Shown: piece after piece, positions 1-64,000 of the stretch
Position numbering within the stretch: the first letter of the stretch is position 1
Layout of the letters: every line of letters starts with the position of its first letter
Source: an uncultured Clostridia bacterium
Lineage (GTDB): Bacteria; Bacillota; Clostridia; Christensenellales; Borkfalkiaceae
DNA length: 64,000 nucleotides
Assembly: GCA_947588985.1 (NCBI GenBank)
Contig: CANQBG010000004.1
Span: 1,667-65,666 of the forward strand
Direction: 5' to 3'
The notes under the pieces: generated by a model
Told to the model about the DNA's origin: nothing
The model's database searches: none
Seen by the model: the letters and a program-made list of their open reading frames with translations, nothing else
Made by a program: the position numbers and the translations under genes

Positions 1-519
1 ATGATCGAAAGCGGGTTGTTGAGCAAGCCGAGACTCTTTACGACGTTGTAGAAGGGAATGAGGCCGCCGCCGAAGAACATCGTGATGGTGAAGAACACCA
101 TGAAGAACTTGCGGAAGGGAAGCGTCTTTCTCGAGAGCGCCCATGCGGCCGTGAGGGTGAATCCCACGCTCAGCACGGTGTAGGTGAGCGTATACCAGAT
201 CGTGTTGCCGTAGCCGATCCAGATATCCGAGCGGGAGAAGCATTCCCGATAGCCCGCAAAGCTGATATCGACGGGCCACAGATACACTCTGCCGCCGATC
301 ACGGCGTCTGCGCTCGAGAAGGAGGCGATGACGACGAAATAGAGCGGGTATAAGACGATGAGCGCTAAAAGCGCAAGAACAATGTAGGTGATGATGTAGT
401 AGACGCGGTCCCCCACCGATTCCTTGACCTTCGTCCGCTTATGCTTCTTGGGCGCTTTCGTGGCACTCATGTCCGGAACGGGGGCTTCGGGGACTTTGTT
501 TTCCAAAATTTCTTCCATC
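1..519 (-). CDS. carbohydrate ABC transporter permease, LplC/YtcP-like (5' part only; gene runs off the left edge)
   Basis: Not in the ORF track because there is no stop in the window. My own translation from the ATG at 517-519 (GGAGG 7 nt upstream) reads MEEILENKVPEAP...LYPLYFVVIASFSS...FFGGGLIPFYNVVKSLGLLNNPLSI, a MalG-type permease N-terminus. It lies 11 nt downstream of the LplB-like gene. Confidence 0.75.
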
Positions 520-530
520 TTCGTTCCTCC

Positions 531-1568
531 TTAAAACAGCGAGTTCTCGGAGAACCGCTTAGACGTCGTGTTGGCCACGATGAGCAGCACGAGGTTGATG
601 ACGGAGTTGAAGAGACCCACCGCCGTCGCGTAGCCGGCGCGGACGCCGCGAATACCTTGCTGGTAGACGTACGTCGCGATGATCTCGCTCACGTTGATGT
701 TGCCGTCCGTCTGCATGAGGAGCACCTTTTCATAGCCGACGCCCATGAGCCCGCCGATGGACATGATGAGCATGACCGAAATGATGGGCATGATCGCGGG
801 GAGATCGACATGGAGCACGCGCTGGAAGCGGGAGGCGCCGTCGATCTGGGCCGCCTCATGTTGCGCCACGTCGACGCCCGAGAGCGCCGCGAGGTAGATG
901 ATGGAGCTCCAACCGAAATCCTGCCAGTTGCTCGAGAGGATGTACATCGGGCGGAAGGCTCCCTCCGACAGGAAGAAGGAGAACCGTTTGCCGCCCACCC
1001 CCGCAATGACGTTGTTCACGAGCCCGTATTGCCCGAAGAAGAGATAGAGCATCCCGACGAGGACGACGAGCGAGATGAAGTGCGGCCCGTTGAACACCGT
1101 CTGCAAGAACTTCGCGAGTTTCTTGTTCTTCGTCGTGTGCAACATGAGTGCCACGATGATGGGGAGCGGGAAGCCGATGATGAATCCGAGAATACACAGA
1201 AGGAAGGTATTCTTGATGAGCGGCCAGAACATCGCGTCCCCGAAGAATTCCTTGAAGTTCTGGAAGCCGATCCAGACCGTGCTCGGCCCGATGATCTCTT
1301 TCCCGGGAATGTAGTCCTGAAAGGCGATCAACACGCCGTACATCGGGATGTAGGCAAAGATGAACGTTACGACGACCGCGGGAATCAGGAAGAGCAGGTA
1401 GCTCCAGTTCCGCTTGAAGTTCCGCGCAAAATAGCTCCCCTTGAACTTCTCCCAAAGCGACGGCTTCTCGCTTTGACTTTGCATCCCGGAGGCGCCCGTC
1501 TCGGCCGGACGGGCTTGATCCGCTTCGGCCGCTTCCGCGCTTTCCGTCTGCAAAAGCTGAGTTTCCAT
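531..1568 (-). CDS. sugar/polysaccharide ABC transporter permease, LplB-like
   Basis: ORF 531..1682 trimmed to Met39 (METQLLQ), which has GGAGG upstream. It is a multi-TM MalF-type permease with the EAA-loop signature HEAAQIDGASRFQ. Confidence 0.85.
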   Translation of the reverse strand: METQLLQTESAEAAEADQARPAETGASGMQSQSEKPSLWEKFKGSYFARNFKRNWSYLLFLIPAVVVTFIFAYIPMYGVLIAFQDYIPGKEIIGPSTVWIGFQNFKEFFGDAMFWPLIKNTFLLCILGFIIGFPLPIIVALMLHTTKNKKLAKFLQTVFNGPHFISLVVLVGMLYLFFGQYGLVNNVIAGVGGKRFSFFLSEGAFRPMYILSSNWQDFGWSSIIYLAALSGVDVAQHEAAQIDGASRFQRVLHVDLPAIMPIISVMLIMSIGGLMGVGYEKVLLMQTDGNINVSEIIATYVYQQGIRGVRAGYATAVGLFNSVINLVLLIVANTTSKRFSENSLF

Positions 1569-1805
1569 AAAATTTACCTCCTTGTCACAATTCCGAAAGA
1601 GTGCCCTTCGAACGATTCCTATTATAATTTCTCCCCTATTTCCGTCAAGAGGGCCGAAATATTTTGTCAGAAAATTGTGCATTTGCCCAAATTACCCCAT
1701 TTTATTTGTGCAAAACCCGAAAAAATATTGGCGATTCCCTTGACTTTCTTTCAACTTGTGGTATAATAAAAACAAAAAAACCGTCCTCAGACGATTCGAA
1801 CGAAC

Positions 1806-2828
1806 ATGAAAAGAGAGAGAATCACAATTCAGGATATTGCAGACTCACTCGGTCTCTCCCGCAACACCGTCTCCAAGGCCTTAAACGGACAATACGTCCC
1901 GCCGCGCACGCGCGAGCTGGTATTGTCCGCCGCCATCGACCTCGGCTATAAAAGTTATCATGCCGTTGCGGATCAGAGTACGGATAGCACCCCCCCCCGC
2001 ATTGTCTTGATCGCCTCCAAGCTGCTCATGACGATGTCGTTTTTCGTGCACGTCGTGCGGGGGATCGAGGCCGCCCTCACCGAACAGGAGAATGTGGAAC
2101 TTCTGCAATTCACCGTTGCCAAGACTTCCTATTTTAACCGGCTCGTGGAATTCCTCCACGAGAACAAGGTAGACGGCATCATCTGCATGGAGCTCTTCCA
2201 TGCGGACTACGTCCCCAAGCTCATCGAGCTGGGCTACCCCACCGTCTTTTTCGACTTCCCCATCTACGTCTCCGCGACGGGCAATTACGACGTCGTGCTC
2301 GCGGAAAGTTTCTCGTCCGTCAAAAATTATTGTCTCTCGCTCATCGGCAATCAGGATTGCAGGAACTTCGGCTTCGTGGGGGATTACACCCACTGCACCT
2401 CCTTCTACGAGCGCTTCCTCGCTATGCGGGAGGCCATCTTCCTCGCGGGGCTCCCCTACGATCCGCGCTACTCCGTCATCGAAAAGGACTCCTTCCCCTA
2501 TGGGAACGCGCGCGAGCTCGCCGCCCTCTTTGCCGCGATGCCCGCCCTGCCCGATTGCTTTGTGGCCGCCAACGACACGATCGCCATCGGCGTCATCGAG
2601 GCCTTGAAGCTCCTGCATAAAAAAGTCCCCCGCGACGTCTTGGTCGTCGGGTTCGACAACCTCGCGGAGGCCAAATCGCACGACCCGCAGATCACGACCT
2701 TCAACGTCGATAAAACGGGGATCGGCAGAAAACTTCTCGCCGTCCTCTTGGACCGCATCCGCAATCCGCGCCAAAAGACGCAGACCATCTATCTCCAATC
2801 CAAGCTCATCATCCGTCAGACGACGTAA
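1806..2828 (+). CDS. LacI family transcriptional regulator
   Basis: N-terminal HTH ITIQDIADSLGLSRNTVSKALNG followed by a periplasmic-binding-protein-like sugar-binding fold. Divergent from the sugar ABC genes. Confidence 0.9.
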   Translation: MKRERITIQDIADSLGLSRNTVSKALNGQYVPPRTRELVLSAAIDLGYKSYHAVADQSTDSTPPRIVLIASKLLMTMSFFVHVVRGIEAALTEQENVELLQFTVAKTSYFNRLVEFLHENKVDGIICMELFHADYVPKLIELGYPTVFFDFPIYVSATGNYDVVLAESFSSVKNYCLSLIGNQDCRNFGFVGDYTHCTSFYERFLAMREAIFLAGLPYDPRYSVIEKDSFPYGNARELAALFAAMPALPDCFVAANDTIAIGVIEALKLLHKKVPRDVLVVGFDNLAEAKSHDPQITTFNVDKTGIGRKLLAVLLDRIRNPRQKTQTIYLQSKLIIRQTT

Positions 2829-2863
2829 AAGGCCGTAAATCTATTGGAAAAGGACATATAAAA

Positions 2864-2896
2864 AAGGGGGGAGCGCAGAGCTCTTCCCTTGTTTTA
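2864..2896 (+). terminator. putative rho-independent terminator after the LacI gene
   Basis: Stem AAGGGGGGAGC / GCTCTTCCCTT (11 bp including two G-U pairs), loop GCAGA, followed by GTTTTAT. Confidence 0.4.
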
Positions 2897-2971
2897 TGCC
2901 GAATTTTTATGGTATTGGAGCGAAAACGGGGCACCCATGTCTGAAACGGAGGCCCGCGTAAGCCTTCCCGG

Positions 2972-3436
2972 TCATTCCGGATATGTAAAGCGCTTTTCCG
3001 TAAGTTCCGTGAGATATTTGCCGATATAATACTTCGCGAGCGGGAGATTCTGATCCAAGTAGTTGCCGCATTCCTCCGCCGTGGCGCCCGGGATCTCCCC
3101 CTCGTAGTCGAGGATGAAATCGCACATCTCCGAGACGAGCCCGCAGAGTTCGGAGGGGGTGAGCTGGCCGAACATCACGAGGTAGAAGCCCGTGCGGCAG
3201 CCCATCGGGCCGAAGTAGATGACGTCGCTCTTCTTCCGGGAGTTCCGCAAAAAGGTCGCGCCCAAATGCTCGATGGTGTGCACCGCCGCCATGTCCATCG
3301 GCGGTTCGCGGTTAGGGGCCGTCATGCGGAGGTCGAACGTCGTTACGACGGTGAGCAGCTTCCTGTCGTAGCGCGAGACGTAGAGGCCGGGCAGCAGGCG
3401 GGTGTGATCGATCTGAAAGCTCGCGATCTTATTCAT
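2972..3436 (-). CDS. luxS: S-ribosylhomocysteine lyase
   Basis: 154 aa with the HTIEHL metal-binding motif and GPMGCRTGFY, both typical of LuxS. Confidence 0.93.
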   Translation of the reverse strand: MNKIASFQIDHTRLLPGLYVSRYDRKLLTVVTTFDLRMTAPNREPPMDMAAVHTIEHLGATFLRNSRKKSDVIYFGPMGCRTGFYLVMFGQLTPSELCGLVSEMCDFILDYEGEIPGATAEECGNYLDQNLPLAKYYIGKYLTELTEKRFTYPE

Positions 3437-4463
3437 CTCCCTTCTCCTTGAAGGCGGGGTTCTCCTCGCCCTTCTCCTGCGGCATCAAAAATTCCACCCC
3501 TTCCGACTTGAATCCGAGGCCGTGCACTTCGGAGACGACGGAGATCGTGATGAAGGCGTGCGGGTCGATCTTCTCCACCTCGCGCTTGAGCGAGACGAGC
3601 TGGCGGTGCGAGATGACGGTGAGGAGCATGTGGCAATTTTGCTTGAGATAGCCCGTCTGACCATATAGGATCGTGACGCCGCGGCTGATCTTGTGCAGGA
3701 TCATGTCGCGGATCTCGAGATAGGATTCGCTGATGATCTTCACCTGCGTCCGCCGCATGCCGATGGGCGAGACTTTGGCGACGACGAGGGAGGTGATGAG
3801 GGTAAGCATGATGCCGTAAAAGATGTTGGCGAGCCCCACCGTCTGCATGAAGTTGGGCACCGTGAATTCGAGCGCGATGATGATCCCATCGAGGATCCAC
3901 AGCGAGACGGAGACGGGGGTGCCGAAGTATTTTTGGAAGATGAGCGGCGGGATATCCGTGCCGCCCGTGGAGGCCCCCACCCGCACCACGATGCCGAGGC
4001 CGAGCCCGAAGATGAGCCCGCCCATCACGGCGCAAAGCATGGGATTTTGCAGCGATTGCCCGAGCGTCACGCCGCCGTTGGCCGACGCATAGAGGCCGTC
4101 GAGATAGGTATATAAGCTCATGAAGGCGGGGTAGAGGAGGGTGCCCGCGAGCGTCCCCGCGGCGAACTTCTTCCCGAGCGTGATAACCCCGATGATGAAG
4201 AGGATGATGTTGGCAACGTAGACGACGATATTCACGATCCAACGGCCCATCTCCGCGTCTACACTCGCGCCGAAGAGGTTTTTAACGTAGATCCCAAGGC
4301 CCGTAGAGCCCCCCATGGCGAAGCCGAGCGGCTCCACAAAGAAGGCCGTAGCCGCAGCCGCGATCGCGTTTCCGAAGAAGATGATCAGGCTGTTTAGGAG
4401 AAACCGCTGAACTTGCCGCTTGGTCGGCCGCTTCAGCGAATGTTTGTGAGGATGCGCTTTCAT
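3429..4463 (-). CDS. YitT family membrane protein (YitT N-domain + DUF2179-like C-domain)
   Basis: Multi-TM N-terminal half with a soluble C-terminal domain (LLTVISHRQLVSLKREVEKIDPHAFITISVVSEVHG). Overlaps the luxS start by 8 nt. Confidence 0.8.
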   Translation of the reverse strand: MKAHPHKHSLKRPTKRQVQRFLLNSLIIFFGNAIAAAATAFFVEPLGFAMGGSTGLGIYVKNLFGASVDAEMGRWIVNIVVYVANIILFIIGVITLGKKFAAGTLAGTLLYPAFMSLYTYLDGLYASANGGVTLGQSLQNPMLCAVMGGLIFGLGLGIVVRVGASTGGTDIPPLIFQKYFGTPVSVSLWILDGIIIALEFTVPNFMQTVGLANIFYGIMLTLITSLVVAKVSPIGMRRTQVKIISESYLEIRDMILHKISRGVTILYGQTGYLKQNCHMLLTVISHRQLVSLKREVEKIDPHAFITISVVSEVHGLGFKSEGVEFLMPQEKGEENPAFKEKGDE

Positions 4464-4486
4464 AAGTTACCTTCCTTTTCCCCGCT

Positions 4487-4515
4487 ATTATACCATTCCG
4501 CCGCCGATTTGGCAA
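4487..4515 (-). promoter_or_regulatory. sigma-A type promoter upstream of the YitT-family gene
   Basis: On the minus strand: TTGCCA, a 17-nt spacer, then TATAAT, ending about 24 nt upstream of the ATG at 4463. Confidence 0.45.
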
Positions 4516-4707
4516 CCACTTTCAAAAATTTTTTTTGCGCTCGCAACCAGCCCCTTCGCCCGCGCTCAAGGAAACGGAATCGGGGCGTCTTAATTTTATC
4601 CGTACTGTTAAGGTACTCGCATAATAACTTTTTCTGAAATCCCGGATGTGACATTCCTGGTCGCTGTTGGATCGTTCATCGTCTTGCTCCCAGCGATTGG
4701 CAGCCTG

Positions 4708-7563
4708 CTACCTTTCCCTTCGTCCTCGTAAATAATGCCATTTTTTATCATAATCGTTATGCAACGGGTAAAATGGCTTACATAGTTTCTTGATCTCAAA
4801 GCGCTTCTCCGCCTTTAGCTTCCCAAAGCCATGTTGGTTCGCTGATTTTTTTTGAGGCGCGGAATCACTCGGCTTAGGTATCGGTTTCTGCATATTTCCC
4901 CTAAGCTTACTTCCTCTTTGCCGCCAGAAACCTGGGCGGGGACTTCCCCATACGACAGGACAATTTCCATTCGCCTCCCGGTTTTTCACATTCCAAGCCT
5001 TCCCCCAGCAACTAGGCTCTTCGGGTGCTTCACAGTAAATCGTCAAACTGTTACAACCCCAGAACGCCTGTGTCCCTATCGAGGTCACGCTATCCGGAAT
5101 GGTAATGGAGGTCAAATCGCTATAACCATAGAACGCATATTCGCCAATCGAGACTACGCTATCGGGAATCATACTATTCCTACAACCTAAAATCAAGGCT
5201 TTCGAACGCTTTTCAATTAAGCAATCGTTTTCACTTCGATAGACGGCATTCCCCTTCGCCACTTCAATATAATCGAGTCCATTGCACTCAAAAAACGCCC
5301 GCTTCCCAATCAAAGTCACGCTTTCCGGAATGACAATGCCCGTAAGCCCGCTGCAGCCCCTGAACGCATCGCCCCCGATCGAAGTGATGCCCTCGGGAAT
5401 AACAATGCCCGCGAGCCCACTGCAACCCCTAAACGCATCCTGCCCAATCGTAGTCACGCCAAGGGGGATCACGCTGGTATTGCAACCCAAAATCAAGGTC
5501 TTAGAACGTCTTTTGATCAAGCAATTGTTTTCACTCCGATAGACGGCATTCCCCTTCGCCACTTCAATATACTCGAGTCCATTGCACCCAAAAAACGCCC
5601 GCTTCCCAATCGAATTCACACTGTCGGGAATGACGACTTGCTTGAGCCAACCGCAATCCAAAAAAGCCTTATCCCCAATTGAAGTCACGCCGAGAGGAAT
5701 TTGAACCTTCGCCGCTTTCCCTATGTACCGTTTTAAGATAGTCCCTTCTATTTGGAATTCTGGCTTATCATCAAGAGTAGGCGTGATCTCTGGTGCGGGT
5801 TGCGGTGCGGGCTTTTGTTGCGGTTTGGGTTCAGGTGCGGACTGCGACACGGGTTGCCGCGTTTCGGAAAAAGTTCTTCCTCCGCACTCCATACAAACTT
5901 TTGCGTGTTTCGGATTCTCCTGCCCGCAAAAAAGACAAAACTTAGTGGACGCAAATTGCTCCTCTAAAATAGCAATCCTTTGCCGTAGCTTTTCTATTTC
6001 TCTTTTCTGTGCCTCATTCTTTTCTCGTTCAAGTTCAAGCGCATCTTTATCGCGATCGCTCTTTCTGTTTGCCCACTCCAATGCATCAACAAGCGTTGTC
6101 CCGGGAGCCGGACATTTTGCACTGTTGCAAAACATTGCGTCAAGCAAATACGATTTCCCGCATATGGGACAATATTTCAACCCGCTCTCTACGTATTCCC
6201 CGGCATTTTTGACCGCATTCGCCACGCCCTGCAAAATCTCTTTTACGGGTTCCGCTCGGTCCCATTCTTCATACTTTCCATCCAGATCGTCTTCTAATTC
6301 AATGACTGTATCCTTGTAAACGACAATGATACGATCAAATGGATTTTTCCCTCTCTTTTCGCAAAATTTACAAAACCGGTTGATTTCATTTTCGACCCAA
6401 GGCGTTTTACGATATTCCTCCTTGCTGCACACAAGGAGCATGATTTTCACCCTTGAAAGCGCATAATGGATGAGGGACTCATATTCGATTGTTCCCTGCT
6501 TCGCACGTTGCTCTTTGCAATCCACATCGGAGAAGAAGGGATTTACACCAAGTTTTTTCAGCCCTTCATATACTTGCTGTTCCTTGATCCACTCGTAATC
6601 ATCGGTATAGGGCCCGTCTTTATACTCCGACACTTTCGTGCAGATGAAGCAATCATAAGAAAGACCCTTGTCACGGTACTCGCAGATATGCTTCCGGCTA
6701 CTTTTAAGTTTTTTAACAAATCCTCTGAATACGCTTTTTTGTTCATCCGAGGCATTGTCAAGCGCTTCACGATAAGAACCGTGATTTTCAAATAAATCCA
6801 TATTGTAATCAAACAATATGAACCGTTCGGCATTGGCTACATCATCCCAAATCAACTGGATCTTCCACTCCGCCAAGGCCATCCCAAAATAGGCGTCTGC
6901 CGACATGCCGCCCGTAGCGGCTTTCGTGGCTTCGTTGAAGCGCTCTTTGGCGAGTTCAAACTCTGCCGCTTGCAGTGCACGATATCCCAACAACAAGTTC
7001 CGTTCGCAATAGTCCTCTTCCCGTTGGTCCCTTTTGGCCTCGCGTTCGATGATCCGCCCTAAATCTCGCTGAACTTCATCCAATCTCCTATCCAAAGCGC
7101 TGTAGTACTGTTCCGCTAAATAGTTTGCCTTTTGCTGCAATGCCTGCATACTTTCCAGCAAACTCTTGTCTTCCGATAGCTTTTCGGTGAGTTGCGCGAT
7201 AAAACTCTTGAATAGCACCGCTTGGCCGCTCTGCAGGTCCTCGAATCTCTTTTGGACGGCTGCCTCGATCCGCTCCTCGCTTTGGGATTGCGCATCTTTT
7301 ATATTGCAAACATACTCGATAAATTTGCTCTCGACAAGTGCGCCGACTTGCTTTGCCACATCTTCGGTGACGGCATGCCTCTGCGCCCTTATTTCTCGCG
7401 TGAGCTGTTCGGTGAGTCGTTCGGTCTGTTTATCGAGATAATCCTCTACGGCCTTTTCGTCGAGACCTGTGGAAATTACAATATCCCTTGCTCTGATTTT
7501 GCCCGTATTGATTAAAGAGTTTTCGCCGGTATTACTTACGCTGCCTGCTTCTTTCCGCGCCAT
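4708..7563 (-). CDS. TIR-domain protein with coiled-coil/TPR-like N-region, two zinc ribbons, Pro-rich linker and BspA-type leucine-rich repeats
   Basis: The TIR-like core spans aa ~302-425 (SYDCFICTKVSEY...TPWVENEINRF, resembling the SxWCxxEL catalytic-Glu motif). Zinc ribbons are CPICGK..CNSAKC and CLFCGQ..CMECG. The Pro-rich linker reads PEPKPQQKPAPQPAP. About 23-aa repeats follow (IPDSVTSIGxxAFxGCSxLTxI) and end in LTIYCEA...PVVWG. GGAG RBS. Confidence 0.8.
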   Translation of the reverse strand: MARKEAGSVSNTGENSLINTGKIRARDIVISTGLDEKAVEDYLDKQTERLTEQLTREIRAQRHAVTEDVAKQVGALVESKFIEYVCNIKDAQSQSEERIEAAVQKRFEDLQSGQAVLFKSFIAQLTEKLSEDKSLLESMQALQQKANYLAEQYYSALDRRLDEVQRDLGRIIEREAKRDQREEDYCERNLLLGYRALQAAEFELAKERFNEATKAATGGMSADAYFGMALAEWKIQLIWDDVANAERFILFDYNMDLFENHGSYREALDNASDEQKSVFRGFVKKLKSSRKHICEYRDKGLSYDCFICTKVSEYKDGPYTDDYEWIKEQQVYEGLKKLGVNPFFSDVDCKEQRAKQGTIEYESLIHYALSRVKIMLLVCSKEEYRKTPWVENEINRFCKFCEKRGKNPFDRIIVVYKDTVIELEDDLDGKYEEWDRAEPVKEILQGVANAVKNAGEYVESGLKYCPICGKSYLLDAMFCNSAKCPAPGTTLVDALEWANRKSDRDKDALELEREKNEAQKREIEKLRQRIAILEEQFASTKFCLFCGQENPKHAKVCMECGGRTFSETRQPVSQSAPEPKPQQKPAPQPAPEITPTLDDKPEFQIEGTILKRYIGKAAKVQIPLGVTSIGDKAFLDCGWLKQVVIPDSVNSIGKRAFFGCNGLEYIEVAKGNAVYRSENNCLIKRRSKTLILGCNTSVIPLGVTTIGQDAFRGCSGLAGIVIPEGITSIGGDAFRGCSGLTGIVIPESVTLIGKRAFFECNGLDYIEVAKGNAVYRSENDCLIEKRSKALILGCRNSMIPDSVVSIGEYAFYGYSDLTSITIPDSVTSIGTQAFWGCNSLTIYCEAPEEPSCWGKAWNVKNREANGNCPVVWGSPRPGFWRQRGSKLRGNMQKPIPKPSDSAPQKKSANQHGFGKLKAEKRFEIKKLCKPFYPLHNDYDKKWHYLRGRRER

Positions 7564-7583
7564 TTTCGCGTCTCCTGATATTT

Positions 7584-8219
7584 TTACTTATCGGTGGTTT
7601 TGAAGAGCTCTTCTATATTTATTGTAATATTTTTTGCTTGAATTTTTCCCGTATTGTTAAAAGATCCCTTGCCGGTATTATTGATATCACCAGAGCCTTC
7701 ATAGTACTTCCTTATAACCTCCGTGTTTCCGGCGCTTATATTTGCTTCGTTGAGTTTATCATCGCAATATTCATAGATAAAGAAAATCAAGCCGAAGGAA
7801 CAATCGCAAACGCCTATAACATTACACCATACCGCCGGAATATACTCAAGTGCACTTAAAATTCCCAAAGCAAGCACCGCCCCCGTTACGACGGCGAGAA
7901 TAACGATTACCCAAACGGCCCTCTTTTTTTTGCTCGCCCGCATTGAACCGAGCGCTTCATCTTTGACTTGTTTCCGCACGTCTTCCAATTGCTTCTTCAG
8001 TTCAGCATGCAGACTCTCCAAATAGGAATCTGCATTTTCTATTCTTGATTCCCGATACAGATAATTATCTATGAGGCCAAACGCCTTTTCGGCCTTTTTT
8101 AACCTATTTTCAGGCAAACAATCGATAAGTTCGCAACTTTCATCAATCAAAAATTTACCTAATTCGTCCACTTTTGGCTTCAACTCGCCAAGTTTTTTCG
8201 TCATTTCTGTTTTTATCAT
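7584..8219 (-). CDS. small membrane protein (helical N-domain, TM hairpin, C-terminal NTGK motif)
   Basis: 211 aa with an AAGGAG RBS. Two hydrophobic helices (AVWVIVILAVVTGAVLALGILSAL, VIGVCDCSFGLIFFIYEY). I recognise no family. Confidence 0.65.
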   Translation of the reverse strand: MIKTEMTKKLGELKPKVDELGKFLIDESCELIDCLPENRLKKAEKAFGLIDNYLYRESRIENADSYLESLHAELKKQLEDVRKQVKDEALGSMRASKKKRAVWVIVILAVVTGAVLALGILSALEYIPAVWCNVIGVCDCSFGLIFFIYEYCDDKLNEANISAGNTEVIRKYYEGSGDINNTGKGSFNNTGKIQAKNITINIEELFKTTDK

Positions 8220-8270
8220 GATGGCTTTCTCCTTTTTTATAAACCACGCGCGTTGGCATAGGATTCATGC

Positions 8271-9782
8271 TCATTCATGCTTCAAATAGTTGATCGCTTT
8301 TTCAGTAAGACTTCTGCCGCGGCCGGTGACGATAATAAATCCAATCCTAATAAGATACGGTTCGTATTCGGAGAGGTACTTCTTGGGGTCCAATCCAATA
8401 CGGGCAGCAAGCGTATCGGCGCCGATCGCACCGCTCATATCCTCTGCGATTGCGTTCAGGATCTCCAAATCCTTCTTTTCAAGGCCGATCTCATTGATGC
8501 CCTTTTCTTCAAAATACCGCTTCACGACGTCGAGATCGATGCTCGTTGAAACGCGCTGGCCCTTATCGTCGTAGAGTGCCGTATCCAACCCGTCCACAAA
8601 AGAATTGACATAGCGAATAGACCCGCGGCTACGGGGAATACAAGCGTCTATTGCTTCGTCGGTAATGGTAAGGCCCTTCGATGCTACTTTGTTCTTATAA
8701 ATGCGTTTCAGCTCATCGGGCGTATAGTCCACCATCTGGAACTTCAATCTGAGGCATCTGTCTTTTATGGTATTGAGGACCTTATCATCGTCGGTGGTTG
8801 CCGCGATAAAGGTGAAGTTGTCGATCGGAATGCGTTTCACCACGCCGTTTATGTCGGGCGGCGAGACATACACGCGACTGTTGAGCAACGTTAAAAGGCT
8901 CGATTGCAGCTCGTCCGTCAACATATGTATTTCGTCAAAGGCGATCACGACGGGTTCGTTCTCCCTTGCGACCTTCATCAAGAAATTCTGCAAGGCCTTC
9001 AGGGATTGCTGGCTGTTGCGATATTGCGAACAGTCCATCCACTCATACCGAACGCCGAGCGCCTTTGCGATAAGTTCCATGAGCGTGGATTTCCCAAGCC
9101 CGGGATTGCCGAAAAGCAGGATGTTATCGAGATACTTCCTTCCCTGCGCTTTGGCAATGGCGATTTCTTTTAACAAAGGTTTGACGATATGCTGCTGACC
9201 GATAAATCCCTCCAATGTATCCGGAGAGAACAACGGCTCATCTTTTCCTCCGCCGTCAACTTCTTCTCCCTCCGAAGCGGGCACAACGGGTGCGACGGGG
9301 GCATCAACTTTCGGCTCGTCGTCCTGCCCCTTTATGATCGGCTCCACGGGGATAAGCGGCTCCGCGGGTTCGGAAATAATGGGCGAAGGCTTGACGTCGG
9401 GCTCTTGCGGTCCTACAATGCCGTCTATATTCACGCCGCCGCTTGGAATCGACGGTCCTTGAGGGGGCAAAGCGCGTCCGCCCCCGCCCAAGATATCCCC
9501 GAAGGAAGGGATATCCGTGTCTGCAATCAGCCCGAAGAACTTTTGGACACGCCTGTCCTGCAGGCCGTTTTTGCGGATGATTTCTATGTAACTTCCGAAA
9601 ACATCCTGCCAATGGGATAGCTTTGCCTTGATAACGATGGGATCGCCGTTGTTGAGCGAATATTGCCCGGCAAACAGCTTGTACAGCTCTAAGAGCCCTT
9701 GCAACGTGGCCTCTTGATCGTTTGCCCGCGCGGCATGCAATGCCGCTCTGTACTTCTCACGAAATAAATCTGCAAATGTCAT
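8271..9782 (-). CDS. RuvB-like AAA+ ATPase with N-terminal MIT-like helical domain and Pro-rich linker
   Basis: FIGQQHIVKPL, Walker A GNPGLGKST, Walker B VVIAFDEIHML, and FTFIAATTDD...IKDRC. The C-terminal winged helix YEPYLIRIGFIIVTGRGRSLTEKAINYL closely matches the RuvB C-terminus (EPYLIQxGFxxRTPRGR). The first ~175 aa are extra relative to RuvB. Confidence 0.8.
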   Translation of the reverse strand: MTFADLFREKYRAALHAARANDQEATLQGLLELYKLFAGQYSLNNGDPIVIKAKLSHWQDVFGSYIEIIRKNGLQDRRVQKFFGLIADTDIPSFGDILGGGGRALPPQGPSIPSGGVNIDGIVGPQEPDVKPSPIISEPAEPLIPVEPIIKGQDDEPKVDAPVAPVVPASEGEEVDGGGKDEPLFSPDTLEGFIGQQHIVKPLLKEIAIAKAQGRKYLDNILLFGNPGLGKSTLMELIAKALGVRYEWMDCSQYRNSQQSLKALQNFLMKVARENEPVVIAFDEIHMLTDELQSSLLTLLNSRVYVSPPDINGVVKRIPIDNFTFIAATTDDDKVLNTIKDRCLRLKFQMVDYTPDELKRIYKNKVASKGLTITDEAIDACIPRSRGSIRYVNSFVDGLDTALYDDKGQRVSTSIDLDVVKRYFEEKGINEIGLEKKDLEILNAIAEDMSGAIGADTLAARIGLDPKKYLSEYEPYLIRIGFIIVTGRGRSLTEKAINYLKHE

Positions 9783-9808
9783 AATTATTTACTCCTTTCG
9801 ATTCTTTG

Positions 9809-12406
9809 TTAAGATTTTTCTTTATATCCCCAAACCACGGGCCGGCCCGAGTTCCAATCGTTGTCCCATCCCTTCGGCTGTTCTTTTGCTTCACAATAAA
9901 TCGTCAAGTTGCTGCAACCATCGAACGCCCAACTCCCAATTGAAGTCACGCTGTCGGGAATGGTAATGGAAGTCAACCCGCTGCAACCATCGAACGCCCA
10001 ACTCCCAATCGAGGTCACGCCGTCGGGAATGGTAATGGAAGTCAATCCACTACAACCGCTGAACGCATTCCAGCTAATCGAAGTCACGCTGTTAGGGATG
10101 GTAATGGAAGTCAATCCGCCACAACCATAGAGCGCATAACTTTCAATCGAGGTCACGCCGAGAGGAATCTTGATATTCTTACAACCCAAAATCAAGGCAT
10201 TCGAATCCCTTTCAATGATACAATTTCCTTCACTACGATAGACAGCATTCCCCTCCGCTACTTCAATATGTTCGAGTCCAATACATCCGCGAAACGCATA
10301 ATTCCCAATCGATGTCACGCCGTCGGGAATGGTAATGGAAGTCAATCCACTACAATCCTCGAACGCATAACTTCCAATCGATGTCACACTGTCCGGAATG
10401 GTAATGGAGGGCAACCCGCTGCAATCCTGGAACGCATCATTCCCAATCGATGTCACACTGTCCGGAATGGTAATTGAGGTCAAAGCACTACAATTATAGA
10501 ACGCAGAATTCCCAATTGAGGTGCCTCCTGTGATGATGACTTCTTTCAGCGATGCCGGAACAAATCTATAGTTAGAGGAATTATACTCTGCGCCGAAAAT
10601 GTAGCCGAAATGCGTATTTTCGGAACCCTCGTTCGAAGCGCCCACAAACGGAATCGTGATCCTCACAAGCGAACTACAATCCTCGAACACACCGCCTCCA
10701 ATCGAGGTCACGCTATCGGGAATAAATACCGATTGTAGGCGTAATGAATCAACGTCTTTTCCCCGACCGACGGCTGTAACAGGCTCCCCGCGGTATTCAG
10801 AAGGAATCTCCAAGTATTCCGTCATTTTGTTGCAAATAACGTAAGTATATGTTCCGTCCGCATTTTCCGTGTAATAATCCAACTTTACGAAATTCGGGAA
10901 GGTGCTCACCCCCCCTGTCATGATTGCATAGACAAAAAATAAGCTACCCGAGCAAACAAGGAGAAAACGCGGTATGCATTTTCCTTTATGCTTTATAAGC
11001 CCCCATATTATGAGCCCTAAATACGCAACAAGTGCAATAACAAATCCTAAAATTATCCACCACTTCCAATCGCCCACCGCTTGATAGACAAAAATCCATT
11101 CTGATAAAAAAATTCCGACATCAACTGAGGCCGCGCCTTGCCAATCGACGCCAAACCCTTCGAAATTTGGGTTTTTACTAACAAAGGATAGCACTATCCA
11201 CAATGCGGCTAACCCCAAAACAGCCAAGCAATTTAGCCCGTAAATGATCGTGAACAACCAACCCGTATAATCATCAAACGACTTAACAGGAAGATAAAAA
11301 TCCAAAATCATAACCGCAATGGAGAGGGCAATCGGAAGAATCAGTACAGTATATATTCCGATTTGTTGTAAAACCGGAATGGCACGTTTAAGACGTTCAC
11401 GGCGTTTTTCTTTCCTTTTTTGCCTATGTAGTTTTTTGTCATCGCTTTCCGCGACGGAAATTTCTATGGCTCTTAAGCGCTTTTCCTTCTCCTCGCTCAA
11501 ATATTCGTCGTATTGAGTTTTATATTCTCTGTAATCATCATCTATTAGAGTACCGCTTTGTCCCCTGTATCTCTCAATCGCTTCAATATATTTTTTGATT
11601 TCTGACCCGCGAAATTTCGTGAAATTTTTTGAGGCAATTCGCAAAAGTCCGACATAACCGTTTGCATCCTTCGGGTTGGAATCAAGCGCCTTGTTGAAAA
11701 TTTGCTTGGCCTTTCGCAAGGCGTTCTTTTTCCGAGGATGCGCCGGAGCGCCGCACAATCTTATTGCTTCTTTGATCTCTTTTTCGTATTCTTCTTCGGG
11801 AGTGATAAGACTTTTGGCTTCAGCAATGGAAATGCCGTAGGTACTATGAAATTTCTTCTTTTGTACCCAGTTGCAAATTCCGGCAACGGCGGCAACTACA
11901 AGAGTAACGATCTCCGCTCCACCTGTACAATAAAAGCCGATTCCATCGTAATCCATCCCAAAATACATCGCGACGGGACTAAGCAAAAGTATAAATATCG
12001 CGGATATGATTGCCGTCCACTTTGAAATGGTTTCTCCGTCGATTGCCTTTTGGGCGGCGTCTCCATTCCGCTTCAAACACTCCCTGATCTCCCGCAAATG
12101 CTCCATCTCGCGATCATGCCATGTTTGGACCTCGGCGCATATCGCGGCAAACCTGTTGTCTACTGTTCTTTCTTTGCCATCTTTGTTTTCTCCTCTCAGC
12201 GTATCGAATCTGAGAAACGACTCTAATTCGGTTTTATCCGTCAGACCTTCCAAACTGCTTAATCCTTCAAGCGTACAATCGTTAAATCCGCGAAGGAGCG
12301 CCTCTATACGATCGTAATATTTTTCGTATATTTGAGGATAGTCGGACTTCCACCTACTATCCTTAAGCATCTGCAAAAATTTTCCTGCCTTAATTGCGTT
12401 CTTCAT
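9809..12406 (-). CDS. polytopic membrane protein with C-terminal BspA-type leucine-rich repeat domain
   Basis: 865 aa. A helical N-domain is followed by a TM hairpin (aa ~130-180), a basic coiled coil and about 6 further TM helices (aa ~345-520). About 13 LRR units follow (ITIPDSVTSIGSWAFDGCSGLTS), ending in LTIYCEAKEQP...PVVWG. Confidence 0.8.
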   Translation of the reverse strand: MKNAIKAGKFLQMLKDSRWKSDYPQIYEKYYDRIEALLRGFNDCTLEGLSSLEGLTDKTELESFLRFDTLRGENKDGKERTVDNRFAAICAEVQTWHDREMEHLREIRECLKRNGDAAQKAIDGETISKWTAIISAIFILLLSPVAMYFGMDYDGIGFYCTGGAEIVTLVVAAVAGICNWVQKKKFHSTYGISIAEAKSLITPEEEYEKEIKEAIRLCGAPAHPRKKNALRKAKQIFNKALDSNPKDANGYVGLLRIASKNFTKFRGSEIKKYIEAIERYRGQSGTLIDDDYREYKTQYDEYLSEEKEKRLRAIEISVAESDDKKLHRQKRKEKRRERLKRAIPVLQQIGIYTVLILPIALSIAVMILDFYLPVKSFDDYTGWLFTIIYGLNCLAVLGLAALWIVLSFVSKNPNFEGFGVDWQGAASVDVGIFLSEWIFVYQAVGDWKWWIILGFVIALVAYLGLIIWGLIKHKGKCIPRFLLVCSGSLFFVYAIMTGGVSTFPNFVKLDYYTENADGTYTYVICNKMTEYLEIPSEYRGEPVTAVGRGKDVDSLRLQSVFIPDSVTSIGGGVFEDCSSLVRITIPFVGASNEGSENTHFGYIFGAEYNSSNYRFVPASLKEVIITGGTSIGNSAFYNCSALTSITIPDSVTSIGNDAFQDCSGLPSITIPDSVTSIGSYAFEDCSGLTSITIPDGVTSIGNYAFRGCIGLEHIEVAEGNAVYRSEGNCIIERDSNALILGCKNIKIPLGVTSIESYALYGCGGLTSITIPNSVTSISWNAFSGCSGLTSITIPDGVTSIGSWAFDGCSGLTSITIPDSVTSIGSWAFDGCSNLTIYCEAKEQPKGWDNDWNSGRPVVWGYKEKS

Positions 12407-12426
12407 TCACCACCACGCTCCTCTCC

Positions 12427-13449
12427 TCACAATTCGATATCATTGCTTTCGCACCACTTCTTGAGCAGTTCCTCAATCGCATCCATCGGCGTGGCGTTGG
12501 CATAGCCTTCGGCAGAAACGTTGTTCACGGCGACGGTCTTTGATTTGTTGATACCGATACACTCGCCCAGCCTGTTGAGGACGGGCCCGCCCGAATCGCC
12601 CGGATTGGACGGCGCGGTATAGACCAAATTCCCCTCGTCGTTTTGTGTGAAGCGAACAACGCCCGCAAAGGGAGCAAGGCCCATCCCGAAGGCATTGCCG
12701 ATTACAAGGCAATCCGCGCCTTGCAACACCTGCGAATAATCGGGTACGCGCTTTATAACTGTAAATTCACCCACCTCGGCGGGATCAAAGCTGCAAAGCG
12801 CAACATCCGCTTTCTTGTCGGAGAACAAAATATTTATCTTATAGCTCTTTTTCTCCCCCAAAAAGGACATTTTTGCTTTCGGATAATAGCATTGCGTTTT
12901 CTCATTGAACACAACATGGTCGTTGGTAAGGAGATATCCGTTTTTAGAAATAATGAAGCCCGTCCCTGTCGCGCCGACGCGAGAATCGGAAACAGAGATT
13001 GCAACAACGGATCGCTTGCTTTTTTCAAACAGCTCGGCACACCAACCTTGCGTTTTGGCGGATTCGTCTATCAGTCCCGCGATATCAATTTCATCGCTCG
13101 GCGGGGAAGGTTGCGCAGGTTGATCGGCGCTCGACGGTTTTTTGGGTTCCTGCTCAGCAGGCTTTTTCACCACTTTCGGCAAATTTTGTTCTTGTTTTGT
13201 CGGAAGCCCGAAACATTTCAAAACAAAATCGGTGATGCCCTTTGTCCGAAGCTCTTTTGATACCGCGATCCATTTATCTAAAAAAGCCTGCGTCTTTGCT
13301 TTGATGAGAATGGTTTTCGCCTGATTATATGTTTCAACCGCATAATTCAAAATGGCGAGAACATATGCTCTCGCCGCTTTGGGGTTATTTTGTTTGATAA
13401 GCTCCCTTGCGTTCGAGTAGTAGGTAGCTATCTTATCCCGATCGTTCAC
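12427..13449 (-). CDS. trypsin-like serine protease (S1/HtrA-like core, no PDZ) with N-terminal MIT-like helical domain
   Basis: GTG start directly after the upstream stop, with AAGGAG 8 nt upstream. Catalytic triad context: LTNDHVV, ADVALC, GDSGGPV. The N-terminal ~85 aa helical domain is followed by a Pro/Lys-rich linker. Confidence 0.8.
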   Translation of the reverse strand: MNDRDKIATYYSNARELIKQNNPKAARAYVLAILNYAVETYNQAKTILIKAKTQAFLDKWIAVSKELRTKGITDFVLKCFGLPTKQEQNLPKVVKKPAEQEPKKPSSADQPAQPSPPSDEIDIAGLIDESAKTQGWCAELFEKSKRSVVAISVSDSRVGATGTGFIISKNGYLLTNDHVVFNEKTQCYYPKAKMSFLGEKKSYKINILFSDKKADVALCSFDPAEVGEFTVIKRVPDYSQVLQGADCLVIGNAFGMGLAPFAGVVRFTQNDEGNLVYTAPSNPGDSGGPVLNRLGECIGINKSKTVAVNNVSAEGYANATPMDAIEELLKKWCESNDIEL

Positions 13450-14643
13450 TCATTTGCTCCTTTTAAGTCTCAAAAGTAACTCCTCGTAGGATATTCCCAT
13501 ATCATACGCCTTAAATCTCAACAACATCTCGTTCGTTACGCCGTTGATATAGTATTTAATTACCTTGTCGCAATCTGCAAGAGTTATCATCTCGCCTTGC
13601 TCGCGCCCCTTCTTCATAATGTTAAGAATTTCGCGCCTTAAAGGTTCATTCGCGATTTGCTTCATGATCGCCCTGATATCGGCACCCGCATATCCTTCTA
13701 ACCTTTGCGCGAGATATTCGACAGTGACGTCCGGCGCATGGGGCAAGTGAGCGAGGTCAAGTGCAACAAATTTTTCTCGGGCATCCGCATCGGGAAGCGG
13801 AACGTAAATTTGCGTTTCGAACCTTCCGCCCCGTTTGAGTGCGGGATCGAGTTTCCACGGCAAATTCGTTGCCGCTACAATGATCCGAAGTTGATTGGGC
13901 TTTTGGGTTTTCATAAAGCCGTCCATGCAAGTCAACATGGTGGTCAGTATGGATTTTGTATGCCTCGAATCATCGCTGCTCCGATCTGAACAGATACTAT
14001 CGATTTCGTCGAGAAAGATGATGCATCTGTCAAGCTCTGCCGCCTGCGCAAAGATGTCCCGCATATTCTTTTCGGCAACACCTACGACGCTTGCCAAAAC
14101 TTCGCTTGTTTGGACAACGGCTATCTTGCAGTTCAATGCCCCTGCAAGACACTTTACGATGTGCGTCTTCCCTGTCCCGGGAGGCCCGTATAACAGGATT
14201 TGCGTTCCGAGTTGATTCCCTCTGAACTTATGATACACAGTCTGGAATTCGGGCCTCAAGGGAGCGACGACGTCCACCATAAAGGCATCCTTGACTTCTT
14301 GGACGCCGATGATGTTCGTAAAATTAAGTTTCGGCACTTCGTCCGAAAACCACTTCCTCTCGGAATAATAGGGGTCAACGCCACCTTCCCCGTCACTCGA
14401 ACAAGCAACGGAGAGAGGCGGCTGCTTTGCGTAGCGAACAAGGTGACTGATTACGACGGAACATTGTTTGCGATAGGCATCTTTTGTCGTCGTGCTTACG
14501 TTTGGATTGGAACATTGCTCCATGGCCATATGAAGCATTTCGGCGCCAACCTCACAAATGGCATCTATGTCTCCTGCAGCCACTGCTTCATTAAAGGTGC
14601 CTATCTTACTATTGAAGACACTAATCATGCTCGCTTCTGCCAT
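13450..14643 (-). CDS. Vps4/CdvC-like meiotic-clade AAA+ ATPase with N-terminal helical (MIT-like) domain
   Basis: Walker A LLYGPPGTGKT and Walker B IIFLDEIDS. AATNLPWKLDPALKRGGRFETQIYVPLPD matches my recollection of Vps4 (ATNIPWQLDxAxRRRFExRIYIPLPD). The lid reads LEGYAGADIRAI. Single AAA cassette, 397 aa. Confidence 0.75.
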   Translation of the reverse strand: MAEASMISVFNSKIGTFNEAVAAGDIDAICEVGAEMLHMAMEQCSNPNVSTTTKDAYRKQCSVVISHLVRYAKQPPLSVACSSDGEGGVDPYYSERKWFSDEVPKLNFTNIIGVQEVKDAFMVDVVAPLRPEFQTVYHKFRGNQLGTQILLYGPPGTGKTHIVKCLAGALNCKIAVVQTSEVLASVVGVAEKNMRDIFAQAAELDRCIIFLDEIDSICSDRSSDDSRHTKSILTTMLTCMDGFMKTQKPNQLRIIVAATNLPWKLDPALKRGGRFETQIYVPLPDADAREKFVALDLAHLPHAPDVTVEYLAQRLEGYAGADIRAIMKQIANEPLRREILNIMKKGREQGEMITLADCDKVIKYYINGVTNEMLLRFKAYDMGISYEELLLRLKRSK

Positions 14644-14657
14644 AATTGTATGTTACC

Positions 14658-15281
14658 TTAGTCCTTTTTTCCGTTCTCTTCGGCAACGATCCCCGCATAG
14701 TCGATGTCGCCGGTTGCGGTTGCGTCTGCGCCTTCAGGCTTAGAAACGGCTTCGGGAGTAATTTTCCCCTTCACGCGCTCTATCATGGCCGCATACTCAG
14801 CTTTGAATTGATCGGATTGCTCAATCTCATCCGCCGTAGTTCCATCCAAACGGCTCGAAATGCTCTCAACCGGCTTGGGATCGAGAATTTCATTCAGCTT
14901 TGCAAGTTCCGCTTCGGATTTGTTGATGTCTTTGAAAATTGCCGTGATGCTCTTCCCAAGTTTGGTAAAATCGGGCGATTCTGCCAACAGGCCTTTGCAA
15001 CCCGCAATTGCCGCAGGGAGTTTCCCGAGTTCCGAAATCGCCAGTGCCGTGTATGCCCCGAGTTCAATGTTGCTCTTGAGCGTTTTGAGTTGTTCGATAA
15101 GCGCATATACGCGAATCTTCTGCTTGATCAGTTGTTTGGCTCTCGCATCGTCGCTACGCAATGCGGCTTCGTCGATATAGACATCATACTTTGCTCCAAA
15201 CTTTTGAAGATTGCGAACGGACTTATCGAGTGCATCCAATGCCGCAATGATTTTTTGGTCATTTGTTTGTTTCTTAGCCAT
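14658..15281 (-). CDS. Snf7/ESCRT-III-like helical protein (candidate)
   Basis: 207 aa with a basic N-terminus (MAKKQTNDQK) and predicted long helices (ARAKQLIKQKIRVYALIEQLKTLKSNIELGAYTA; ISELGKLPAAIAGCKGLL; FTKLGKSITAIFKDINKSEAELAKLNEIL). The tail is acidic. Size, charge polarity and helix pattern resemble CdvB/Snf7. It lies immediately upstream of the Vps4-like gene. Assignment is by eye only. Confidence 0.5.
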   Translation of the reverse strand: MAKKQTNDQKIIAALDALDKSVRNLQKFGAKYDVYIDEAALRSDDARAKQLIKQKIRVYALIEQLKTLKSNIELGAYTALAISELGKLPAAIAGCKGLLAESPDFTKLGKSITAIFKDINKSEAELAKLNEILDPKPVESISSRLDGTTADEIEQSDQFKAEYAAMIERVKGKITPEAVSKPEGADATATGDIDYAGIVAEENGKKD

Positions 15282-15332
15282 AATATTTATCTCCTTATTA
15301 TTTTTTTACATATTTGAATCCAATCTGCCGGT

Positions 15333-15809
15333 CTACTTCCTGTCTGGAATTGCCGCTTCCGCGGCACGAATCAATTCTTCGATTGCCTCACTTTCCATCT
15401 CGTCGCAAAGCTCGCGCACCAGTTCGATCCCCATTTTTTTTAATTCGGGCAAATGCCGCATGTCCTTTGCCGCCATCATTAAAGCGCCTTCATGGATGGC
15501 TTTCCAAACCTTTTTATAATCGCCCGAACGGATAGCCATTTGTGCTGCACCGATTGCCGCATTGAAAATGTCGATTATGGCGGAAAATTTTTCGATGTTC
15601 TGCCGGGCCGTCATATCATCTGCTGCTTCTCTTGCGGCCTTTAGTCGGAGACTATACAAATTGACGATATCTTCCAAGAGATAAAATTCAACAAAAGCCT
15701 CCCTGTCGATGAGCGAAACCCGTATCTGCTGATATATCGGACTTTTTTTCAACATGCAATTTGCCTGTACAACACGTGCTCTATGCGAGCGAATTATGCT
15801 TTTCGCCAT
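15333..15809 (-). CDS. hypothetical helical protein, paralogue B (conserved C-terminal tail IRAAEAAIPDRK)
   Basis: ORF 15333..15887 trimmed to Met27 (MAKSIIRSH). Clearly paralogous to the upstream gene (IDREAFVEFYLLEDIV, NIEKFSAII.IFNAAIGAA, SGDYKKVWKAIHEGALM). Confidence 0.7.
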   Translation of the reverse strand: MAKSIIRSHRARVVQANCMLKKSPIYQQIRVSLIDREAFVEFYLLEDIVNLYSLRLKAAREAADDMTARQNIEKFSAIIDIFNAAIGAAQMAIRSGDYKKVWKAIHEGALMMAAKDMRHLPELKKMGIELVRELCDEMESEAIEELIRAAEAAIPDRK

Positions 15810-15825
15810 AAAATCCGTCTCGGTT

Positions 15826-16440
15826 TTAGGTATTCGGATCCATTCTGCTGGTCTTCTTCCTGTCGGGAATCGCCGCTTCCGCGGCACGGATCACTTCTTC
15901 GATTTCATCCATGGTAGGAGGAAGATCTTTTACCCTGCGCACGTTTTCCTCATGCGCATCCAAATCGTCCAAATCTTCATCCAATTCATGACTAATGTCT
16001 ACCGCAGTCATCATGTCTTCGGACAGCTCACGCAACAGCTCTATTGCTAAGCTCTTTAATTCGGGCAAATTTTTGACACTACTCGCCGCCGCCATCAAAG
16101 CGCCTTCATGGATGGCTTTCCAAACCTTTTTATAATCGCCCGAATTGATAGCTGATCTCGCTGCCCCGATTGCCGCGTTGAAAATGTTGATGATGGCAGA
16201 AAATTTTTCGATATTCTGCTTCCTGCCTTTTTCATCGGCGCGGCCCTGAGGGACATATGCCTTTTCTTCTCCCAGGCGGATATTGTATAACTTAACAATA
16301 TCCTCCAATAAGTAAAACTCGACAAAAGCCTCTCGGTCGATGATTGAAATACGCTCTCTACTAAATTTCGGATGTTTTTTCAGCGTTTCATTTGCCTGCT
16401 TCACCCGAGCCATGTGTGAACGGATTGTTTTTTCTCCCAT
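15826..16440 (-). CDS. hypothetical helical protein, paralogue A (acidic C-region plus tail IRAAEAAIPDRK)
   Basis: 204 aa with a GGAGG RBS. First gene downstream of a consensus promoter. Basic N-terminus and an acidic C-terminal third (ELDEDLDDLDAHEE). Confidence 0.7.
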   Translation of the reverse strand: MGEKTIRSHMARVKQANETLKKHPKFSRERISIIDREAFVEFYLLEDIVKLYNIRLGEEKAYVPQGRADEKGRKQNIEKFSAIINIFNAAIGAARSAINSGDYKKVWKAIHEGALMAAASSVKNLPELKSLAIELLRELSEDMMTAVDISHELDEDLDDLDAHEENVRRVKDLPPTMDEIEEVIRAAEAAIPDRKKTSRMDPNT

Positions 16441-16543
16441 AAATGTTTCCTCCGAATTATATGGATGTTATTTTTGTCGAAAACTATGAATGTACCAACA
16501 GCCAAAAGAGTCGGCCGAAGAATACTACATTTTACATAATTTT

Positions 16544-16572
16544 TCTGTTTATCATTATAAACCGTTTCCTTA
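16544..16572 (-). promoter_or_regulatory. consensus sigma-A promoter of the ESCRT-like operon
   Basis: On the minus strand: TTGACA, a 17-nt spacer (TAATTAAGGAAACGGTT), then TATAAT, about 100 nt upstream of the ATG at 16440. Confidence 0.6.
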
Positions 16573-16690
16573 ATTATGTCAACTGTTATCCGCTATATTT
16601 CCCTCAAAAAGCCGAAAAAATCTTCTCTTTCGTCCATTTCCGCATCCCTCCTTGTTTGATGTCATTATAATCCATCCTGATTGCAAGTTA

Positions 16691-16936
16691 TCAGTTCTTT
16701 TTCCGCCCTTCCAGCAAGTCGTAATATTCCTCGAATATATCGAGTGCCGCAAGCTCATCCGTTTCGATTTTGAGATATGGCGGCCCTTGGGGCGGTTCTC
16801 CCACATAAAAGACCATCGCCTCATCATCGGCAACCCCCTCCATCGGAGTAATGGGTTTCAAGACGCAATACAGTTTCTCGTCGTGTGGGATGACCGCCAC
16901 CTGTTCAAAAAGAATTTCGTGGCCATGTTCATCCAC
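16691..16936 (-). CDS. DUF1292 family protein (N-terminus apparently frameshifted; see finding)
   Basis: VDEHGHEILFEQVAVIPHDEKLYCVLKPI...YLKIETDELAALDIFEEYYDLL fits the DUF1292 pattern (compare B. subtilis YrzB). The ORF starts at GTG. A much better RBS+ATG lies at 16992 in another frame. Confidence 0.65.
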   Translation of the reverse strand: MDEHGHEILFEQVAVIPHDEKLYCVLKPITPMEGVADDEAMVFYVGEPPQGPPYLKIETDELAALDIFEEYYDLLEGRKKN

Positions 16937-17004
16937 AAGACGGATCGGATCACGGTGTCTGCATCAAGCAACACATCGATAATGGTTTCCATAGCGTAAC
17001 CTCC

Positions 17005-19491
17005 TTATCCGTCAAGCGGTCCATATTTCTTGATGAACTGCTCTTTCGTTATGAGTATACGGCGTCCCTTCGACCTATCGAGCGGAGAGATGTATCCCAT
17101 GCTTTCCATCCAGTCGATGATTTTCCCCGCATGGTTGTATCCAATACAGCATTTCCGCTGCACGAGGGAAATTGACGCCTCACCTTCTTGGATCACGATT
17201 GCCAGAGCCTTAATATAGAGCGGGCTTTCCGGGGACGCATCCGTGTCCTTGTCGGAAGCATTCGAGGCAGTTTTCTTGGTGGCACGCCGGATATATTGCT
17301 TGGCCCCCTCATTAAACTTTGCCTCATGCGTCTTCTTTGTTGCCGCAACGGCTGCGGCCAATGCCTCATACGGAAGATAGGCGCCCTGTATTCGTTCGCA
17401 CAGCGAAGTGAATTCGCTCCACATGAGCAGATCGCCAAACCCAAGCAGTTTTTCTGCTCCGCTTTCATTGATGAGTATACGCGAATCGTTTTCCCGGATC
17501 ACCCGAAACGCAATGCGCGTGGGGAAATTTGATTTCAACGCACCCGTAACGACATCTGGGGTCGGTCGTTGGGTAGCAAGAACGAGGTGGATTCCTGCCG
17601 CACGTGCTTTTTGCGCCAACCGTAGCACGCCCTCCCCAATGGCGCGATTTACTGCGACAAAATCCGCATATTCGTCGATGATGATGACGATGCGCGGAAG
17701 ATTTTCCTCCCCTTCTTTACGCGCCGCATGATAATCTTCGATATTCCTTATCGGATCTCCCGCAGCAATCTTGCCTTGAAAGATTTGATACCGGCGTTCC
17801 ATTTCATGGATTGCCCACGTCAGCATGCGAGCCATGGGCTCCGCGTCTGTGATGATATGCCCCGTGAGAAGGTGCGGCATCTCATCATAGTGCATAAACT
17901 CCGATTGTTTAGAGTCGCACAATATGAGCCGGACATCGTCGGGAGAGTATTTTGTTACCAAGTTGTAGATCATCGTATGGAGGAACGTGGATTTCCCGGA
18001 ACCGATTGTGCCTCCGATCAAAATGTTTTTGAGGCGTACAATGTCTCCGTAAACGGAATTCCCGTCCACATCTTTACCGATGGCGAAGTAGAGCGACTCC
18101 GGCTTGCTCCACCGTTCGTTGGCATCGTGGATCAATTCCTCCGCCGGAACCGTCTCGCGCTCGGACCGAACGCGCGGCACCTCGATGCAGATCCGTCTGC
18201 TGCCCGCGGGATCGGTATAGACCCGCACCCCTTCCCTTTGCCCAAGGCGCATGGCAAGCTCGGTGGCTCTTTTGGTTACGGCGGATGGGGAAACCGCGCT
18301 CGGAATCACAAGTGCAAAGCGCATAACCGTCGCCCCCACGGAAACATTGGCGATCCCGGAATCAATGTGGAATCCCGCCAATGTCCCGGTGATGATGTCT
18401 GCGGTTCTCGTCACTTCATCGGACAAGATCCTCTTGTCGAAAAGTTCGTCATCTACGTCCTCCTCATCGAAGGCCTCTTTTTCTTCCTTTTCGACGCCTA
18501 CGGCTTGCCCGGATTCTCTTGCGAGGAGGGTATCGCGGATTTTTGCATAATCCGCCTCCGTCATCTTGGCAAACTCCTTCACCGCCCTTGCGTAGACGAC
18601 AATGTCGTCAATGTTTTCGCCGTCCTTCACTCTCTGATAGCGTTCCCGCATGCGCAGGATCAGCTGCCCGCGATCCATCTCCGGATCGGCGGTCAACAAT
18701 TCCTTCGCGACGCCTAAAATGCTTTCATTCTCTTTGCCGGTATCCACGCACATGGCGACCTCATCCGCGTCGATCGCAACAATACGCTCTATTGCTGCAA
18801 ATAGTTGTAACATATAGGTTACGGTATTCTCGGGAGAGGGAACTTCGATCCAAAGCTCGTCCTCGACAATGCTGATCTGATAGCGATCCGCAATCGAGTG
18901 GATTCGTTCTGAGATTCCCTCCGCGTCAAGCGGCGTGTGCATCTTGAGAAAGCGAAGCGCGATTGCATCGTCCGAAAGATAGACATCGTCATCCCGGATC
19001 ACAATCTTGAACCGGATCGTCCTTCCGCGGATATTTAGCCCTTCGGGGGCGAGATAATGTTCGCCGTTTATTTGGATAATCGAAACGCCTTCGTCCAACT
19101 CATGGGTGATGGCATAAACTTCCGGCGGAGTATCGTCGCCCGATTCCTTGTCGTCCGATTCGTCGTCATCCGATTCCTCGTCGTCCTCCAAAGTTTCCTT
19201 CTCACATTCCTCACGCATTCTCCGAAGGATCTCCCGCCTGCGCGCCTCTAAAGACGCGCGTCTTGATCTCAGATCATACAACTCGTCGAATCTCCCGGCT
19301 TCCCTTTTTCTGTCTGTCTGTAAGACGAAATATTGAATGCCCGAATCCAAACGGAGCACCCCGTCCTCCACACATTTTTCGATTAGTTTGGAGATGCTAC
19401 GATAATCGGCAGAAAATCTTTTCTGCAATTCCGGGATCGAAACCTTCTGCTGCGCCTTAATATAATTGAGTATTTCTTGATCGTTTGCCAT
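17005..19491 (-). CDS. FtsK/SpoIIIE-family DNA translocase, soluble (no TM region), with wHTH domains at both ends
   Basis: Trimmed to MANDQEIL (AAGGAG RBS). Walker A GGTIGSGKST, Walker B IVIIIDEYADF, and ATQRPTPDVVTG. The C-terminal gamma-like wHTH reads ISLVQRKCCIGYNHAGKIIDWMESMGYI. An N-terminal wHTH is followed by an acidic stretch. I see no hydrophobic helices. Confidence 0.85.
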   Translation of the reverse strand: MANDQEILNYIKAQQKVSIPELQKRFSADYRSISKLIEKCVEDGVLRLDSGIQYFVLQTDRKREAGRFDELYDLRSRRASLEARRREILRRMREECEKETLEDDEESDDDESDDKESGDDTPPEVYAITHELDEGVSIIQINGEHYLAPEGLNIRGRTIRFKIVIRDDDVYLSDDAIALRFLKMHTPLDAEGISERIHSIADRYQISIVEDELWIEVPSPENTVTYMLQLFAAIERIVAIDADEVAMCVDTGKENESILGVAKELLTADPEMDRGQLILRMRERYQRVKDGENIDDIVVYARAVKEFAKMTEADYAKIRDTLLARESGQAVGVEKEEKEAFDEEDVDDELFDKRILSDEVTRTADIITGTLAGFHIDSGIANVSVGATVMRFALVIPSAVSPSAVTKRATELAMRLGQREGVRVYTDPAGSRRICIEVPRVRSERETVPAEELIHDANERWSKPESLYFAIGKDVDGNSVYGDIVRLKNILIGGTIGSGKSTFLHTMIYNLVTKYSPDDVRLILCDSKQSEFMHYDEMPHLLTGHIITDAEPMARMLTWAIHEMERRYQIFQGKIAAGDPIRNIEDYHAARKEGEENLPRIVIIIDEYADFVAVNRAIGEGVLRLAQKARAAGIHLVLATQRPTPDVVTGALKSNFPTRIAFRVIRENDSRILINESGAEKLLGFGDLLMWSEFTSLCERIQGAYLPYEALAAAVAATKKTHEAKFNEGAKQYIRRATKKTASNASDKDTDASPESPLYIKALAIVIQEGEASISLVQRKCCIGYNHAGKIIDWMESMGYISPLDRSKGRRILITKEQFIKKYGPLDG

Positions 19492-19501
19492 ATTTTTCTC
19501 C

Positions 19502-21214
19502 TTAATCGTCAAAGAAACTTCGTCTGCCGCTTTGCATGGAATCTTTCATATCTAACCGGAAGGTGTATTTTGCGTCGAACGGGTTGGCCTTGCCGACATA
19601 CTGTTTCTCGTCAGAAAGCGACATATCCGTGAATTCTTTGCAGAGATAGTACCGCTCCAGCTTGGAGAAAAGCACATACCCGCAATTCGCTTCCGTAACA
19701 ATGCACTCTCCGGGCGAGAAATGCGCAAGCATACTTTTGGGAATCAGCGGGATCGTCTCAAATTGATAGTTATCCATTTCCGGCTCCTTCCCGTTCAAAG
19801 CCGACGCGGGCGCAAGTCGTGTATATTGACCGCACTCCTTCGAGAATTCCTCAAGCGTTTGAGGATTATTTGAGCCGAAAAAGATGTGCATATTGAGGTT
19901 ATCCCGGATAATGGCGGCGACGGCGTCTCCATACACACTGTTGAGCTGCGCATACGACTGCACGATGAGGATGAAGAAGATATTGCGCCCCGCACAGGCG
20001 GAGATCGTCGTTTCGAAGTCTTTCATGGGCGGGAAATTGCCGAACTCATCGAGGATGAAATAGAAGGGAACTTTGCGCTTCCCGTCCGGCTCGCTGTTGG
20101 CATGTTCGATGAGAAGCCGATAGGCGTCCTGAATAAACAGACTGATAACCTTAAAATGGACTTTGAGCTCATCGCGGTAGTCGATAAAGAGCGCAACGGG
20201 CTTTTTCCCCGTGAGAACGCCCATATCGAAGGAGTTGCAACTCGTGACAAGGCGCATCGCGCTCTCGCGGAAGATGGACATCTGCGTACTAAATACGCTC
20301 GTGATACATTGCCGCGTTGTTCGAGCTTCTTCCGGAATGGTCGCTTTTTCGATTTGATAGGCGCGAGAAGTCTTGGGGCGGTTAGTAAAGTATCCCCCGT
20401 CAAAATCATGATCAGACTTGTTCAAAAGCCCCATGAGCGTGATGATCGTCGCGAAGGAGTAGGTCTCTTCCGTGATCTGTGTCCTCCCAGAATCGCCCAA
20501 AAGCTCAGGGCGGCTGTCCTCTAACATCGCCCACAGAAAGGCTTTGAGAAGTTCGCGGCCGCTGTCCTCCCAATACGGATCGTTTGCTTTACTCGTGGGC
20601 GCGATCATAATCGCGAGACTATCGATATCGTTCCCAACTTCCTCCATCATGAGGTTTTCCCATCGTCTGAGTTCTTCATCCAATTCGGCTTGGCTCTCAT
20701 AGATCTTTCCGTGCAGACGGTTACGGGGACCATTTTCCGTATCTACGACCTCGATCTCATTGTAGATATTGAAAATCGAATGATATTTCCGGTAGATGGG
20801 CGTCAGCGGATTCCAACACTCGGAATGCTTGTAGTCGCGGAAGTTGAGAAAGAGGAGCTCATAGCCCTCCGCACGGAGCGTCGAGGCGGTGTGGCGGTAG
20901 ATCTCCCCCTTGGGATCGGAGATGATCATGCTCTTCTTATTCTTCGCCCGTGCAAAAGACAGCACCGTCGGGACGACATAGGATGTCGTCTTGCCGAGCC
21001 GCGTCGCTGCGATGACGCCGACATGATTCTCCTTCTCCGAATAGGTTTGCAGAAGCCGTCCGTTTACATAGCGGCATGCCTTCAAGACGCCCGTCACTTC
21101 ATGTTCGGGAAGTTCGTCATACCAAAAGCTGTTGGAAAACGATTCTCCGAGTTCGTCATAGTGGTAATATTTGGTGTTTTCGTACCCATTCAAAAGTTCA
21201 TTCGTGGTCGTCAT
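19502..21214 (-). CDS. VirD4/TraG-like (type IV coupling protein family) ATPase, soluble
   Basis: Trimmed to MTTTNELL (GGAGGGAG RBS). Overlaps the upstream gene by 17 nt. Walker A AATRLGKTTS and Walker B FYFILDEFGNF, the latter typical of the TraG/VirD4 family. No N-terminal TM helices. Confidence 0.75.
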   Translation of the reverse strand: MTTTNELLNGYENTKYYHYDELGESFSNSFWYDELPEHEVTGVLKACRYVNGRLLQTYSEKENHVGVIAATRLGKTTSYVVPTVLSFARAKNKKSMIISDPKGEIYRHTASTLRAEGYELLFLNFRDYKHSECWNPLTPIYRKYHSIFNIYNEIEVVDTENGPRNRLHGKIYESQAELDEELRRWENLMMEEVGNDIDSLAIMIAPTSKANDPYWEDSGRELLKAFLWAMLEDSRPELLGDSGRTQITEETYSFATIITLMGLLNKSDHDFDGGYFTNRPKTSRAYQIEKATIPEEARTTRQCITSVFSTQMSIFRESAMRLVTSCNSFDMGVLTGKKPVALFIDYRDELKVHFKVISLFIQDAYRLLIEHANSEPDGKRKVPFYFILDEFGNFPPMKDFETTISACAGRNIFFILIVQSYAQLNSVYGDAVAAIIRDNLNMHIFFGSNNPQTLEEFSKECGQYTRLAPASALNGKEPEMDNYQFETIPLIPKSMLAHFSPGECIVTEANCGYVLFSKLERYYLCKEFTDMSLSDEKQYVGKANPFDAKYTFRLDMKDSMQSGRRSFFDD

Positions 21215-22817
21215 GAATACTCCCTCCAAAGCCAAATGCTTTCTTCCGCGCGCCGACGCTGCCGATATAAGGACGCACCAACGATTCTGTAAGAAGAAGC
21301 TTCTCCAGACGATGTTCGCGCACGGCGGCATCGATCGCTCTATCGATCTCATCGATGCTATATCCGGAAAGTTTCTCGGCAAGCCCTTCCTGCATCGCAA
21401 GCTCTTGCACCCCATAGGCGATCCCCTTCTCGCGTACCACACGTTCCGTAAATTGCCGCTTTTCCTCCATGGTCAGCTCCGAAATGCGCACCATATCGCA
21501 ATAGGGCTTTAATTTCTTGGCATTCTCTCTGTCGCAGAAGCAGATCGGAAGCACGGACGAAAGATCAAGCGACACGCTCGGATGATTCAGACGGTATTTC
21601 CCGCGCTTATCGCTCTGTAGGAAGTTCTTCGCCATATCAAACGCCCTTTCGGAGATTTCCCCGCGAAACGTGAGCAGATACAGGTTGAATGCGTCCTCAT
21701 CGCAACCGCGCACGAAGATGTTGTTTTTCGTGGGTTCGAAGTCGTATTCTACAAGGTCGCCTATCTCGACCCGCTCCATATGAGACGCCTCGAAACACCG
21801 CATGAGCAATCCGGCATAGTAGTCGAGCATATATTTACTGTCCGAAACAAAGCAGAGCGGGCGATAGGTAGCCATCGTTCTCAAGTCGATATTTTCGAGC
21901 GCGCAAAGGATCTTTTCGCCCTCTTCGGGATGGTCGGGGCGAACCCCGTCAAGCGCCTTTGCATGGAATTCCGCCGTACCATGTCCGAGTTTGAGGGGCA
22001 ACGAACTCGCTTCGGCAAAGAGTTCCGCATTCGGCGTGAGAAGAAGCGTTTCCTTGTCGCGCTCGCTGAGGATCTCCGAATAGACGAGCCGCGCATAGGA
22101 CTTATTGTAGACGTCCCGCTTGATGATCCCCTGCCGAAACGCCTTTTCAAGAAGTCGATACTCCCCATGCCGCCCCTTTACATACGAGCCATACTTCTCC
22201 CGCACCCGTTCGAACACTTCGGCATGTCCGATGCGGACAAGGCAATCTTGCAGACATTCGAGATACTTTTCCCGATTGTCAGGGTCATAATACAGAGCCG
22301 CAAGCAGACCTTCCTCGCTGTTCCATTCCGCCGCACAGAGAATTTTCTTGCGTCCGCTTCCCTCGTCCTTGTGAAAAACAATGCCCTCCGACTGCAAGAT
22401 ACCAAGCGCGTTGAGCGCAATCACAAGTCCGTTTTCTACGGCAAGCGTCAGATTTTCACAAGCGACGGAGCGCACATCCTTCCCATCGCACGCGAGATGA
22501 AAGTTTTGCGCCAACGTAAACGCTGTCCCCTTCAAATCGATGATCTCTTCGCACTCGGGATCTCTGCCGTGCAAACGGTCATTCATGGAAAGATACTGCT
22601 TTATGCGGAGATGTTGGTTATATTTGAATACGCTCTGAATTTGCACGACTTCTTGCGTTTGCGACAACGCAAAGATGTGTTCCGCCTCCTCCTGCGGCAA
22701 GAGAAAGATATTGGCATAGGCGAAGAAAAGCGGCCGCTTGTCCGCACAGAAACGCCCAACGGTGTTCTCCGCAATATAATAATTTTTCAACATGGTTTCC
22801 GTTAGATGGTCAAACAT
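21198..22817 (-). CDS. hypothetical protein with Sel1-like repeat region and a C-terminal degenerate AAA+-like domain (tentative)
   Basis: 539 aa. LNALGILQSEGIVFHKDEGSGRKKILCAAEWNSEEGLLAALYY resembles Sel1 repeats. The C-terminus (LSGYSIDEIDRAIDAAV) resembles an AAA+ lid, but I find no Walker A GKT. Start overlaps the ClpP stop by 8 nt. Confidence 0.45.
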   Translation of the reverse strand: MFDHLTETMLKNYYIAENTVGRFCADKRPLFFAYANIFLLPQEEAEHIFALSQTQEVVQIQSVFKYNQHLRIKQYLSMNDRLHGRDPECEEIIDLKGTAFTLAQNFHLACDGKDVRSVACENLTLAVENGLVIALNALGILQSEGIVFHKDEGSGRKKILCAAEWNSEEGLLAALYYDPDNREKYLECLQDCLVRIGHAEVFERVREKYGSYVKGRHGEYRLLEKAFRQGIIKRDVYNKSYARLVYSEILSERDKETLLLTPNAELFAEASSLPLKLGHGTAEFHAKALDGVRPDHPEEGEKILCALENIDLRTMATYRPLCFVSDSKYMLDYYAGLLMRCFEASHMERVEIGDLVEYDFEPTKNNIFVRGCDEDAFNLYLLTFRGEISERAFDMAKNFLQSDKRGKYRLNHPSVSLDLSSVLPICFCDRENAKKLKPYCDMVRISELTMEEKRQFTERVVREKGIAYGVQELAMQEGLAEKLSGYSIDEIDRAIDAAVREHRLEKLLLTESLVRPYIGSVGARKKAFGFGGSIHDDHE

Positions 22818-23409
22818 GGTGACTTCCTCCTTTCGCTTTGTTTGCGCCCGGGATCACATGGTCGATGAGGCCGTATTCCTTCGCGGCGGCAGCACTCATG
22901 ATGGTGTCGCGGTCGGTGTCCTTTTGAATCTTCCGGACGGGTTGATTCGTATTCTCGGCCATGATTTTGTTGAGCCTTGCGCGGATACGCTCGATATGAT
23001 TGGCCGCAATGATGATATCCGACGCCTGCCCGCTCGCCCCGCCGAGGGGCTGGTGGATGAGGATCTCACAGTTCTCCGTAGCCCTGCGCATCCCGCGCGT
23101 CCCCGATGAAAGCAGGAACGCCGCCATACTTGCGCACATCCCCAGCCCTACCGTCGCGATCTTTGCGTCGATGTAGTTCATTGTATCATAGATGGCCAGC
23201 CCGTCCGAGACGCTTCCTCCGGGGCTGTCGATCTGAATGGTGATGATGCGCTCCTCCATCGGTACTTCATCCGTGCGGAATTTGTCGTCGAGATATTGGA
23301 GCTGGCTGATAACGCGCTCCGCCGTCTCCGCCGTGATCGGTTCAAAAATATTGATGGTATTCCGCTTCAGACTGTATTGCCATGAAAATTCTTCCTTTTG
23401 GTCTATCAT
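22810..23409 (-). CDS. ClpP-family serine protease (paralogue encoded in the island)
   Basis: Trimmed to MIDQKEEF (AAGGAG RBS). IDSPGGSVSDGLAIYDTM, GMCASMAAFLL (Ser), IHQPLGG (His) and DTDRD (Asp) are closely similar to canonical ClpP. Confidence 0.88.
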   Translation of the reverse strand: MIDQKEEFSWQYSLKRNTINIFEPITAETAERVISQLQYLDDKFRTDEVPMEERIITIQIDSPGGSVSDGLAIYDTMNYIDAKIATVGLGMCASMAAFLLSSGTRGMRRATENCEILIHQPLGGASGQASDIIIAANHIERIRARLNKIMAENTNQPVRKIQKDTDRDTIMSAAAAKEYGLIDHVIPGANKAKGGSHHV

Positions 23410-23504
23410 GTTTTTCTCCTTACGAATTAGTTTCGGTTGAAAATCTACAACTCGGTGCGGCTTGGGATCCATCGTTCCCATATAATCCAATGTTCTTTGA
23501 TATA

Positions 23505-23533
23505 ATTATACACGATTTCGTCAATCGTGTCAT
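23505..23533 (-). promoter_or_regulatory. putative promoter of the ClpP-to-DUF1292 operon
   Basis: On the minus strand: ATGACA, a 17-nt spacer ending in TG, then TATAAT (extended -10), about 95 nt upstream of the ClpP ATG. Confidence 0.45.
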
Positions 23534-23617
23534 AACTGCATCTCGCTGAAATTTACAAGTATTCCATCCGTTTTGAATAGATTGTTGCAAAAAATACAAG
23601 ATTTCCGCTTTATATGG

Positions 23618-23650
23618 CAAAAAAGAATCTTGTATTCGCTACAAGATTCT
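23618..23650 (-). terminator. rho-independent terminator after the HTH gene
   Basis: Perfect 11-bp stem AGAATCTTGTA / TACAAGATTCT with loop GCGAA (minus strand), followed by TTTTTTG. Lies 30 nt downstream of the stop at 23681. Confidence 0.7.
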
Positions 23651-23680
23651 ACAAAACCGATTTTTATTGATTGAGCAATA

Positions 23681-24088
23681 TCAATTATGAACTACTACGA
23701 TATCGTCTAATTTCACATGGGCAATTTGACAATAAAAAAGTAAGTTCTCAATGCTAATGTGTGAACGCGCCTTTTCCCAGTTGTTGATTACATTTGAGGA
23801 CACGCCGAAAACCTCTGCAAGCTCCGGACAACTAATACTGTTGTCCATGTCCCTGAAAGTACAGGTTTCGCAATCTCCGGTTATATTTGTACATTTTATG
23901 GTATCCTTTCGAAGCATGCTACAGACATATCGCCTGAGATATTCATTGTTGCGCCGCAAATTGAATAATTTATTTCCGGTAGCTTCCCAATCTACAAATT
24001 GCCGAACGATCCTCATGTATGCCATTATATCATCATTTGCATGAATGCACAACTGTTTTTGAATAAAATGAAAATCTTTTTTGTGCAC
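23681..24088 (-). CDS. XRE-type helix-turn-helix protein
   Basis: C-terminal HTH ISCPELAEVFGVSSNVINNWEKARSHISIENLLFYCQI. AT-rich like the island. Forms its own transcription unit. Confidence 0.7.
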   Translation of the reverse strand: MHKKDFHFIQKQLCIHANDDIMAYMRIVRQFVDWEATGNKLFNLRRNNEYLRRYVCSMLRKDTIKCTNITGDCETCTFRDMDNSISCPELAEVFGVSSNVINNWEKARSHISIENLLFYCQIAHVKLDDIVVVHN

Positions 24089-24245
24089 GATCCTTCTCTT
24101 CCAAACTCCACAGAGTTTGTTGGGACCAAACTGCTACGCTTCGTCGGACAATCCCTTATATAATAAGCGATTTGACTAACCGCCAAACCGCTTAATTCTG
24201 TATCTCTATGGAAATCACCCGTGAGGGGGAGGGGATATGGAACGC

Positions 24246-24719
24246 TCAGGAGTTGCAGGGGCAGGTGGCCGTTTGGCTGAAGGGGCCGAGCGCGTATTGT
24301 TGGGCGTAGTACGCGTCGTAACAACGGTTGCAGCAGCCAGTGTAGCCGGAGAGATCGCCGGTCCCGCCGCAACCGCAGCCGCAGCTTCCGTTGTTATTTC
24401 CGCAACCGCAGCCGGTGCCGTTGGTGTTGCCGATGGTGCTGACGCCGTTATTGCCGCAGCCGCAACCCGTGTTACCGTTATTGCCGCAGCCGCAGCCGGT
24501 GTTGCCGTTATTGCCGGTGTTGCCGAGGGCATAGATTTGGTTGGCCGCGTTTACGCCGTCTACGAAGCCGTTTGTGAAGGCGACGGGGTTGTTGCGTTGG
24601 CAGCTGCTGCAGTAAGGCGCGGGGGAGAAGAGATTATTGATTGCATTTGCAAAACTATTCATGAGGCAACAGCCGGGATTGTTGCTTTGGCCGTTGCACG
24701 AATTGCAGGAATTGCTCAT
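24246..24719 (-). CDS. Cys/Gly/Asn-rich repeat protein (unknown function)
   Basis: Trimmed to MSNSCNSCNG (GGAGG 6 nt upstream). 157 aa with about 20 Cys and repeated GNTGCGCGNNG units. No signal peptide. Confidence 0.65.
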   Translation of the reverse strand: MSNSCNSCNGQSNNPGCCLMNSFANAINNLFSPAPYCSSCQRNNPVAFTNGFVDGVNAANQIYALGNTGNNGNTGCGCGNNGNTGCGCGNNGVSTIGNTNGTGCGCGNNNGSCGCGCGGTGDLSGYTGCCNRCYDAYYAQQYALGPFSQTATCPCNS

Positions 24720-24942
24720 ATTGACCTCCGTATGTCGTCGGCTCATGCCGACATTCCATTCTATGCGCCCGCGCCGAAAGGTGTTCCTCTCCCCCATTTT
24801 GGCGATTAAGAGCGAAAAGCCCCATACCATGTCCGCGATGGAGGGTGCGCGCGCGGTTTTTCGGCAAAAGAAAGCGCGGGCGGGGCGCATAAAAGGAGCG
24901 CGAGCGGGGCATACTTCTCCCATCAACCTTGCGAGGTGCGCC

Positions 24943-25017
24943 ATGGCAAAACAGAAGGTCAAAAAGCTGACGGAGGCGGAGTATGAAGCCTACCTCCGCA
25001 AACTGCTTGGAAAATGA
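24943..25017 (+). CDS. possible 24-aa small protein
   Basis: MAKQKVKKLTEAEYEAYLRKLLGK, with GAGGTG 6 nt upstream. The stop abuts a strong terminator hairpin. Too short to validate. Confidence 0.25.
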   Translation: MAKQKVKKLTEAEYEAYLRKLLGK

Positions 25018-25044
25018 AAAATCGGAGCGAAAGCTCCGATTTTT
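25017..25044. terminator. bidirectional rho-independent terminator
   Basis: AAAAATCGGAGC, loop GAAA, GCTCCGATTTTT: a perfect 12-bp stem with A/T runs on both sides. It sits between the convergent small ORF and the ABC fusion gene. Confidence 0.8.
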
Positions 25045-25066
25045 CGTATGTTCGTTATGCGCGATC

Positions 25067-28000
25067 TTACTCGGTGCGGAGGGCGATGACGGGGTCCTTC
25101 TTGGCGGCCGCCTGCGCGGGGATGAGGCCGGAGATGAGGGTGAGGACGACGCTGACGCACACCATGATGAAGGCGGTGAGCGGCGGGAGCGACGCGATGC
25201 CCGCGATGCCCGAGAGCGAGAAGATGATGAGCGAGATGATCCACGAGAGGAGGTAGGTCACGGCGATGCCGATGAGGCCGGCCGCGAGGCCGATGATGAA
25301 GGTCTCCGCGTTGAAGAGGTTGCGGATGTCCTTCTTGCGTGCGCCGAGGCTTCGAAGCACGCCGATCTCCTTGACGCGCTCGACGACGGAGACATAGGTG
25401 ATGATGCCGATCATCACGGAGGAGACGACGAGCGAGATGGCCGTGAACGCCACGAGGACGTAGGTGATGACGTTGAGCATCGTCTGGACCATGCCCATGA
25501 GCAGACCCACGCGGTCGGTATAGGTGATCTTATCCTCTTCGGCGCGCCCCTCCATGTCGTTCCACGCATCGAGATAGGTGAGGATGTGTTCCTTGGCGTC
25601 GAAATCGGAGGCGTAGATGAGGATGTCGTTGGGGGCGGGATTGCCGCCGAGGACGCGCACGACGGCTTCGGGGGCCATCGTGATATAGATGATGCCCTTG
25701 AGGGAGAGGCCCTGCTGTTCCATCGCGTTCTCGAAGAACGCCGTACAGCCGGCGTTTGCGGCGAGCGGTTTTCCGAGCGCATTGGCAAGCGCCGTGCCCT
25801 CCACCTTGCCCTCCTCATCCGCCGTGAGGGCGGCGACGTTTTGCTTGATGGCGTCCACAATTTCCGTGGCTGCCGACATCCCGCCTGTTGCGATGAACGC
25901 GAGCGTTCCCGTGAGCCGCTGTCCGTTGCGTTCGAAATAGTTCTCGATCCCCTCCTTGGTGTCGGGCATGGGGTCGTTGGGGAAGAGGGTCCCTTCCAAT
26001 AGATTCAAAAATCCCATACCCATGAACGGCTCTTTGAACTCCGCGAGGCTGAGGGCGGTATAGTTGGCGTTGAGCTGTTCCGCGGGGGAGCGGTAGGCCT
26101 GCATGCCGCCGACGTTGAGCGGGAATTGCCCCTCGTCGCCCGTCATCCATTGGATGAGTTTGGAGTGCTCGGCGTTGTAAGCGACGTACTGCTCGACGGT
26201 AGCCTCGGTGAGGTTGAGCCCTTCCTGAAGGCACCCATAGGTGAAGTTCTCCTTGAGGCGGAGGATGCCCGAGATCTTGAACGAGATGCCCTGCTCCTCC
26301 GTTGCGTCCATCTCCTCGCGCGTGCCGTGATACTCGAAGGGATACTCGGTGAGCCCCGTCTTGCCCGTCTCGCGGTAGAGCTCATCGGCGTAGTAGAGCA
26401 CGTAGTCCTGTTCGAAGATGCGGTCGAAGGGCAGAAGATTGACGTCCTCCTCCGCCGCCGCGGGGTCATCCGTGAGCGCCATGGGCACGGCGGGGACTTC
26501 CCCTTCCTCCGCATTCTGCAGGCCGGCGTTGAAGAGCTCCAAGAAGCGCTCCTCCGTCAAGAACCCGAGCTGCACGAGCGTGAGGTCGATGATGGCGTTG
26601 TTTTCCCCGACGACGAGCACGGCTTCCTTCTCGTTTTCGGGGAAGCGGCCGGCGATGAGATCGTATTGCGACTGCACATATTTGCCGTAATCTTCGCTCT
26701 CAAAGTCCGAGGTCCCCGGCATCTTATTGATGACGTTGGTGAAGAAATCGACGAAGCGGAGGAGGCTCGTGTATTGCGGCGCCTCGTTGATGAGTTCCTG
26801 AATGAGGAAATTCTTGAGGTCGGTGACGGAGTTGTAGCGCAGGGAGACCTCGTCGCCCGTGGCGCCGCCGCCCACCGTCATCGAGGTGAAGAGCGCATCG
26901 GCAATGTTGAGCCCATAGGCATATTGCACGGCGGAGAACCACTCGGGATGCTCCTCTTTGCCCTGTTCGACGTAGTCGATGTATTCCGCGCTGACGTTAT
27001 TTTGCACGGCGACGCCCTGCGCGAGGCCGGTGAGGAAGGAGTTGATATAGACCTTATCCTCGATCTGCTCGGGCGAAGGGAGCTCCTGCGGCGATTGGAT
27101 GCCCTCCATGACGGACATGACGTCGAGCGCCGTCTCGGAAATCTCCAAGGGATAGTAGGAGAGCATATCCTCCTCGGTGTGGCGGATGTAGGCGTTGAAC
27201 CCGCTCGAGAGGGCGAGGACGAGGCAGACGCTGATGATGCCGATGCTCCCCGCGACGGAGGTGACGATCGTGCGCCCCTTCTTGGTGAGAAGATTGCGGA
27301 AGGAGAGCGCGAGCGACGTGAAGAACCCCATCTTCGCGCGCGGTTGCTTGGTCTTTTTCTTGGCCTTGACCTCTTTGGAGGGTACCATGTCCCCGATGTA
27401 GGGGTTGGAATCGCCTTCGACGAGGCCGTCTCTGAGGCGGACGATGCGGGTCGCATATTCCTCGGCAAGGTCGGCATTGTGCGTGACCATGATGACGAGG
27501 CGCTCGTGCGCAATCTCCTTGATGAGCTCCATGACCTCGACGCTCGTCTTGGAATCGAGGGCGCCCGTGGGCTCATCGGCAAGCAAAATGTCGGGGTCGT
27601 TGACGAGGGCGCGGGCGATGGCGACGCGTTGCATCTGCCCGCCCGAGAGCTGGTTGGGCTTCTTCTTGAGCTCCGAGCCGAGGCCGACGCGCTCCAAGGC
27701 CCGCGTGGCCCGCCGTTTCCGCTCCGCCTTCCCCACGCCCGCGATGGTGAGCGCGAGCTCGACGTTTTCGAGCACCGTCTGGTGCGGGATGAGGTTATAC
27801 GTCTGGAAGATGAAGCCGATGCGGTGGTTGCGGTAGACGTCCCAATCGCGGTCGCGGTACTTCTTGGTGGACTTGCCCTGAATGACGAGGTCGCCCGAGG
27901 TGTAGTGGTCGAGGCCGCCGATGATGTTGAGGAGGGTCGTCTTGCCGCAGCCGCTCTGGCCGAGGATGCAGACGAACTCGCTCTTACGGAACTCGAGGCT

Positions 28001-28423
28001 GATCCCCTTGAGAGCGGGGACCGCGCCGGAAGCCACCTTGTAATCCTTCTTGATGTCGGTGAGCTTGAGCATGGCGGGCGCGCCGTGTTCGGGGGTCCCG
28101 TTCAAGACATGGTGCCCACGGACGCCGTGCCCCCCCTGCGGATAGGGCATGGGCGCGGGCTGCCCCGGCTGTGGCATGGGTTGCCCCGGCTGCGGCATGG
28201 GATAGGCTCCCATCGGCATGGGAGGATTCCCCGGCTGCGCGGGTTGGGCGGGGTAGAGGGGCGCGTTCGTGTAGAGATAGACTCCCGCGATGGGCTGCGG
28301 AGAATATTCCACCGGAAGATAGCGCACGGGCACCCCGGGGACTCCTACGAGCGGATAGCGGCAGACGGGGCAGAACCGAAGGCCGCTCTTGCATTTCCTC
28401 CCGCAATGTTGACATTTTTTCAT
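25067..28423 (-). CDS. MacB-like ABC transporter, fused ATPase + FtsX-type permease, with N-terminal zinc ribbon and Pro-rich segment
   Basis: N-terminus [14 protein letters not shown] followed by a P/Q/G-rich stretch. Walker [25 protein letters not shown] and [12 protein letters not shown] large extracytoplasmic domain is followed by a C-terminal FtsX-like 3-TM bundle. Confidence 0.85.
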
Positions 28424-28461
28424 ACTAACTCCTTTCGCCGTCCGGCGAGATCGGGGATTTT

Positions 28462-28914
28462 TTAAGCGTGAGGGTACGACGCGCGGACCTTCCGGAAGGT
28501 AGCCGCAAATTCATCGTATGCCGTCATGAGACCTTGCAGTTTCTCCGCGCCGAGTTCTTTTTCGACGCCCTCCATGATCTCGTTGGCCTGCCGGCATTGC
28601 TCGTTGAACACGGCAAGCGAATGCTCGGAGAGGCAGACATATGCGATTTTTTTATCGGTGGGAGAGGCCTTTCGCGTGACGATGCCCTGCTTTTCGAGCT
28701 TGGTGACGACCTGCGAGACGGCCGACCGCGTGATGCCGATGCGGCGCGCGAGCTCGGAGGAGATGATGTTTTTCCCCTTCTCCCCCTCCATGATGATCTC
28801 CTGCAACATCCGGAATTCCGTCTTGGAGAGCTTGGCGGCGTCGGCAAAGAGATTGAGCTCCTCCATGTCTTTAATCGTCTGAAATAATTTCAGAAGATAT
28901 ACATTGATCTCCAT
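28462..28914 (-). CDS. MarR family transcriptional regulator
   Basis: 150 aa. Winged HTH SSELARRIGITRSAVSQVVTKLEKQGIVTRK. Confidence 0.85.
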   Translation of the reverse strand: MEINVYLLKLFQTIKDMEELNLFADAAKLSKTEFRMLQEIIMEGEKGKNIISSELARRIGITRSAVSQVVTKLEKQGIVTRKASPTDKKIAYVCLSEHSLAVFNEQCRQANEIMEGVEKELGAEKLQGLMTAYDEFAATFRKVRASYPHA

Positions 28915-29094
28915 ATTTTTTCCCTTTCCTCGTTGTCATATGCTAAACAAAAATATTATACTCCGCGCGCGCGCGGTTGTCAAACGCTTGGTCTCGACTT
29001 TTGGAAAGATTCACAATTTGTTCACATTCTACACGGGTTGAAAACAGGGAACATGCGCCGATTGGCGATTTTTGCGGCGACGGCGCGGCGGCAT

Positions 29095-29131
29095 GAAAAA
29101 ACGCACCCGCCCAAGCGGCGGATGCGGGTCT
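29095..29131 (-). terminator. putative terminator after the methyltransferase gene
   Basis: Minus-strand hairpin ACCCGCATCCGCC / GGCGGGTGCGT with loop GCTT, followed by TTTTTT. Confidence 0.5.
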
Positions 29132-29188
29132 GCTCCCCGAAAGATGTTTGTTGGCAAAAGTTCCCTCCCCCTTTGCGGGGAAGCGGCC

Positions 29189-30307
29189 TCAGGCGCGGGG
29201 CTTTTTGCCGAAATAGACGAGGAGGGAGCATTTGAGGTCGGCATTGTAGAGGAGGCGGCGCTTATCGGGCCGCCCGAGGAGGCGTTCACAATCCTCATAG
29301 CCCGAGAGGAGGTAGGCGCTCCAATCGGGGAGGGCGCGGAACATGCTCCGAAGGTCGCGATAGAGGAGGGCGAGGTCCTCCCCCTTCATGCGCTCGCCGT
29401 AGGGCGGGTTGGAGACGAGGACGCCGCAACGCTCGGGGGCCGTGAAGGCGCGCATATCCTGCTCCGCGAGGAGGAGATCGGAAAGAACGCCCGCGCGCCG
29501 CGCATGTTCCCGGGTGATGGCCACCGCCCGCGGGGAGAGGTCGGAGGCGTATACGGGCGCGATGGGACCGCGGTATTCGCCGGCCTCGGCCTCGGCACGG
29601 GCCGCCTGAAGGACGCCTTGGGGGACGCATTTGAAGCGGCAGAAATCGAACTCGCGCGACTTCCCCGGGGCGATGTTGCGGGCGTATAGCGCGGCCTCGA
29701 TGGGAATGGTCCCGCTGCCGCAGAAGGGATCGCAGAAGGCCTTGTCGCGGCGGTAGAAGGAGTCCTCCACGATGGCGGCCGCCGTCGTCTCGCGAAGAGG
29801 GGCGTCGTAAGTGAGCACGCGGTATCCCCGCCTGTGCAGGCCCTCCCCCGTCGTATCGAGGGTGACGGTGGCGACGTCCTCATAGAGGGAGACCCCCACC
29901 ACGGCGCGCTCCCCCGCTTCGTCGAGCGTGCGCACATGCAGCCGCTCTCTGAGCCGCTCCACGATGGCCTTCTGCGCCACGCCCCCCGCCGCTTTGATGG
30001 CGGCGAGCTTGCTCTTCACACTCTTGCCGTCGATGCGGACGCGGGCATGCGCCGAGAGGTACTCCTCCCACGGGATAGAGAACACGCCCGCAAAGAGCTC
30101 GTCGAACGAGGTGGCGGGAAACTCCTTGAGCACGATGAGGACGCGCTCTCCCGCACGCAGAAAGACATTCAAACGGGCGACCGTATTCCAGTCGCCCTCG
30201 AGGGTGACACGACCGCGAATGGCGGGGGCATGTCCGAGACCCATATGTTCGATTTCACGTTTGACGGCGGCTTCGATGCCCGTCGCCGCCGGAATTTGCA
30301 GCACCAT
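29189..30307 (-). CDS. THUMP-domain class I SAM-dependent RNA methyltransferase (RlmL/YpsC-like)
   Basis: N-terminal THUMP-like region, DPFCGSGTIPIEAAL (SAM motif I) and NPPYGERM (motif IV). Confidence 0.85.
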   Translation of the reverse strand: MVLQIPAATGIEAAVKREIEHMGLGHAPAIRGRVTLEGDWNTVARLNVFLRAGERVLIVLKEFPATSFDELFAGVFSIPWEEYLSAHARVRIDGKSVKSKLAAIKAAGGVAQKAIVERLRERLHVRTLDEAGERAVVGVSLYEDVATVTLDTTGEGLHRRGYRVLTYDAPLRETTAAAIVEDSFYRRDKAFCDPFCGSGTIPIEAALYARNIAPGKSREFDFCRFKCVPQGVLQAARAEAEAGEYRGPIAPVYASDLSPRAVAITREHARRAGVLSDLLLAEQDMRAFTAPERCGVLVSNPPYGERMKGEDLALLYRDLRSMFRALPDWSAYLLSGYEDCERLLGRPDKRRLLYNADLKCSLLVYFGKKPRA

Positions 30308-30313
30308 AATTTG

Positions 30314-31384
30314 CTATTCTTCCGTTTCGTCCACCGTCTCCGCTTCGGCGGGTTCGGGTTCGGGGATGTAGGGATGGAGGGGCTCGGTATCGGGCGTCAT
30401 GTCGTATTTATCGTCGATATCCTCCCCGAGGAGTTCCTCGATCATGTCCTCGCGGGTGATGAGGCCGAGCGCATTGCCCTCCGAGCCGACGATGACCATG
30501 TGTTCGCGCATCGCCTGCATGTGTTTCATGAGGTCGGAGACCTTTTCGTCGGTAGACGTGTAGGAGATGGGCCGGATGATGTTGCCGAAATCCCGCCGCC
30601 CCGCCAATAAGTTCTCATAGAAATCGGCGCGATACAGAATGCCGATGATGTTTTGCTTGGTCCCCTTATAGATGGGGAGACGCGAGAAGTTGGTCTCGCG
30701 GAAGATCTTATAGACGACGCGGGAGCTATCCCTCACTTCCGCCAAGATCACCCGGTCGAGGGGGATCATGCACGAGCCGACGTGGAGGTCGTCGTAGCGG
30801 AGGGTACGGGTGATGAGATCGTGCTCGGTGGCGTTTAAGACGCCCTCCTCCCGCACGTCCGTCACGAGCATGCGGAATTCCTCCTCCGTGATCTTCTTTT
30901 TCTTTTTATCGAGGCCGAAGAGAAAGAAAATAAACTTCTTCCACCAGCCGAACACGTAGCTCAGCGGCCAGAAGAGGATGGAGCAGACGATGAGCGGATA
31001 GGCCATGAAGCAGGCGAAGTGCTCGGGCTCCTCCTTGGCGAGCGACTTCGGTGTGATCTCCCCGAAGATGAGCACGACGACGGTGAGGATGATCGTGGAG
31101 AGCGTGGGGCCGAGTTCCGCGCCCATGAGATTTGTAAACAAAACGGTGGCGATCGTCGCCGCCGCAATGTTGACGATGTTGTTGCCGATGAGAAGCGTCG
31201 TGAGGACCTTATTGTAGTCCTCACTGAGCTTAAGCGCCGCCTTTGCCGCCCTGTTCTTTTGGGCAAACCGACGCATTCTCACTGTGGAAAAACTCGTGTA
31301 CGCCGTCTCCGTGGCGGAAAAACAGCCCGAGAGAAAGACGAGCACGATGAGTGCGACTAAGAGTCCTATGTCGCTACCGTCCAT
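30314..31384 (-). CDS. CNNM/hemolysin-family membrane protein (DUF21 + CBS pair)
   Basis: Trimmed to MDGSDIGLL (GGAGG RBS). FLSGCFSATETAYTS is the DUF21 signature. A CBS pair and an acidic tail follow. Confidence 0.85.
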   Translation of the reverse strand: MDGSDIGLLVALIVLVFLSGCFSATETAYTSFSTVRMRRFAQKNRAAKAALKLSEDYNKVLTTLLIGNNIVNIAAATIATVLFTNLMGAELGPTLSTIILTVVVLIFGEITPKSLAKEEPEHFACFMAYPLIVCSILFWPLSYVFGWWKKFIFFLFGLDKKKKKITEEEFRMLVTDVREEGVLNATEHDLITRTLRYDDLHVGSCMIPLDRVILAEVRDSSRVVYKIFRETNFSRLPIYKGTKQNIIGILYRADFYENLLAGRRDFGNIIRPISYTSTDEKVSDLMKHMQAMREHMVIVGSEGNALGLITREDMIEELLGEDIDDKYDMTPDTEPLHPYIPEPEPAEAETVDETEE

Positions 31385-31452
31385 GAAAAAAAATACCTCC
31401 GCGCGGCACGTTCGCCGCTCTTGCGCGATCGGTCCGATCGATCGATTGAGTG

Positions 31453-32238
31453 TTATTGGGCAAAAACGAGGCGGACAAAGCGTTCGAGGCCCTCGTTCCA
31501 TACGCCGAAATCGTGGACGCCGCCCTTCACCGTCTCAAAGACAAAGTTCTCGACGGCCTTCCCCGCGTGCGCTATGAGGGAATGCTCAAGCCCGCGGTGG
31601 ATGGGATAGCAGAGCGGATCGGCGTCTCCGCAGTTGAGATACAAGACCTTCACCTTTTCGCCGCTCTCCCGGATGGCGTCCCCGAGGCGGGCGCCCGGCT
31701 TGGTCGTGGGGCCGCAGGAGAAACTGCCGAGAGAGGAGAAGAGATCGAGGTTTTCCGTGCCGATGTTGAGCGTCTGGATGCCGCCCATGGAGAGACCGGC
31801 GAGCGCACGGCCCGCACGGGAGCTTTCCGCGGAATATTCCCGTTCGACGGCGGGGATGAGGTCGCGGCGGAGCTCCTCCCCGAAGGCATAGAAGCCCTTG
31901 ACCGCAGGCGTCATGACGACGGCGCCATCGATGACCTCGCCCTTAAGGTCGGTAAACTCCCTGCACGTCCGCCCGTTGGGAAAGACGACGAGAAAGGGCC
32001 GCACCGTGCCGGAGGCGATGAGGCGGTCGAAGATGTGCACGCATTCCCCCCTCCCCACTTCCTCGATGGGAGAGAGCCACTCGCGCTCGTCCTTGCAGAT
32101 GCCGTGCAGAAGATAGAGTACGGGGTATTGCCGCGCGGGACAATAACCGCCCGGAACATAGACGAAGGCGTGCTTTTGCGGCGCGCCCTCGATACTTGTT
32201 GCCGTGTAATAGAGATCGCAGACCGCGCCCTTAGTCAT
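31453..32238 (-). CDS. esterase-family alpha/beta hydrolase (CE1 / esterase D-like)
   Basis: Trimmed to MTKGAVCDLY. YPVLYLLHG and the nucleophile elbow GLSMGG. Confidence 0.8.
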   Translation of the reverse strand: MTKGAVCDLYYTATSIEGAPQKHAFVYVPGGYCPARQYPVLYLLHGICKDEREWLSPIEEVGRGECVHIFDRLIASGTVRPFLVVFPNGRTCREFTDLKGEVIDGAVVMTPAVKGFYAFGEELRRDLIPAVEREYSAESSRAGRALAGLSMGGIQTLNIGTENLDLFSSLGSFSCGPTTKPGARLGDAIRESGEKVKVLYLNCGDADPLCYPIHRGLEHSLIAHAGKAVENFVFETVKGGVHDFGVWNEGLERFVRLVFAQ

Positions 32239-33007
32239 GCGCAGGCTCCGAGGGCTCCTCGCCTTCGGCCTTCTCCGTCTCTTCCGTGCCTTCCGTCTCT
32301 TCGACGACTTCGACGGGCTCCGTCTCAACGAGCTCGGTTTCCGCCGGCTCTTCGACAGCTTCCGTCTCCTCGACGACCTCGGCCTCTTCAACGACCTCGG
32401 CCTCGGCCTCTTCGACGGGTTCCGTTTCAACGGGTTCTGTTTCGACTTCCTCGACCGGCTCTTCGACGGCTTCCGCCTCTGCCGGCTCATCGACGGCTTC
32501 CGTCTCCTCGACGGGCTCGGCTTCGACGGCTTCCGCCTCTGCCGGCTCTTCGACGGCTTCCGTCTCCTCGACGACCTCGGCCGTTTCGACGACTTCCGCC
32601 TCGCCTTCTTCTACAGGCTCCGCTTCGACGGGCTGCTCGAAATCGACGGGCTCGACAGCCTCGACTTCCTCGACGCCCTCCAACTCGACGGGTGCGACGG
32701 GTTCGGTCTCTTCCGCGGGCTCGAGATCGACGGGCTCGACGGGTTCGGCTTCTTCTTCCGTCCACTGCGCCTTTGCGGTGTGCTTGAAATGAAAGAGCGG
32801 GTAGAGTTTGCCGCCCGTGGGAGCGCTTCTTTCGATGAACGACGGGCGCTCGGAAGGCTCTCCATCGGACATGGGTGCCCCGTTTTTCGTCTGCCCTGCG
32901 GAAACCTGCGTTTGATGCAGGAGACGAAGGGTGGTGGCCGTGATGTCCTCAGCTTTGGTTTCTCCGTGTTTCAGTTGCTCTTCCATACGATCCTCCGATT
33001 GTATCAT
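32231..33007 (-). CDS. acidic E/P/V/A-rich repeat protein (frame assignment tentative)
   Basis: Four overlapping ORFs cover the repeat. This frame has a non-repetitive N-terminus and its stop overlaps the esterase ATG (ATGA-type coupling). It contains an exact-length 60-bp tandem repeat. Confidence 0.5.
   Translation of the reverse strand: MIQSEDRMEEQLKHGETKAEDITATTLRLLHQTQVSAGQTKNGAPMSDGEPSERPSFIERSAPTGGKLYPLFHFKHTAKAQWTEEEAEPVEPVDLEPAEETEPVAPVELEGVEEVEAVEPVDFEQPVEAEPVEEGEAEVVETAEVVEETEAVEEPAEAEAVEAEPVEETEAVDEPAEAEAVEEPVEEVETEPVETEPVEEAEAEVVEEAEVVEETEAVEEPAETELVETEPVEVVEETEGTEETEKAEGEEPSEPAHD
32461..32580. repeat. 60-bp tandem repeat (2 near-identical copies, degenerate copies on both sides)
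   Basis: 32461-32520 and 32521-32580 differ at only about 3 positions (cttcgacggcttccgcctctgccggctc...). Related units extend over about 32280-32760. Confidence 0.85.
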
Positions 33008-33081
33008 TCCGTGTATAATCCTATTATACTATGAATTTTCGGATTTTACAAGGGATATTCAAAAAAAATTCCGAAATTTTA

Positions 33082-33945
33082 CTAATTTTTCGAGTTTTTC
33101 AGGAAATTTTTCGCGGAATGGGCCGCAACGCACCCCTCTCCGGCGGCTTTGGCGTATTGATACGGCCTTCCCGTGACGTCTCCGGCGGCAAACAGACCCT
33201 CTAAATTGGTGGAGAGCGACCGATCGACGGCGATGTGGCCGTCTTTTTTCGTCTTGACCCCGAAGGCGATGGCCTCGGGTGGCGCGGAGTCCCGTAAGAA
33301 AAATACGCCGCTCACCGCAAGCGTGTTCTCGCGGAGCACGAGCCGCTCCACGCGGCCCTCCCCCTCGACGGCGAGGGGAACGCCCTCCACGCATTGGATG
33401 TTTTCCCCCGCGGGCGCGAAGGCCCGATCTCGGCAGACGCAGTATACCTTCGCGGCGAACTGCGCGAGGTAGCGCACTTCCTCCGCAAACTTGGGGGAGG
33501 AGAGCACGGCGGCGATCGTCTTTCCGCGGTAGAGCGCCCCATCGCACACGGCGCAATAACTCACGCCGCGGCCAAGTAGCTCCCGCTCCCCTCGGACGCT
33601 TCCGCGCGCCTCCACGCCGATGGCGAGAATGACGGTCCGCGCCAAAAACTGTTCCCTGCCGCAGGTGACGGTGAAGCGGTCGCCCGTCTTGTAAACGCCG
33701 TCCGCCCGCATGCGGGTAAGCGCGACATGCTCCCCCTCCATCTGCCGGGTGAGGGCTGCGGCGAAGTCTTTCCCGCTCCCCATGCAGGAGGGGAAATTCG
33801 TCACCCGCTCCGCACGGCAGAGCTTTTCGCCAAAGGCCGTATCGCCCAGCCAAAGGTAATCCATGAGGAGATTGCCCGCGGTGAGGGCGGCCGTGTAGCC
33901 TGCGATCCCGCCGCCGACGATCGCGACGTCATAGAGATGTTCCAT
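33082..33945 (-). CDS. thioredoxin reductase-like FAD/NAD(P)-dependent oxidoreductase
   Basis: Trimmed to MEHLYDVAIVGGGIAGYTAA. Redox CAVC motif (SYCAVCDG) and FAAGDVTG. Confidence 0.8.
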   Translation of the reverse strand: MEHLYDVAIVGGGIAGYTAALTAGNLLMDYLWLGDTAFGEKLCRAERVTNFPSCMGSGKDFAAALTRQMEGEHVALTRMRADGVYKTGDRFTVTCGREQFLARTVILAIGVEARGSVRGERELLGRGVSYCAVCDGALYRGKTIAAVLSSPKFAEEVRYLAQFAAKVYCVCRDRAFAPAGENIQCVEGVPLAVEGEGRVERLVLRENTLAVSGVFFLRDSAPPEAIAFGVKTKKDGHIAVDRSLSTNLEGLFAAGDVTGRPYQYAKAAGEGCVAAHSAKNFLKNSKN

Positions 33946-34008
33946 ATCCACAGGATCCCCCTTTCGCGCCCCTCTCATTCCCCCACCCGCGGCGGGGCGA
34001 GGGCGCCG

Positions 34009-35118
34009 TCAGTTCTGACGGATGAGTTCCACGATGCGCGTGACGGCGCTCTGCACGTCGTCTCCGACGTTGACCTCCACGTCGCAGACCTCGCTGTTGC
34101 GGTATTCGAAGTCGAGCGAGAGGATGCGGCGCGTCTTGTCGTCGATGTCGATCTCGCGGCCGATGATGCTCTTGATGGCGTCGGCCCGCTCCCTGCGCGT
34201 AAAGACGAGCATGGCGCGCTCGCGGTAGAGATTTTTGAGCGTGATCGCGCCGCAGATGTCGATGGGGATGACGGCGACATGGCCGCGCTCCACGATGGGC
34301 GCGATGTCCTTTTGCGACGTGCCGAAGTGGTAGCCGCTATAGACCGTCGTCTCGATGTAGCTTCCCGCGTTCTTTTCCTCAATGAAGCGCGCCTCGTCGA
34401 TGAAGCGGTAGGAGCCGGCCCCCTCCGTCTTGCGGCGGGGACGCGTTGTGGAAGTCAGCGGCTTTTCAAAGCCTTCGAGGCGCGTGAGCTCGTTGGCGAT
34501 CTCCGTCTTGGAGGAGCCGGAGGGCCCCACGAGGCACAAAACGCCCCCCTCCGAGAGATGGGGAAATCTCTCCGAAAAGGAGCTCAAGACCATCTCGCAG
34601 AAGTGCAGGAAGTCGTCGTAGCTGTTCACGGAGAGCAGACCGGAGAGATCGGCGTTCCACGGTTTGCGGAAGAGCACGGGATAGGCCGCGCGGGAGGAGG
34701 AGATGTTGTGCGCGCCGTCGTCGAGCATGATGTCGAGAGAGATGACGTCTTTGCGCGTCCCCATCATGATGTTCTGGGCGGGGATCTCGGGGAAGTCCGC
34801 GATGAGCCGTTCGGCGCGCGCGCTCATACAGCATGCGGGGACGGCTGTAATAAAGAATACGTCTGCGATCTCCGAGAGTTTTTTCACGAATTCCTGCGCG
34901 CCCGGAGAGATGGGCTGCGTGCGGACGAAATCGGGATCGGAATAGAAGGCGATCCGCTCGTCTGCATGGCGGCCGCTGTTGCCCCAGCTATTGATCTCCT
35001 CGATGCGCATGGGTTCTTCGTCGGGATGGCGGCTGTTGATGATGGAGACGGCGTAGGAATTGCATTCATAGAGCGTGTCGTCCACGTCCAAGCCGACGCG
35101 GATCCTATATTTTCTCAT
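34009..35118 (-). CDS. fusion protein: HAD-type 5'(3')-deoxyribonucleotidase-like domain + guanylate kinase-like domain
   Basis: The N-terminus VGLDVDDTLYE is the HAD DxDxT motif of the NT5C type. The C-terminal half has the P-loop GPSGSSKT, TTRPRRKTEGAGSYRFI and YHFGT, as in Gmk. Confidence 0.7.
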   Translation of the reverse strand: MRKYRIRVGLDVDDTLYECNSYAVSIINSRHPDEEPMRIEEINSWGNSGRHADERIAFYSDPDFVRTQPISPGAQEFVKKLSEIADVFFITAVPACCMSARAERLIADFPEIPAQNIMMGTRKDVISLDIMLDDGAHNISSSRAAYPVLFRKPWNADLSGLLSVNSYDDFLHFCEMVLSSFSERFPHLSEGGVLCLVGPSGSSKTEIANELTRLEGFEKPLTSTTRPRRKTEGAGSYRFIDEARFIEEKNAGSYIETTVYSGYHFGTSQKDIAPIVERGHVAVIPIDICGAITLKNLYRERAMLVFTRRERADAIKSIIGREIDIDDKTRRILSLDFEYRNSEVCDVEVNVGDDVQSAVTRIVELIRQN

Positions 35119-35306
35119 ACTCGACCTCTCAAACTGCTTTCTTCTTTTTTATTATAACGATTTCCGTGCCGTTTGTCAAGCCGCAACAGGTTGACAAGCG
35201 GATGAAAATATGGTATAATATTTTTCTCACAACCAAAGGCCGCCCATGCGGCCCTACCAAGACCCGCCGCCCCGCGCGGAGACCGAAATTTTCAGGGAGA
35301 AAACCT

Positions 35307-36248
35307 ATGTTTCAACAAGCACTCGCGCTCATTCAACAATTCGACCGGATCATCATCCACCGCCATGCGCACCCCGACGGCGACGCCTTGGGCAGCCAGA
35401 TGGGCCTTGCGCAACTCATCAAGGATAACTTCCCCCAAAAGGAGGTCTACATGGTGGGCGACGTTGCGACGCGCTTCCCCTTCGTGGACGTGACCTTCGA
35501 CGACATCCCCGACGAGGCCTACCGCGGCGCCCTCGCCGTCATCCTCGACTGCGGCTCCTCGCACCTCATCTGCGACGACCGCTACAAGCTCGCAACAAAG
35601 ACGTTGCGCTTCGACCATCACATCTACTGCGAGCACATTGCCGATCTCGACGTTGTGGACAGCTCCTATGAGAGCGCGTGCGGGCTCGTTGCAATGTTCG
35701 CCAAAGAGACGGGCCTCCGCCTCTCCAAGGCCTCCGCGACCTCCCTCTACATGGGCATGGTGACGGACAGCGGCAGGTTTGTGTTCGATTCCGTCACTGC
35801 GCGGACCTTCGAACTCGCGGCCTTCCTCCTCTCCCAGCCCATCGACCTCGCGTCGCTCTACTACGACCTCTATGCGGAGGAGTTCTCCGTGATCATCGAG
35901 CGGGCCGACAACATGCACAAGATCCAATTTACCGAGCACAGCGTGGCCTATATCTACACCGCGCGCGAGGACCTTCCCGAAAACAGCGACGCCGCGCCCG
36001 TGGTCTCCTCGGGGCTCGTCAGCCTCATGCACGACATCAAAGGCGTGTTCGTGTGGGTCAACTTCACGGAGGGAGAGGACGGCGTACACGTGGAGATCCG
36101 CTCCAACCGGTATAACATCAATCCCATCGCCGTAAAATACGGCGGAGGCGGGCACAAGAAGGCGAGCGGCTGTACCGTGCCCGACCGCGAGACGGCCATG
36201 GCGCTCCTTGCCGATCTCGACGCGCTCGCCGCTTCGGAGGGGGTGTAA
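35307..36248 (+). CDS. DHH/DHHA1 phosphoesterase, NrnA-like (copy 1)
   Basis: Trimmed to MFQQALALI. HRHAHPDGDALGS, FDHH and a C-terminal GGGH motif. Confidence 0.85.
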   Translation: MFQQALALIQQFDRIIIHRHAHPDGDALGSQMGLAQLIKDNFPQKEVYMVGDVATRFPFVDVTFDDIPDEAYRGALAVILDCGSSHLICDDRYKLATKTLRFDHHIYCEHIADLDVVDSSYESACGLVAMFAKETGLRLSKASATSLYMGMVTDSGRFVFDSVTARTFELAAFLLSQPIDLASLYYDLYAEEFSVIIERADNMHKIQFTEHSVAYIYTAREDLPENSDAAPVVSSGLVSLMHDIKGVFVWVNFTEGEDGVHVEIRSNRYNINPIAVKYGGGGHKKASGCTVPDRETAMALLADLDALAASEGV

Positions 36249-36249
36249 T

Positions 36250-37233
36250 ATGGACAACCGCGCGATCAAACTTGCCGTTCTCGAGACCATCGAGCGCTTC
36301 GATACCATCGTCATCTCCCGCCATATCCGCCCGGACGGGGACGCCGTCGGCTCCACCATGGGGCTTGCGCGCGTCTTGCGGGATACCTATCCGAGCAAGA
36401 AGATCTACCTCACGGACGAGGATTTTTCCGATTATCTCGCCTTCTGCGGCGGCGAGGACGAGGTGCCCGAGGAGGTCTATCGGGACGCCCTTCTCATCGT
36501 CATCGACACGGGCACGCGCAATCGCATCTCCAACAGCCGCTATGCCCTCGCGAAGTATTGCGTCAAGATCGACCATCACATCGAGGCCGACCCCTATGGC
36601 GACCTCAATTGGGTGGAGGATTTCCGCTCCTCGGCCTGCGAGATGATCGCGGATTTCTGCGTGGGATTTCGCGATCGGCTCAAAATCTCCAAGGAGGCCG
36701 CGACCTTCATCTATATGGGCATGGTGACGGACAGCGGCAGGTTCCGCTTCGAGGGCGTCACGGGCGAGACGATGCGGCTCGCGGGCGCGATGCTCGACTA
36801 TGGGGTGGACTGCGAGACCCTCTTCGCCAACCTCTATTCGGAGGAGTTTGCGAGCTTCAAGCTCAAATCGTACGTCTACGACCACATCCGGATCACCAAG
36901 AACGGCGTGGCGTATCTCTACATGGACGCGGAGGCGCAGGAGCGCTTTCAACTCACGCTCGAGGCGGCTTCGAGCTTCGTCTCCGAGCTCTCGGATATCC
37001 GCGGCAGCCTCATTTGGATCGCCTTTATCGACAACCTCGAAAAGCAGAATATCCGCGTACGGTTGCGCTCGCGCTTCCTCGGCATCAACGATCTCGCCAT
37101 CCGGCATCACGGCGGAGGGCACAACATGGCGGCCGGGGCCACCGTCTTTTCCAAACAGGAGATGGAAGAATTGATCGCGGAGGCCGACGCCCTGCTCGGG
37201 GAATATAAGGCCACGCACGAGGGGTGGTTATGA
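36250..37233 (+). CDS. DHH/DHHA1 phosphoesterase, NrnA-like (copy 2)
   Basis: Trimmed to MDNRAIKLA, 1 nt after the upstream stop. SRHIRPDGDAVGS, IDHH and GGGH. Confidence 0.85.
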   Translation: MDNRAIKLAVLETIERFDTIVISRHIRPDGDAVGSTMGLARVLRDTYPSKKIYLTDEDFSDYLAFCGGEDEVPEEVYRDALLIVIDTGTRNRISNSRYALAKYCVKIDHHIEADPYGDLNWVEDFRSSACEMIADFCVGFRDRLKISKEAATFIYMGMVTDSGRFRFEGVTGETMRLAGAMLDYGVDCETLFANLYSEEFASFKLKSYVYDHIRITKNGVAYLYMDAEAQERFQLTLEAASSFVSELSDIRGSLIWIAFIDNLEKQNIRVRLRSRFLGINDLAIRHHGGGHNMAAGATVFSKQEMEELIAEADALLGEYKATHEGWL

Positions 37234-37952
37234 AGATCTTACTGACAAACGACGACGGCATCGAGGCCGAGGGGCTCTCCTATCTCGTGGAATGGGCCAA
37301 GACGCTCGGAGAGGTGTGCGTCGTCGCGCCGAAATTCCAACAGAGCGCCAAGAGCCACTCCATTGAGATCCAAAACGGCTATGAGGTGAAAAGGCGCGAT
37401 TGCTTCGGGGATGTGGAGGCGTATAGCGTCGATTCCACCCCCGCCGACTGCGTGCGCGTGGCCATTCTCGGCATGAAACGGGAGTTTGACCTCGTCATCT
37501 CGGGGATCAACAACGGGCCCAACCTCGGGGCCGATATCCACTATTCGGGGACGGTGGCGGCGTGCTTCGAGGCCGCACTGCTCGGCGTGAAGGGACTCGC
37601 CGTCTCGGCCGCCTTCCACTCCTTCTCCAATGCCGTGAAAAACCTCGGGCGCGCCTACGACGCGATCTTGCAGCGGCGCATGTTCGACTTTGCGGAGATC
37701 GTCAACGTGAACTTTCCCGAAGCAGGCGAGGAGATCCTCGTCACCAAGATGGGCCCCGCCATCTATAGCGACAGCTTCGACTTTTTGCCGGACGGCACGG
37801 TGGTGCCCCGCCTCGTGTGTCTCTATAAGGACACGCACGACCTCTCGCTCGACACCGACGCCGTGATGTCCGGGTACATTTCTCTGACCCCTCTAAGGAG
37901 CGATCTCACCGATTTTTCCGCCCTCTCCGCCGCCACCAAAAAGGTGGGTTGA
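37230..37952 (+). CDS. surE: 5'/3'-nucleotidase SurE
   Basis: MKILLTNDDGIEAEGL and SGINNGPNLG. ATGA overlap with the upstream gene. Confidence 0.9.
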   Translation: MKILLTNDDGIEAEGLSYLVEWAKTLGEVCVVAPKFQQSAKSHSIEIQNGYEVKRRDCFGDVEAYSVDSTPADCVRVAILGMKREFDLVISGINNGPNLGADIHYSGTVAACFEAALLGVKGLAVSAAFHSFSNAVKNLGRAYDAILQRRMFDFAEIVNVNFPEAGEEILVTKMGPAIYSDSFDFLPDGTVVPRLVCLYKDTHDLSLDTDAVMSGYISLTPLRSDLTDFSALSAATKKVG

Positions 37953-37965
37953 GGGAAATTCTAAT

Positions 37966-38135
37966 CACGTCATTCCGAGCGCAGTCGAGGAATCCGCCTC
38001 ACGTCATTCCGAGCGCAGTCGAGGAATCCGCCTCGCGTCATTCCGAGCGCAGCCGAGGAATCCGCCTCACGTCATTCCGAGCGCAGCCGAGGAATCCGCC
38101 TCACGTCATTCCGAGCGCAGCCGAGGAATCTGCAT
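37966..38135. repeat. 34-bp tandem repeat array, 5 copies
   Basis: The unit cacgtcattccgagcgcag(t/c)cgaggaatccgcct starts at 37966, 38000, 38034, 38068 and 38102. There are no unique spacers. A sixth, isolated copy lies near 38209. Confidence 0.9.
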
Positions 38136-38141
38136 TATTTT

Positions 38142-38327
38142 AAGGAGATGCTTCGACTTCGCTCAGCATGACGAATTGGGAACATCAGCATGACGGATTG
38201 GGAGCCCTCACGTCATTCCGAGCGCAGCCGAGGAATCCGCATTATTTAAGGAGATGCTTCGACTTCGCTCAGCATGACGGATTGGGAGCATCGGCATGAC
38301 GAATTGGGAACTTCGGCACGACGAATT
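38142..38327. repeat. 186-bp direct repeat, left copy (flanks the GIY-YIG gene)
   Basis: aaggagatgcttcgacttcgctcagcatgac...cggcacgacgaatt is nearly identical (a few SNPs) to 38631..38816. Confidence 0.9.
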
Positions 38328-38350
38328 GGAAGCACAAAAAGGAGAACCCT

Positions 38351-38629
38351 ATGCCCTACGTTTACATGTTGACGAACGAAGAAAACACTGTGCTTTACAC
38401 GGGCGTAACGAACAATTTGGAACGTCGTATGCGGGAACACCGAAGCGGCGAATTCGACGGCTTCACAAAAAAATATCATTTGCACAAACTCGTCTATTGC
38501 GAGCAGTGGAATAACATGAATGACGCCATCCATCGTGAAAAGCAACTCAAAGGTTGGAGACGGTCGAAAAAAGATGCCCTCATTGCGGAATTAAATCCCA
38601 AGTGGGAAGAATTGATGCCCTATCGATAA
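38351..38629 (+). CDS. GIY-YIG nuclease family protein (UPF0213-like)
   Basis: 92 aa. YVYMLTN...LYTGVTNNLERRMREH...REKQLKGWRRSKK is the classic GIY-YIG small-protein pattern. GGAG RBS. Confidence 0.9.
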   Translation: MPYVYMLTNEENTVLYTGVTNNLERRMREHRSGEFDGFTKKYHLHKLVYCEQWNNMNDAIHREKQLKGWRRSKKDALIAELNPKWEELMPYR

Positions 38630-38630
38630 T

Positions 38631-38816
38631 AAGGAGATGCTTCGACTTCGCTCAGCATGACAAATTGGGAACATCGGCATGACGGATTGGGAGCCCTCAC
38701 GTCATTCCGAGCGCAGCCGAGGAATCCGCATTATTTAAGGAGATGCTTCGACTTCGCTCAGCATGACAAATTGGGAGCATCGGCATGACAAATTGGAAAC
38801 TTCGGCACGACGAATT
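38631..38816. repeat. 186-bp direct repeat, right copy
   Basis: Starts 2 nt after the GIY-YIG stop. Same composite of three sub-motifs as the left copy. Confidence 0.9.
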
Positions 38817-38826
38817 ATTTGCACAC

Positions 38827-38864
38827 AAAAAGACAGCCTTTCCGAAGAAAGGCTGTCTTTTTTG
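38827..38864. terminator. bidirectional rho-independent terminator
   Basis: AAAAAGACAGCCTTTC, loop CGAA, GAAAGGCTGTCTTTTT: a perfect 16-bp stem lying between convergent genes. Confidence 0.85.
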
Positions 38865-38873
38865 TTCTTACGT

Positions 38874-41800
38874 TCAGAACTGCTTGCCGGGAAGGACCGC
38901 AACTTCTGCGGGTGCGCTTACCGTAGCGGAAGCGGGAGTACCGTAGAACTCCAACTTATCAATACTGACATACTTGTTGCCCGACGCGCTGACAGTCAAG
39001 TTGAAAACGATCTGGTAGAAGCAGTCCGTCCAATCGTCTGTACCCGCCGTAATATCGACGGCAACGCCCTTCTGATAGGTGATTTCCTTCGTAGAAATCG
39101 GCGTAGCACCTTCAGCCGTGGGATCCGTTTTATAGACTTTAAGCGTCACACTATTGACCGTAATGCTCCCGCCGTCCGTCAACTGAAGCGTGATCTTTTC
39201 GACCTTTCCGGGAATCGCCGTCTTTCCTGTAAGGGCACGGTCTTTATCGGTGCAGTTCGAGTTCTTGCCGCCGAAACGCCAAGGCTTTTGCGTGTTTGCA
39301 TCCACCGCTGCATTTCCTTCCACAGCCCAAGTGACATTTTCATACTCCACATCGCCACTCTTGTCATAGGCGTTGTTTTTCCCTATGGGCTGTTCGTCGC
39401 TATTCAGGGAATAAAGCAACTCTGCAACCGCTTCGCTCTCGCCTGCGGTCTCTACCTCAATGGTAGCGTCACCATTGACCGTAAACTTATAGGTATTTTC
39501 GTCCGTTGCTGTGAGCGTTTCGCCGTAAACCTTCACGGAAACGATCTTCTTGCCCTGCTCCGGAACGACTTTGAACGTCACTTCTGCGCCATTCGTCGCT
39601 TTGTTGTTCTGAGGAAGTTCGCTGACCGTGGCACCTTCGTGTTCACCGATTGTAATCGTCGATTCGCCACGCGTATTCTTCACGAGATACACATATGTGC
39701 CGCTGTTGGAGGCGAATTCAATGGTGGTGCCCTCGTGATTCTTGATATAGCCGCAGATCACGACGATATCATGCTGAACAGGAGCCGCAACGCCATCGCT
39801 GAGATTGATCGTGTACACGAGAATCTCTTTTGTGGAATCGGTCAAATCCACCAAAGTGAGGTTTTGATAGTAGTTCCCCTTGTCGGTGGGATTGGCTTTG
39901 ACAATACCCGTCATATAGACGACTTGCTGCGTAAAGCTACCACTTCCCGTGCATTCCTCTTCTGCAAGGGCGAGGGCCTCTTCAACGGTAAGGGGCTCGG
40001 TTTCAGAACCGTATTTCTCGTCATCGTGCTCGGGCTCTTCTTCGCCGCCGGGGCCGGGAGCGGGCTCTTCGCCGCCGCCTACCTTCGTCCAAGTCGTGAA
40101 GGTGGGATAATTCGTGCCGTCTTTATCGACTTCGATCGTGCCTTGGAAATTCTTCACAAAGCCGTAGCAGACAACATAGTCGCCAACCGTAAGCGGGCTA
40201 TCCGCGGGGATGGGATTGGGGGCCGGCATAGCGTCGCCCCAATTGATCGTGTAGAGTTTGAGCTGCGTCGTGCCGCCCTTCTCGTCCGCGATCATAACGG
40301 AGCTGAGGCCGTAGGTTTTGAAAATGGTACCGACATTGGTGACATAGCCCTTGACATAGACTTTGGCATTTGCACCATTGACTTGATAATAGCTGCCGTC
40401 CGCAAGGTCCTGCGCGAGCTCGAGGATCTCGGCAACGGTGTAAGGATTGCTCTCGGTGCCCTTTTCGCCGCTCGGCGTTGTGCTGCCGGTGCCGCTCATG
40501 TTGCCGAAGTGGCCGACGAAGTTGGAGGAGCCGGACAAGTAGCTTACCGGGCTTGCGGAGATGGTGTTGAAATCGTTATAGGTGCCGAGGTAGTAGGTAA
40601 CGTTGTTGACGTCGAAGGTGAATACCTTGTTCGTGGTATCCCACTTCCAAGTCTGCGTGGAGGCATCGACGAACTCCATCCGATGGCTCGAGTTGAGTTC
40701 GAGATATTTGCCGTCGCTCTTGAGCTGGATCGTCCAACCATCGCCGGAGGCGGTGAGGGTATACTGAGCCGCTTCTTCATAGTTCTCGGTGGTGAAGCCG
40801 AAGTTGCTTTCGTTGACGGTTCCCGCGGAATACAGCCACTTTTCAAGATTGCCTTGATAGAGCGCGAAGATGTAATCGCCGGCAACGGGGGCTTCGAGCG
40901 CCTGGAAGGTGGCGGCGGGCTTGGCCGCGACGTTGAGGGTGATCGTGGCCGTCGTGGTCTCGGTGCCCAAGGTGAGGGTCGCGGTGAGGGTGAGGGCGGT
41001 AGCCTTGGCGGGGAGCTCGGTGATCGTGACGGTGTTGCCCGAAACGGACGCCCAAGCGGGAGCATCCGCGATCGCCCAAGAAATTTCCGCGCCCAAGAGG
41101 TCTACATCCGCGGGAAGGATGGTGACGTTGCCGGCCACCTTGGTTTCAAGCGGGCCGACAGCCTCCACGTTCGCCTTGGCGTCTGCGAGGAGTTCGGTGG
41201 CGCTCGCCTTATAGTTGCGGACGGTGAAGAAGCCATAGGCGGTGTAGTCCCCGATCGTGTAGGTGACTTCGACCTCGGTGTTCTTATTGGTCGCGACGGG
41301 ATTGACGGTGAGCGTGCCGTTCTCGTAGGAGACGGTGGCGCCGTCTTTCTTGCCCATGACGGTGTAGGTGATGGTGACGCCCTGTTCGGAAGTGGGCATC
41401 GGGAAGGACTGATCCGACGTGATGAGGCCCGAGAAGTTCGTCTTGACCTTGGCATTGACGGCGTCTACGGCGGCCTTGACCTTGGCGCCATCGGTATTGG
41501 TGCCCTCTGCGTTCACCTTGGTGATGTCGCTTGCGAGGACGGGCTGGATCTGGTAGCCATTGTAGTTGCCGAGGAGACCCGTGATATCGACGTAGGTATC
41601 GACCTCGATGGATTTCCACATAGCGAGGAGATCGGCGCGCTCCGCGTCGGTACGGCCAACATATTTGGAGAAACGGACGGGGATGGAGACATCGCCGCGC
41701 TCCACGGTGAACATGTAGGTGTTGGTCTGATCATCGACAGCATCGGGAGCCGTCTCGACGGATTTTACTTTCCAACCGGAGAGGCTGACGAGCGTGGACT

Positions 41801-42797
41801 CGTGCCAAATCATGGAAGGAACGCCGGAGAGGAGATCGGTATCGAACGCATAGATCTTTTCTCTCGGGTTGATGGGCTCTTGGTCGTCCACGGTAGCCGT
41901 GCCGCCGCCGTTGTTTTCCCAAAGGCCATTGAAATTCTTGGCGGTATCATTGGAGACGGTGATGTGCGCGCCTTCAACGTATTTATCGATGTTGTCCTTA
42001 TCGATCTTGATCCGATACAGATAGTAGCCGCTGCAGAAGTCGTCGTCGATCATGAAGAGGGTCGCATTGCCGTAGCTTGCGGACGTCTCCAAAACGTTGA
42101 CGATGTAGCCGCTGAGGGTGAGCGGGTAGCCGTCGATGGAATACATCTTATTGACGGACTGCCTGTGCGAGAGCGCGGGCACGACGTTGAAGGGATAGCT
42201 CATGGAAGCTTCTTCTTCGCCATAGGTGAAGGTAGCCTTGATCTTGACGGCCGTAAGCTCATCGCCGGGCGTGACGACGACTTTGGTCCCATCGAGCGCG
42301 ATGAAATCGGCGTAATCGGGATCGACGCTCCAAGCGATCGTAGCCGTCTTGCCCTGCACCGTGACGGAAGTATCGAGGTCGAAATCCTCGGAGACGGCGG
42401 TGTTCCTCTGCGGGAACGAATACCGCTGCATGAAGGTGTAGACATCGAGCTTGCCGACGCGGACGATGAAGTCTTTGGAGGCGCTGCCGGAGGAAATGGT
42501 GAGCGTGACTTCGGTGACTTCATCCTGAAGGGTGACTTTGGCAGTGTACTGCTCGCCGCCGTCCTCAATGGCGATCGCGTTCGTGTTGCTCGATTTCCAC
42601 TTGACAGAAACAGAGTTGTTTTCCCCGATCCGCTTGGGCAAGCTGAAGTCCTCGCTCACAAGCGTCTCGGCCTGAGGGAAGATATACGCTTTGATCGCGT
42701 CTCCCGCAGATCCGCCACCGCATGCGACGATGCCGAAGATCATGCAGATCGCACACAGGATCGTTGACGCAATAAGCGCCAGTTTCTTGCTTCTCAT
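38874..42797 (-). CDS. giant surface lipoprotein with Ig-like and several OB-fold-like modules (candidate extracellular nucleic-acid binding protein)
   Basis: Lipobox IFGIVAC-GGG. 1307 aa. Repeated beta-rich modules, and several segments resemble the OB modules of extracellular nucleases (KVYVKGYVTNVG...LKLYTINWG; VVYMTGIVKANP...ILVYTINL). The domain calls are tentative. Confidence 0.6.
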   Translation of the reverse strand: MRSKKLALIASTILCAICMIFGIVACGGGSAGDAIKAYIFPQAETLVSEDFSLPKRIGENNSVSVKWKSSNTNAIAIEDGGEQYTAKVTLQDEVTEVTLTISSGSASKDFIVRVGKLDVYTFMQRYSFPQRNTAVSEDFDLDTSVTVQGKTATIAWSVDPDYADFIALDGTKVVVTPGDELTAVKIKATFTYGEEEASMSYPFNVVPALSHRQSVNKMYSIDGYPLTLSGYIVNVLETSASYGNATLFMIDDDFCSGYYLYRIKIDKDNIDKYVEGAHITVSNDTAKNFNGLWENNGGGTATVDDQEPINPREKIYAFDTDLLSGVPSMIWHESTLVSLSGWKVKSVETAPDAVDDQTNTYMFTVERGDVSIPVRFSKYVGRTDAERADLLAMWKSIEVDTYVDITGLLGNYNGYQIQPVLASDITKVNAEGTNTDGAKVKAAVDAVNAKVKTNFSGLITSDQSFPMPTSEQGVTITYTVMGKKDGATVSYENGTLTVNPVATNKNTEVEVTYTIGDYTAYGFFTVRNYKASATELLADAKANVEAVGPLETKVAGNVTILPADVDLLGAEISWAIADAPAWASVSGNTVTITELPAKATALTLTATLTLGTETTTATITLNVAAKPAATFQALEAPVAGDYIFALYQGNLEKWLYSAGTVNESNFGFTTENYEEAAQYTLTASGDGWTIQLKSDGKYLELNSSHRMEFVDASTQTWKWDTTNKVFTFDVNNVTYYLGTYNDFNTISASPVSYLSGSSNFVGHFGNMSGTGSTTPSGEKGTESNPYTVAEILELAQDLADGSYYQVNGANAKVYVKGYVTNVGTIFKTYGLSSVMIADEKGGTTQLKLYTINWGDAMPAPNPIPADSPLTVGDYVVCYGFVKNFQGTIEVDKDGTNYPTFTTWTKVGGGEEPAPGPGGEEEPEHDDEKYGSETEPLTVEEALALAEEECTGSGSFTQQVVYMTGIVKANPTDKGNYYQNLTLVDLTDSTKEILVYTINLSDGVAAPVQHDIVVICGYIKNHEGTTIEFASNSGTYVYLVKNTRGESTITIGEHEGATVSELPQNNKATNGAEVTFKVVPEQGKKIVSVKVYGETLTATDENTYKFTVNGDATIEVETAGESEAVAELLYSLNSDEQPIGKNNAYDKSGDVEYENVTWAVEGNAAVDANTQKPWRFGGKNSNCTDKDRALTGKTAIPGKVEKITLQLTDGGSITVNSVTLKVYKTDPTAEGATPISTKEITYQKGVAVDITAGTDDWTDCFYQIVFNLTVSASGNKYVSIDKLEFYGTPASATVSAPAEVAVLPGKQF

Positions 42798-42812
42798 ACC
42801 TTATCTCCTTTT

Positions 42813-44084
42813 TTATTTGATCTTGATGTTGGAATAGCTCGGGACGGTGACTTGCCCGGAGCCCGCCTCGAATTGGTAACAGCCCTTGATGGTGAGGACC
42901 GACCCCACTTGGATCGCGCCGGAATAGCCTTCCGGCACTTCCACCGTGAAGGTGAAGGAGGGCGTGGAGCCGTCTACTTCCGTAGCGGTCCCCTCGAAGG
43001 TGAGCTTGGTCCCCTCGAGGTTGACGGACGTGACGGTGAGGTCGCTATAGAAATTGGAAGTGATCTTTTGGGTGTAGTACGTTTGCGTCTCGTCGAAGCA
43101 GAGATAGTAAGCGACTTGCGATCTCCACGTCTTATTCGGGTCGCCCTTGGAATTGTAGTCGCTGAGCTGTACGCCCGTGAGCTGCCAACCCCCATCGTGC
43201 TTTTGCAGGACCCCGATGATGTGATAGAGGTCCCCCACCCGCATGCTCGCCAAGGAGGCGATGTGGCCGGCATAGAGCGTGAGGCTATATACCTTGCCCG
43301 TCTCCTCGTCGTATTGCCCGAGCGTGAACGTGAGCGCGCCCGAGCTCGCCGTGTACATCTCCGAGGCGTAGGCCACAAGGCGGACCTTGGTGTATTCCGC
43401 GTATGTATTGGGCGACGTGACGATATCTTTCACCGTGGCGTCGATGGCCTCGATATCGTAGATGGGATCCTTGAGCTTGGAGAAGAGGTGGGCCTGTACG
43501 CTACGGGCGAACTCCTCGGCCTTCTGGAAATACTTATAGTAGCTGCTCGTGGCGTCCTCATTGTTATAGGAGAAACCGTTTTCGACGAGCTCGAGGTTGA
43601 GCAGTTTGAATTTTTCCTTGGCCGTCTTGCGGTACCACACATAGCACATGGGCCGGCCGCCCGAGGAATCGCCCTTGGGCACGTCGCCCGTGCCCGATTC
43701 GAGGACGACCTCGGCGCCCTGCAGACATTCGTTGGTGAAGTTACTCGCGGCCTTGCCCCAACGTTCCCAGCCTGCGGTGCTCTCGGGCGTATCCACGCCC
43801 AAGTAGCGCACGGCAATGGTGCCCCCCTCTTCGAGCGCGAAGTTGGAGGTGTCGCCATCGGTGGTGTCTCCGACAAGGGTGGCCTTGCCGATCCCGCCGC
43901 CGCCTTTCTTCATCAGCGTCTTGCCCTCGTAGCTCTTGGAGAGCTTGAGCGTCTTGGTGATCTTATCGAAGTGCTCGGTGTTGTCCGTGATCTTGGGCTT
44001 TCCGCCGCCGCACGCGCCGAGGATACTCCCCATCGCGATCGCCGCGACGGTGGCCAATATCAAAAATAATTTTTTCGTTTTCAT
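42813..44084 (-). CDS. lipoprotein with staphylococcal (thermo)nuclease domain
   Basis: Lipobox SILGAC-GGG. The SNase core is IAVRYLGVDTPES...CYVWY...LNLELVENGFS, followed by OB-like modules. Confidence 0.8.
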   Translation of the reverse strand: MKTKKLFLILATVAAIAMGSILGACGGGKPKITDNTEHFDKITKTLKLSKSYEGKTLMKKGGGGIGKATLVGDTTDGDTSNFALEEGGTIAVRYLGVDTPESTAGWERWGKAASNFTNECLQGAEVVLESGTGDVPKGDSSGGRPMCYVWYRKTAKEKFKLLNLELVENGFSYNNEDATSSYYKYFQKAEEFARSVQAHLFSKLKDPIYDIEAIDATVKDIVTSPNTYAEYTKVRLVAYASEMYTASSGALTFTLGQYDEETGKVYSLTLYAGHIASLASMRVGDLYHIIGVLQKHDGGWQLTGVQLSDYNSKGDPNKTWRSQVAYYLCFDETQTYYTQKITSNFYSDLTVTSVNLEGTKLTFEGTATEVDGSTPSFTFTVEVPEGYSGAIQVGSVLTIKGCYQFEAGSGQVTVPSYSNIKIK

Positions 44085-44096
44085 TCCTGTTTCCGA

Positions 44097-45530
44097 TTAT
44101 TTCCCGCCGCATGCGTAGTAGGCATCTTCGAGCGCTTTGTGCGGCGCCTTTTGGCCGAGCATCGCATACTGCACGACGGTCGTCATCTGCGCACGGGCCG
44201 TGGAGGAACCGACGAATGCGGGAGAGGTGAAGAAGCGCTCGGTGAGAAGCTGCGCCGCGGCAGCCGCCTTGGAAGTGACGAGATCCTTCTTGACGGTGAT
44301 ATCCTTCCCTGTCTCGGGGTCTTTCTGCGCGAGGAAGGCAGCGTAGCCCTCTTCCTCATAGACCTCGGTGCGCATGGGGTTGTAGCCGCTCTCTTTTGCA
44401 AACTTGGCCTGGAATTTGATATCGAGCAGTTCTTTGATGAACTGGAAGGTCATGATCTGCTTCTCGGTGGGGTTGGCCGCCTTGTGGCCGCCCGCAAGCA
44501 TGACAAGGGAAGGCCCCTGGCTGATGCACTCCGCGTGGAGCTCGCCATCGCGCATGGTGCCGGGGATGGGCGCGACTTCCGTCGTGAAATCGTTGCCGGC
44601 CTGGTTGCTTGCGCCGCCCGAGGAACCGATGCAGAATACGAGGCCGCCGTTCTCCGGCCCTTTGATGAAGAGGCCGCTCGTGTAGCTATTGTACTCCTGC
44701 TGCGTGGTGAAGTATCCGAGATCGTGGTATTCTGCGATCTCGCCAAGCCATTCTTCGGCGCCGCTGTTCACAAAGAGGAAGTGGTTGGCGGGATCGGGGT
44801 CCGTGTAGCCGAAGTTCCGCTGCGCCGCCATGGTGATGAACCAGTTGGCCTCGCTGTCGTAGCCGAGAGGGGTGCAGGTCGGCCACATCTGCCGCGCTTC
44901 CTTGCACATCTTCCAGAGATCGTCCCACGTTTCGGGAGCCTCACTATAGCCGAGCTTTTTGAGCGCATCGGGGTTGTAATAAAGAAGCTCGGTGGACTTG
45001 ACGAAGGGAAGGGTGAGGAGCGCCGTCTCGGTGAGGCCCGCATCGGCGTAGCCCGTGAAGTTCTTCGCGCGGCCCTCTTCGAGGTAGCCGGGGATGAAGT
45101 TTTCCACTTCCTCTTCGGTGAAGCCGATGCGATCCACGGTGTAGTCCACTTCATCTACGGTGTAGGTGTAGCTCTCGCCGTTTGTGAGGTATTGGTCCAT
45201 ATCCACCACTTTGCCGCTCTCGATGTACTGGGCGACGTGGTCGGCATAGCAATAGGCGAGATCGGGCTGGAGGCCTGCGGTAAGGTCCTGACGGACTTTA
45301 TCCAAAACCTCGTCGTATCCGCCGGGTTTGGTGTGCTCCACCGTCCAGCCGGGATACTTTTCCTCAAACGCCGCGATCGCCTCCTCCGTTACGGTAGCAA
45401 GCGCGTCGCCCTGCGAAGAGTAGAACAAAATCGTGTGATTATAGTCCGCTCCGCCGCCGCACGCCGCGATCGTAACGCAGCCCGTGATGGCCATACAGCT
45501 CGCCAGCGCAATTGTGATAAGCTTCTTCAT
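44097..45530 (-). CDS. ABC transporter substrate-binding lipoprotein (family 1 / CUT1-type)
   Basis: Lipobox TIAAC-GGG. 477 aa with a MalE-like fold pattern. Upstream of two MalFG-type permeases. Confidence 0.8.
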   Translation of the reverse strand: MKKLITIALASCMAITGCVTIAACGGGADYNHTILFYSSQGDALATVTEEAIAAFEEKYPGWTVEHTKPGGYDEVLDKVRQDLTAGLQPDLAYCYADHVAQYIESGKVVDMDQYLTNGESYTYTVDEVDYTVDRIGFTEEEVENFIPGYLEEGRAKNFTGYADAGLTETALLTLPFVKSTELLYYNPDALKKLGYSEAPETWDDLWKMCKEARQMWPTCTPLGYDSEANWFITMAAQRNFGYTDPDPANHFLFVNSGAEEWLGEIAEYHDLGYFTTQQEYNSYTSGLFIKGPENGGLVFCIGSSGGASNQAGNDFTTEVAPIPGTMRDGELHAECISQGPSLVMLAGGHKAANPTEKQIMTFQFIKELLDIKFQAKFAKESGYNPMRTEVYEEEGYAAFLAQKDPETGKDITVKKDLVTSKAAAAAQLLTERFFTSPAFVGSSTARAQMTTVVQYAMLGQKAPHKALEDAYYACGGK

Positions 45531-45617
45531 GTTGTTCTCCTTTTTTTAATTTTATCTCTGCCCTGCCCGAAGGGCCCGGGAGAAATCCGATGAGTTCGCG
45601 GCCGCAACCGCCAAATA

Positions 45618-46628
45618 TCAACCCTTCGTGCCGCTCTTGGAAACGCCGCGCATGATGTATTTCCGGCAGAAGATGAAGAGGATGAGAAGAGGAAGGCTGA
45701 CCATGCAGACGGCCGCCATCTTGAGGGTGTCGAGCGTCTCGGAGGTGCCGTAGAGACCGCCGTAGATCGTCCAATTCTCGCCCCAAGGGCTCGTCGGCTG
45801 GACGCGGTCTACAAATCCGCCCGTGACCCAGTTGGTGATGAGCTGCCACTGCTGGGCGTTGACGAGGCGGGGCCAGATGTAGCTATTCCATGTGCCGATG
45901 AATTTGAGCAGCGTGATGGAGATGAGCGTGGGCGCGGTGAGCGGGATCATGACTTTGAGCAGGTACCCGAGATCGCTGAGACCATCGACTTTCGCCGCTT
46001 GATAGAGCGAGTTGGGGATCTGCATGAAGTTGTTCCGAAGCAGGTAGATATAGTAGACGCTGACGAGGAAGGGCAAGATGAGCACCGTGTAGGAGTTGGT
46101 CATGCCCGCCTTGGCTACCGTGATGTAGTTGGAGACGGTGAAGAGTTCGCCGGGGATCATCATCGTGGCGAGCATGACGGCGAAGAGGATGTTCTTCCCC
46201 TTGAAGTCCATGCGCGCGAGGGCGTAGGCCGTTACCACAATGACGACGAGCCCCAAAAAGGTGGAGAGCAGCCCGACGACAATGGTGTTGATGAGGATCT
46301 GCCCGAAGGAGGCGCCTCCGCGCGTGCCCGTCACCTGATGGAATACCATCCAATAGTTCTTCCACTGGAAGCTGTGCGGGAAGAAGGTGGGCACCGATTC
46401 GCGGAACTCCATCTCCGTCTTGACGGAGGACATGAGCATCCAATAGAAGGGCAGGAAGGCAAGGACTGCGCAGACCGTCAAAAACAGATAGACAAAGACA
46501 TTTTTGACGATGTGCAGGATCTTGGCCCGCTTTTGGGCCTTCTCGGCGTCGAACCCCTCGTCGCCGGCGGAGAGATCCCATTGCCCGACAACTACGGGCG
46601 CTTTCTGATTCTTAGATGATTTCGCCAT
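45618..46628 (-). CDS. carbohydrate-type ABC transporter permease (MalG-like)
   Basis: Six TM helices. EAA loop YQAAKVDGLSDLGYLLKVMIPL. Confidence 0.85.
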   Translation of the reverse strand: MAKSSKNQKAPVVVGQWDLSAGDEGFDAEKAQKRAKILHIVKNVFVYLFLTVCAVLAFLPFYWMLMSSVKTEMEFRESVPTFFPHSFQWKNYWMVFHQVTGTRGGASFGQILINTIVVGLLSTFLGLVVIVVTAYALARMDFKGKNILFAVMLATMMIPGELFTVSNYITVAKAGMTNSYTVLILPFLVSVYYIYLLRNNFMQIPNSLYQAAKVDGLSDLGYLLKVMIPLTAPTLISITLLKFIGTWNSYIWPRLVNAQQWQLITNWVTGGFVDRVQPTSPWGENWTIYGGLYGTSETLDTLKMAAVCMVSLPLLILFIFCRKYIMRGVSKSGTKG

Positions 46629-46643
46629 GCCATTCTCTCCTTA

Positions 46644-47753
46644 TCAATACGTCGTCCGTTTTTTCGTGATCAAGTTGTTGATCCATGTGATGATCATGAT
46701 GATCACGAAGAGGATCAGCGATCCGGCATAGGCATAGCCCGTCTGCCCGAGGCCGATGTAATTATAGAGATAGCCGACCATGGTACCCATGTCGTAGTTC
46801 ATGCCCATCGTCTCCCCGAAGAGACCGACGATGGCGGAGTATTGCTTCATGCCGCCCATGATGCCCGTCACCAAGAGGTAACTGATCTGCGGCATGATCA
46901 TCGGCGCGGTGATGTGCCAAAGGACGGTCCAGCGGCTCGCGCCGTCTACCTTGGCGGCGTCGTAATACTGCTTGTTGATGGACTGCATCGCGCTGAAGAG
47001 GATGAGGATCTTGAAGGGAAGGCCCGACCAAACCTCATAGATGATCGTGACGATGTATTTCGCCCAAGGAATATTGAGCTTCCCGAGTTGCCAATGGGGC
47101 GATTGGAGGCCCACCCAGTCGATGGGCTTGATGCCGAACCAGCCGAGGACGATATTGACGATGCCCACCGTGTCCGTGTTGTTCGGCGTGCCGATGATCT
47201 TGAAGAAGGTCGCGAACACGGCGCCCATGGCGAGCGCGTTGGTGAGGTAGGGAAGGAAAAATACCGTCTGGTAGAGCTTCTGCACCCGCTTAATGGAGTT
47301 GAGCGCCACACTGATGAGAAGGGCGAGTAATGTAGAAAGGGGCACGGAAACAAAGGTCAGAAGCAACGTGTTCACTAAACATTGAACAAAGTTGGCTCCG
47401 CCGGTTCCCGTGTCGCCTTTCAAAACACGAATGAAATTGTCGAACCCCCACCCGTTGAAGGTGCCCGTCATCCCGTTGTATTGCTGTTGGAAAGATCCGA
47501 CAAACGCCGCGATGATGGGATAGAAGGTGAAAACGGCCATCAAAATGAGCGCCGGCGTGACGAAGAGCCAGCCGCTCTGCGACCGGAGACCGCGGCGGAA
47601 TCTCTCCCCGCGGCTGAGCGTGGGGCCTTCGGGAGTGAGGCCATCCCCTCCCGCAGGCGCCTTTTCGCGCTTGAAGCGTGCACCGAGGCCGGGCTTGTTG
47701 CGCTCCTTGGGCGTCTCGGCAAGCGTTGCAACGGTTTCTTTCTCTTCCATCAT
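46644..47753 (-). CDS. carbohydrate-type ABC transporter permease (MalF-like)
   Basis: EAA loop YDAAKVDGASRWTVLWHITAPM. 4-nt overlap with the ATPase gene. Confidence 0.85.
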   Translation of the reverse strand: MMEEKETVATLAETPKERNKPGLGARFKREKAPAGGDGLTPEGPTLSRGERFRRGLRSQSGWLFVTPALILMAVFTFYPIIAAFVGSFQQQYNGMTGTFNGWGFDNFIRVLKGDTGTGGANFVQCLVNTLLLTFVSVPLSTLLALLISVALNSIKRVQKLYQTVFFLPYLTNALAMGAVFATFFKIIGTPNNTDTVGIVNIVLGWFGIKPIDWVGLQSPHWQLGKLNIPWAKYIVTIIYEVWSGLPFKILILFSAMQSINKQYYDAAKVDGASRWTVLWHITAPMIMPQISYLLVTGIMGGMKQYSAIVGLFGETMGMNYDMGTMVGYLYNYIGLGQTGYAYAGSLILFVIIMIITWINNLITKKRTTY

Positions 47754-48835
47754 CTCAACCTCTCTTCCGTCTCGGCGTCAAACAGGAACAGCTTGTAGGG
47801 TTTGATATTGAATCGGAGCGTCTCGGCGTCCGGCGGCAACATTACGTCGCTGTCGATGATGGAGCGCACGGTCGGCTTGGTGGAGCACTCGTGCACGGAG
47901 ACGACCGATTTATCCCGCCCCATGACCTCGATGTGGTCCACGCGGAGCGTGAAGGCGCCCTCGGCGTCGTAGATGAAGCCCTCGGGGCGGATGCCGACGT
48001 AGACTTCCCGGTTCTCGTACCCGCACGACGCGGGCGCTTCGGCCACGGCCTCCCCGCCGATATACACCTTGCCGCCCTCCGTGTATCCCTTGAAGATGTT
48101 GATGGGGGGCGTGCCGAGGAAGTTGGCGACAAAGAGGTTGTTGGGATCGTCGTAAATGTCCTGCGGGGCGCCGATCTGCTGGACGACGCCGAGCTTCATG
48201 ACGACCATGGTATCGCAGATGCTCATCGCCTCTTCCTGATCGTGCGTGACGAACACCGTGGTGATCCCCGTCGTGCGCTGGATGCGCTTGATCTCCTCCC
48301 GCGTCTGCAATCTGAGGCGAGCGTCGAGGTTGGAGAGCGGCTCATCGAGAAGGAGCACGTTGGGCATCTTGACGAGCGCGCGGGCGATGGCGACGCGCTG
48401 CTGCTGGCCGCCCGAGAGCTCGTTGGGCTTGCGGGACATGAGGTCCTCGATCTGCACAAGCCGCGCCGCGTCGAGCGCACGGGCGTTGCCCTCTTCCTTC
48501 TTGATGCGCATGTTGTCGAGGGGGAAGCGGATATTTTGCTCCACCGTCATGTGAGGATAGAGCGCGTAGTTCTGGAACACCAAGCCGATGCCCCGTTTTT
48601 CGGCGGCAAGGGTGGTGACATCCTGGTCGTCGAAGAGGATCTTGCCCGAAGTCGGGCTCTCCAACCCGCTCAACATGAAGAGCGTGGTCGATTTCCCGCA
48701 ACCGGAGGGACCGAGCAGACCCACGAGCTGGCCGGAGGGGATCTCGATGTTCATGTCCTCCACGGCATGCACCGCTTCGCCGCCCTTCGTGCGGGAGGGA
48801 AAGATCTTGGTTAAGTGCTGAATGGATATCCTCAT
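47750..48835 (-). CDS. ABC transporter ATP-binding protein (MalK/MsmK/UgpC-like)
   Basis: [35 protein letters not shown] and a C-terminal TOBE-like regulatory domain. Confidence 0.9.
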   Translation of the reverse strand: MRISIQHLTKIFPSRTKGGEAVHAVEDMNIEIPSGQLVGLLGPSGCGKSTTLFMLSGLESPTSGKILFDDQDVTTLAAEKRGIGLVFQNYALYPHMTVEQNIRFPLDNMRIKKEEGNARALDAARLVQIEDLMSRKPNELSGGQQQRVAIARALVKMPNVLLLDEPLSNLDARLRLQTREEIKRIQRTTGITTVFVTHDQEEAMSICDTMVVMKLGVVQQIGAPQDIYDDPNNLFVANFLGTPPINIFKGYTEGGKVYIGGEAVAEAPASCGYENREVYVGIRPEGFIYDAEGAFTLRVDHIEVMGRDKSVVSVHECSTKPTVRSIIDSDVMLPPDAETLRFNIKPYKLFLFDAETEERLR

Positions 48836-48840
48836 AAGCG

Positions 48841-50118
48841 TTACACCTCGCGCTTTACTATTTTGATTGTTTTCTCCATCCGGTACCCCTCGACTTCGAG
48901 GTTCTCGGGCAGATCCAAGGGAGCGTAAGTTCTGTCGATATCAATGAACGGATTGACGTAGACGCCCGCTTTGAGGCGCTGCGTCGCGGTGTAGCCATCG
49001 GATTTGAGGAGGGAAAAGACGACTTCCTCGCCGCCAAAGGTGTACTTTATCTGCACGCTACCGTTGAACTCCGGCACCTCCGCCACGTCGAGCGTGAGCG
49101 TGACCGTGCTGAAGTAGTCGTGCCCGAACACCTCCCCTTTCGCGGGCGACTTTTGGCCCTTGCGGGGGATCTTGCACACCTTGAACAAAAACCATTGGAA
49201 AAAGCGGATGATGAAGTGCGTCCCCAAGAGGAAGTCTGCAATGATGTAGATCGCGACGAAATAGAGGATGATGAAGGGGATCGCCTTCTGATTGGCGCGC
49301 CGGCCGATCTCCTTGGCCGCGGCCGCGTATTCGGCGGAGGCGGCTGTCACCTCGCAGCCCGGCGCGGCGCCGAGCGCTTCCTTCACCTCTTTGACGTAAG
49401 CATTGCGCGCTTCGGCCGTATCCTCCCCTCTCGCGCTGCGGGCGACGAGCTCGTTGTAGGCACCCATGTCCGCAAAGCAATCGTAAAATTCGCTCTCGAA
49501 GGTGAGGTCCTCCTCGGGGGAGGCGGTGAAGGCGATCTCGCCCGTGCGGTCGGTAAACGCCAAGGACCGGATGGAGGAAACGTCCTCTTTGCGGATCTCG
49601 AGTAGGATGAATCCGCTCTGCAGGAAGTTGGAGATGCCGTCGTTGGAGCCATCCCCGTTTTGGTCGTAATCGAGGAGCGGGAGCGTGATTTCCCGCCCGT
49701 TCGCCTGCGTCACCTTGAGCGACGTGCCGTTCTTCTGCGTGGAGAACACATCGTAGCGCCCCTTCATGCCATAGACGAACCCGGTATAACAGGAATAGAG
49801 CATCCCGTGGGTGAGCTTGTCCGCGGTCTCATCGGGATCGACGGCGTCGCGGTCGAACACCTCCATCACCGCTTCGTATAAGATCACACCGCCGCCGCCC
49901 TCAAAACTCGCCTTTAGCGCGGGCTCGCGGGCAAAGCCGACGGGCTCCGTGAGGACGAGCCCCGTGACGAAATCGCCGCGCCCCAAGGCCTCTGCCACCA
50001 CGTCCGCGGGGACGGTGAAGGAGGCGAAATAGCCGGGCAACGTGAGCGAAAACACCACGCCGATGCCGAAGGTAAAGATAAAATAGATGACGGCCGGGAA
50101 GATCCTGTTCTTCTTCAT
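48841..50118 (-). CDS. membrane protein of unknown function
   Basis: 425 aa. An N-terminal TM helix, an extracytoplasmic domain and a central TM pair. Co-directional with and packed against the ABC genes. Confidence 0.6.
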   Translation of the reverse strand: MKKNRIFPAVIYFIFTFGIGVVFSLTLPGYFASFTVPADVVAEALGRGDFVTGLVLTEPVGFAREPALKASFEGGGGVILYEAVMEVFDRDAVDPDETADKLTHGMLYSCYTGFVYGMKGRYDVFSTQKNGTSLKVTQANGREITLPLLDYDQNGDGSNDGISNFLQSGFILLEIRKEDVSSIRSLAFTDRTGEIAFTASPEEDLTFESEFYDCFADMGAYNELVARSARGEDTAEARNAYVKEVKEALGAAPGCEVTAASAEYAAAAKEIGRRANQKAIPFIILYFVAIYIIADFLLGTHFIIRFFQWFLFKVCKIPRKGQKSPAKGEVFGHDYFSTVTLTLDVAEVPEFNGSVQIKYTFGGEEVVFSLLKSDGYTATQRLKAGVYVNPFIDIDRTYAPLDLPENLEVEGYRMEKTIKIVKREV

Positions 50119-50417
50119 TTCTCGTCGGCGCCGCCCGATTGTTCCGTGGGATCCTGCGCCTCGGCTGCAGGTTCATCGGAAAATTCTTCGGGTAAACCGG
50201 CAACGACCGACGGGGATCCGTCGGTTCGTTTCACATTGGACTGAAACGCGGCCTCCCTCTTTTTGAGGTTGTCCCGCATTTCCTGATATTGTTTTTTGTT
50301 GATCACGGGGATCAGAAAATAGGCGACGATACAGAGCACAACGAGTACTCCGAGCACAACGAAGAAGATGATATCCGTTGAACTGAGCGGATTGAGCGCA
50401 AGTAATGAGCGAAGCAT
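50115..50417 (-). CDS. small single-pass membrane protein
   Basis: 100 aa. TM helix IIFFVVLGVLVVLCIVAYFLIPV. GGAGG RBS. ATGA overlap with the downstream gene. Confidence 0.55.
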   Translation of the reverse strand: MLRSLLALNPLSSTDIIFFVVLGVLVVLCIVAYFLIPVINKKQYQEMRDNLKKREAAFQSNVKRTDGSPSVVAGLPEEFSDEPAAEAQDPTEQSGGADEK

Positions 50418-50636
50418 ATAATCTCTCTTCCTCCCAAGAGTGAATTCCGATTCAAACCGATCCGGACGAAAAGCGCGTCCCTTGTTCCGCTATGTATCCC
50501 AACAATTAAAATTATAGCATTCTGCGGCGGAGATGTCAATCTGAATTCAATTTATTGTTTCCCCAAAAACCGACAAATTTCCGAAAACTCCGCATTTTCC
50601 CAAACAAGGGAGGGGAAACGCCTCTCCCTCGCGAAA

Positions 50637-52277
50637 CTATTGCTTGCGCCGACGCACGAGCGCAGCCGCAACGGCCGCAGGAAAAGCCGCCGCCGCGAAC
50701 ATTCCCGCGCCTGCGCCGATGGTGCCGTTGCACCCTTTCTTGTTCGAGGAGCCCTCGGAAGGCGTGCTTCCGCCGGGATTCTCTTCGCCGGGGTTATCGT
50801 CGCCGCCGGGGTTATCTTCGCCGCCGGGGTTGACGTCGCCGCCGGGGTTGACGTCGCCGCCGGGATTCACGTCGCCGCCGGGGTTATCGTCGCCGCCGGG
50901 CGTTTCCGCGGGGGCATACTCTATCAGAATGCTATCGAGATACGCCGCGCCCGAACTCTTTTCTAATTCATAGGTCAGCGCAAAATAGGTATCCTCGCAA
51001 TCGAGCACCCATGTGACGCCGCCCTCCGTGACCGTCTTGGTGCCGTGGTCGGTGCCGTTCGTGGGCTTTTTCGCGACTTCGCCATAGGGCGTGTCCGAGG
51101 TGAGGAGCTTCCAAGGGCTGTCCGTCGTCCCCCGATAGCTCTTTACGGTGATCGATCGAATGGGGCGCGACGCAGCCACATTGCTCGCAAAGTAATAGCT
51201 ATCTCGATTTTTGTTGAACTGCATCCCCTTGTTCGCGGGATAAGAGCCGCTCCCGCCATAGATGAAGGCGACGCCGCCGATGCCGCCCTCGGACCATCTC
51301 TTGAATCCGTAGCCATCCGTGAGGGCAAAACTCTCGAGCGTGATCGTGATCGTATCCGCCTCGGGGTCCACCGGCCCTACCACGTCGCCCACGGGGTCCT
51401 TGGGGCCGACGGCGCCTTCCGACCATACCATGTCCGCGTACTCGGGGTGATCGACGAAGGGATTGCGGTTGCCCTGAATGTCCGCCGCCGCCTCGTTGCG
51501 CGCTATTTCGAGCGCGTCCACGGGGTCGTCATTGTGCCACTTTAAGAGCAGTTCCACCGCCTCATCCTCCGAGGCGGCCGAGATGACGTTGGTGAATTTC
51601 AGCGTGCCGAAGTAGCTCGCGTTCCCGCTTCCGTTGGTCGTGCCGCCGACGTTGGCATAGGTATTGTAGTGCGTGTACACATACATGACGATGCGCGCGA
51701 CGTCGCCCTTCACCGCGTCGATGGGTTCGAATACCGCCCCCTGCTCATACCCGGCAACGGCGATCTGCGTATCGCTCTTGTCGCGGTACCAAATCGTCGT
51801 ACCGCTTGTGGTTTCCCCGTATTTATCGTTGTCGCGCGCGGAGTTGACCCGGCTCTCGGTGGGACGGATGTGCAGTAGGTCGCTTCCGCCGCCGCCCTGC
51901 CCCCAAAGGCCGTTCGAGAGGCTCTGACACCAGACATGCTCCCTGTTCCACGTGCCCGAGTGGCCCGATTCCCACGTTGCGGAGAGCTTGGCTTGCGCAT
52001 AGAATTCCATGAGCTCGCCGTCGGGGCCGGGGTCCGTCCGCTGGACATAGGTGGGGTTCTTGCAGTCCTCGTAGCTCGTGTAGCGCGTATGCGTCTTTGT
52101 GATGAGGTCGTGGATCTGCCCGAGGAGAGGCAAGCCTTCCGTCTCGGTGACGGAGGCATAATAATCCCCTTCCGTGGCGGCCGACGCCGCCGTCCAACCG
52201 CCCCAGCCCGCGAACATGAGGGTAAGCCCCATGGCCGCCGCGGCCAAACCGAACACTGCCTTCTTTGCGTGGATCAT
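50637..52277 (-). CDS. secreted endonuclease I (EndA/Vvn-type) family nuclease with C-terminal repeats and hydrophobic anchor
   Basis: Trimmed to MIHAKKAVFGL (GGAGG RBS; signal peptide). NREHVWCQS, DLLHIRPTE and VNSARDNDKYGE match Endonuclease_1 motifs. The tail has (PGGDVN)n repeats, a TM helix and RRRKQ. Confidence 0.8.
   Translation of the reverse strand: MIHAKKAVFGLAAAAMGLTLMFAGWGGWTAASAATEGDYYASVTETEGLPLLGQIHDLITKTHTRYTSYEDCKNPTYVQRTDPGPDGELMEFYAQAKLSATWESGHSGTWNREHVWCQSLSNGLWGQGGGGSDLLHIRPTESRVNSARDNDKYGETTSGTTIWYRDKSDTQIAVAGYEQGAVFEPIDAVKGDVARIVMYVYTHYNTYANVGGTTNGSGNASYFGTLKFTNVISAASEDEAVELLLKWHNDDPVDALEIARNEAAADIQGNRNPFVDHPEYADMVWSEGAVGPKDPVGDVVGPVDPEADTITITLESFALTDGYGFKRWSEGGIGGVAFIYGGSGSYPANKGMQFNKNRDSYYFASNVAASRPIRSITVKSYRGTTDSPWKLLTSDTPYGEVAKKPTNGTDHGTKTVTEGGVTWVLDCEDTYFALTYELEKSSGAAYLDSILIEYAPAETPGGDDNPGGDVNPGGDVNPGGDVNPGGEDNPGGDDNPGEENPGGSTPSEGSSNKKGCNGTIGAGAGMFAAAAFPAAVAAALVRRRKQ
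50771..50899. repeat. 18-bp tandem coding repeat (PGGD[VD]N units)
   Basis: gccgccggggttgacgtc-type units repeat about 7 times inside the nuclease gene. Confidence 0.75.
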
Positions 52278-52867
52278 TGTATGTTTCCTCCTGCCTGTTG
52301 TTCGCGCATTCTGAGCCAGCACTTCCTGCACATCGCCACATAGCGGTCGTTGCCGCCGAGCAAAACTTGCGAGCCCTCCGTGACGATCATGCCCCGATCG
52401 TCGACGCGCGCGTTGACCGTTGCCTTGGCGCCGCATGTGCAGACCGATTTAATTTCGCTGATGGATTCCGCGATCTCAAACAGCCGCTTGCTGCCCGGGA
52501 ACAGATGCGTGGTGAAATCCGTCGCGAGGCCGAAGCACAGCACGGGGATGTCTTTCTCCATCACGATGTCGGAGAGCTCGTCTACCTGCTCGGGCGTGAG
52601 AAATTGACATTCATCGACGATGACGACGTCGCGATCGGCATACGACTCCTCATAGAGCCGGAAAAGATCGACGTCCGCCGCCACGGAGACGGCCTCCTGC
52701 CAAAGGCCGATGCGGGACTTCACGACGGTGGCCCCGTCGCGCGTGTCGATGGCGGGCTTGAGGAGGAGCACCTTCATGTTGCGCTCCTCGTAGTTGAACT
52801 TGGTGATGAGGGCCTGCGCCGTCTTGGAACAACCCATCGTCCCGAATTTGAAATAGAGTTTGGCCAT
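52274..52867 (-). CDS. tdk: thymidine kinase
   Basis: GTMGCSKT P-loop. 197 aa. C-terminal zinc motif CTCG...CRKC. Confidence 0.92.
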   Translation of the reverse strand: MAKLYFKFGTMGCSKTAQALITKFNYEERNMKVLLLKPAIDTRDGATVVKSRIGLWQEAVSVAADVDLFRLYEESYADRDVVIVDECQFLTPEQVDELSDIVMEKDIPVLCFGLATDFTTHLFPGSKRLFEIAESISEIKSVCTCGAKATVNARVDDRGMIVTEGSQVLLGGNDRYVAMCRKCWLRMREQQAGGNIQ

Positions 52868-52896
52868 AGGAATTTAAGCCCCGCAAACGCGCGGGA

Positions 52897-54198
52897 TCAT
52901 GCGATGATATCGTAAATGAGAGGCTCATCCTCGGGCATGGTGGGCCCGAACGTCGTCGCGGAGAGCAAGATCTGCGCGGCGTTTTCGAAGCGGGAGGGAT
53001 CGTTTGAGAAGAGATAGGCAACAGGCTCGCCCTTTTCGACGAAGTCCCCCGTCTTTTTCTTCAAGAGGATGCCCGCGCTGTAATCGATCGCGTCCTCCAC
53101 CTTGTTGCGGCCCGCGCCGAGCGCGAGGCTGGAAAGGCCGTATTGTTCGGCGTCCGCCCGCAAAATGTAGCCGCTCACAGGGCAGAGCACGGGATACGAA
53201 TATTGCGCCTTGGCGAATTTCTCCGTGTCTGCGATGCAACTTGCGTCTCCGCCCTGCGCCGCCACCGTCTCCATGAATTTTCGGAGCGCGCTGCCGTTTT
53301 CGATGGCCTTCCGTGCGAGCGCCTTGGCCTCTTCGGGGGTACCCATGTCCGCGAGGGAGAGCATGTAAGCCGCCAGCGTAAGGCACACTTCGGTGAAATC
53401 CTCCGGGCCGCGGCCCTTCAGCGTCTCCACCGCCTCGATGACCTCGAGGGAGTTGCCGATGGCATAGCCGAGCGGCCGATCCATGTTGGTGATGAGGGCC
53501 ACCGTCTTTTTGCCCGCGCCCTTGCCGATATCCACCATGAGGCGGGCGAGCGCCTTGCTCTCCTCCGTGCTCTTCATGAAGGAGCCGCTACCCGTCTTGA
53601 CGTCGAGCACGATGCAGTCGTCGTCGGCGGCGAGCTTTTTGCCCATGATGCTCGAGGCGATGAGGGGCATGCTGTCTACCGTCGCCGTCACGTCGCGCAG
53701 GGCGTAGAGCTTTTTATCGGCGGGGGCGAACTGCCGCGACTGCCCCACGATGGCGAGGCCGATCTCGTTGACCTGCCGCACAAACGCCTCGTCGGAGAGG
53801 GTGGTCGCAAAGCCAGGAATGGCCTCGAGCTTATCCACCGTGCCGCCCGTATGGCCGAGGCCGCGGCCGCTCATCTTGGCGACTTTCACGCCGTAGGAGG
53901 CGACGATGGGCGCGACGACGAGGCTCGTCTTATCCCCCACGCCGCCCGTGGAATGCTTGTCTACGCGGATCCCGCGGATGGCGGAGAAATTGAGCTTCTC
54001 CCCCGAATCGCGCACGGCATAGGTGAGGTCGCAGGTCTCCCGCACCGTCATGCCCTGAAAATAGATGGCCATGCACAGCGCGGAGATCTGGTAATCGGGG
54101 ATGCTGCCGTCGGTGACGCCGCGGATGAAGAAGCCGATCTCCTCCGTGGTGAGTTCGCCGCCGTCGCGTTTCTTCTTGATGATATCGTACATGCGCAT
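52897..54198 (-). CDS. pdp: pyrimidine-nucleoside (thymidine) phosphorylase
   Basis: Trimmed to MRMYDIIKKKRDG (AGGAGG RBS). DKHSTGGVGDKTSL motif. Confidence 0.92.
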   Translation of the reverse strand: MRMYDIIKKKRDGGELTTEEIGFFIRGVTDGSIPDYQISALCMAIYFQGMTVRETCDLTYAVRDSGEKLNFSAIRGIRVDKHSTGGVGDKTSLVVAPIVASYGVKVAKMSGRGLGHTGGTVDKLEAIPGFATTLSDEAFVRQVNEIGLAIVGQSRQFAPADKKLYALRDVTATVDSMPLIASSIMGKKLAADDDCIVLDVKTGSGSFMKSTEESKALARLMVDIGKGAGKKTVALITNMDRPLGYAIGNSLEVIEAVETLKGRGPEDFTEVCLTLAAYMLSLADMGTPEEAKALARKAIENGSALRKFMETVAAQGGDASCIADTEKFAKAQYSYPVLCPVSGYILRADAEQYGLSSLALGAGRNKVEDAIDYSAGILLKKKTGDFVEKGEPVAYLFSNDPSRFENAAQILLSATTFGPTMPEDEPLIYDIIA

Positions 54199-54248
54199 CG
54201 GAAATTCCTCCTGAAGGAAGCGGCTCTTGCCGCCCTCCTCTCTCAATG

Positions 54249-55724
54249 TTATGCCCGCTTGCCCGCGGCGATGTATTCCGCGAGAAGATCGCGCGCGTAG
54301 AATTCCTCCTGCAGGCGGGCGATCTCCGTGATGTTGTTCGATGAATATGTGGATGTGTAGCTGTCCACGATGATGTAATACGTCGCGTTGTCGGAGACGG
54401 CGGAGGTGGAAATCGTGGAGTAGCAGTGATAGTTGTCCCGATCGGACAGGAACCTCTTCCGAAGGTCGCTGCCCTTGATGGAGCCGAGCACGAGTTGATT
54501 ATCGAAGGGGAGGATGGAAAAGACGTCGGCATAGGTGACGTTTCCCTTCGCGAGCGAATAGGGGCTGCGCGTCTTGAGATACCCGCCGCCGAGCACGATG
54601 GAATATTCCTCCCCCCACACTTCCGTGCCCTTCTCATAGTAGAGCCGGGCCACCTGCTCCGCGATCGCATTGGAGCTCCACGAGGAGGAATTCTTGCCGA
54701 GCACCGTCTTATAGGGGTCGCTGTCGGGGAAGTACTTGCTATAGATCTCCTCCACGGAGGCGTCGGACCAATAGTTCTCCGAATAATCGGAGGCGGAAAC
54801 GATCCGCGGCGTCACTTCGTATTGCTTCGTATCGAAGTGGTAGACGACGTCCGCACAGCTCACGCCGCTGTTTTCCCCGCCGCCCTGCAAGTGGTAGACG
54901 CCGTATTCATCCTGCAAAATGTAGGCCTTGTGGGAATGCGCCTCAAACACGAGATCGACGGCGCCGTCGGAGAGGGCCGTGTCGTAGTAAGGGATATCCG
55001 CGTTGCTCACTTGTGTGACCTTGGAGGAAGAATAGCTGTCGCCGCCCTCATGGATGGAGTAGACGATGAACCCGCACCCCTCTTCGCTCCTCAGGCGCGC
55101 GGACTCCGCCTCGACGAGCGCGGTGAGTTCGTCGCCCGTCGCAAAGCGCAGACCCTTCTTAAAGTCGCCCGAGATGGAGCCGAGGCAGTCCCCGATGGCG
55201 CCGATGATGCCGATCTTGAGGCCGTCCCGCTCCACCACCGTGGAGGGCTGACAATAGCTGACGGGCTGCCCGTCTTGCGTGACGTTGATGGCGAGGAAGG
55301 GAAACTCCGCAAGCTCGCTGTTGGGCCCGAGCACGTCTGCGCCCCAATCGTATTCGTGGTTGCCGAGCGTCATGGAGACGAACCCGACTTCGTTCATCCA
55401 CTCCGTCATGAGCTTGCCCTTGGTCGTGGACGACTCCACCGTGCCCTGCCACATGTCTCCCGACGAGAGCAGAACTTCCTCGCGCGAGGGGTCGTCGTAG
55501 AGCCGCTTCATATACGCCGTAAACTCATCCACGCCGGGCTGCCCCGCCGTGTCGATGAATTTGCCGTGCAAGTCGTTGACGGCATAGAAGGTGAGCCGCG
55601 CGCTCCCTGCGGGATCGGGCGGGACGGGGTTGGGGGTTTGGGGCTTTTGGCAGGCGCAGAGGGCCGCAAGGCCAAAGGTCGCCGCAAGAAGCGCCGCAAC
55701 TACTCTATGCAAATGTTTTTTCAT
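54249..55724 (-). CDS. lipoprotein metallophosphatase / 5'-nucleotidase
   Basis: Lipobox LAALCAC-Q. NDLHG, GDMWQG and GNHEYDWG are calcineurin-like motifs. A C-terminal 5'-nucleotidase domain follows. Confidence 0.88.
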   Translation of the reverse strand: MKKHLHRVVAALLAATFGLAALCACQKPQTPNPVPPDPAGSARLTFYAVNDLHGKFIDTAGQPGVDEFTAYMKRLYDDPSREEVLLSSGDMWQGTVESSTTKGKLMTEWMNEVGFVSMTLGNHEYDWGADVLGPNSELAEFPFLAINVTQDGQPVSYCQPSTVVERDGLKIGIIGAIGDCLGSISGDFKKGLRFATGDELTALVEAESARLRSEEGCGFIVYSIHEGGDSYSSSKVTQVSNADIPYYDTALSDGAVDLVFEAHSHKAYILQDEYGVYHLQGGGENSGVSCADVVYHFDTKQYEVTPRIVSASDYSENYWSDASVEEIYSKYFPDSDPYKTVLGKNSSSWSSNAIAEQVARLYYEKGTEVWGEEYSIVLGGGYLKTRSPYSLAKGNVTYADVFSILPFDNQLVLGSIKGSDLRKRFLSDRDNYHCYSTISTSAVSDNATYYIIVDSYTSTYSSNNITEIARLQEEFYARDLLAEYIAAGKRA

Positions 55725-55776
55725 ACAAATTGAAAGTTTTTCGGGCGAAACTCAAAAGCCGAAAGGGCTTTGAAAT

Positions 55777-56181
55777 TCAGGAAAGATCCTTCTCGGTGAA
55801 GGAAAACGGCAGGAGCATGTCTAAGGGGTAGGCTTCGAAATGCGCCGAATTGCCGAGGAGGACCCGGAAATCTTTTCCGCAAAATTCCGCCATAACCTGC
55901 CTGCAAACGCCGCAGGGGGCGCAGAAGGGAGCCGTCTCCCCCTCCTTGCCGCCGACGATGGCGATGGCCGAAAATTCCCGCTCGCCCTCGCTCACGGCCT
56001 TGAAGATCGCCGTGCGTTCGGCACAGACGGTGGCGGGATAGGCCGCGTTTTCGATGTTGCAGCCCGTGTAGAGTTTTCCGCTCTTTGTGAGGAGCGCCGC
56101 CCCCACGCGAAAGTGGGAATAGGGCGAATACGACTGTTCCCGCGCGCCTTCCGCGGCGGCCATCAACTGTGCGTCTGTCAT
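55777..56181 (-). CDS. cdd: cytidine deaminase
   Basis: 134 aa. CAERTAI and PCGVCRQ zinc-binding motifs. Confidence 0.93.
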   Translation of the reverse strand: MTDAQLMAAAEGAREQSYSPYSHFRVGAALLTKSGKLYTGCNIENAAYPATVCAERTAIFKAVSEGEREFSAIAIVGGKEGETAPFCAPCGVCRQVMAEFCGKDFRVLLGNSAHFEAYPLDMLLPFSFTEKDLS

Positions 56182-57341
56182 TGCAAAACTTCCTTCAAAA
56201 AGCTCTCGCCGCTCGTATCTTTCTGCGGCACGCCGAAATAGTCGAGGACGGTCGCGCCGATATCCGAAAAGCTCGCGCGCGTGCCCAAATTCACCCCGCC
56301 CTTGATCTTGTTGCCATAGATGAGCATGGGCGTGTATTCGCGGGAATGGTCGGTGGAAGGCGTGGAGGGATCGCAGCCGTGGTCGGCCGTGATGAGGAGC
56401 ACGTCGTCCTCCCGCATCCCCGTGAGAAAGCCCGTGAGGAATTCATCGAACTCGGTGGCCGCGGCGGCATAGCCCGCGACGTCGTTGCGGTGGCCGTATT
56501 TCATGTCGAAATCCACGAGGTTGACAAAGCAGAGCCCGTTGAAATCGCGCGATTGCAGCTCCTGCGTCACCTGCATGCCGTGGGTGTTGGACGTCGTCCG
56601 ATGGCTCTCGGTGATGCCGCAGCCCGCAAAGATATCGAAGATCTTGCCGACGGAGACGGTATCATAGCCCGCCGCTTTCAAGAGGTCGAGCACGGTATCC
56701 GCGGGGGGCGTGAGGGAGAAATCGTGGCGATTGGCCGTGCGCGTGAAGGGGTAGTCCCCCGTGAAGGGACGCGCGATGACCCGGCCCACGTTGTGCGGTG
56801 CGGTGAGCATCTCGCGCGCGATCTCGCAGTCGCGGTAGAGCTCATCGAGGGGTACCATGTCCTCATGTGCGGCGATCTGAAAGACGCTGTCCGCCGACGT
56901 GTAGACGATGAGCGCGCCCGTTTCGAGGTGCTCGCGGCCGTAATCCTTGATGACTTCCGTGCCCGAATAGGGCAGGTTGCAGATGACTTTTCTCCCCGTG
57001 CGCTTCTCGAATTCCGCAAGAAGATCGGCAGGGAATCCATGGGGGTAGGTCGGGAGCGGGTCGGGCGAGACGATGCCGGCGATCTCCCAATGGCCGATCG
57101 TGGTATCCTTCCCCGCGGAACGCTCCGTCATGCGCGCGTAGCTCGCGATGGGCGACGCAACGCCGCCGCCCACACCCTCGATGTTGAAGAGCCCCATCCG
57201 GGTGAGATTGGGACAGGAAAAATTGGGATGATTGCGGATGGCGCCCAAGGTGTTGCTGCCTTCGTCGTGCCAGCGGCCGGCGTCGGGAAGTTCCCCCACG
57301 CCGAAACTATCGAGTACGATCAGAAAAAATCTCTTTGCCAC
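56178..57341 (-). CDS. deoB: phosphopentomutase
   Basis: ORF 56178..57368 trimmed to GTG (VAKRFFLIVLDSFGVGELPDA) with GGGAGG 5 nt upstream. Typical DeoB N-terminus and DHGCDP motif. Confidence 0.9.
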   Translation of the reverse strand: MAKRFFLIVLDSFGVGELPDAGRWHDEGSNTLGAIRNHPNFSCPNLTRMGLFNIEGVGGGVASPIASYARMTERSAGKDTTIGHWEIAGIVSPDPLPTYPHGFPADLLAEFEKRTGRKVICNLPYSGTEVIKDYGREHLETGALIVYTSADSVFQIAAHEDMVPLDELYRDCEIAREMLTAPHNVGRVIARPFTGDYPFTRTANRHDFSLTPPADTVLDLLKAAGYDTVSVGKIFDIFAGCGITESHRTTSNTHGMQVTQELQSRDFNGLCFVNLVDFDMKYGHRNDVAGYAAAATEFDEFLTGFLTGMREDDVLLITADHGCDPSTPSTDHSREYTPMLIYGNKIKGGVNLGTRASFSDIGATVLDYFGVPQKDTSGESFLKEVLQ

Positions 57342-57360
57342 GGTTGCCTCCCGGATTGCT

Positions 57361-58080
57361 TTACGCAAGCTCCAATGCGATCTTCATCATGGCCGTGAAG
57401 GAATTCTGGCGCTCCTCGGCCGTCGTGTTTTCCTCGGGATGGAGGAAGCTATCGCTCACGGTGCAGATGCAGAGCGCATGCTTGCCCGCGCGGGCGGCGT
57501 TGGCGTAGAGCGCCGCGCTCTCCATTTCCACCCCCAAAACGCCCATCTTGGCCCACTGCATGCCGCTCTGTGCGTCGTCGTAGAACATGTCCGAAGAGAA
57601 GATGTTGCCCACCTTGAAGCGGAGGCCCGCCTCTTCGCAGAGTTCCGCCGCACGGCGAAGGAGGCCGAAGTCGGCAATGGGACAGAAGGTGCCGGGCAGC
57701 CCATATTGCTGCATGTAGTTGCCGTTGGTGCACGCGCCTTGCGCCAAGATGAGGTCGCGCACGTGCAGGTCCTCATCGAAACTTCCGCACGAGCCGACGC
57801 GGATGATGTTCTCCACGCCATAGAAATTAAAGAGCTCGTAGGAGTAGATGCCGATGGAGGGCTGCCCCATGCCCGAGGCCATGACGGAGACGCGCTTGCC
57901 CTTATACGTTCCCGTGTAGCCGTTGACGCCGCGCACGTTGTTGACGAGGACGGGCGAGGAGAGGAAGTTCTCCGCGATGAATTTGGCGCGAAGGGGATCG
58001 CCGGGCATCAAAACGGTCTCGGCAAAGTCGCCGTAGGCGGCCGAGATGTGCGGCGTGGGGATATTCTTGTGTTCGCTCAT
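57361..58080 (-). CDS. deoD: purine nucleoside phosphorylase, DeoD-type
   Basis: Trimmed to [12 protein letters not shown] (GGAGG RBS). [14 protein letters not shown] and [10 protein letters not shown]. Confidence 0.92.
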
Positions 58081-58736
58081 AACAGGTGTTCCTCCTTGAC
58101 GATCTTCACGATCCGGGAAGTGCCCAAGCGGTCGGCGCCGAGCGCGACGAAGTCCTCTGCGTCCTTCACGGAGGAGATGCCCCCCGCCGCCTTGATCTTC
58201 ACGTCCTTCCCGACGTATTGTTTGAACAGTGCGACGTCCTCCCGCGTGGCGCCCGCCTTGGAGAAGCCCGTCGACGTCTTGATGAAGTCGGCCTTCGCCG
58301 CGGTGACGATCTCGCACATCTTGATCTTCTCTTCCTCCGTGAGAAGGCAGGTCTCGATGATGACCTTCAGGATCTTGCCCCCGCACGCCGCCTTGACGGC
58401 GACGATCTCATCGAGGATCTTTTCATAGTTCCTGGCCTTGAGGTCTCCGAGATTGATGACCATGTCGATCTCGTCGGCCCCCGCCGCGACGGCGTCCTTC
58501 GTCTCGAATACCTTCACGGCCGTGGAGCTATAGCCGTTGGGGAAGCCGATGACGGTGCAGATGGCGACGTTCCCCGCCGCATACTGCTTGGCCTGTCCCA
58601 CAAAGCAGGGCGGAATGCAGACGGAAGCCGTGCCGTAGCGGACGCCGTCGTCGATCAAGGCGCGGATGTCCTCCCACGTCGCCGTGACGGCGAGCTGCGT
58701 GTGATCGCATCTCTTCAAAATTTCCCGAATATCCAT
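58077..58736 (-). CDS. deoC: deoxyribose-phosphate aldolase
   Basis: 219 aa. [17 protein letters not shown] (Schiff-base Lys context) and IKAAGGI. Confidence 0.92.
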
Positions 58737-58902
58737 ATTTCCCTCCTGAAGGGGGGAAGTCCCCCTCTCTATGATGTTCTTGCTTGTAGTTTCATTATAA
58801 ACGAAAATCCGTCCGTTGTCAATGGAAATCTTCTTTTTTTTGCGGCCGCCCGCGGTTTTTGGAGAAAATTTTCACCGCGCAGCATGATGGCCGCCCGGAA
58901 GT

Positions 58903-59259
58903 TTATCGGCCCTCGCTCACCTTTTGCAACTTCGTCCCGCAGATGGTGCAGAAGTACTCCCGGCGCGGAGCGCCGAGTCCGCTATCGAATTTCGTCTCCT
59001 TGCAGACGGGGCAATAGAGCTTGACGCGGTAGGGCGGCCCATAGAGGAGCATGCTGGTGTAATCCAAATCGACGGCTTCCAACTCCTTCCATTCGAGCGC
59101 GCGCCCGCAGTATCCGCAGTAGTTATCTTTCTGGCCGAAATATTCCCGGCAGGACGGGCAAAACTTTTGCTTCAATAAATCTTCCATCTGTTTCAAACGC
59201 TCCTCTATTTCTTGCAATTTCTTCAATTCTTCCAATTCATCCGATTGGTCCGGTTTCAT
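58903..59259 (-). CDS. coiled-coil + double zinc-ribbon protein
   Basis: 118 aa with a GGAGG RBS. Four CxxC pairs (CPSC, CGYC, CPVC, CTIC). Confidence 0.6.
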   Translation of the reverse strand: MKPDQSDELEELKKLQEIEERLKQMEDLLKQKFCPSCREYFGQKDNYCGYCGRALEWKELEAVDLDYTSMLLYGPPYRVKLYCPVCKETKFDSGLGAPRREYFCTICGTKLQKVSEGR

Positions 59260-59286
59260 AAGATTCCTCCTGATTTTTTTTATTTT

Positions 59287-60369
59287 TTACGTTTCTGCGG
59301 TTTCTCCGGTCTCGCCCCAACATTTCATGCAGTAGAGCGGCCGATTGGCGTCGAAATCCCATGTGTGGGCGGAATCGCCCGCGCACGCGACGCGGGATTC
59401 ACAGGCCAAGCACTGCGCGCACAAGTCGCTGCGGTCATGCCGGAAGGGCGCAAAGCGGGTGTTCCACGCCTCGGCAAAGTCGTCGCGCTTGACGTTGCCC
59501 TGCACGAGATCGGGGCGGCGCCGGATATCGAGACAGGCGTAGTAATCGCCGTTGGATAGCACGCTCGCGACCGTGATCCCCGCCCCGCACAGGAAATTTC
59601 CGTCGCGGACGTCGCGATCGTGTGCGGCAAGGAAATGCGAACAGCCGTATGTGATCTGCATGCGCCCCTCCTCCGCCTTCTTGCGCACGATGTAGTCGAA
59701 GAGCGCCTCGAGTTCCTCCTTTTTTAAGAGCATGTCGGAATCCCGCGCGCGGCCGATGGGCTCCACGTTGGTGATCCGCCAAAAATCCACCCCGAGCGCC
59801 GAGACGATCTCATAGACGCGGTCGAGCCGATCCAGATTGCCCCGGTGAACGACCGTCGTTACCATCGTGGCGGCGTCGGGGCAGAATTTCACCAAATTTT
59901 TGATGCCCGCGATGCACCGATCAAAGGCATGGGTGGCCCCGCGCATGTCGTTGTGCGCCTCGGCGTCGCCGTCGAGACTGACGGCGATCGACGTAAGACG
60001 GCACTCTTGGAGGGCCTTTGCGGCCTCTTCGTCGATCAAAGTCCCGTTGGTGGTGATCCCCCAATCAAACTCCATCTCCTTGAGCCGCCGGGCGATCGCG
60101 AAAAATTCGGGGTGCAGGAAGGGTTCCCCGCCGCTCAGGCAGATGAGGGGGCGCGGCGAGAAATTTTCCACGCTCCGAAGGACTTTGAACACGTCCTCCT
60201 TGCAAAGGACCTCGCTCTCCGCGGGGGAACAGTTGCTCCCGCAGTGTTTGCAGGCAAGATTGCATCGCGATGTGAGCTCGAAAAAGAGCATTTTGAGCCG
60301 CGGACTGCGATGCAGGGCATGCCTGTATTGCGCCCGCCGCGCGTCGAGCGCGCTCGGATCGTACTTCAT
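59287..60369 (-). CDS. radical SAM / SPASM-domain protein
   Basis: CNLACKHC (CxxxCxxC). C-terminal Cys cluster CGAG...YACLD...CAQCLACESRVAC, typical of SPASM. Confidence 0.85.
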   Translation of the reverse strand: MKYDPSALDARRAQYRHALHRSPRLKMLFFELTSRCNLACKHCGSNCSPAESEVLCKEDVFKVLRSVENFSPRPLICLSGGEPFLHPEFFAIARRLKEMEFDWGITTNGTLIDEEAAKALQECRLTSIAVSLDGDAEAHNDMRGATHAFDRCIAGIKNLVKFCPDAATMVTTVVHRGNLDRLDRVYEIVSALGVDFWRITNVEPIGRARDSDMLLKKEELEALFDYIVRKKAEEGRMQITYGCSHFLAAHDRDVRDGNFLCGAGITVASVLSNGDYYACLDIRRRPDLVQGNVKRDDFAEAWNTRFAPFRHDRSDLCAQCLACESRVACAGDSAHTWDFDANRPLYCMKCWGETGETAET

Positions 60370-60393
60370 AGGCTCCTCCTTATCTTCATACGG

Positions 60394-61707
60394 TCATAAG
60401 ACGCGCAAGACGCACGCCGAAAAGGGCGCAAGGGCGATCTCCCCGAGCGCGATTCTCTTTCCCGAGAGCAGGTCCTCCCCCATCCCCTCCCCGGCGCGCA
60501 CGACGCATGCGTGCTCCGCGATGTTGAGGGCGATGAGAAGTTTCTCCTCCCCGCATTCGCGGAAGAAGGAAAAATCGGTGCTTGCAAGCGTCGCTTTTTT
60601 GTAGCTTCCGTAGGCGAGCGCCTTGGAATTTTTTCGGATCGCCGCGAGCTTTCGGATGTGAGCGGGAAGCGTTTCGCAGGTACCATGTCCGAGGTCATCC
60701 ACGCACGGACGCAATTTGTAGTCCAAATCCGACTTATCTCCGAGCACCCCTTTCTCCGAGCCGTAGTAGACGCAGGGGATGCCCGGCATGGTGAAGAGGA
60801 GAGTGTAGAGATTGTGGAGATTTTTGGGCTCCTTGAGGGCGGTGGCAGCGCGCTCGACATCGTGATTATCCACAAAGGAGAAGAGATTTTTACGGGGACA
60901 GAGCGCCCACGGGAGGTCGGCAAAGAGGCGGTTGATCGAGTATTCGATCTCGAAGAGGTTGCGGCTGTTGAAGGCCGAGAGCATGCTGCGGAAACCCTCG
61001 TAGTTGGTGATGCTGTTGAGGCGGTCGGGACGGACGTTTTGCACGAAATTCTGCAGGTGAATGACCTCGCCCATGAGGAAGAATTCCGGCTTCTCCGCAT
61101 CGACGGTTTTGCGAAGCAGTTCCAAAAACCACGGGGGAAGAAGATAGGAGACGTCGAGGCGGAGGCCGTCGATATCGAACTCGCGGATCCAAAAGCGCAC
61201 GGCGTCTAAAAGATAAGTTTGGAGACTTGCGTCCTCGAGACGGAGCTTCACAAGCTCGTCATGCCCCTCCCAATCGGCGTAGGAGAGGCCGTCGCCGTAG
61301 CGGTCGTTATCGTAAAAATTGACATAAAACCAGAAGCGGCGGTCCGTCTTTTCGCGCTCCTTTAAGACCTCTTGGAAGGGCCCGAACTTGCGGCCCGTGT
61401 GATTGAACACGCCGTCGAGCACGACGCGGATCCCCGCCGCGTGCAGCTTTTGCACGAGCCGCTTGAAGTCGGCGTTGTCCCCGAGACGGCGGTCGATCGT
61501 GTAAAAATCGACGGTATCGTAGCCGTGCCGCTCGCTCTCGAAGAGGGGGTTGAAGAAGACGGCGCCGATCCCGAGCTCCTTCAGCTCTCCGATGTGCTCC
61601 TCGATCTTATTGAGGCGGTGGCGGCAGGCGCCGAAGTCGTTTTCCCGCTCCGCGCCGCAATAGCCGAGGGGATAGATCTGATAGAATACGCATTCGTCAA
61701 ACCACAT
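60394..61707 (-). CDS. GH13 alpha-amylase-family glycoside hydrolase
   Basis: Trimmed to MWFDECVFYQIYP. GH13 regions DGVFNHTG, GLRLDV, FLMGEV and FVDNHD. Confidence 0.88.
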   Translation of the reverse strand: MWFDECVFYQIYPLGYCGAERENDFGACRHRLNKIEEHIGELKELGIGAVFFNPLFESERHGYDTVDFYTIDRRLGDNADFKRLVQKLHAAGIRVVLDGVFNHTGRKFGPFQEVLKEREKTDRRFWFYVNFYDNDRYGDGLSYADWEGHDELVKLRLEDASLQTYLLDAVRFWIREFDIDGLRLDVSYLLPPWFLELLRKTVDAEKPEFFLMGEVIHLQNFVQNVRPDRLNSITNYEGFRSMLSAFNSRNLFEIEYSINRLFADLPWALCPRKNLFSFVDNHDVERAATALKEPKNLHNLYTLLFTMPGIPCVYYGSEKGVLGDKSDLDYKLRPCVDDLGHGTCETLPAHIRKLAAIRKNSKALAYGSYKKATLASTDFSFFRECGEEKLLIALNIAEHACVVRAGEGMGEDLLSGKRIALGEIALAPFSACVLRVL

Positions 61708-63988
61708 GCGCGTCCTCCGTAAAAAATCCTTCGAGCGAGGCGAGCGTGCGGACGATCTCGACGGCATTGCGCTGCAATTCCCCAAGCGTGAGCCCCTCCC
61801 GCTTTCCGAGTTCATGGAGGGGGCTCCCGTGCTGCATGCCCTTCCCCACATAGTTGCCGCCCGGCATGAGGACGTTGACCCCGGCACGGATGCGGTAAGA
61901 ATTATTTTTGATGCGTTTGAAGTGCGGGCTCTTCCCCTTCTGCATCCACCAATCGGTGACGACGCAGCCCGCGAATCCCCATTCTTCGCGTAGGACGCCG
62001 CGCACGAGCGGGAAGTGGTAGTGCGCATAGACGCCGTTGACGAGGTTATAGGAGGTCATGAGGAACTTGGGTTTCCCCTCCTTGACGGCGATCTCGAAGG
62101 CGCGCAGATAGAGCTCGCGCAAGGGCTGTTCCGCGACGCGGGAATCATTCCGATTGCGGTTGAACTCCTGATTGTTGCACGCAAAATGCTTGGGGCATGC
62201 CGCGGCCCCCATGCTCTGGACGCCGCGGATAGCCGCCGCCGCGATCTTGCCGGCAAGGAGCGGGTCCTCGGAGAAATATTCGAAGTTGCGCCCGCAGAGC
62301 GGATCCCGATGGAGGTTGAGCGCGGGGGCGAGGAGGACATGGGAGCCGAGGCGGCGCAGTTCCCCTCCGAGCAGGGCATAGACCTCTGCGACGAGGGCGG
62401 GATCGAAGGTGGCGGCAAGAAGCGTCGCACAGGGGATGAGGGCCGTGACGGCTTTGAGGCGCACGCCCGAGGGGCCGTCCGTCATCGTCACCGGGGGCAC
62501 GCCCGCCGCCCGCAACGCCTCGCTGACGCCCCCCAGCACGCCCGCATTGCCCGCGGGGCCGAGCGGGGAATCCATCTTGAAGGCGCCGCGCGAGAGATCG
62601 CACAGGGCCTCCTCGGAGAGCGTGGCGACGAACTGCTCCGCCGTACACCGCCCCGCCCGCACATCGGCAAAGGTATAATTTTCGGTCTTTTCCAGAGGCG
62701 CGGGAAGCTGCGCGAGGATCTTGCTCTTGAGATCGGCGCGGAAAATATCGGAAAATTCTTCGACGATTTTTTCTTCCGAGACATCAAACGAGGCTACCAT
62801 GTCTGAAGAGCGCACGTCGAAACCCGCAAAAATCACATATTGGCCCGCCTCGAGGAGGAAGGCGTTTTTCTCGGGGCAGCACACCGAAAAGGCGCGCGCG
62901 GGAAGATCGATCTCCCCCGTCTCCGCCTCGCCGGGAGCGAGGAGCGCCGTCTTTTGAAATCCGATGAGTTCGCGGGAAGGCGCGCCGCGCGGCTTCCCGA
63001 CATAGACCTGCACCACCGTCTTTCCCGCGACTTCGCCCGTGTTTTGCACGCGGTAAAAGAGTTTCCCCTCCGCAAAGTTTGCCGAGAGCGCAAACGTCGT
63101 GTAGGAGAGGCCGAAGCCGAAGGGATAGAGGACGGCTTGGGGCGCGCGCGTCTCGAAATGGCAATAGCCCACAAAGAGCCCCTCGGCGTAGTCGTTGAAC
63201 TTGGCTCCGCCGAAATGGGCGGAAGTGGGATAGGAGGCGTAATCCCGCGCGGCGGTATCGGGCAGTTTGCCGCAGGGAGAGACCTTTCCGAGCAAGACGT
63301 CCGCACAGGCGTTGCCCGCTTCCATGCCGCCCTGATAGAGGAGGAGCACGGCGCCGATCGCGGGGTCCTCCGTCCACGAAAGATCGGGGATCCCTCCCGT
63401 ATTGAGCACCGCGACGACGTGCGGAAAGTGCCGTTTTACGGCCGCGAGCAGCGCTTCCTCCGCCTCGGTGAGAAGATAACTTCCCCGCGCGGGCGCCATG
63501 TCGCAGTCCTCGCCCGCCGCCCTGCCGAGCACGACGACGGCCGTCTCCTCCCGCTCTGCCGCCTCGCGAAAGAGCGCTTCCGGAGGGAGAGGTTCGGGGT
63601 TGGAATGGGGCCACGCGCCCCACCCGCCGGGCTCGGCAGGATGGGCCTTGCAAAACTCCTCATAGAAAGCGGCGACCTTCGCGTCGTAAGGCGCGCTTGC
63701 GGCCTTCAGACCCTCTAAGATGCAGACATGGTATGCCTTTCTCACGTCTCCGCCCGAGCCGTACCCCGTATAGAAGGTATCGAGCTGGGTCCGCCCGAAG
63801 AGGGCGAAGGGGGCGCGAAGAGGCAGCGAGCCGTCGTTTTTGAGGAGGATCGCTCCCTCCCCCGCCGCCCGGCGAAGGGGGGTGGGATCGAAGGAAACTC
63901 CTCCGCCCTCGGCGCCGGCCGCGAGTTCCTCCTGCTTCAAACTGCTCTCCGTGAGATTGATATAGAGCGTCGCAACGAAATTTTTCAA
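61697..63988 (-). CDS. GH3 beta-glucosidase-like glycoside hydrolase, permuted domain order (5' end uncertain, may extend past the window)
   Basis: The LLKNDGSLPL sandwich-domain motif comes first, then an Fn3-like module (ELIGFQKTALLAPGE). The catalytic domain is last (GRNFEYFSEDPLLAG, VVTDWW). The annotated TTG start is only 12 nt from the window edge. Confidence 0.8.
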   Translation of the reverse strand: MKNFVATLYINLTESSLKQEELAAGAEGGGVSFDPTPLRRAAGEGAILLKNDGSLPLRAPFALFGRTQLDTFYTGYGSGGDVRKAYHVCILEGLKAASAPYDAKVAAFYEEFCKAHPAEPGGWGAWPHSNPEPLPPEALFREAAEREETAVVVLGRAAGEDCDMAPARGSYLLTEAEEALLAAVKRHFPHVVAVLNTGGIPDLSWTEDPAIGAVLLLYQGGMEAGNACADVLLGKVSPCGKLPDTAARDYASYPTSAHFGGAKFNDYAEGLFVGYCHFETRAPQAVLYPFGFGLSYTTFALSANFAEGKLFYRVQNTGEVAGKTVVQVYVGKPRGAPSRELIGFQKTALLAPGEAETGEIDLPARAFSVCCPEKNAFLLEAGQYVIFAGFDVRSSDMVASFDVSEEKIVEEFSDIFRADLKSKILAQLPAPLEKTENYTFADVRAGRCTAEQFVATLSEEALCDLSRGAFKMDSPLGPAGNAGVLGGVSEALRAAGVPPVTMTDGPSGVRLKAVTALIPCATLLAATFDPALVAEVYALLGGELRRLGSHVLLAPALNLHRDPLCGRNFEYFSEDPLLAGKIAAAAIRGVQSMGAAACPKHFACNNQEFNRNRNDSRVAEQPLRELYLRAFEIAVKEGKPKFLMTSYNLVNGVYAHYHFPLVRGVLREEWGFAGCVVTDWWMQKGKSPHFKRIKNNSYRIRAGVNVLMPGGNYVGKGMQHGSPLHELGKREGLTLGELQRNAVEIVRTLASLEGFFTEDAHVV

Positions 63989-64000
63989 CTTCTGTTTGAG

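Follow-up and report, generated by a model that had tools for sequence, protein, structure and literature searches.

Two adjacent genes of one small protein family, termed family X, lie on the minus strand of the 64,000-nucleotide stretch of DNA from an uncultured Clostridia bacterium analysed here (the window). Paralogue A, the long form (15826..16440, minus strand), encodes a protein of 204 amino acids behind a strong GGAGG ribosome-binding site, and paralogue B, the short form (15333..15809, minus strand), encodes 158 amino acids behind a weak ribosome-binding site and lacks the acidic linker. A sigma-70-type promoter (16554..16582, minus strand; TTGACA-17-TATAAT, 12/12 consensus) is present about 115 nt upstream of paralogue A and marks X as the gene with which the operon begins. 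Paralogue B starts 16 nt past the stop codon of paralogue A and extends from an ATG at 15809 to a TAG at 15333-15335. An alternative GTG-started open reading frame of 184 amino acids overlaps the end of paralogue A, but homologues favour the ATG start. The sequence-only reading of this DNA assigned 204 and 159 amino acids to the two proteins; the length of A is correct, and that of B is one residue too long. The two proteins are 54% identical (BLASTP, E 7e-67) and contain all three common sequence blocks quoted in that reading, in agreement with its proposal that they are paralogues. A search of the host genome for further copies of X has found none besides A and B.

Family X belongs to a conserved mobile-island operon with the order X, Snf7-like protein, AAA ATPase, trypsin-like protease and RuvB-like ATPase, together with variable LRR proteins. 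In the window, the Snf7/ESCRT-III-like neighbour (14658..15281, 207 amino acids), the AAA ATPase of the classical clade (13450..14643), the trypsin-like protease (12427..13449) and the RuvB-like AAA+ ATPase (8271..9782) are all encoded on the minus strand. The AAA ATPase carries a family-specific N-terminal head at residues 1-95, and the N-terminal head of the protease is homologous to that of the RuvB-like ATPase, the two being of the same type. Of 25 genome loci, 23 have X immediately ahead of the Snf7-like gene, as do the remote loci L037-L040; the linkage of X to the Snf7-like gene and the AAA ATPase is thus conserved. In two of the 25 genome loci, X is found without the Snf7-like neighbour and without the rest of the operon. 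The operon adjoins integrases or defence genes in several loci. The X core is fused in frame to the Snf7-like protein in two samples, at a locus that may represent a decaying system. The identity to the window copy across loci ranges from 36 to 88% for X and from 57 to 91% for the Snf7-like protein, indicating that X diverges faster at depth. The Snf7-like protein (PF03357-related, about 205 amino acids) has a pI of 9.5 in its N-terminal half and 4.5 in its C-terminal half. It resembles X in size, in the layout of a basic N-terminal and an acidic C-terminal half, and in having a conserved C-terminal helix of its own beyond a disordered stretch. However, homology between the two proteins is not detectable, and the conserved tail of the Snf7-like protein, TGDIDYAGIVAEENKKK (14661-14717, minus strand), differs in sequence from the X tail.

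The single-chain AF2 model of paralogue A (pLDDT 81.9, pTM 0.76) places residues 1-144 (16009..16440, minus strand) in a core that forms a compact helical bundle with pLDDT above 90 over most of its length. The core consists of a basic N-terminal helix (residues 9-22), a hairpin (33-61/67-99), short helices (103-119) and a further helix (122-139), and co-variation pairs agree with the hairpin and with the packing of helix 4. The N-terminal helix of X is strongly basic, with a median net charge of +5 in 30 residues and an invariant S-H..R, and it co-varies with helix 1 as though packed onto the core. The core is followed by an acidic linker at residues 145-175 (15916..16008, minus strand), which is partly disordered (residues 145-157 in the model), contains the conserved block L-D-E-D-L-D-D-L-D-A-H-E-x-N-V-R and, taking the median over family X, carries a net charge of -5. 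The acidic stretch noticed ahead of the tail of A is thus real; it is kept in the long forms of the family and deleted in the short paralogue. Residues 176-195 (15856..15915, minus strand) form the conserved amphipathic tail helix IEEVIRAAEAAIPDRK, which is one of the most amphipathic segments when the protein is scanned in 16-residue windows. The terminus at residues 196-204 (15829..15855, minus strand) is a basic stretch with PNT at its end. The terminal P-N-(T/I/L)(N) motif is retained even by remote members of family X, and yet the terminal basic/PN segment is disordered in the model. The pI is 9.8 for residues 1-100 of A and 4.6 for residues 101-204, so that the arrangement of a basic head, an acidic C-terminal region and an amphipathic tail described from the sequence is borne out. 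The tail of paralogue B, SEAIEELIRAAEAAIPDRK (15336..15392, minus strand), shares I-E-E-(V/L)-I-R-A-A-E-A-A-I-P-D-R-K with that of A, confirming that the two proteins have a C-terminal tail peptide in common; B stops at once after this peptide, whereas A runs nine residues further (KTSRMDPNT). The consensus of the family is an I-E-E-V-I-R-A-A-E-x-A-I-P-D helix followed by a basic stretch leading to P-N-(T/I/L).

The two tails are also similar at the DNA level. This similarity was initially placed between 15341-15390 in B and 15851-15900 in A, but the range in A is 10 nt off: only 9 of 50 positions match in that register, compared with 43 of 50 against 15861-15910. Over the longer stretch, 15306-15392 matches 15826-15912 at 72 of 87 positions, whereas random offsets within the island average 22 of 87. 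The similarity extends about 27 nt beyond the stop codon of B, where the segment 15306..15335 (minus strand) reads TAG in place of the AAG of A, then an in-frame TGRLDSNM, and then TAA. Since B lacks the terminal basic/PN(T/I) peptide otherwise kept in family X, the TAG for AAG change and the in-frame remnant of the terminal peptide show that B has recently lost its terminal motif. The synonymous divergence between A and B is low (dS 0.3-0.4) only in codons 79-120 and in the tail (0.30) and is saturated elsewhere, and the short copies are united in an older clade with 91/99 support. A recent whole-gene duplication is thereby rejected as the source of the DNA similarity. The patchy low dS and the older short-form clade fit patchy gene conversion, and so the match between the A and B sequences most probably reflects gene conversion in this lineage.

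Family X comprises about 130 homologues and falls into 89 clusters at 50% identity in a search of 1.84 billion proteins; its hosts are gut Bacillota and Mycoplasmatota. Neither A nor B gives a significant match in Pfam, NCBIfam, PADLOC, PHROGs, a PDB sequence search, the ESM Atlas or BFVD, no homologue of X is found in 50,697 phage records, and a literature search has found no description of the operon or of the family. A and B therefore belong to a new, unannotated small helical family. Weak matches to HEPN and FUSC are inconsistent between members and have been discarded as identities for X. The canonical tail pattern is present in 117 of 180 members, and most homologues keep the tail; its absence from homologues, which had been named as an observation that would count against a docking role, is not what is seen. 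The dN/dS ratio of X among close loci is 0.04-0.11, similar to that of the neighbouring genes, although these values are rough because dS is mostly saturated, and positive selection on X has been rejected on the same values. The tails of the L007 paralogues are still 75% identical even though synonymous sites are saturated, pointing to selection at the protein level. Together, the alignments indicate that purifying selection maintains the tail in the majority of homologues.

X had been proposed to be a polymer subunit of the ESCRT-III type. Profile-profile comparison of the X core with the neighbouring Snf7-like family gives an hhalign probability of 0.5%, and Pfam shows no Snf7 signal for A, for B or, at thresholds as loose as E<=5, for 39 members of the family. 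The X model contains a hairpin of 29+33 residues, but a Foldseek search of the PDB with this model gives nothing at E<=1e-3 and no ESCRT-III protein among the 50 matches listed. In the positive control, the less confident model of the Snf7-like protein (pLDDT 66.7) finds CdvB with a probability of 0.99, and its top 50 matches contain at least 25 ESCRT-III entries, the matches including CdvB, CdvB2, IST1, CHMP1B, CHMP3 and Asgard ESCRT-IIIB. Judged from the models, the fold of the X core is not that of ESCRT-III, and neither the sequence comparisons nor the predicted structure uphold the proposal of a polymer subunit.

ESCRT-III tails carry MIM1, MIM2 and other motifs for the MIT domains of Vps4, spastin and other proteins, and X resembles ESCRT-III proteins in having a basic N-terminal half, an acidic C-terminal half and, close to the C-terminus, a short conserved amphipathic helix behind a flexible linker. 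This layout, together with the presence of small helical heads in need of ligands on several enzymes of the operon, is consistent with X proteins being ESCRT-III-like polymer subunits or adaptors, the tails of which would be MIM-like and read by MIT-like heads of the AAA ATPase, the protease and the LRR or RuvB-like proteins. Herpesvirus UL51, which is described as an ESCRT-III-like protein, appears four times in the top 50 viral Foldseek matches, with E values of only 0.5-2.8. The modes of human MIT-MIM binding are many and go beyond MIM1 and MIM2 (PMC9477494). However, in addition to the fold comparison, the strict MIM1 consensus (D/E)xxLxxRLxxL(K/R) is matched by 0 of 180 members of family X, as is a relaxed hydrophobic/basic pattern, in agreement with the earlier remark that the tail departs from the strict consensus. 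The MIM2 core, scanned as phi-P-x-phi-P (PMC5840170), is found in 1 of 180. A Pfam search of the four heads at thresholds up to E<=10 gives no match to the MIT domain (PF04212; a three-helix bundle). The head of the protease is related to that of the RuvB-like ATPase, but the AAA and TM-LRR heads match neither those nor each other. The CDC48 and FtsH models score above CdvC for the AAA ATPase, the nearest solved relatives of which are VCP/CDC48, placing it outside the Vps4 clade by sequence. At L031, the heads of the AAA ATPase and the protease are 76% and 87% identical to those in the window, respectively, whereas the tail is just 15% identical. The ESCRT-III and MIM-MIT reading of X and its tail is thus unlikely.

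Natural variants show no sign of co-variation between tail and heads. The partial correlations between tail identity and head identities are not significant, and the natural mosaics agree with this. The distant clade L027-L030 has a proline within the tail helix while every partner is intact. In L033 and L034 the protease is kept, but the tail and both ATPases, AAA and RuvB-like, are missing; a tie between the tail and the AAA ATPase has been considered on this basis, but the two loci represent one allele in two samples and the RuvB-like ATPase is missing as well, so that they are not decisive. A tie to the protease, suggested by L037 with a variant tail and a protease pseudogene, has been rejected because L040 has the same tail type and an intact protease. 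The C-terminus of the protease, PMDAIEELL, has been examined as a relative of the tail, but it is confined to window-like loci and lies in a conserved element of the protease fold, and this likeness is treated as chance.

A further system to which X can be compared is CdvA. CdvA consists of an N-terminal beta-rich domain, which is a PRC barrel, and a helical domain, whereas X is modelled as all-helical; no sequence similarity between X and CdvA has been found, and X has no Pfam match. The likeness lies in the gene order and in the C-terminus. Like CdvA of the crenarchaeal cdvABC genes (PMC5840170), X is a non-ESCRT-III first gene directly ahead of an ESCRT-III homologue and an AAA ATPase, so that the order cdvA, cdvB and cdvC is mirrored by X, Snf7-like and AAA. 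CdvA has a short C-terminal recruiting peptide, E3B (PMC5840170), and X has a conserved C-terminal element for which a recruiting role may be envisaged. In CdvB, a broken winged helix is completed by E3B, which is a beta-strand (PMC5840170). In contrast, the Snf7-like partner of 207 amino acids is modelled as all-helical, with nothing resembling a winged helix.

These observations lead to a tentative but quite possible model, in which X, although not itself an ESCRT-III protein, serves the Snf7-like polymer as an adaptor or regulator, in the manner of CdvA, and its tail is a tethered docking or latch peptide. The X core would bind to the Snf7-like protein or its polymer, and the tethered tail would act as a short linear peptide for docking or latching. 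The tail may recruit a head-bearing enzyme or the AAA ATPase to the polymer, or it may fold back on helix 4 of X until activation, and both could apply. ESCRT-III C-termini behave likewise in recruitment and fold-back. X would then operate in the way of CdvA or of an ESCRT-III tail, although it is a member of neither family. The short paralogue probably arose by tandem duplication with loss of the linker. It holds the shared tail helix on a short leash, and the copy in this genome has no terminal motif. The simplest reading of this form is that it may modulate the long form, either as a competitor or as a heteromeric partner.

It is also conceivable, although improbable, that the tail is mainly an intramolecular latch on helix 4 and the 'LPELK' region, which would keep X closed and inactive until a trigger or the AAA ATPase frees it, recruitment being secondary or absent. 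The tail block has a pLDDT of 89 in the single-chain model despite the disordered linker that precedes it. Residues 190 and 191 of the tail co-vary with K129 of helix 4 (K129-A190 at rank 16 and K129-I191 at rank 37 of the pairs scored), as do T176 and I180 with N124 and E127. Because the tail of the short paralogue follows helix 4 after about six residues, an antiparallel hairpin would put residue 129 beside residue 190. However, this co-variation is weak and phylogenetically confounded, MI and DCA name different pairs, and the mean-field DCA is noisy at an Neff of about 125. The terminal basic/PN motif, conserved but modelled as disordered, is a better fit to an intermolecular ligand.

A less probable alternative still, to which we give little weight, is that X is a substrate or degron-bearing inhibitor, the C-terminal arm of which would be an entry site for the CDC48-like unfoldase or a K/R-rich cleavage site for the protease, so that removal of X would license the Snf7-like protein or effectors. 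A disordered linker with a free C-terminus is a typical initiation site for AAA+ unfoldases, and X has both, as well as a K/R-rich segment between the tail helix and the terminus. The protease gene adjoins the gene for the ATPase, which belongs to the classical unfoldase clade and matches the PADLOC IetA models at E 1e-34. The operon opens with X, behind a strong promoter and ribosome-binding site. Such an arrangement would resemble an antitoxin-like switch, in line with defence pairs of an AAA ATPase and a protease such as IetA/IetS, in which an AAA ATPase likewise lies beside a serine protease in mobile or defence islands. However, the similarity to IetA does not extend beyond the generic AAA module, none of the PADLOC models corresponds to X, and the operon differs in its trypsin-like protease and in the added Snf7-like and RuvB-like genes. 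Nothing links X specifically to degradation, and the fusion locus, which keeps the X core and the protease, has no ATPase. A role of X as a nucleic-acid-binding or transcriptional regulator of the operon, with the tail serving in dimerisation or effector sensing independently of the ESCRT-like parts, would suit its first position, its basic N-terminal helix with the invariant S-H..R and the two loci with X but without the rest of the operon, but it is very improbable because no HTH or other DNA-binding family appears in the Pfam, NCBIfam and Foldseek results, the basic helix co-varies as if core-packed, and the Snf7-like adjacency is near-universal and extends to the X-Snf7-like fusion.

In reviews, Snf7-type ESCRT-III with a dedicated AAA ATPase is treated as an archaeal and eukaryotic feature, and the bacterial cases described to date differ in composition (PMC11237479). 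Going beyond the model of X as a CdvA-like adaptor, it can be speculated, at a level we regard as doubtful, that this mobile-island system has evolved its own tail-to-head recruitment code independently of archaeal and eukaryotic MIM-MIT, and that X represents a new class of ESCRT-III-associated adaptor. The two different tails of X and the Snf7-like protein would then be read by two types of head, that of the AAA ATPase and that shared by the protease and the RuvB-like ATPase, and an X-decorated Snf7-like polymer would bring an unfoldase, a protease and a DNA motor together in one place. If X is only a structural accessory, the present analysis amounts to a routine account of one more small family. 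Family X is unannotated and is the gene most tightly linked to the Snf7-like gene in the operon, and it carries the one obvious testable short linear motif of the operon. The identity of the tail partner would reveal the way in which the unfoldase, the protease and the RuvB-like motor come together, and whether tail-based recruitment arose here independently.

Paralogue A (15826-16440, minus strand), the long form of the unannotated family X, is an ORF of 204 aa, and paralogue B, the short form, is co-directional with it, running on the minus strand from an ATG at 15809 to a TAG at 15333-15335 and encoding 158 aa; the sequence-only reading had the length of A right and counted 159 aa for B. 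An alternative GTG-started ORF for B, of 184 aa, overlaps the 3' end of A, and the ATG at 15809 was adopted as the start since second-copy homologues begin at this position. BLASTP confirms that A and B are paralogous (54% identity, E 7e-67), and the shared sequence blocks quoted in that reading were found. The sole large gap of the alignment is a 32-residue deletion in B that takes out the acidic linker of A. The common C-terminal tail, I-E-E-(V/L)-I-R-A-A-E-A-A-I-P-D-R-K, is present in both; B stops directly after its R-K, and A runs on with KTSRMDPNT. The proposed DNA resemblance of 15341-15390 to the tail region of A is real, the coordinates in A having been 10 nt out of register, and B 15341-15390 matches A 15861-15910 at 43 of 50 nt. 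Over 87 nt of tail DNA, 72 positions are identical, against an average of 22/87 at random offsets. The similarity extends beyond the stop codon of B, where TAG stands for the AAG of A and is followed by the in-frame remnant TGRLDSNM; B of the window is thus atypical of the family in having lost the terminal motif. A perfect promoter, TTGACA-17-TATAAT (12/12 consensus), lies upstream of A at 16554-16582 (-). The ribosome-binding site of A is a strong GGAGG, and that of B, 16 nt past the stop of A, is weak.

A word-indexed search returned about 130 relatives of X, all lacking Pfam domains and informative names, and 89 clusters reached E<=1e-3 when 1.84 billion representatives were searched in full with a HMMER profile. 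Nothing significant was found for A or B in Pfam, NCBIfam, PADLOC, PHROGs, PDB sequences or the ESM Atlas, and X homologues are absent from the phage records searched. X was found in gut MAGs: Clostridia, many of them rabbit-derived and some labelled Christensenella or Coproplasma, together with Anaeroplasmataceae and Acholeplasmatales; the window's own genome has two copies and no further ones. The dN/dS values of X among close loci are 0.04-0.11, similar to those of neighbouring genes, indicating that the X genes are constrained coding genes. Most members carry the canonical amphipathic helix (its pattern matched by 117/180), then a basic stretch, then a terminal P-N-(T/I/L)(N), and remote members retain an equivalent helix and terminal motif, so that the tail is kept in most homologues. 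Two variant types have a proline within the helix (the clade of loci L027-L030) or read I-E-E-V-L-P-A-T-D (proteins P0099 and P0127). A giant BspA-type LRR protein (P0203, 1369 aa) contains a helical module of some 70 residues in four copies, with a weak match (E 1e-5) to positions 54-125 of the X profile; the module could be distantly related to the X hairpin, or the match could be an artefact of the repeats.

Synonymous sites of A and B are saturated, or give no dS value, in codons 1-78 and 121-146, and dS is only 0.38 for codons 79-120 and 0.30 for the tail. In the pair at the related locus L007, synonymous sites are saturated throughout (tail dS 2.8), yet the tails are 75% identical as protein. 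In the tree, the short second copies from the window, from L007 and from L009 group with several metagenomic proteins in one clade (support 91/99) that adjoins the closest long copies, and the second copy at L019 is an independent duplication (support 98/97). Tandem pairs also occur at the distant loci L039 (2136-3486), L019 (10001-11172) and L028 (10001-11041), the second copy of L028 appearing broken. Therefore, the duplication of X is old and recurrent, the nucleotide-level resemblance of A and B is due to patchy gene conversion, and the tail has been kept by selection on the protein.

An AF2 model of X built from the family alignment is confident (pLDDT 81.9, pTM 0.76) and has helices at residues 9-22, 33-61, 67-99, 103-119 and 122-139. 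Behind them come an acidic, disordered segment (145-157), a short helix (160-171) and the tail helix (177-190, block pLDDT 89). Co-variation of V49-I84, Y52-I84 and E59-N76 fits an antiparallel hairpin, that of I86-L139, F87-A132 and I48-L131 puts helix 4 onto the hairpin, and that of V13-V40 and L20-F39 puts the basic N-terminal helix onto helix 1, in support of the helical bundle. The basic N-terminal and acidic C-terminal charge layout noted from the sequence is borne out (pI 9.8 and 4.6) and is like that of the neighbouring Snf7-like protein (pI 9.5 and 4.5). The comparison of X with the Snf7-like family by hhalign gives only 0.5%. Foldseek of the X model against the PDB gives no match at E<=1e-3 (best TM about 0.35), with no ESCRT-III entry among the best 50 matches listed, and against viral models the sole hint is herpesvirus UL51 (4 of the top 50, E 0.5-2.8). 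As a positive control, the Snf7-like neighbour was folded (pLDDT 66.7) and submitted to Foldseek: S. islandicus CdvB heads the list (probability 0.99), which also has CdvB2 filaments, IST1, CHMP1B, CHMP3, CHMP2A-CHMP3 and Asgard ESCRT-IIIB, and so the same test detects ESCRT-III where it is present. These results speak against A and B being ESCRT-III-like subunits, as had been proposed: X has another fold, of broadly similar layout.

In 23 of 25 genome loci, X, the operon's first gene, is directly followed by the Snf7-like, AAA ATPase and trypsin-like protease genes (14658-15281, 13450-14643 and 12427-13449 in the window, all on its minus strand). The RuvB-like ATPase gene (8271-9782 of the window, minus strand) lies downstream of the protease gene, usually beyond variable LRR or TM genes. 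The same order is seen in four further loci, including homologues only 27-31% identical. Two loci, L013 (9977-11762) and L023 (2903-4243), have X without the Snf7-like, AAA and protease genes, among unrelated neighbours: unannotated genes, one of which in L013 encodes a TM protein, or housekeeping genes. In one allele from two samples (L033 1573-2745; L034 1567-2739), the X core is fused in frame to the Snf7-like protein; this allele lacks the tail and the AAA and RuvB-like genes, retains the protease and an LRR protein, and is followed by a ClpP/VirD4-like operon that in the window stands upstream of X. Across loci, X is 36-88% identical to the window copy, the Snf7-like protein 57-91% and the ATPase 66-88%, indicating that X diverges faster at depth than its partners. 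The window's operon copy sits in a low-GC island, and an integrase lies just upstream of the operon in several loci. At L005 (1-9233), an integrase, a TIR protein, a SIR2-like protein and a Band-7 protein precede the orthologous operon, a defence-island setting. The best reading is that X is a new non-ESCRT-III helical-bundle family which in this system serves the Snf7-like protein as its dedicated partner.

Weak co-variation couples K129 to A190/I191 and N124/E127 to T176/I180. Combined with the high pLDDT of the tail, this hints that the tail helix is able to pack against helix 4 of X itself, an arrangement that would suit the geometry of the short paralogue. A tail that is purely an autoinhibitory latch carries lower weight than the partner reading, as does the earlier proposal that MIM-like tails dock on MIT-like heads. 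The tail was already seen to depart from the MIM1 consensus, and none of 180 members fits it, a relaxed pattern included; one of 180 fits the MIM2 core consensus (PMC5840170). None of the four heads, the N-terminal domains of the AAA ATPase, protease, RuvB-like ATPase and TM-LRR protein, gives a Pfam match to MIT even at E<=10. The protease and RuvB-like heads are related (hhalign 88.6%, E 2.6e-6), and the AAA and TM-LRR heads match neither these nor each other, so that three unrelated kinds of head occur in the cassette. The best-scoring models for the AAA ATPase are CDC48 and FtsH, above CdvC, and among solved structures it is closest to D2 domains of VCP/CDC48. In the Snf7-like protein, a disordered stretch leads into a conserved C-terminal tail of another kind (TGDIDYAGIVAEENKKK, 14661-14717 (-), T-G-D-I-D-Y-A-G-I-V-A-E-E-N-K-K-K), unlike that of X and conforming to neither MIM1 nor MIM2; if any tail here is the counterpart of an ESCRT-III MIM, this one is the more natural candidate.

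At the mosaic locus L031 (10001-13519), the AAA ATPase and protease are 86% and 82% identical to those of the window and their heads 76% and 87%, X is only 36% identical with a tail at 15%, and the Snf7-like protein is at about 70%, indicating recombination between the Snf7-like and AAA genes. In the L027-L030 clade the tail is altered with all partners intact. A widespread allele (L037, indexed in 134 blocks of the collection) combines a variant tail with a pseudogenised protease, a remnant with stops and an internal deletion (11459-11849), and its X, Snf7-like, AAA and RuvB-like genes are intact; L040, with a tail of that type, has its protease intact. In the L033/L034 fusion allele the tail is lost along with both ATPases and the protease is kept. 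Partial correlations between the identity of the tail and that of the heads do not reach significance. Together, these findings argue against the tail co-evolving tightly and sequence-specifically with either type of head, and they name no receptor. X as a degron bearer or protease substrate, and X as a regulator, are likewise given lower weight than X as the partner of the Snf7-like protein.

Our literature search found no paper describing the operon or family X, the nearest work reporting Snf7 and Vps4-like genes in bacteria in other contexts only (PMC11237479). The closest functional analogue of X is CdvA, the non-ESCRT-III first gene of cdvABC, whose C-terminal E3B peptide recruits CdvB (PMC5840170); the two are not homologous, and their peptide types differ. 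As a dedicated partner, X would bind the Snf7-like protein through its core, and its tethered bipartite tail may act as a docking and/or latch peptide.

Follow-up and report, generated by a model that had tools for sequence, protein, structure and literature searches.

The FtsK-like and VirD4/TraG-like ATPase genes that lie side by side in the window, the whole 64,000-nucleotide stretch of DNA analysed here, belong, as read from their sequence, to a single translationally coupled operon unrelated to conjugation. This gut-bacterial operon is widespread and undescribed, and is predicted to combine a membrane-free conjugation-type ATPase with ClpP, a putative ClpP-docking adaptor and a DNA-binding protein.

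Organization of the core operon

The core operon is encoded on the minus strand in the order ClpP paralogue, U539 (a 539-aa protein), soluble T4CP-like ATPase, wHTH/FtsK-gamma DNA-binding protein and DUF1292-like protein. The ClpP paralogue gene (about 200 aa; 22810..23409) has an RBS and an ATG at 23409, and a promoter-like site (23505..23533, minus strand; ATGACA-17-TATAAT, an 11/12 consensus match only) is suitably placed ahead of it. It is followed by U539 (21198..22817), by the 570-aa TraG-like ATPase gene (19502..21214), whose start overlaps the end of the U539 gene, by the FtsK-like gene (17005..19491), and by a small DUF1292-like gene (16691..16936), the last of the operon, which was annotated through Pfam DUF1292 on a homologue and in locus L094 and has homologues in about one third of the loci. 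The likeliest start codon of the FtsK-like protein is not TTG 19512 but ATG 19491 (MANDQE..., 828 aa), which follows the TraG-like stop codon TAA and a GGAG RBS. Upstream of the operon, a small XRE-type HTH regulator gene (23681..24088, minus strand) is followed by a terminator-like hairpin (23650-23624). Regulator homologues (38-67% identity) are found upstream of the core in about one quarter of the loci, and their cluster gave a weak PF01381 HTH_3 match. At the core-operon junctions, neighbouring genes overlap or are separated by 10 nt, and RBSs are present. Because these junctions are tight and the promoter and terminator positions fit, we assigned both ATPases to one transcription unit; the adjacency of the two genes, stated in the original prediction, was confirmed. 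A perfect sigma-70-like promoter (TTGACA-17-TATAAT; 16554..16582, minus strand) lies ahead of an accessory module (4708..16440, minus strand), which is probably a separate transcription unit from the core operon.

The soluble ATPase and its partners

The TraG-like protein shares with type IV coupling proteins (T4CPs; VirD4/TraG/TrwB) the P-loop nucleotide-binding domain with Walker A and B motifs, the all-alpha domain and the TraG-D_C region (Pfam T4SS-DNA_transf, E=1.6e-47; TraG-D_C, 8e-27; TrwB_AAD_bind, 3.7e-16). A PDB profile search matched it to H. pylori Cag5 (E=3.5e-15). The motif scan found Walker A and B intact in both ATPases, as predicted: AATRLGKT at residue 69 and YFILDE at residue 385 of the TraG-like protein, GTIGSGKS at residue 501 and VIIIDE at residue 609 of the FtsK-like protein. 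However, in contrast to the coupling proteins, the TraG-like protein has no N-terminal transmembrane domain (TMD). Using a 19-residue Kyte-Doolittle window and a threshold of 1.6, we detected no TM segments in either ATPase, in 120/120 members of the TraG-like family or at the N-terminus of close FtsK-like relatives, whereas the same test gave two in a plasmid CD1115-family T4CP and three to five in most housekeeping FtsKs. Moreover, no conserved membrane partner adjoins the TraG-like gene across the neighbour clusters. The expected lack of membrane helices was thus borne out, and by this hydropathy measure the TM-less state is a feature of the whole TraG-like family. Phylogenetic placement, proposed as a check, was obtained provisionally: in a quick neighbour-joining distance tree without support values, the protein, with its unusual A-first Walker A, fell into a TM-less clade apart from the TM-anchored T4CPs. 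Its closest homologues might have been ordinary coupling proteins of integrative conjugative elements, but in the annotated loci and neighbour clusters these homologues (more than 1000 proteins, 48-92% identity) never stand beside a relaxase or T4SS.

Instead, the TraG-like gene is preceded by U539, which lies directly upstream in 72/73 genome loci. In the metagenome set, U539 was upstream of 10/10 distant TM-less relatives versus 0/~50 TM-anchored T4CPs, and TraG-like and U539 identities co-vary across loci (r=0.95). In gene order and sequence, these results show the U539 and T4CP-like pair to be invariant and a hallmark of the TM-less T4CP clades. U539 matched no family in Pfam, PHROG, NCBIfam or PADLOC. 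Sel1 repeats were recognized by PDB profile search (E=2e-10), and the AF2 model (pLDDT 90) matched Lon AAA+ in Foldseek (E=1e-8, prob 1.0); neither a Walker A nor a Walker B motif was found, and we refer to this region as a Lon-like pseudo-AAA+ domain. Short partners (~310 aa) in distant loci are without it, indicating that the pair does not require this domain. At its C-terminus, U539 has a disordered tail (AFGFGG in the window) with a [Y/I/F/L]-G-F motif, which was present in 70/70, 58/64 (the remainder being variants) and 11/11 partners versus 1.2% of background proteins, and IGF is the literal C-terminus of the U539-type partner in distant loci. Four codons are used for the Gly and both for the Phe while the amino acids are invariant, indicating selection on the motif at the protein level. 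The 'GG' of GFGG is explained by the Shine-Dalgarno sequence of the downstream gene, so only x-G-F counts as evidence. A tripeptide of the x-G-F type is what ClpX uses for docking on ClpP, the general form of such docking motifs being [L/I/V]-G-[F/L], and such IGF loops dock into the H-sites of ClpP (PMC9035409, PMC8745299).

The ClpP paralogue keeps the motifs of the Ser-His-Asp triad (ASM, HQP and DTDRD; Pfam CLP_protease, 2e-60). It scored 200 bits with the NCBIfam ClpP models and missed their equivalog cutoffs, indicating a divergent paralogue. ClpP adjoins U539 in 43/71 loci, which are 43/44 of the ClpP-bearing ones, and its identity co-varies with that of the TraG-like protein (r=0.88); this gene-neighbourhood evidence shows ClpP to be the commonest third partner of the pair. 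In the ~40% of loci from which ClpP is missing, the tail motif is still invariant. No Clp ATPase gene was found in any annotated locus. The neighbourhood reading of the original prediction was right about the missing conjugation genes but had overlooked the invariant U539 and the ClpP partner of ~60% of loci. Chaperone-like domains occur near some loci (Clp_N, DnaJ-Sel1 and a weak HSP70), including a Clp_N-domain protein downstream in L093 and L030, and a protein related to the N-terminal part of the FtsK-like protein is encoded beside a soluble FtsH-like protease.

The DNA-binding subunit and the genomic setting

The gene 3′ of the TraG-like gene codes almost without exception for a wHTH and/or FtsK-gamma protein, and FtsK_gamma is the most recurrent domain in the neighbour clusters (8/134). 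In the window, the FtsK-like protein has winged helices at both ends and an acidic linker, as originally described. The N-terminal winged helix (residues 8-70 in 835-aa numbering; 19303..19491), with the AF2 secondary structure H-E-H-H-E-E and Foldseek wHTH matches including E. coli FtsK gamma 2j5p, recurs in almost every protein encoded downstream of the TraG-like gene. It is followed by the acidic linker (about residues 100-130), visible in the sequence, and by a middle domain (residues ~131-340; 18493..19122) without fold assignment, which gave no significant match in the structural search and is conserved in the c17, P0128 and L016 proteins. The alpha and beta motor domains (17413..18429; Pfam FtsK_alpha, 2e-9; FtsK_SpoIIIE, 1e-41), with Walker A/B and ATQRP intact, and the gamma winged-helix DNA-binding domain (17047..17229; FtsK_gamma, 1.6e-23) complete the protein, all on the minus strand. 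The protein thus has the complete alpha, beta and gamma set and intact catalytic motifs of FtsK/SpoIIIE translocases, but its N-terminus consists of wHTH, acidic linker and novel domain in place of their 4-TM septum anchor and linker. Over the motor it shares 33-37% identity with housekeeping FtsK, and it reached 271 bits against NCBIfam NF007615 (cutoff 1566). Only five relatives with the full architecture were found among 5.8 billion proteins. The motor occurs in ~9/80 loci, and at orthologous positions it is missing or degenerate, with Walker B and ATQRP affected in several close relatives. These comparisons show that the FtsK motor is inserted into the DNA-binding subunit and is optional there. 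Given the near-constant wHTH/FtsK-gamma gene after the TraG-like one, the system probably has DNA as a ligand, and the proposal that DNA is its substrate is upheld in this form.

The accessory module accompanies the core in the closest relatives alone, and in variable order. It encodes two paralogous proteins (204/184 aa), a weak Snf7-like protein, a classical AAA ATPase, a trypsin-like protease, a 6-TM BspA-LRR protein, a RuvB paralogue, a 2-TM protein and a Zn-ribbon BspA-LRR protein. The module was compared with an ESCRT-III/Vps4 system, which has a Snf7-fold subunit and an MIT-domain AAA ATPase. The Snf7-like protein matched Pfam Snf7 with E=1e-3 and 19 bits, below the 27-bit cutoff, and PDB profile searches gave no ESCRT-III or MIT match for it or for the N-terminal helical domains. 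The accessory AAA domain matched CdvC (5.9e-42), but CDC48 and FtsH score better. The RuvB paralogue is an occasional accessory, found in ~7/80 loci. The original framing as an island of three dsDNA-motor families missed the conserved core.

The GC content of the island is 45-52% versus ~60% in the flanks. A search of 185,579 species genomes gave 110 matches, a patchy distribution, and two copies are present in six genomes. Companion genes vary by locus and are effector-like (for example trypsin, AAA, TIR-methyltransferase and kinase), and AbiLi, MzaA, DRT and MADS genes occasionally lie nearby. When every island protein was scanned against Pfam, none matched a relaxase, VirB4, a pilin or a cell-wall hydrolase, in agreement with the original prediction, and neither a relaxase nor a T4SS was found in 10 Pfam-annotated loci or in the leading families of 134 neighbour clusters. 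Neither the window nor the annotated loci contain an integrase, the window has no att repeats, tRNA target or recombinase, and no relatives were found on viral contigs. A serine recombinase is near only 2-3/94 loci. PADLOC v2 matched no system to the operon and gave no match for U539 or ClpP; its matches were at the domain level only (SspH, mad8, HerA and IetA), and we found no known defence system or paper matching the operon. SspH, MADS mad8, HerA and Menshen NsnA have recruited the same ATPase superfamily to conflict systems, but their other components are absent here and the similarity is at the domain level only. We infer a horizontally acquired conflict island as the setting.

A putative DNA-associated proteolytic machine

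Overall, the best explanation, to which we give about an even chance, is that the operon encodes an ATP-dependent proteolytic machine that associates with DNA and belongs to a conflict island. By analogy with ClpX, which does likewise with its IGF loops, U539 would use its IGF-type tails to hold the ClpP barrel and the T4CP-like hexamer together, the latter being the only active ATPase that is constant. The wHTH/gamma subunit would place the machine on DNA, and in this variant the FtsK motor would let it move along dsDNA. Proteins bound or linked to DNA might then be unfolded and degraded, or proteolysis might be triggered by DNA. Host ClpP would have to serve in the loci from which ClpP is missing. 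As in ClpXP and ClpAP, a triad-bearing ClpP is encoded beside a ring ATPase, and a flexible [I/L/Y/F]-G-F motif of the docking type is predicted. However, the active ATPase here is of the FtsK-HerA/T4CP lineage and not an AAA+ unfoldase, and the motif is on a separate Walker-less Lon-like subunit, at the C-terminus and not in an internal loop. To our knowledge, T4CPs are not established as unfoldases for proteases.

It is possible, though we consider it unlikely, that the T4CP-like, FtsK-like and RuvB-like ATPases pump, expel, segregate or remodel foreign or element DNA, with ClpP and U539 in a regulatory or turnover role only. The intact FtsK alpha-beta-gamma module in the window, the ubiquitous FtsK_gamma and wHTH domains downstream, the retained T4CP all-alpha domain and the FtsK/HerA-type ATPases of SspH and mad8 would all fit such a pure DNA motor. 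It is weakened by the rarity of the FtsK motor and RuvB paralogue and by the degenerate motors of close relatives, and it leaves the invariant IGF-tailed partner and the ClpP linkage unexplained. We are similarly doubtful that the U539 and T4CP-like pair is an NTPase sensor or switch for interchangeable effectors (ClpP, trypsin, AAA, TIR-methyltransferase and kinase), in which the x-G-F tail would have a role apart from ClpP docking, such as binding of the T4CP-like ATPase. The high variability of the companions and the persistence of the tail where ClpP is missing speak for a sensor, as does the proposal that T4SS-DNA_transf acts as a sensor in three NsnA proteins of Menshen (PMC12065111), but ClpP is by far the commonest companion and nearly always adjoins U539 where it occurs, and the tail fits a specific ClpP-docking tripeptide at a flexible terminus.

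A decayed ICE/IME remnant or mobilisation module, whose T4CP-like ATPase once coupled or still couples DNA to a T4SS elsewhere, is very improbable. Among named families, the conjugative CD1115 VirD4-like family is the closest, but the score (NF045973, 235.8 bits) is below its cutoff of 250, and identity to plasmid T4CPs is at most ~30%. TraJ of pIP501 (membrane partner TraI) is likewise a T4CP without a TMD; such T4CPs are an accepted subfamily known in conjugation and a precedent for the soluble state (PMC7434980). TraJ lies in a 15-gene tra operon with T4SS and relaxase, whereas the operon here has ClpP and an IGF-tailed adaptor instead. pIP501 also encodes the cytosolic double winged-helix DNA-binding protein TraN. 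Downstream in L004 and L094 there is a large serine recombinase beside a truncated spoVAD, but the lack of a relaxase, VirB4 or integrase in the window and the annotated loci and of att repeats and tRNA in the window, as well as the strong conservation of the family with a fixed non-conjugative partner, argue against a remnant. Housekeeping machinery for proteostasis or the cell cycle in Christensenellales-type bacteria, suggested by the high conservation of the ATPase and by ClpP and the chaperone-like domains nearby, is just as hard to credit, given the patchy distribution, the genomes with two copies, the varying genomic contexts and an island GC content 10% below the flanks.

Taken together, the invariant Sel1/pseudo-AAA+ protein with its IGF-type tail and ClpP suggest that proteolysis is linked to DNA binding, rather than that DNA is simply pumped, and the setting suggests that such a machine may have a conflict (anti-mobile-element) role.

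Organization of the island and its paired ATPases

The operon lies within a low-GC island at about 4.7-24.1 kb (GC content of 45-52%, compared with about 60% in the flanks), which forms one minus-strand gene train bounded by LuxS/YitT and an ABC-FtsX transporter. The genes of the first block, all on the minus strand, are transcribed in the order of an XRE-type HTH gene, a ClpP paralogue, U539 (a 539-aa protein, 21198-22817), a TraG/VirD4-like ATPase (TraG-like, 19502-21214), an FtsK-like protein (17005-19491) and a small DUF1292-like protein. The ClpP and U539 genes overlap, as do U539 and TraG-like, and the TraG-like and FtsK-like genes are separated by a 10-nt gap with a GGAG ribosome-binding site. 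The 5′ junction of the FtsK-like gene reads FFDD-TAA-GGAGAAAAAT-ATG, and its start is therefore at 19491 and not at the TTG at 19512. As consensus matches only, the top promoter-like site was found upstream of ClpP, beyond a hairpin trailing the HTH gene, and a perfect sigma-70-like promoter was found ahead of the accessory block (4708-16440, minus strand). Just outside the island, 24246-24962 on the minus strand encodes a Gly/Cys/Asn-rich repetitive protein with GCGCGNNGNTG repeats and without a Pfam family. Elsewhere in the window, a nucleic-acid scavenging cluster (42813-55724, minus strand) comprises an SNase-domain protein, a solute-binding protein, Endonuclease I, a pyrimidine nucleoside phosphorylase and a 5′-nucleotidase-like protein.

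The original prediction described two soluble ATPases side by side, both with intact Walker motifs and without conjugation partners. Pfam searches confirmed the pair: TraG-like matched T4SS-DNA_transf (E=1.6e-47), TraG-D_C and TrwB_AAD_bind, and FtsK-like matched FtsK_SpoIIIE (1e-41), FtsK_gamma (1.6e-23) and FtsK_alpha. Walker A and B were checked and found intact in both proteins. A Kyte-Doolittle scan detected no transmembrane (TM) helix in either protein, nor any TM segment in 120 of 120 TraG-like relatives; as controls, it identified two TM helices in a plasmid coupling protein (T4CP) of the CD1115 family and three to five in most housekeeping FtsKs. The predicted N-terminal winged helix of FtsK-like was recovered in the AF2 model, for which Foldseek matched wHTH domains including E. 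coli FtsK gamma. Relaxase, VirB4, pilin and hydrolase domains were all absent from the island, as had been proposed.

The TraG-like lineage and its U539 partner

TraG-like has more than 1000 homologues of about 555-585 aa with 48-92% identity. They were found in gut MAGs of Christensenellales and other uncultured Clostridia, RF39-type 'Bacilli/Mollicutes/Anaeroplasma' and Erysipelotrichales, the nearest being from rabbit-gut MAGs, and none was found among 2.9 million viral contigs. Identity to plasmid T4CPs of the CD1115 family was only 28-30%, and the NCBIfam CD1115 score was slightly below the cutoff. In a quick NJ tree built after an exhaustive search of 1.84 billion representatives, the TM-less proteins (58 of 131) were set apart from the TM-anchored T4CPs, and the window protein grouped with a sub-clade whose Walker A, AATRLGKT, is unusual. 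TM-less T4CPs also occur in conjugation, e.g. TraJ of pIP501 (PMC7434980), and solubility by itself is therefore not new.

We then analysed the neighbourhoods of relatives at 80 species-level genome loci. U539 was directly upstream of TraG-like in 72 of the 73 loci with enough sequence, and ClpP was present in 44 of 71, abutting U539 as a same-strand neighbour in 43. The pairwise identities of TraG-like, U539 and ClpP co-varied (r=0.95 and 0.88). In a scan of the sister clade, a U539-HMM match was found upstream of 10 of the 10 TM-less T4CP-like genes having upstream sequence, and upstream of none of about 50 TM-anchored T4CPs. It is the U539 partner, not the missing TM segment, that truly marks this lineage. 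In the Pfam-annotated contigs the flanks were housekeeping genes, e.g. PheRS, V-ATPase and tRNA methyltransferase, and no conjugation genes were found. No annotated locus carried a Clp ATPase gene. The commonest domains among 134 neighbour clusters were FtsK_gamma (8), BspA LRR (6), Sel1 (3) and Metallophos (3), and known defence genes (AbiLi, MzaA, DRT and MADS) adjoined a few loci. Genes for an SGNH/GDSL hydrolase and a YgjP-like metallopeptidase also recurred, in loci other than L093 and L030.

U539 matched no family in Pfam, PHROGs, NCBIfam or PADLOC. A family profile identified Sel1 repeats at residues ~113-195 (E=2e-10), and the confident AF2 model (pLDDT 90, pTM 0.79) matched Lon protease AAA+ modules in Foldseek, with E down to 1e-8 and a probability of 1.0. 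Walker A and Walker B are both absent, indicating that U539 is a pseudo-ATPase. Its C-terminal tail is disordered and has an invariant motif that reads AFGFGG in the window and [Y/I/F/L/M]-G-F across the family. All 70 database homologues, 58 of 64 genome copies and all 11 distant partners have this motif within their final 15 residues. The distant partners terminate in ...IGF, ...IGFR or ...IGFRG, and the non-matching genome copies carry CGF- or RGF-type variants. Among 1823 unrelated proteins encoded in these loci, the background rate was 1.2%.

Since the codons for the trailing GG (GGA GGG AG) double as the Shine-Dalgarno sequence of the overlapping TraG-like gene, the GFGG tail could have been a pure Shine-Dalgarno artefact. 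A codon-level test showed that this explanation accounts for the trailing GG only, which has a GGA-GGN codon bias and weaker amino-acid conservation. The motif Gly is invariant as an amino acid and uses all four codons, and the equally invariant Phe is split evenly between TTC and TTT. At distant loci the Shine-Dalgarno sequence sits past the stop codon, yet the x-G-F tripeptide persists. With Gly and Phe fixed while their codons vary, and with the Shine-Dalgarno sequence beyond the stop in distant loci, x-G-F is under protein-level selection. I-G-F is the tripeptide by which ClpX and ClpA dock in the hydrophobic H-sites of ClpP (PMC9035409, PMC8745299). The ClpP adjacent to U539 retains its Ser-His-Asp motifs. 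The C-termini of TraG-like proteins (19502-19520 in the window) have, family-wide, an aromatic-acidic tail after a basic stretch, ending in FDF in 50/120 and FFDD in the window; this tail could be a peptide ligand of the U539 Sel1 repeats.

The DNA-binding subunit and the accessory block

The full FtsK-like architecture was found in only 5 proteins among 5.8 billion, the next-best matches being ordinary 4-TM FtsKs with 33-37% identity over the motor. Its middle domain gave a moderate-quality model without a significant fold match. Across loci, the gene just downstream of TraG-like nearly always encodes the N-terminal wHTH seen in FtsK-like, and often an FtsK-gamma-like wHTH end. Cluster c17, at loci L037 and L013, corresponds to the window protein without the alpha-beta motor, and other variants combine the wHTH with motor and gamma, have a divergent motor or consist of tandem wHTH-gamma proteins. 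About 9 of 80 loci encode the motor, and the distant L100 has it as a gene of its own. The window copy is intact, unlike its closest full-length relatives, which have DG or DD in place of the Walker B DE and an eroded ATQRP. Thus, the FtsK motor is an optional, repeatedly gained or lost addition to a conserved DNA-binding subunit.

At L007/L008 (1303-6032), P0128 is related to FtsK-like in the N-terminal and middle region and in the gamma domain, and has no motor. It adjoins, and is translationally coupled to, a soluble 981-aa FtsH-like protease with two AAA domains and Peptidase_M41. Clp_N-domain proteins were found downstream of the core in L093 and L030. The P0128 pairing and the Clp_N neighbours link DNA-binding subunits of the FtsK-like type to proteolytic machines. 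In the same two loci (L093, 12458-14517; L030, 14805-16486), the stand-alone Clp_N-domain proteins recur with a Metallophos phosphoesterase and a protein with a HAD_SAK_2 ('Swiss Army Knife RNA repair') domain. These results refine the original prediction: the island is not an ICE remnant and DNA is probably involved, as proposed; the framing as three dsDNA motors misses the conserved proteolytic core and gives two optional components too much weight.

The accessory block is transcribed in the order of a 204/184-aa paralogue pair, a weak Snf7-like protein, a classical AAA ATPase, a trypsin-like protease, a 6-TM BspA-LRR protein, the RuvB paralogue, a 2-TM protein and a Zn-ribbon BspA-LRR protein. 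The tandem paralogues (15333-16440) belong to no family; they have in common a DNA stretch of 85-87% identity and a conserved C-terminal peptide ...IRAAEAAIPDRK, and their homologues occur in the closest loci only (L009/L017, L012). The trypsin-like protease and the RuvB paralogue (within 12427-15281 and 8271-9782) share a homologous N-terminal helical domain of ~85 aa with the motif ...IKAK...W...G(I/L)xD...FGL, and the N-terminus of the AAA ATPase beside them looks similar. PDB and Pfam profile searches returned no MIT match for these three N-termini, so that reading them as MIT domains that bind the weak Snf7-like protein is unsupported at the sequence level. Similarly, an ESCRT-III identity of the 207-aa Snf7-like protein (14658-15281) was not supported, the Pfam match being sub-threshold and no PDB match being found. 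The two large BspA-type LRR proteins (4708-7563 and 9809-12406), one with six TM helices and one with zinc ribbons, have 69-nt periodic repeats, and such proteins recur beside the RuvB paralogue in L004, L025, L037 and L086.

Origin and proposed function of the operon

An integrative element was considered as the carrier of the operon and rejected. Among relatives, serine recombinases were found near L004, L094 and, weakly, L031 only, and no tRNA, att-like repeat or recombinase was found in the window. Both L004 (17802-19897) and L094 (17006-18703) encode a large serine recombinase at a distance of 6-7 kb downstream from the core. The L004 recombinase gene is directly next to a truncated spoVAD ORF of just 131 aa, and about 3 kb beyond that of L094 there is a spoVAD gene (21643-21683). 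This arrangement suggests that, in these two genomes, a sporulation-gene intervening element carries the system. A prophage or PICI origin was rejected, as no capsid, portal or terminase was found, no relative was present in the viral contigs, and ClpP matched phage head-protease PHROGs via general ClpP homology only. A known defence system was dismissed because PADLOC gave no match.

The operon is undescribed in PADLOC, NCBIfam, Pfam and the full-text literature searched. Its nearest precedents are TM-less conjugative T4CPs, the T4SS-DNA_transf domain proposed to act as a sensor in three Menshen NsnA proteins (PMC12065111), and the Ssp and MADS defence systems with FtsK/HerA-type ATPases. We regard the operon as a variation on Clp-type proteases and T4CP ATPases, both of them known, with a realistic chance that it represents a new class of ATP-dependent protease.

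Taken together, these results show a conserved non-conjugative, non-viral operon with an invariant core of U539 and a soluble T4CP-like ATPase. The third member is usually a ClpP paralogue, and the fourth is a wHTH/gamma DNA-binding protein. We propose that the x-G-F tails of U539 would tether the T4CP-like hexamer to ClpP, and that the DNA-binding subunit would carry the machine to DNA, in the window with an active FtsK translocase built in. DNA-bound or DNA-linked proteins might then be degraded, or DNA might trigger proteolysis. Several features suggest a role in conflict, namely the low GC content, patchy distribution, duplicates, occasional defence neighbours and the variety of effector-like companions. 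A more specific reading, which we consider rather unlikely, is that of a new class of ATP-dependent protease, in which a soluble T4CP hexamer of the FtsK-HerA superfamily replaces the AAA+ unfoldase, is joined to ClpP by a separate IGF-tailed adaptor and, guided to DNA by wHTH/gamma subunits, destroys proteins attached to invading DNA. The targets would then be, e.g., conjugative relaxases and phage terminal and DNA-end proteins, and a domesticated conjugation part would provide anti-conjugation or anti-phage immunity.

If true, this would be the first coupling-protein-type ATPase to act, outside type IV secretion, as the motor of a ClpP protease, and it would offer a soluble and tractable system in which to test whether T4CPs thread polypeptides, a long-debated idea. 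If the operon provides immunity against conjugative DNA or phage, DNA-guided proteolysis would be a new mechanistic principle. The analysis defines a large gene family, with more than 1000 members from animal-gut Christensenellales, RF39-type Bacilli and Erysipelotrichales; the current database label of 'conjugative DNA transfer' is wrong for these proteins and leads to overcounting of ICEs and T4SSs in MAG surveys.

Follow-up and report, generated by a model that had tools for sequence, protein, structure and literature searches.

A probable nucleic-acid foraging locus with a proposed nuclease-coupled ABC importer at its core

Within the window, i.e. the whole stretch of 64,000 nucleotides that was analysed, we identify a region that is probably (at a rough probability of 0.6) a nucleic-acid foraging locus, made up of two adjacent, separately promoted operons and a convergent helper operon, and we propose that its core, the cassette designated Unit B, is a nuclease-coupled ABC importer. 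An earlier note on this DNA had listed 16 genes as a single supercluster for the scavenging of extracellular nucleic acids; all 16 were found on the minus strand between 38874 (the stop of the 1307-aa ORF) and 58736 (the deoC start), and Pfam and NCBIfam searches agree with its gene content, strand and end coordinates. The genes form, however, two tightly packed operons, each with a perfect sigma-70 promoter, of which Unit A comprises deoC-deoD-deoB-cdd, a 5'-nucleotidase lipoprotein, pdp, tdk and endonuclease I:

58794..58822, minus: Unit A promoter, TTGACA-17 nt-TATAAT, 12/12 match, 58 nt upstream of deoC
58077-58736, minus: deoC, deoxyribose-phosphate aldolase, 219 aa (Pfam DeoC, E 7e-17)
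57361-58080, minus: deoD-type purine nucleoside phosphorylase, 239 aa (Pfam PNP_UDP_1, E 1e-38)
56178-57368, minus: deoB, phosphopentomutase, 396 aa (Pfam Metalloenzyme, E 4e-38)
55777-56181, minus: cdd, cytidine deaminase, 134 aa (Pfam dCMP_cyt_deam_1, E 4e-20)
54249-55724, minus: surface 5'-nucleotidase lipoprotein, 491 aa, lipobox LAALCAC (Pfam Metallophos and 5_nucleotid_C; NCBIfam multifunctional nucleotidase, E 2e-36)
52897-54201, minus: pdp, pyrimidine-nucleoside phosphorylase, 434 aa (three Pfam domains, E 1e-44, 7e-23 and 2e-19)
52274-52867, minus: tdk, thymidine kinase, 197 aa (Pfam TK, E 9e-44)
50637-52277, minus: exported endonuclease I, 546 aa (Pfam Endonuclease_1, E 4e-38)
50608..50630, minus: GC-rich hairpin GAGGGAGAGG-CGTTT-CCCCTCCC, then TTGTTTGGG

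Unit B is an eight-gene cassette of two membrane proteins, an ATPase, two permeases and the binding, SNase and OB-fold/Ig lipoproteins:

50511..50539, minus: Unit B promoter, TTGACA-17 nt-TGcTATAAT, 12/12, extended -10
50115-50417, minus: gene 1, 100-aa single-pass membrane protein with a charged tail, no family
48841-50118, minus: gene 2, 425-aa membrane protein, no known family or matching fold
47750-48835, minus: gene 3, UgpC/MalK-type ABC ATPase, 361 aa (Pfam ABC_tran and OB_MalK; NCBIfam UgpC, E 2e-106)
46644-47753, minus: gene 4, UgpA/MalF-like permease, 369 aa (Pfam BPD_transp_1; best NCBIfam match UgpA)
45618-46628, minus: gene 5, UgpE/MalG-like permease, 336 aa (Pfam BPD_transp_1; NCBIfam UgpE, E 9e-29)
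44097-45530, minus: gene 6, substrate-binding lipoprotein, 477 aa, lipobox IAAC (Pfam SBP_bac_8)
42813-44084, minus: gene 7, SNase-domain lipoprotein, 423 aa, lipobox LGAC (Pfam SNase)
38874-42797, minus: gene 8, 1307-aa lipoprotein, lipobox IVAC (aBig_2 and a weak OB match)
38827..38862, bidirectional: terminator at the end of Unit B, a perfect 16-bp hairpin flanked on either side by T/A runs

Inside each unit neighbouring genes overlap, as do the start of deoD and the stop of deoC, or sit at most 87 nt apart. The supercluster thus stands as regards its genes, and is divided by the separate 12/12 promoters and by the hairpin read from the sequence 3' of the endonuclease I stop, which may form a weak terminator-like end to Unit A and was not called by the terminator scan. 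Close relatives have an equivalent promoter 90-120 nt ahead of their cassette. The host genome is that of an uncultured gut member of the Clostridia. Comparison of the Unit A and Unit B promoters revealed no recognisable common operator, and no regulator gene lies within the locus; co-regulation of the two units is something that we infer.

Unit B is the conserved entity. In species-representative genomes, at least 574 stretches encode a relative of its binding protein, and the full set of eight genes is collinear in 55 of the 57 loci that could be judged, from different species-level genomes, which together with the close packing indicates an arrangement beyond chance, and ties the transporter functionally to the SNase and OB-fold lipoproteins. 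The cassette is carried by Christensenellales-like Clostridia and also by Anaeroplasma (including the cultured mollicute Anaeroplasma bactoclasticum) and Acholeplasmatales. Unit A, in contrast, adjoins it mainly in one clade, the closest, and is missing there in most distant relatives, so that conservation of gene order, suggested as a check in the earlier note, extends to Unit B and only within limits to the whole cluster. Across 71 loci the commonest flanking families are NrnA (15), SurE (13), tdk (13), 5'-nucleotidase (12), endonuclease I (12) and pdp (9), and several arrangements are independent of that seen here: deoC/cdd-deoB/pdp lie divergently beside the cassette in L084, the 5'-nucleotidase is a different paralogue in L073, L075, L078 and L079, and an endonuclease I-like gene lies downstream in L077. 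The NT5C-Gmk, NrnA and SurE genes, which had been placed upstream of the cluster, are in fact downstream of it:

34009-35118, minus: NT5C-guanylate kinase (Gmk) fusion, 369 aa (Pfam NT5C and Guanylate_kin)
35166..37952, plus: nrnA-nrnA-surE operon, convergent with the cluster (Pfam)
35166-36248 and 36208-37233, plus: two tandem DHH/DHHA1 NrnA-like genes (Pfam)
37224-37952, plus: SurE (Pfam)

The nrnA-nrnA-surE operon, on the opposite strand to the cluster, keeps its position and orientation by the cassette in 15 related loci, distant ones included, and the NT5C-Gmk fusion adjoins nrnA in close relatives and in L041, L043 and L063. The scavenging and salvage reading is strongly backed by comparative genomics, through a transporter locked to the SNase and OB lipoproteins in essentially every relative, neighbours that act in nucleotide turnover and a binding protein resembling a dinucleotide binder.

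The binding lipoprotein appears, from profile and model comparisons, to belong to the UgpB/dinucleotide-binding branch of CUT1. Profile searches of the PDB placed the Thermus entries 7c0x/7c0f first (E ~5e-20) and UgpB next (E ~5e-15). With the AF2 model (mean pLDDT 86) as Foldseek query, the top 25 matches were all to the Thermus ABC-transporter dinucleotide-binding protein, which was endogenously bound to uridylyl-3'-5'-phospho-guanosine (UpG) (E 2e-23, TM 0.82), followed by UgpB proteins (4e-21) and then sugar binders (2e-20), a modest margin at ~19% identity. Eight residues chosen for mutagenesis in the Thermus protein were aligned to the binding lipoprotein, and invariant positions were taken from the cassette family: Y56, S127 and Q274 correspond to Y72, S179 and Q338, identical and invariant across the family, and F79, N81 and T240 are conservatively replaced by Y95, D97 and S303, whereas Y224 (Leu) and Y246 (a gap) are unmatched. 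A phosphate-coordinating Tyr/Ser is common to UgpB, the GPC binder and the UpG binder and is absent from glucose binders (PMC12718374). With most ligand-site residues kept, the protein is predicted not to be an ordinary sugar binder; binding of an ordinary sugar was part of what the earlier note had named as counting against scavenging. From such comparisons we infer the nature of the imported ligand.

Both lipoproteins that follow have features consistent with handling of nucleic acids. The Pfam SNase domain is present in 36/36 orthologues of gene 7, and its counterparts of SNase D21, R35, D40, T41, E43 and R87 are D78, R93, D98, T99, E101 and R144; because these catalytic and Ca-binding residues are invariant in the 36 orthologues, the protein is predicted to be an active nuclease, with a C-terminal half (~220 aa) that has no assigned family. 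The 1307-aa lipoprotein has a conserved N-terminal core of ~640 aa, with aBig_2 domains and OB-like modules at ~213-305 and ~335-445, followed by a C-terminal part that varies and contains OB-fold modules at ~802-906 and ~928-1040. Its own OB-fold match falls below the Pfam threshold (21.6 vs 27 bits); of 37 orthologues, 31 have aBig_2, 18 have OB-fold PF01336 (best E 2e-11) and 4 have BOF, and the modules match each other at hhalign probabilities of 72-81%, so that binding of nucleic acid by this protein may be envisaged. Gene 1 gave sub-threshold matches only in Pfam and NCBIfam, and keeps its position in relatives. The gene 2 protein runs from a TM helix at its N terminus through a beta-rich ectodomain and a further long helix to a beta-sandwich at its C terminus; it matched nothing in Pfam, NCBIfam or the PDB, and its AF2 model (mean pLDDT 88) retrieved nothing from Foldseek at E < 1e-3; it occurs in just 153 representative clusters among 1.84 billion proteins. 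In Unit A, endonuclease I reads as a signal peptide, the Endonuclease_1 domain, a ~200-aa extra domain, an (NPGGD)n linker and a hydrophobic C-terminal tail ending in RRRKQ.

The surface 5'-nucleotidase and the cytoplasmic nucleoside enzymes are equally compatible with full extracellular dephosphorylation followed by CUT1-type import of (deoxy)nucleosides for Tdk, Pdp, DeoD and Cdd, an alternative that we consider unlikely. The ABC system could be a nucleoside transporter, since the locus holds no other; every cytoplasmic enzyme of Unit A works on nucleosides, glycosides are common ligands of CUT1 binding proteins, and the 5'-nucleotidase adjoins the cassette in 12/71 loci. Most cassette-bearing loci, however, lack a nearby 5'-nucleotidase, which in any case would not remove the 3'-phosphates left by SNase-type enzymes, whilst the commonest neighbours, the oligonucleotide-degrading NrnA and the 3'/5'-nucleotidase SurE, would be needless were only nucleosides to enter, and the binding protein clusters with phosphate-ester binders and retains their Tyr/Ser. 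The earlier note placed dephosphorylation before import; for the ABC system this order is probably incorrect, and import of phosphorylated fragments with later trimming inside the cell is favoured by the evidence.

A further alternative is a phosphate-scavenging module of the Pho-regulon type, with Ugp-like import of glycerol-3-phosphate, glycerophosphodiesters or other organophosphates, in which the nucleases and nucleotidase merely free phosphate and the transporter-nuclease link therefore reflects common regulation instead of a relay of substrate. In many bacteria phosphate starvation induces Ugp systems together with nucleases and nucleotidases, the top NCBIfam matches of the four transporter parts are UgpC, UgpA, UgpE and UgpB, and UgpB structures are among the best structural matches. 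These Ugp matches all fall far under the curated cut-offs, however (UgpB 36.6 vs 411 bits), and the W-x-x-W glycerol clamp of E. coli UgpB is, we presume, replaced by the one invariant Trp of the family motif LGYDSEANWF. With no glycerophosphodiesterase, Pst or PhoU/PhoB genes found in or beside the locus within the window, and recurrent neighbours that are nucleotide-specific (NrnA, tdk, pdp, PRTase) rather than general phosphate genes, we regard this explanation as improbable. Slighter still is the prospect that the units are adjacent by descent in one clade only and that the cassette serves non-nutritional ends (for example degradation of biofilm or host extracellular DNA, or attack on other cells), for which speak the largely clade-restricted position of Unit A, the separate promoters without a shared operator, the virulence role described for mycoplasma SNase homologues (below) and carriage by A. 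bactoclasticum, whose name alludes to lysing bacteria, and against which the permanent joining of importer and nuclease in gene order favours uptake of the nuclease products, with nucleotide-turnover neighbours recurring, differently arranged, in distant lineages.

The earlier note knew of no comparable locus in Clostridia; outside Clostridia a close precedent exists. Mycoplasmas co-transcribe the genes of an SNase lipoprotein, a sugar-type ABC transporter and P80/MslA, an SBP-like lipoprotein that binds both ss and dsDNA, and import of nucleotide precursors has been proposed (PMC3585158, PMC4045577). This operon is related in design to the cassette. A virulence-factor role has also been described for mycoplasma SNase homologues (PMC12115388), and DNA-degradation loci have been described in Izemoplasma (PMC8289736, PMC8397711).

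For nucleic-acid foraging, our preferred reading, the giant OB-fold/Ig lipoprotein would tether DNA or RNA from the surroundings to the cell surface, where the SNase lipoprotein would cut it to mono-, di- and short oligonucleotides that carry 3'-phosphates; cleavage by micrococcal-type nucleases gives 3'-phospho mono- and dinucleotides. The UgpB/dinucleotide-binding-type lipoprotein would catch these short phosphorylated fragments, and the UgpC/A/E-type transporter, alongside the two cassette-specific membrane proteins, would bring them in. Inside the cell the two NrnA paralogues may break down short oligonucleotides (NrnA acts on 2-5-mers and pAp), with SurE, a 3'/5'-nucleotidase, and NT5C stripping 3' and 5' phosphates. 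Unit A would add a second external route, in which endonuclease I makes extracellular 5'-phospho-oligonucleotides and the surface 5'-nucleotidase yields nucleosides from its products, together with cytoplasmic enzymes: Tdk and the Gmk fusion may serve nucleoside and nucleotide salvage, and Cdd, Pdp, DeoD, DeoB and DeoC would convert nucleosides to bases, acetaldehyde and glyceraldehyde-3-phosphate.

All 16 minus-strand genes that an earlier note on this DNA had listed between 38874 and 58736 were recovered by open reading frame (ORF) and domain searches, with exact end coordinates. The NT5C-Gmk, NrnA and SurE genes that it had counted with them are also present by domain search but lie downstream of the 16-gene cluster, not upstream as it had placed them; there the nrnA-nrnA-surE operon converges on the end of the cluster.

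Genes of the region (coordinates, strand, product, basis)
58077-58736, minus, DeoC (ORF and domain search)
57361-58080, minus, DeoD-type phosphorylase (ORF and domain search)
56178-57368, minus, phosphopentomutase (ORF and domain search)
55777-56181, minus, cytidine deaminase (ORF and domain search)
54249-55724, minus, metallophosphoesterase/5'-nucleotidase, lipobox present (ORF and domain search)
52897-54201, minus, pyrimidine-nucleoside phosphorylase (ORF and domain search)
52274-52867, minus, thymidine kinase (ORF and domain search)
50637-52277, minus, endonuclease I protein with signal peptide and C-terminal hydrophobic tail (ORF and domain search)
50115-50417, minus, 100-aa membrane protein (ORF)
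48841-50118, minus, 425-aa membrane protein (ORF)
47750-48835, minus, UgpC/MalK-type ATPase (ORF and domain search)
46644-47753 and 45618-46628, minus, two permeases, BPD_transp_1 (ORF and domain search)
44097-45530, minus, SBP_bac_8 lipoprotein (ORF and domain search)
42813-44084, minus, SNase lipoprotein (ORF and domain search)
38874-42797, minus, 1307-aa lipoprotein (ORF and domain search)
35166-37952, plus, two tandem DHH/DHHA1 NrnA-like genes and SurE (domain search)
34009-35118, minus, NT5C-guanylate kinase fusion (domain search)

The cluster had been read as a single supercluster. A promoter search of the window identified two sigma-70 promoters on the minus strand, each a 12/12 match: one at 58822..58794, 58 nt before deoC, and one with an extended -10 at 50539..50511, within the 220-nt gap between the endonuclease I and 100-aa genes, where it is preceded by a GC hairpin. 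The region thus comprises two operons, Unit A (deoC to the endonuclease I gene) and Unit B, the eight-gene cassette from the 100-aa to the 1307-aa protein. Genes within both units overlap by 4-8 nt or are separated by gaps of at most 87 nt, and Unit B ends at a 16-bp bidirectional terminator hairpin (38827-38862), the only convincing product of a terminator scan whose numerous weak in-gene matches did not exceed shuffle expectation. Since close relatives keep a strong promoter, comparable to that of the window, 90-120 nt 5' of the cassette, the two-unit layout is conserved. When both promoters and the sequence 5' of nrnA were compared by k-mers, no shared operator emerged, only A-rich 8-10-mers, and an Rfam scan of the entire window at the gathering threshold gave zero matches of any kind, hence no riboswitch or leader. 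A structured 5'UTR for the cassette was considered and dropped: relatives carry GC hairpins there, but the 88-nt leader in the window has z = 0.26 against shuffles.

Comparison across genomes separates the two units further. Searching metagenomes with the binding protein returned thousands of relatives, and two unrelated contigs at 51-54% identity carry the eight cassette genes with their order kept and without deo, pdp or endonuclease genes. With each species represented by a single genome, a scan detected at least 574 stretches encoding a relative, and the best 80 of these were compared as loci (designated L0xx). These best 80 include gut 'Clostridia', Christensenellaceae and Christensenella MAGs from rabbit, chicken, ruminant and human, CAG:238-/CAG:475-type bins, 'Bacilli' MAGs, Anaeroplasma bactoclasticum ATCC 27112 (a Mollicute in the NCBI classification) and several Anaeroplasma/Acholeplasmatales MAGs. 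By tblastn with all 16 window proteins, the cassette is collinear in 55 of the 57 loci having enough flanking sequence to judge, the exceptions being L019, an orphan binding-protein paralogue, and L084, a six-gene version. Unit A, from cdd through endonuclease I, lies directly 5' of the cassette in the closest clade (binding protein at least 59% identical) and in L041 and L043; L058 and L062 keep endonuclease I alone, and L084 has deoC, a fused cdd-deoB and pdp in divergent orientation. Gene-order conservation, which the earlier note had proposed as a check, therefore holds for Unit B, whereas Unit A adjoins it mainly among the closest relatives.

Several individual loci deserve mention. L084 (2325-14985) is the most divergent, with a binding protein 36% identical to that of the window; ahead of its cassette an RDD-like membrane protein, so read from the translation, replaces the 100-aa and 425-aa genes, and the apparent cdd-deoB fusion ORF in its divergent flank is 525 aa long. 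The A. bactoclasticum cassette (L070) is followed by an extra aBig_2 lipoprotein, TilS and a phosphoribosyltransferase. Orphan binding-lipoprotein paralogues, 56-64% identical, occur away from any cassette genes at L018:4460-5803, L019:10001-11356 and L028:4414-5772, L018 and L028 sharing MAGs with the full cassettes L008 and L017; such paralogues may provide a second receptor feeding the cassette transporter. Typical cassettes at L030, L055, L067 and L076 bear implausible organism labels (Corallococcus sp., Phascolarctobacterium succinatutens and Ruminococcus bicirculans bins), and NCBI taxonomy places Candidatus Fimimonas gallinarum under Myxococcaceae. Errors of binning or naming probably account for these labels, which calls for caution with taxon names throughout this family.

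Unbiased clustering of all flanking ORFs at 71 loci ranked the neighbouring families as NrnA (15 loci), SurE (13), thymidine kinase (13), 5'-nucleotidase (12), endonuclease I (12), Pdp (9) and phosphoribosyltransferase (6), with clade-specific housekeeping synteny ranking between the last two, these counts being descriptive as the sample is phylogenetically uneven. The convergent nrnA-nrnA-surE operon occurs in 15 loci, including the distant L030, L033, L049, L052 and L079. Because the arrangement of these associations differs across distant lineages, function, and not inheritance alone, is favoured as their cause.

The most specific indication of what the cassette transports comes from its binding lipoprotein. 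Compared with the PDB, the family profile matched the Thermus entries 7c0x/7c0f best (E ~5e-20), followed by UgpB (~5e-15) and then sugar binders. A confident AF2 model (pLDDT 86) gave, as its top 25 Foldseek matches, the 'dinucleotide-binding protein of ABC transporter endogenously bound to uridylyl-3'-5'-phospho-guanosine', with M. tuberculosis and E. coli UgpB next. On profile and model the protein is thus assigned a type-II SBP fold in the UgpB/dinucleotide-binding branch of CUT1. Its best match by both measures, the dinucleotide-binding protein of Thermus thermophilus (PDB 7C0F and others), differs in being ~70 residues shorter and in lacking the lipid anchor of the cassette protein, and the two are only ~19% identical. 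The Thermus protein is, according to PMC12718374, the subject of a study by Chandravanshi et al. in FEBS J in 2021.

Eight residues mutated by the depositors of the Thermus structures were mapped onto the window protein through a pairwise HMMER alignment (~19% identity). Three are identical (Y56 to Y72, S127 to S179, Q274 to Q338) and three conservatively replaced (F79 to Y95, N81 to D97, T240 to S303), all six counterparts being invariant in the cassette binding-protein family; the two unmatched positions, both aromatic in Thermus, are Y224 (L287 here) and Y246 (a gap). A phosphate-coordinating Tyr/Ser is common to UgpB, the glycerophosphocholine binder and the UpG binder and is absent from glucose binders (PMC12718374). 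These comparisons are suggestive of dinucleotide or other phosphodiester ligands, with a modest margin over sugar binders at ~19% identity. The remainder of the transporter is of matching type, consisting of a CUT1/Ugp-type ATPase and two BPD_transp_1 permeases that accompany their own binding protein; its best NCBIfam matches are UgpC (E 2e-106), UgpA and UgpE, all under the equivalog cut-offs. The cassette ATPase of A. bactoclasticum (L070:6444-7748) has 434 aa, against 361 aa in the window, and the mycoplasma ATPase gene MBOVPG45_0309 is larger still, being listed as 2103 nt (PMC4045577); these lengths may reflect progressive extension in Mollicutes.

The accompanying lipoproteins carry domains that would handle nucleic acid. 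Pfam detects the SNase domain in the window protein, which has a lipobox, and in 36/36 orthologues, among which the counterparts of staphylococcal nuclease D21, R35, D40, T41, E43 and R87 are invariant; from these catalytic residues the SNase lipoprotein should be an active enzyme. In the giant lipoprotein the ~640 N-terminal residues form a conserved core and the C-terminal part varies greatly, with orthologues ranging from 706 to 2427 aa. Its orthologues contain aBig_2 (31/37), the OB-fold nucleic-acid-binding domain PF01336 (18/37, best E 2e-11) and BOF OB folds (4/37); the OB match of the window protein itself is sub-threshold. Its OB modules are placed at residues 213-445 and 800-1040, and profile comparison, at a probability of 72-81%, relates the conserved module at 213-305 to those of the C-terminal part. 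In Unit A, the endonuclease I protein (50637-52277) has ~200 additional residues beyond its catalytic domain and a low-complexity (NPGGD/E)n linker. Since its C-terminal hydrophobic stretch ends in RRRKQ without an LPXTG motif, the sequence suggests that the enzyme is held by a C-terminal membrane anchor and is not freely secreted.

The cassette also adds two conserved membrane proteins without a detected homologue or matching fold. No relative of the 425-aa protein was found in Pfam (34 orthologues searched), NCBIfam or PDB profiles, and its family amounts to only 153 representative clusters among 1.84 billion proteins. Its AF2 model (pLDDT 88) has two long helices, a beta-rich ectodomain and a C-terminal beta-sandwich; Foldseek returned no match at E < 1e-3, and generic Ig/CnaB-like matches covered the C-terminal sandwich only. 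Remote homologues in a non-ABC context (L085:7480-8751, L086:6813-7793 and L087:825-1805) lie directly 3' of giant unannotated proteins of 665-1743 aa, on contigs of 26-28% G+C. Because these remote members adjoin giant proteins and not ABC genes, the partners of the family may be large surface proteins and not the transporter.

The best-supported reading of the locus is a capture-cut-import relay for nucleic acid. The OB-fold lipoprotein would hold extracellular DNA or RNA, and the SNase lipoprotein would cut it to 3'-phospho mono-, di- and short oligonucleotides, the product type established for SNase enzymes. To judge from its nearest relatives, retained ligand-site residues and neighbours, the binding lipoprotein with its Ugp-type transporter would then import short phosphorylated fragments. 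Recurrent adjacency points to NrnA paralogues, SurE and NT5C as the enzymes that would trim and dephosphorylate these inside the cell, and by family assignment those of Unit A would salvage or catabolise the resulting nucleosides; endonuclease I and the surface 5'-nucleotidase could yield nucleosides outside the cell by a route parallel to this one. The main rival, which is also the order of steps that the earlier note had proposed, is complete external dephosphorylation followed by nucleoside import. It accounts for a locus that holds no other nucleoside transporter, but leaves unexplained both the association with NrnA and SurE and the kinship of the binding protein with the dinucleotide binder and UgpB, two observations that favour the import of phosphorylated fragments. 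Pho-type organophosphate scavenging by the cassette and a non-nutritional role for it are less likely than either. The proposal of nucleic-acid scavenging is accordingly supported in part, and needs revising as to operon structure, the sequence of steps and the supposed lack of a precedent.

As to precedent, the nearest known system is the 'putative nucleotide transporter operon' of mycoplasmas, in which P80/P81/MslA accompanies an SNase lipoprotein and an ABC transporter; its members are MAG_5030-5070 (M. agalactiae), MBOVPG45_0307-0311 (M. bovis), MslA/MGA_0676 (M. gallisepticum) and mhp379 (M. hyopneumoniae). There the SNase lipoprotein, SBP-like lipoprotein and sugar-type ABC genes are co-transcribed, MslA binds DNA, both single- and double-stranded, and the operon has been proposed to import nucleotide precursors (PMC3585158, PMC4045577, PMC12115388); a few genes separate deoC and pdp from the operon in M. 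bovis (PMC4045577). Three component types are common to both systems, namely a surface SNase lipoprotein, an SBP-type lipoprotein and a sugar/Ugp-type ATPase with two permeases, and the proposed logic is alike: polynucleotide is bound and cut, and precursors are imported. The cassette itself also occurs in the Mollicutes, in Anaeroplasma and Acholeplasmatales lineages. Gene order differs, however, being ATPase-permease-permease-SBP-SNase-big lipoprotein in the cassette and P80-SNase-ATPase-permease-permease in mycoplasmas (PMC3585158), and 55/57 loci keep the cassette's own order. The cassette further has three extra conserved genes, those for the two membrane proteins of 100 and 425 aa and for the giant OB/Ig lipoprotein, which is separate, and is found mainly in Clostridia-lineage gut bacteria (the host of the window has ~59% G+C). 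The SBP-fold lipoprotein gene directly 5' of the SNase gene is likened to P80/MslA by description; the only lead in sequence is a match of the Anaeroplasma orthologue to NCBIfam NF045826, 'P68 family surface lipoprotein' (E 4.4e-7, 28.7 bits against a cut-off of 200), and a text search for that name found no paper. Literature searches likewise found no paper on the cassette in Clostridia or Christensenellales, nor on Christensenellales and extracellular nucleases.

Other parallels are looser. The DNA-degradation loci of Candidatus Izemoplasma, Xianfuyuplasma and Hujiaoplasma, free-living relatives of Mollicutes, consolidate secreted nucleases, phosphohydrolases, NrnA and ABC transporters, with experimental support for growth on DNA and for induction by it (PMC8289736, PMC8397711, PMC10470597). 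The transporter highlighted in Izemoplasma is a phosphate (Pst-type) ABC system (PMC8289736), whereas that of the cassette is CUT1/Ugp-type and the window cluster holds no Pst genes; these loci also carry other nucleases (EddB, DNase/RNase), and their descriptions do not mention an SNase-SBP-OB lipoprotein cassette. At the cell surface of Bacillus subtilis, YhcR combines OB folds, an SNase domain and a 5'-nucleotidase and yields 3'-nucleotides. Its domains are fused in one wall-anchored protein without a dedicated importer, whereas those of the cassette are separate lipoproteins tied to an ABC transporter. The suggested analogy to a polysaccharide utilisation locus is one of logic only, as TonB-dependent receptor, SusD and regulator domains are present in 0/16 genes.

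Other features of the window were noted in passing. The space between the convergent surE and 1307-aa genes (37953-38870) contains a small plus-strand GIY-YIG/UPF0213 ORF (38351-38629; PDB 1zg2, E 2e-5) flanked on both sides by repeats (34 nt x 4.9 at 37965-38130, 106 nt x 2 at 38099-38309, and further 22-nt units at 38272-38334 and 38761-38816), with a local G+C dip to ~0.51; it looks like a small inserted element. Positions ~4000-24000 have a G+C of 0.44-0.52, against 0.58-0.62 elsewhere, and encode two BspA-type leucine-rich-repeat surface proteins, two AAA ATPases, a trypsin-like protease, FtsK/SpoIIIE and a TraG/VirD4 coupling protein; this block is probably an integrated conjugative element or its remnant. 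Upstream of deoC on the same strand (58903-63988), Pfam identifies a 118-aa double-zinc-ribbon protein, a radical SAM/SPASM protein and an alpha-amylase-family protein, and a 763-aa ORF that comes next reads as a GH3-like glycosidase from its sequence; for all four, a link to nucleic acid is not evident. A minus-strand ORF of 1118 aa at 25067-28423, a MacB-like fusion of ABC_tran and FtsX (Pfam), is unrelated to the cassette.

Sharply delimited as it is, the cassette is also widespread: no fewer than 574 stretches in species-representative genomes encode a relative of its binding protein, and among the carriers are Christensenellales-like Clostridia of the gut, abundant and mostly uncultured, as well as a cultured organism, Anaeroplasma bactoclasticum ATCC 27112. 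Tentatively, at a probability of about one in three, we propose that it constitutes a previously unrecognised importer family for 3'-phosphorylated di-/oligonucleotides or nucleotides, with its own OB-lipoprotein and SNase machinery for capture and cutting and two new membrane subunits, and that the mycoplasma nuclease-ABC operon is a reduced version of it, the cassette being the complete, ancestral one. In the textbook view bacteria must dephosphorylate nucleotides prior to uptake; if the proposal is true, many gut Clostridia would take in phosphorylated nucleic-acid fragments directly, besides nucleosides and bases. The substrate of the mycoplasma nuclease-linked transporter was a matter of conjecture in references of 2007-2013 (cited in PMC4045577 and PMC3585158), and we found no report determining it; through the cassette binding protein this long-conjectured import of nucleotides or oligonucleotides becomes testable. 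Should the ligand prove to be a nucleotide or dinucleotide, it would represent a new transporter specificity, would give an evolutionary origin to a mycoplasma system whose SNase has been described as a virulence factor (PMC12115388), and would explain how these gut anaerobes, with their small genomes, live on the plentiful nucleic acid that microbes and host leave in the gut.
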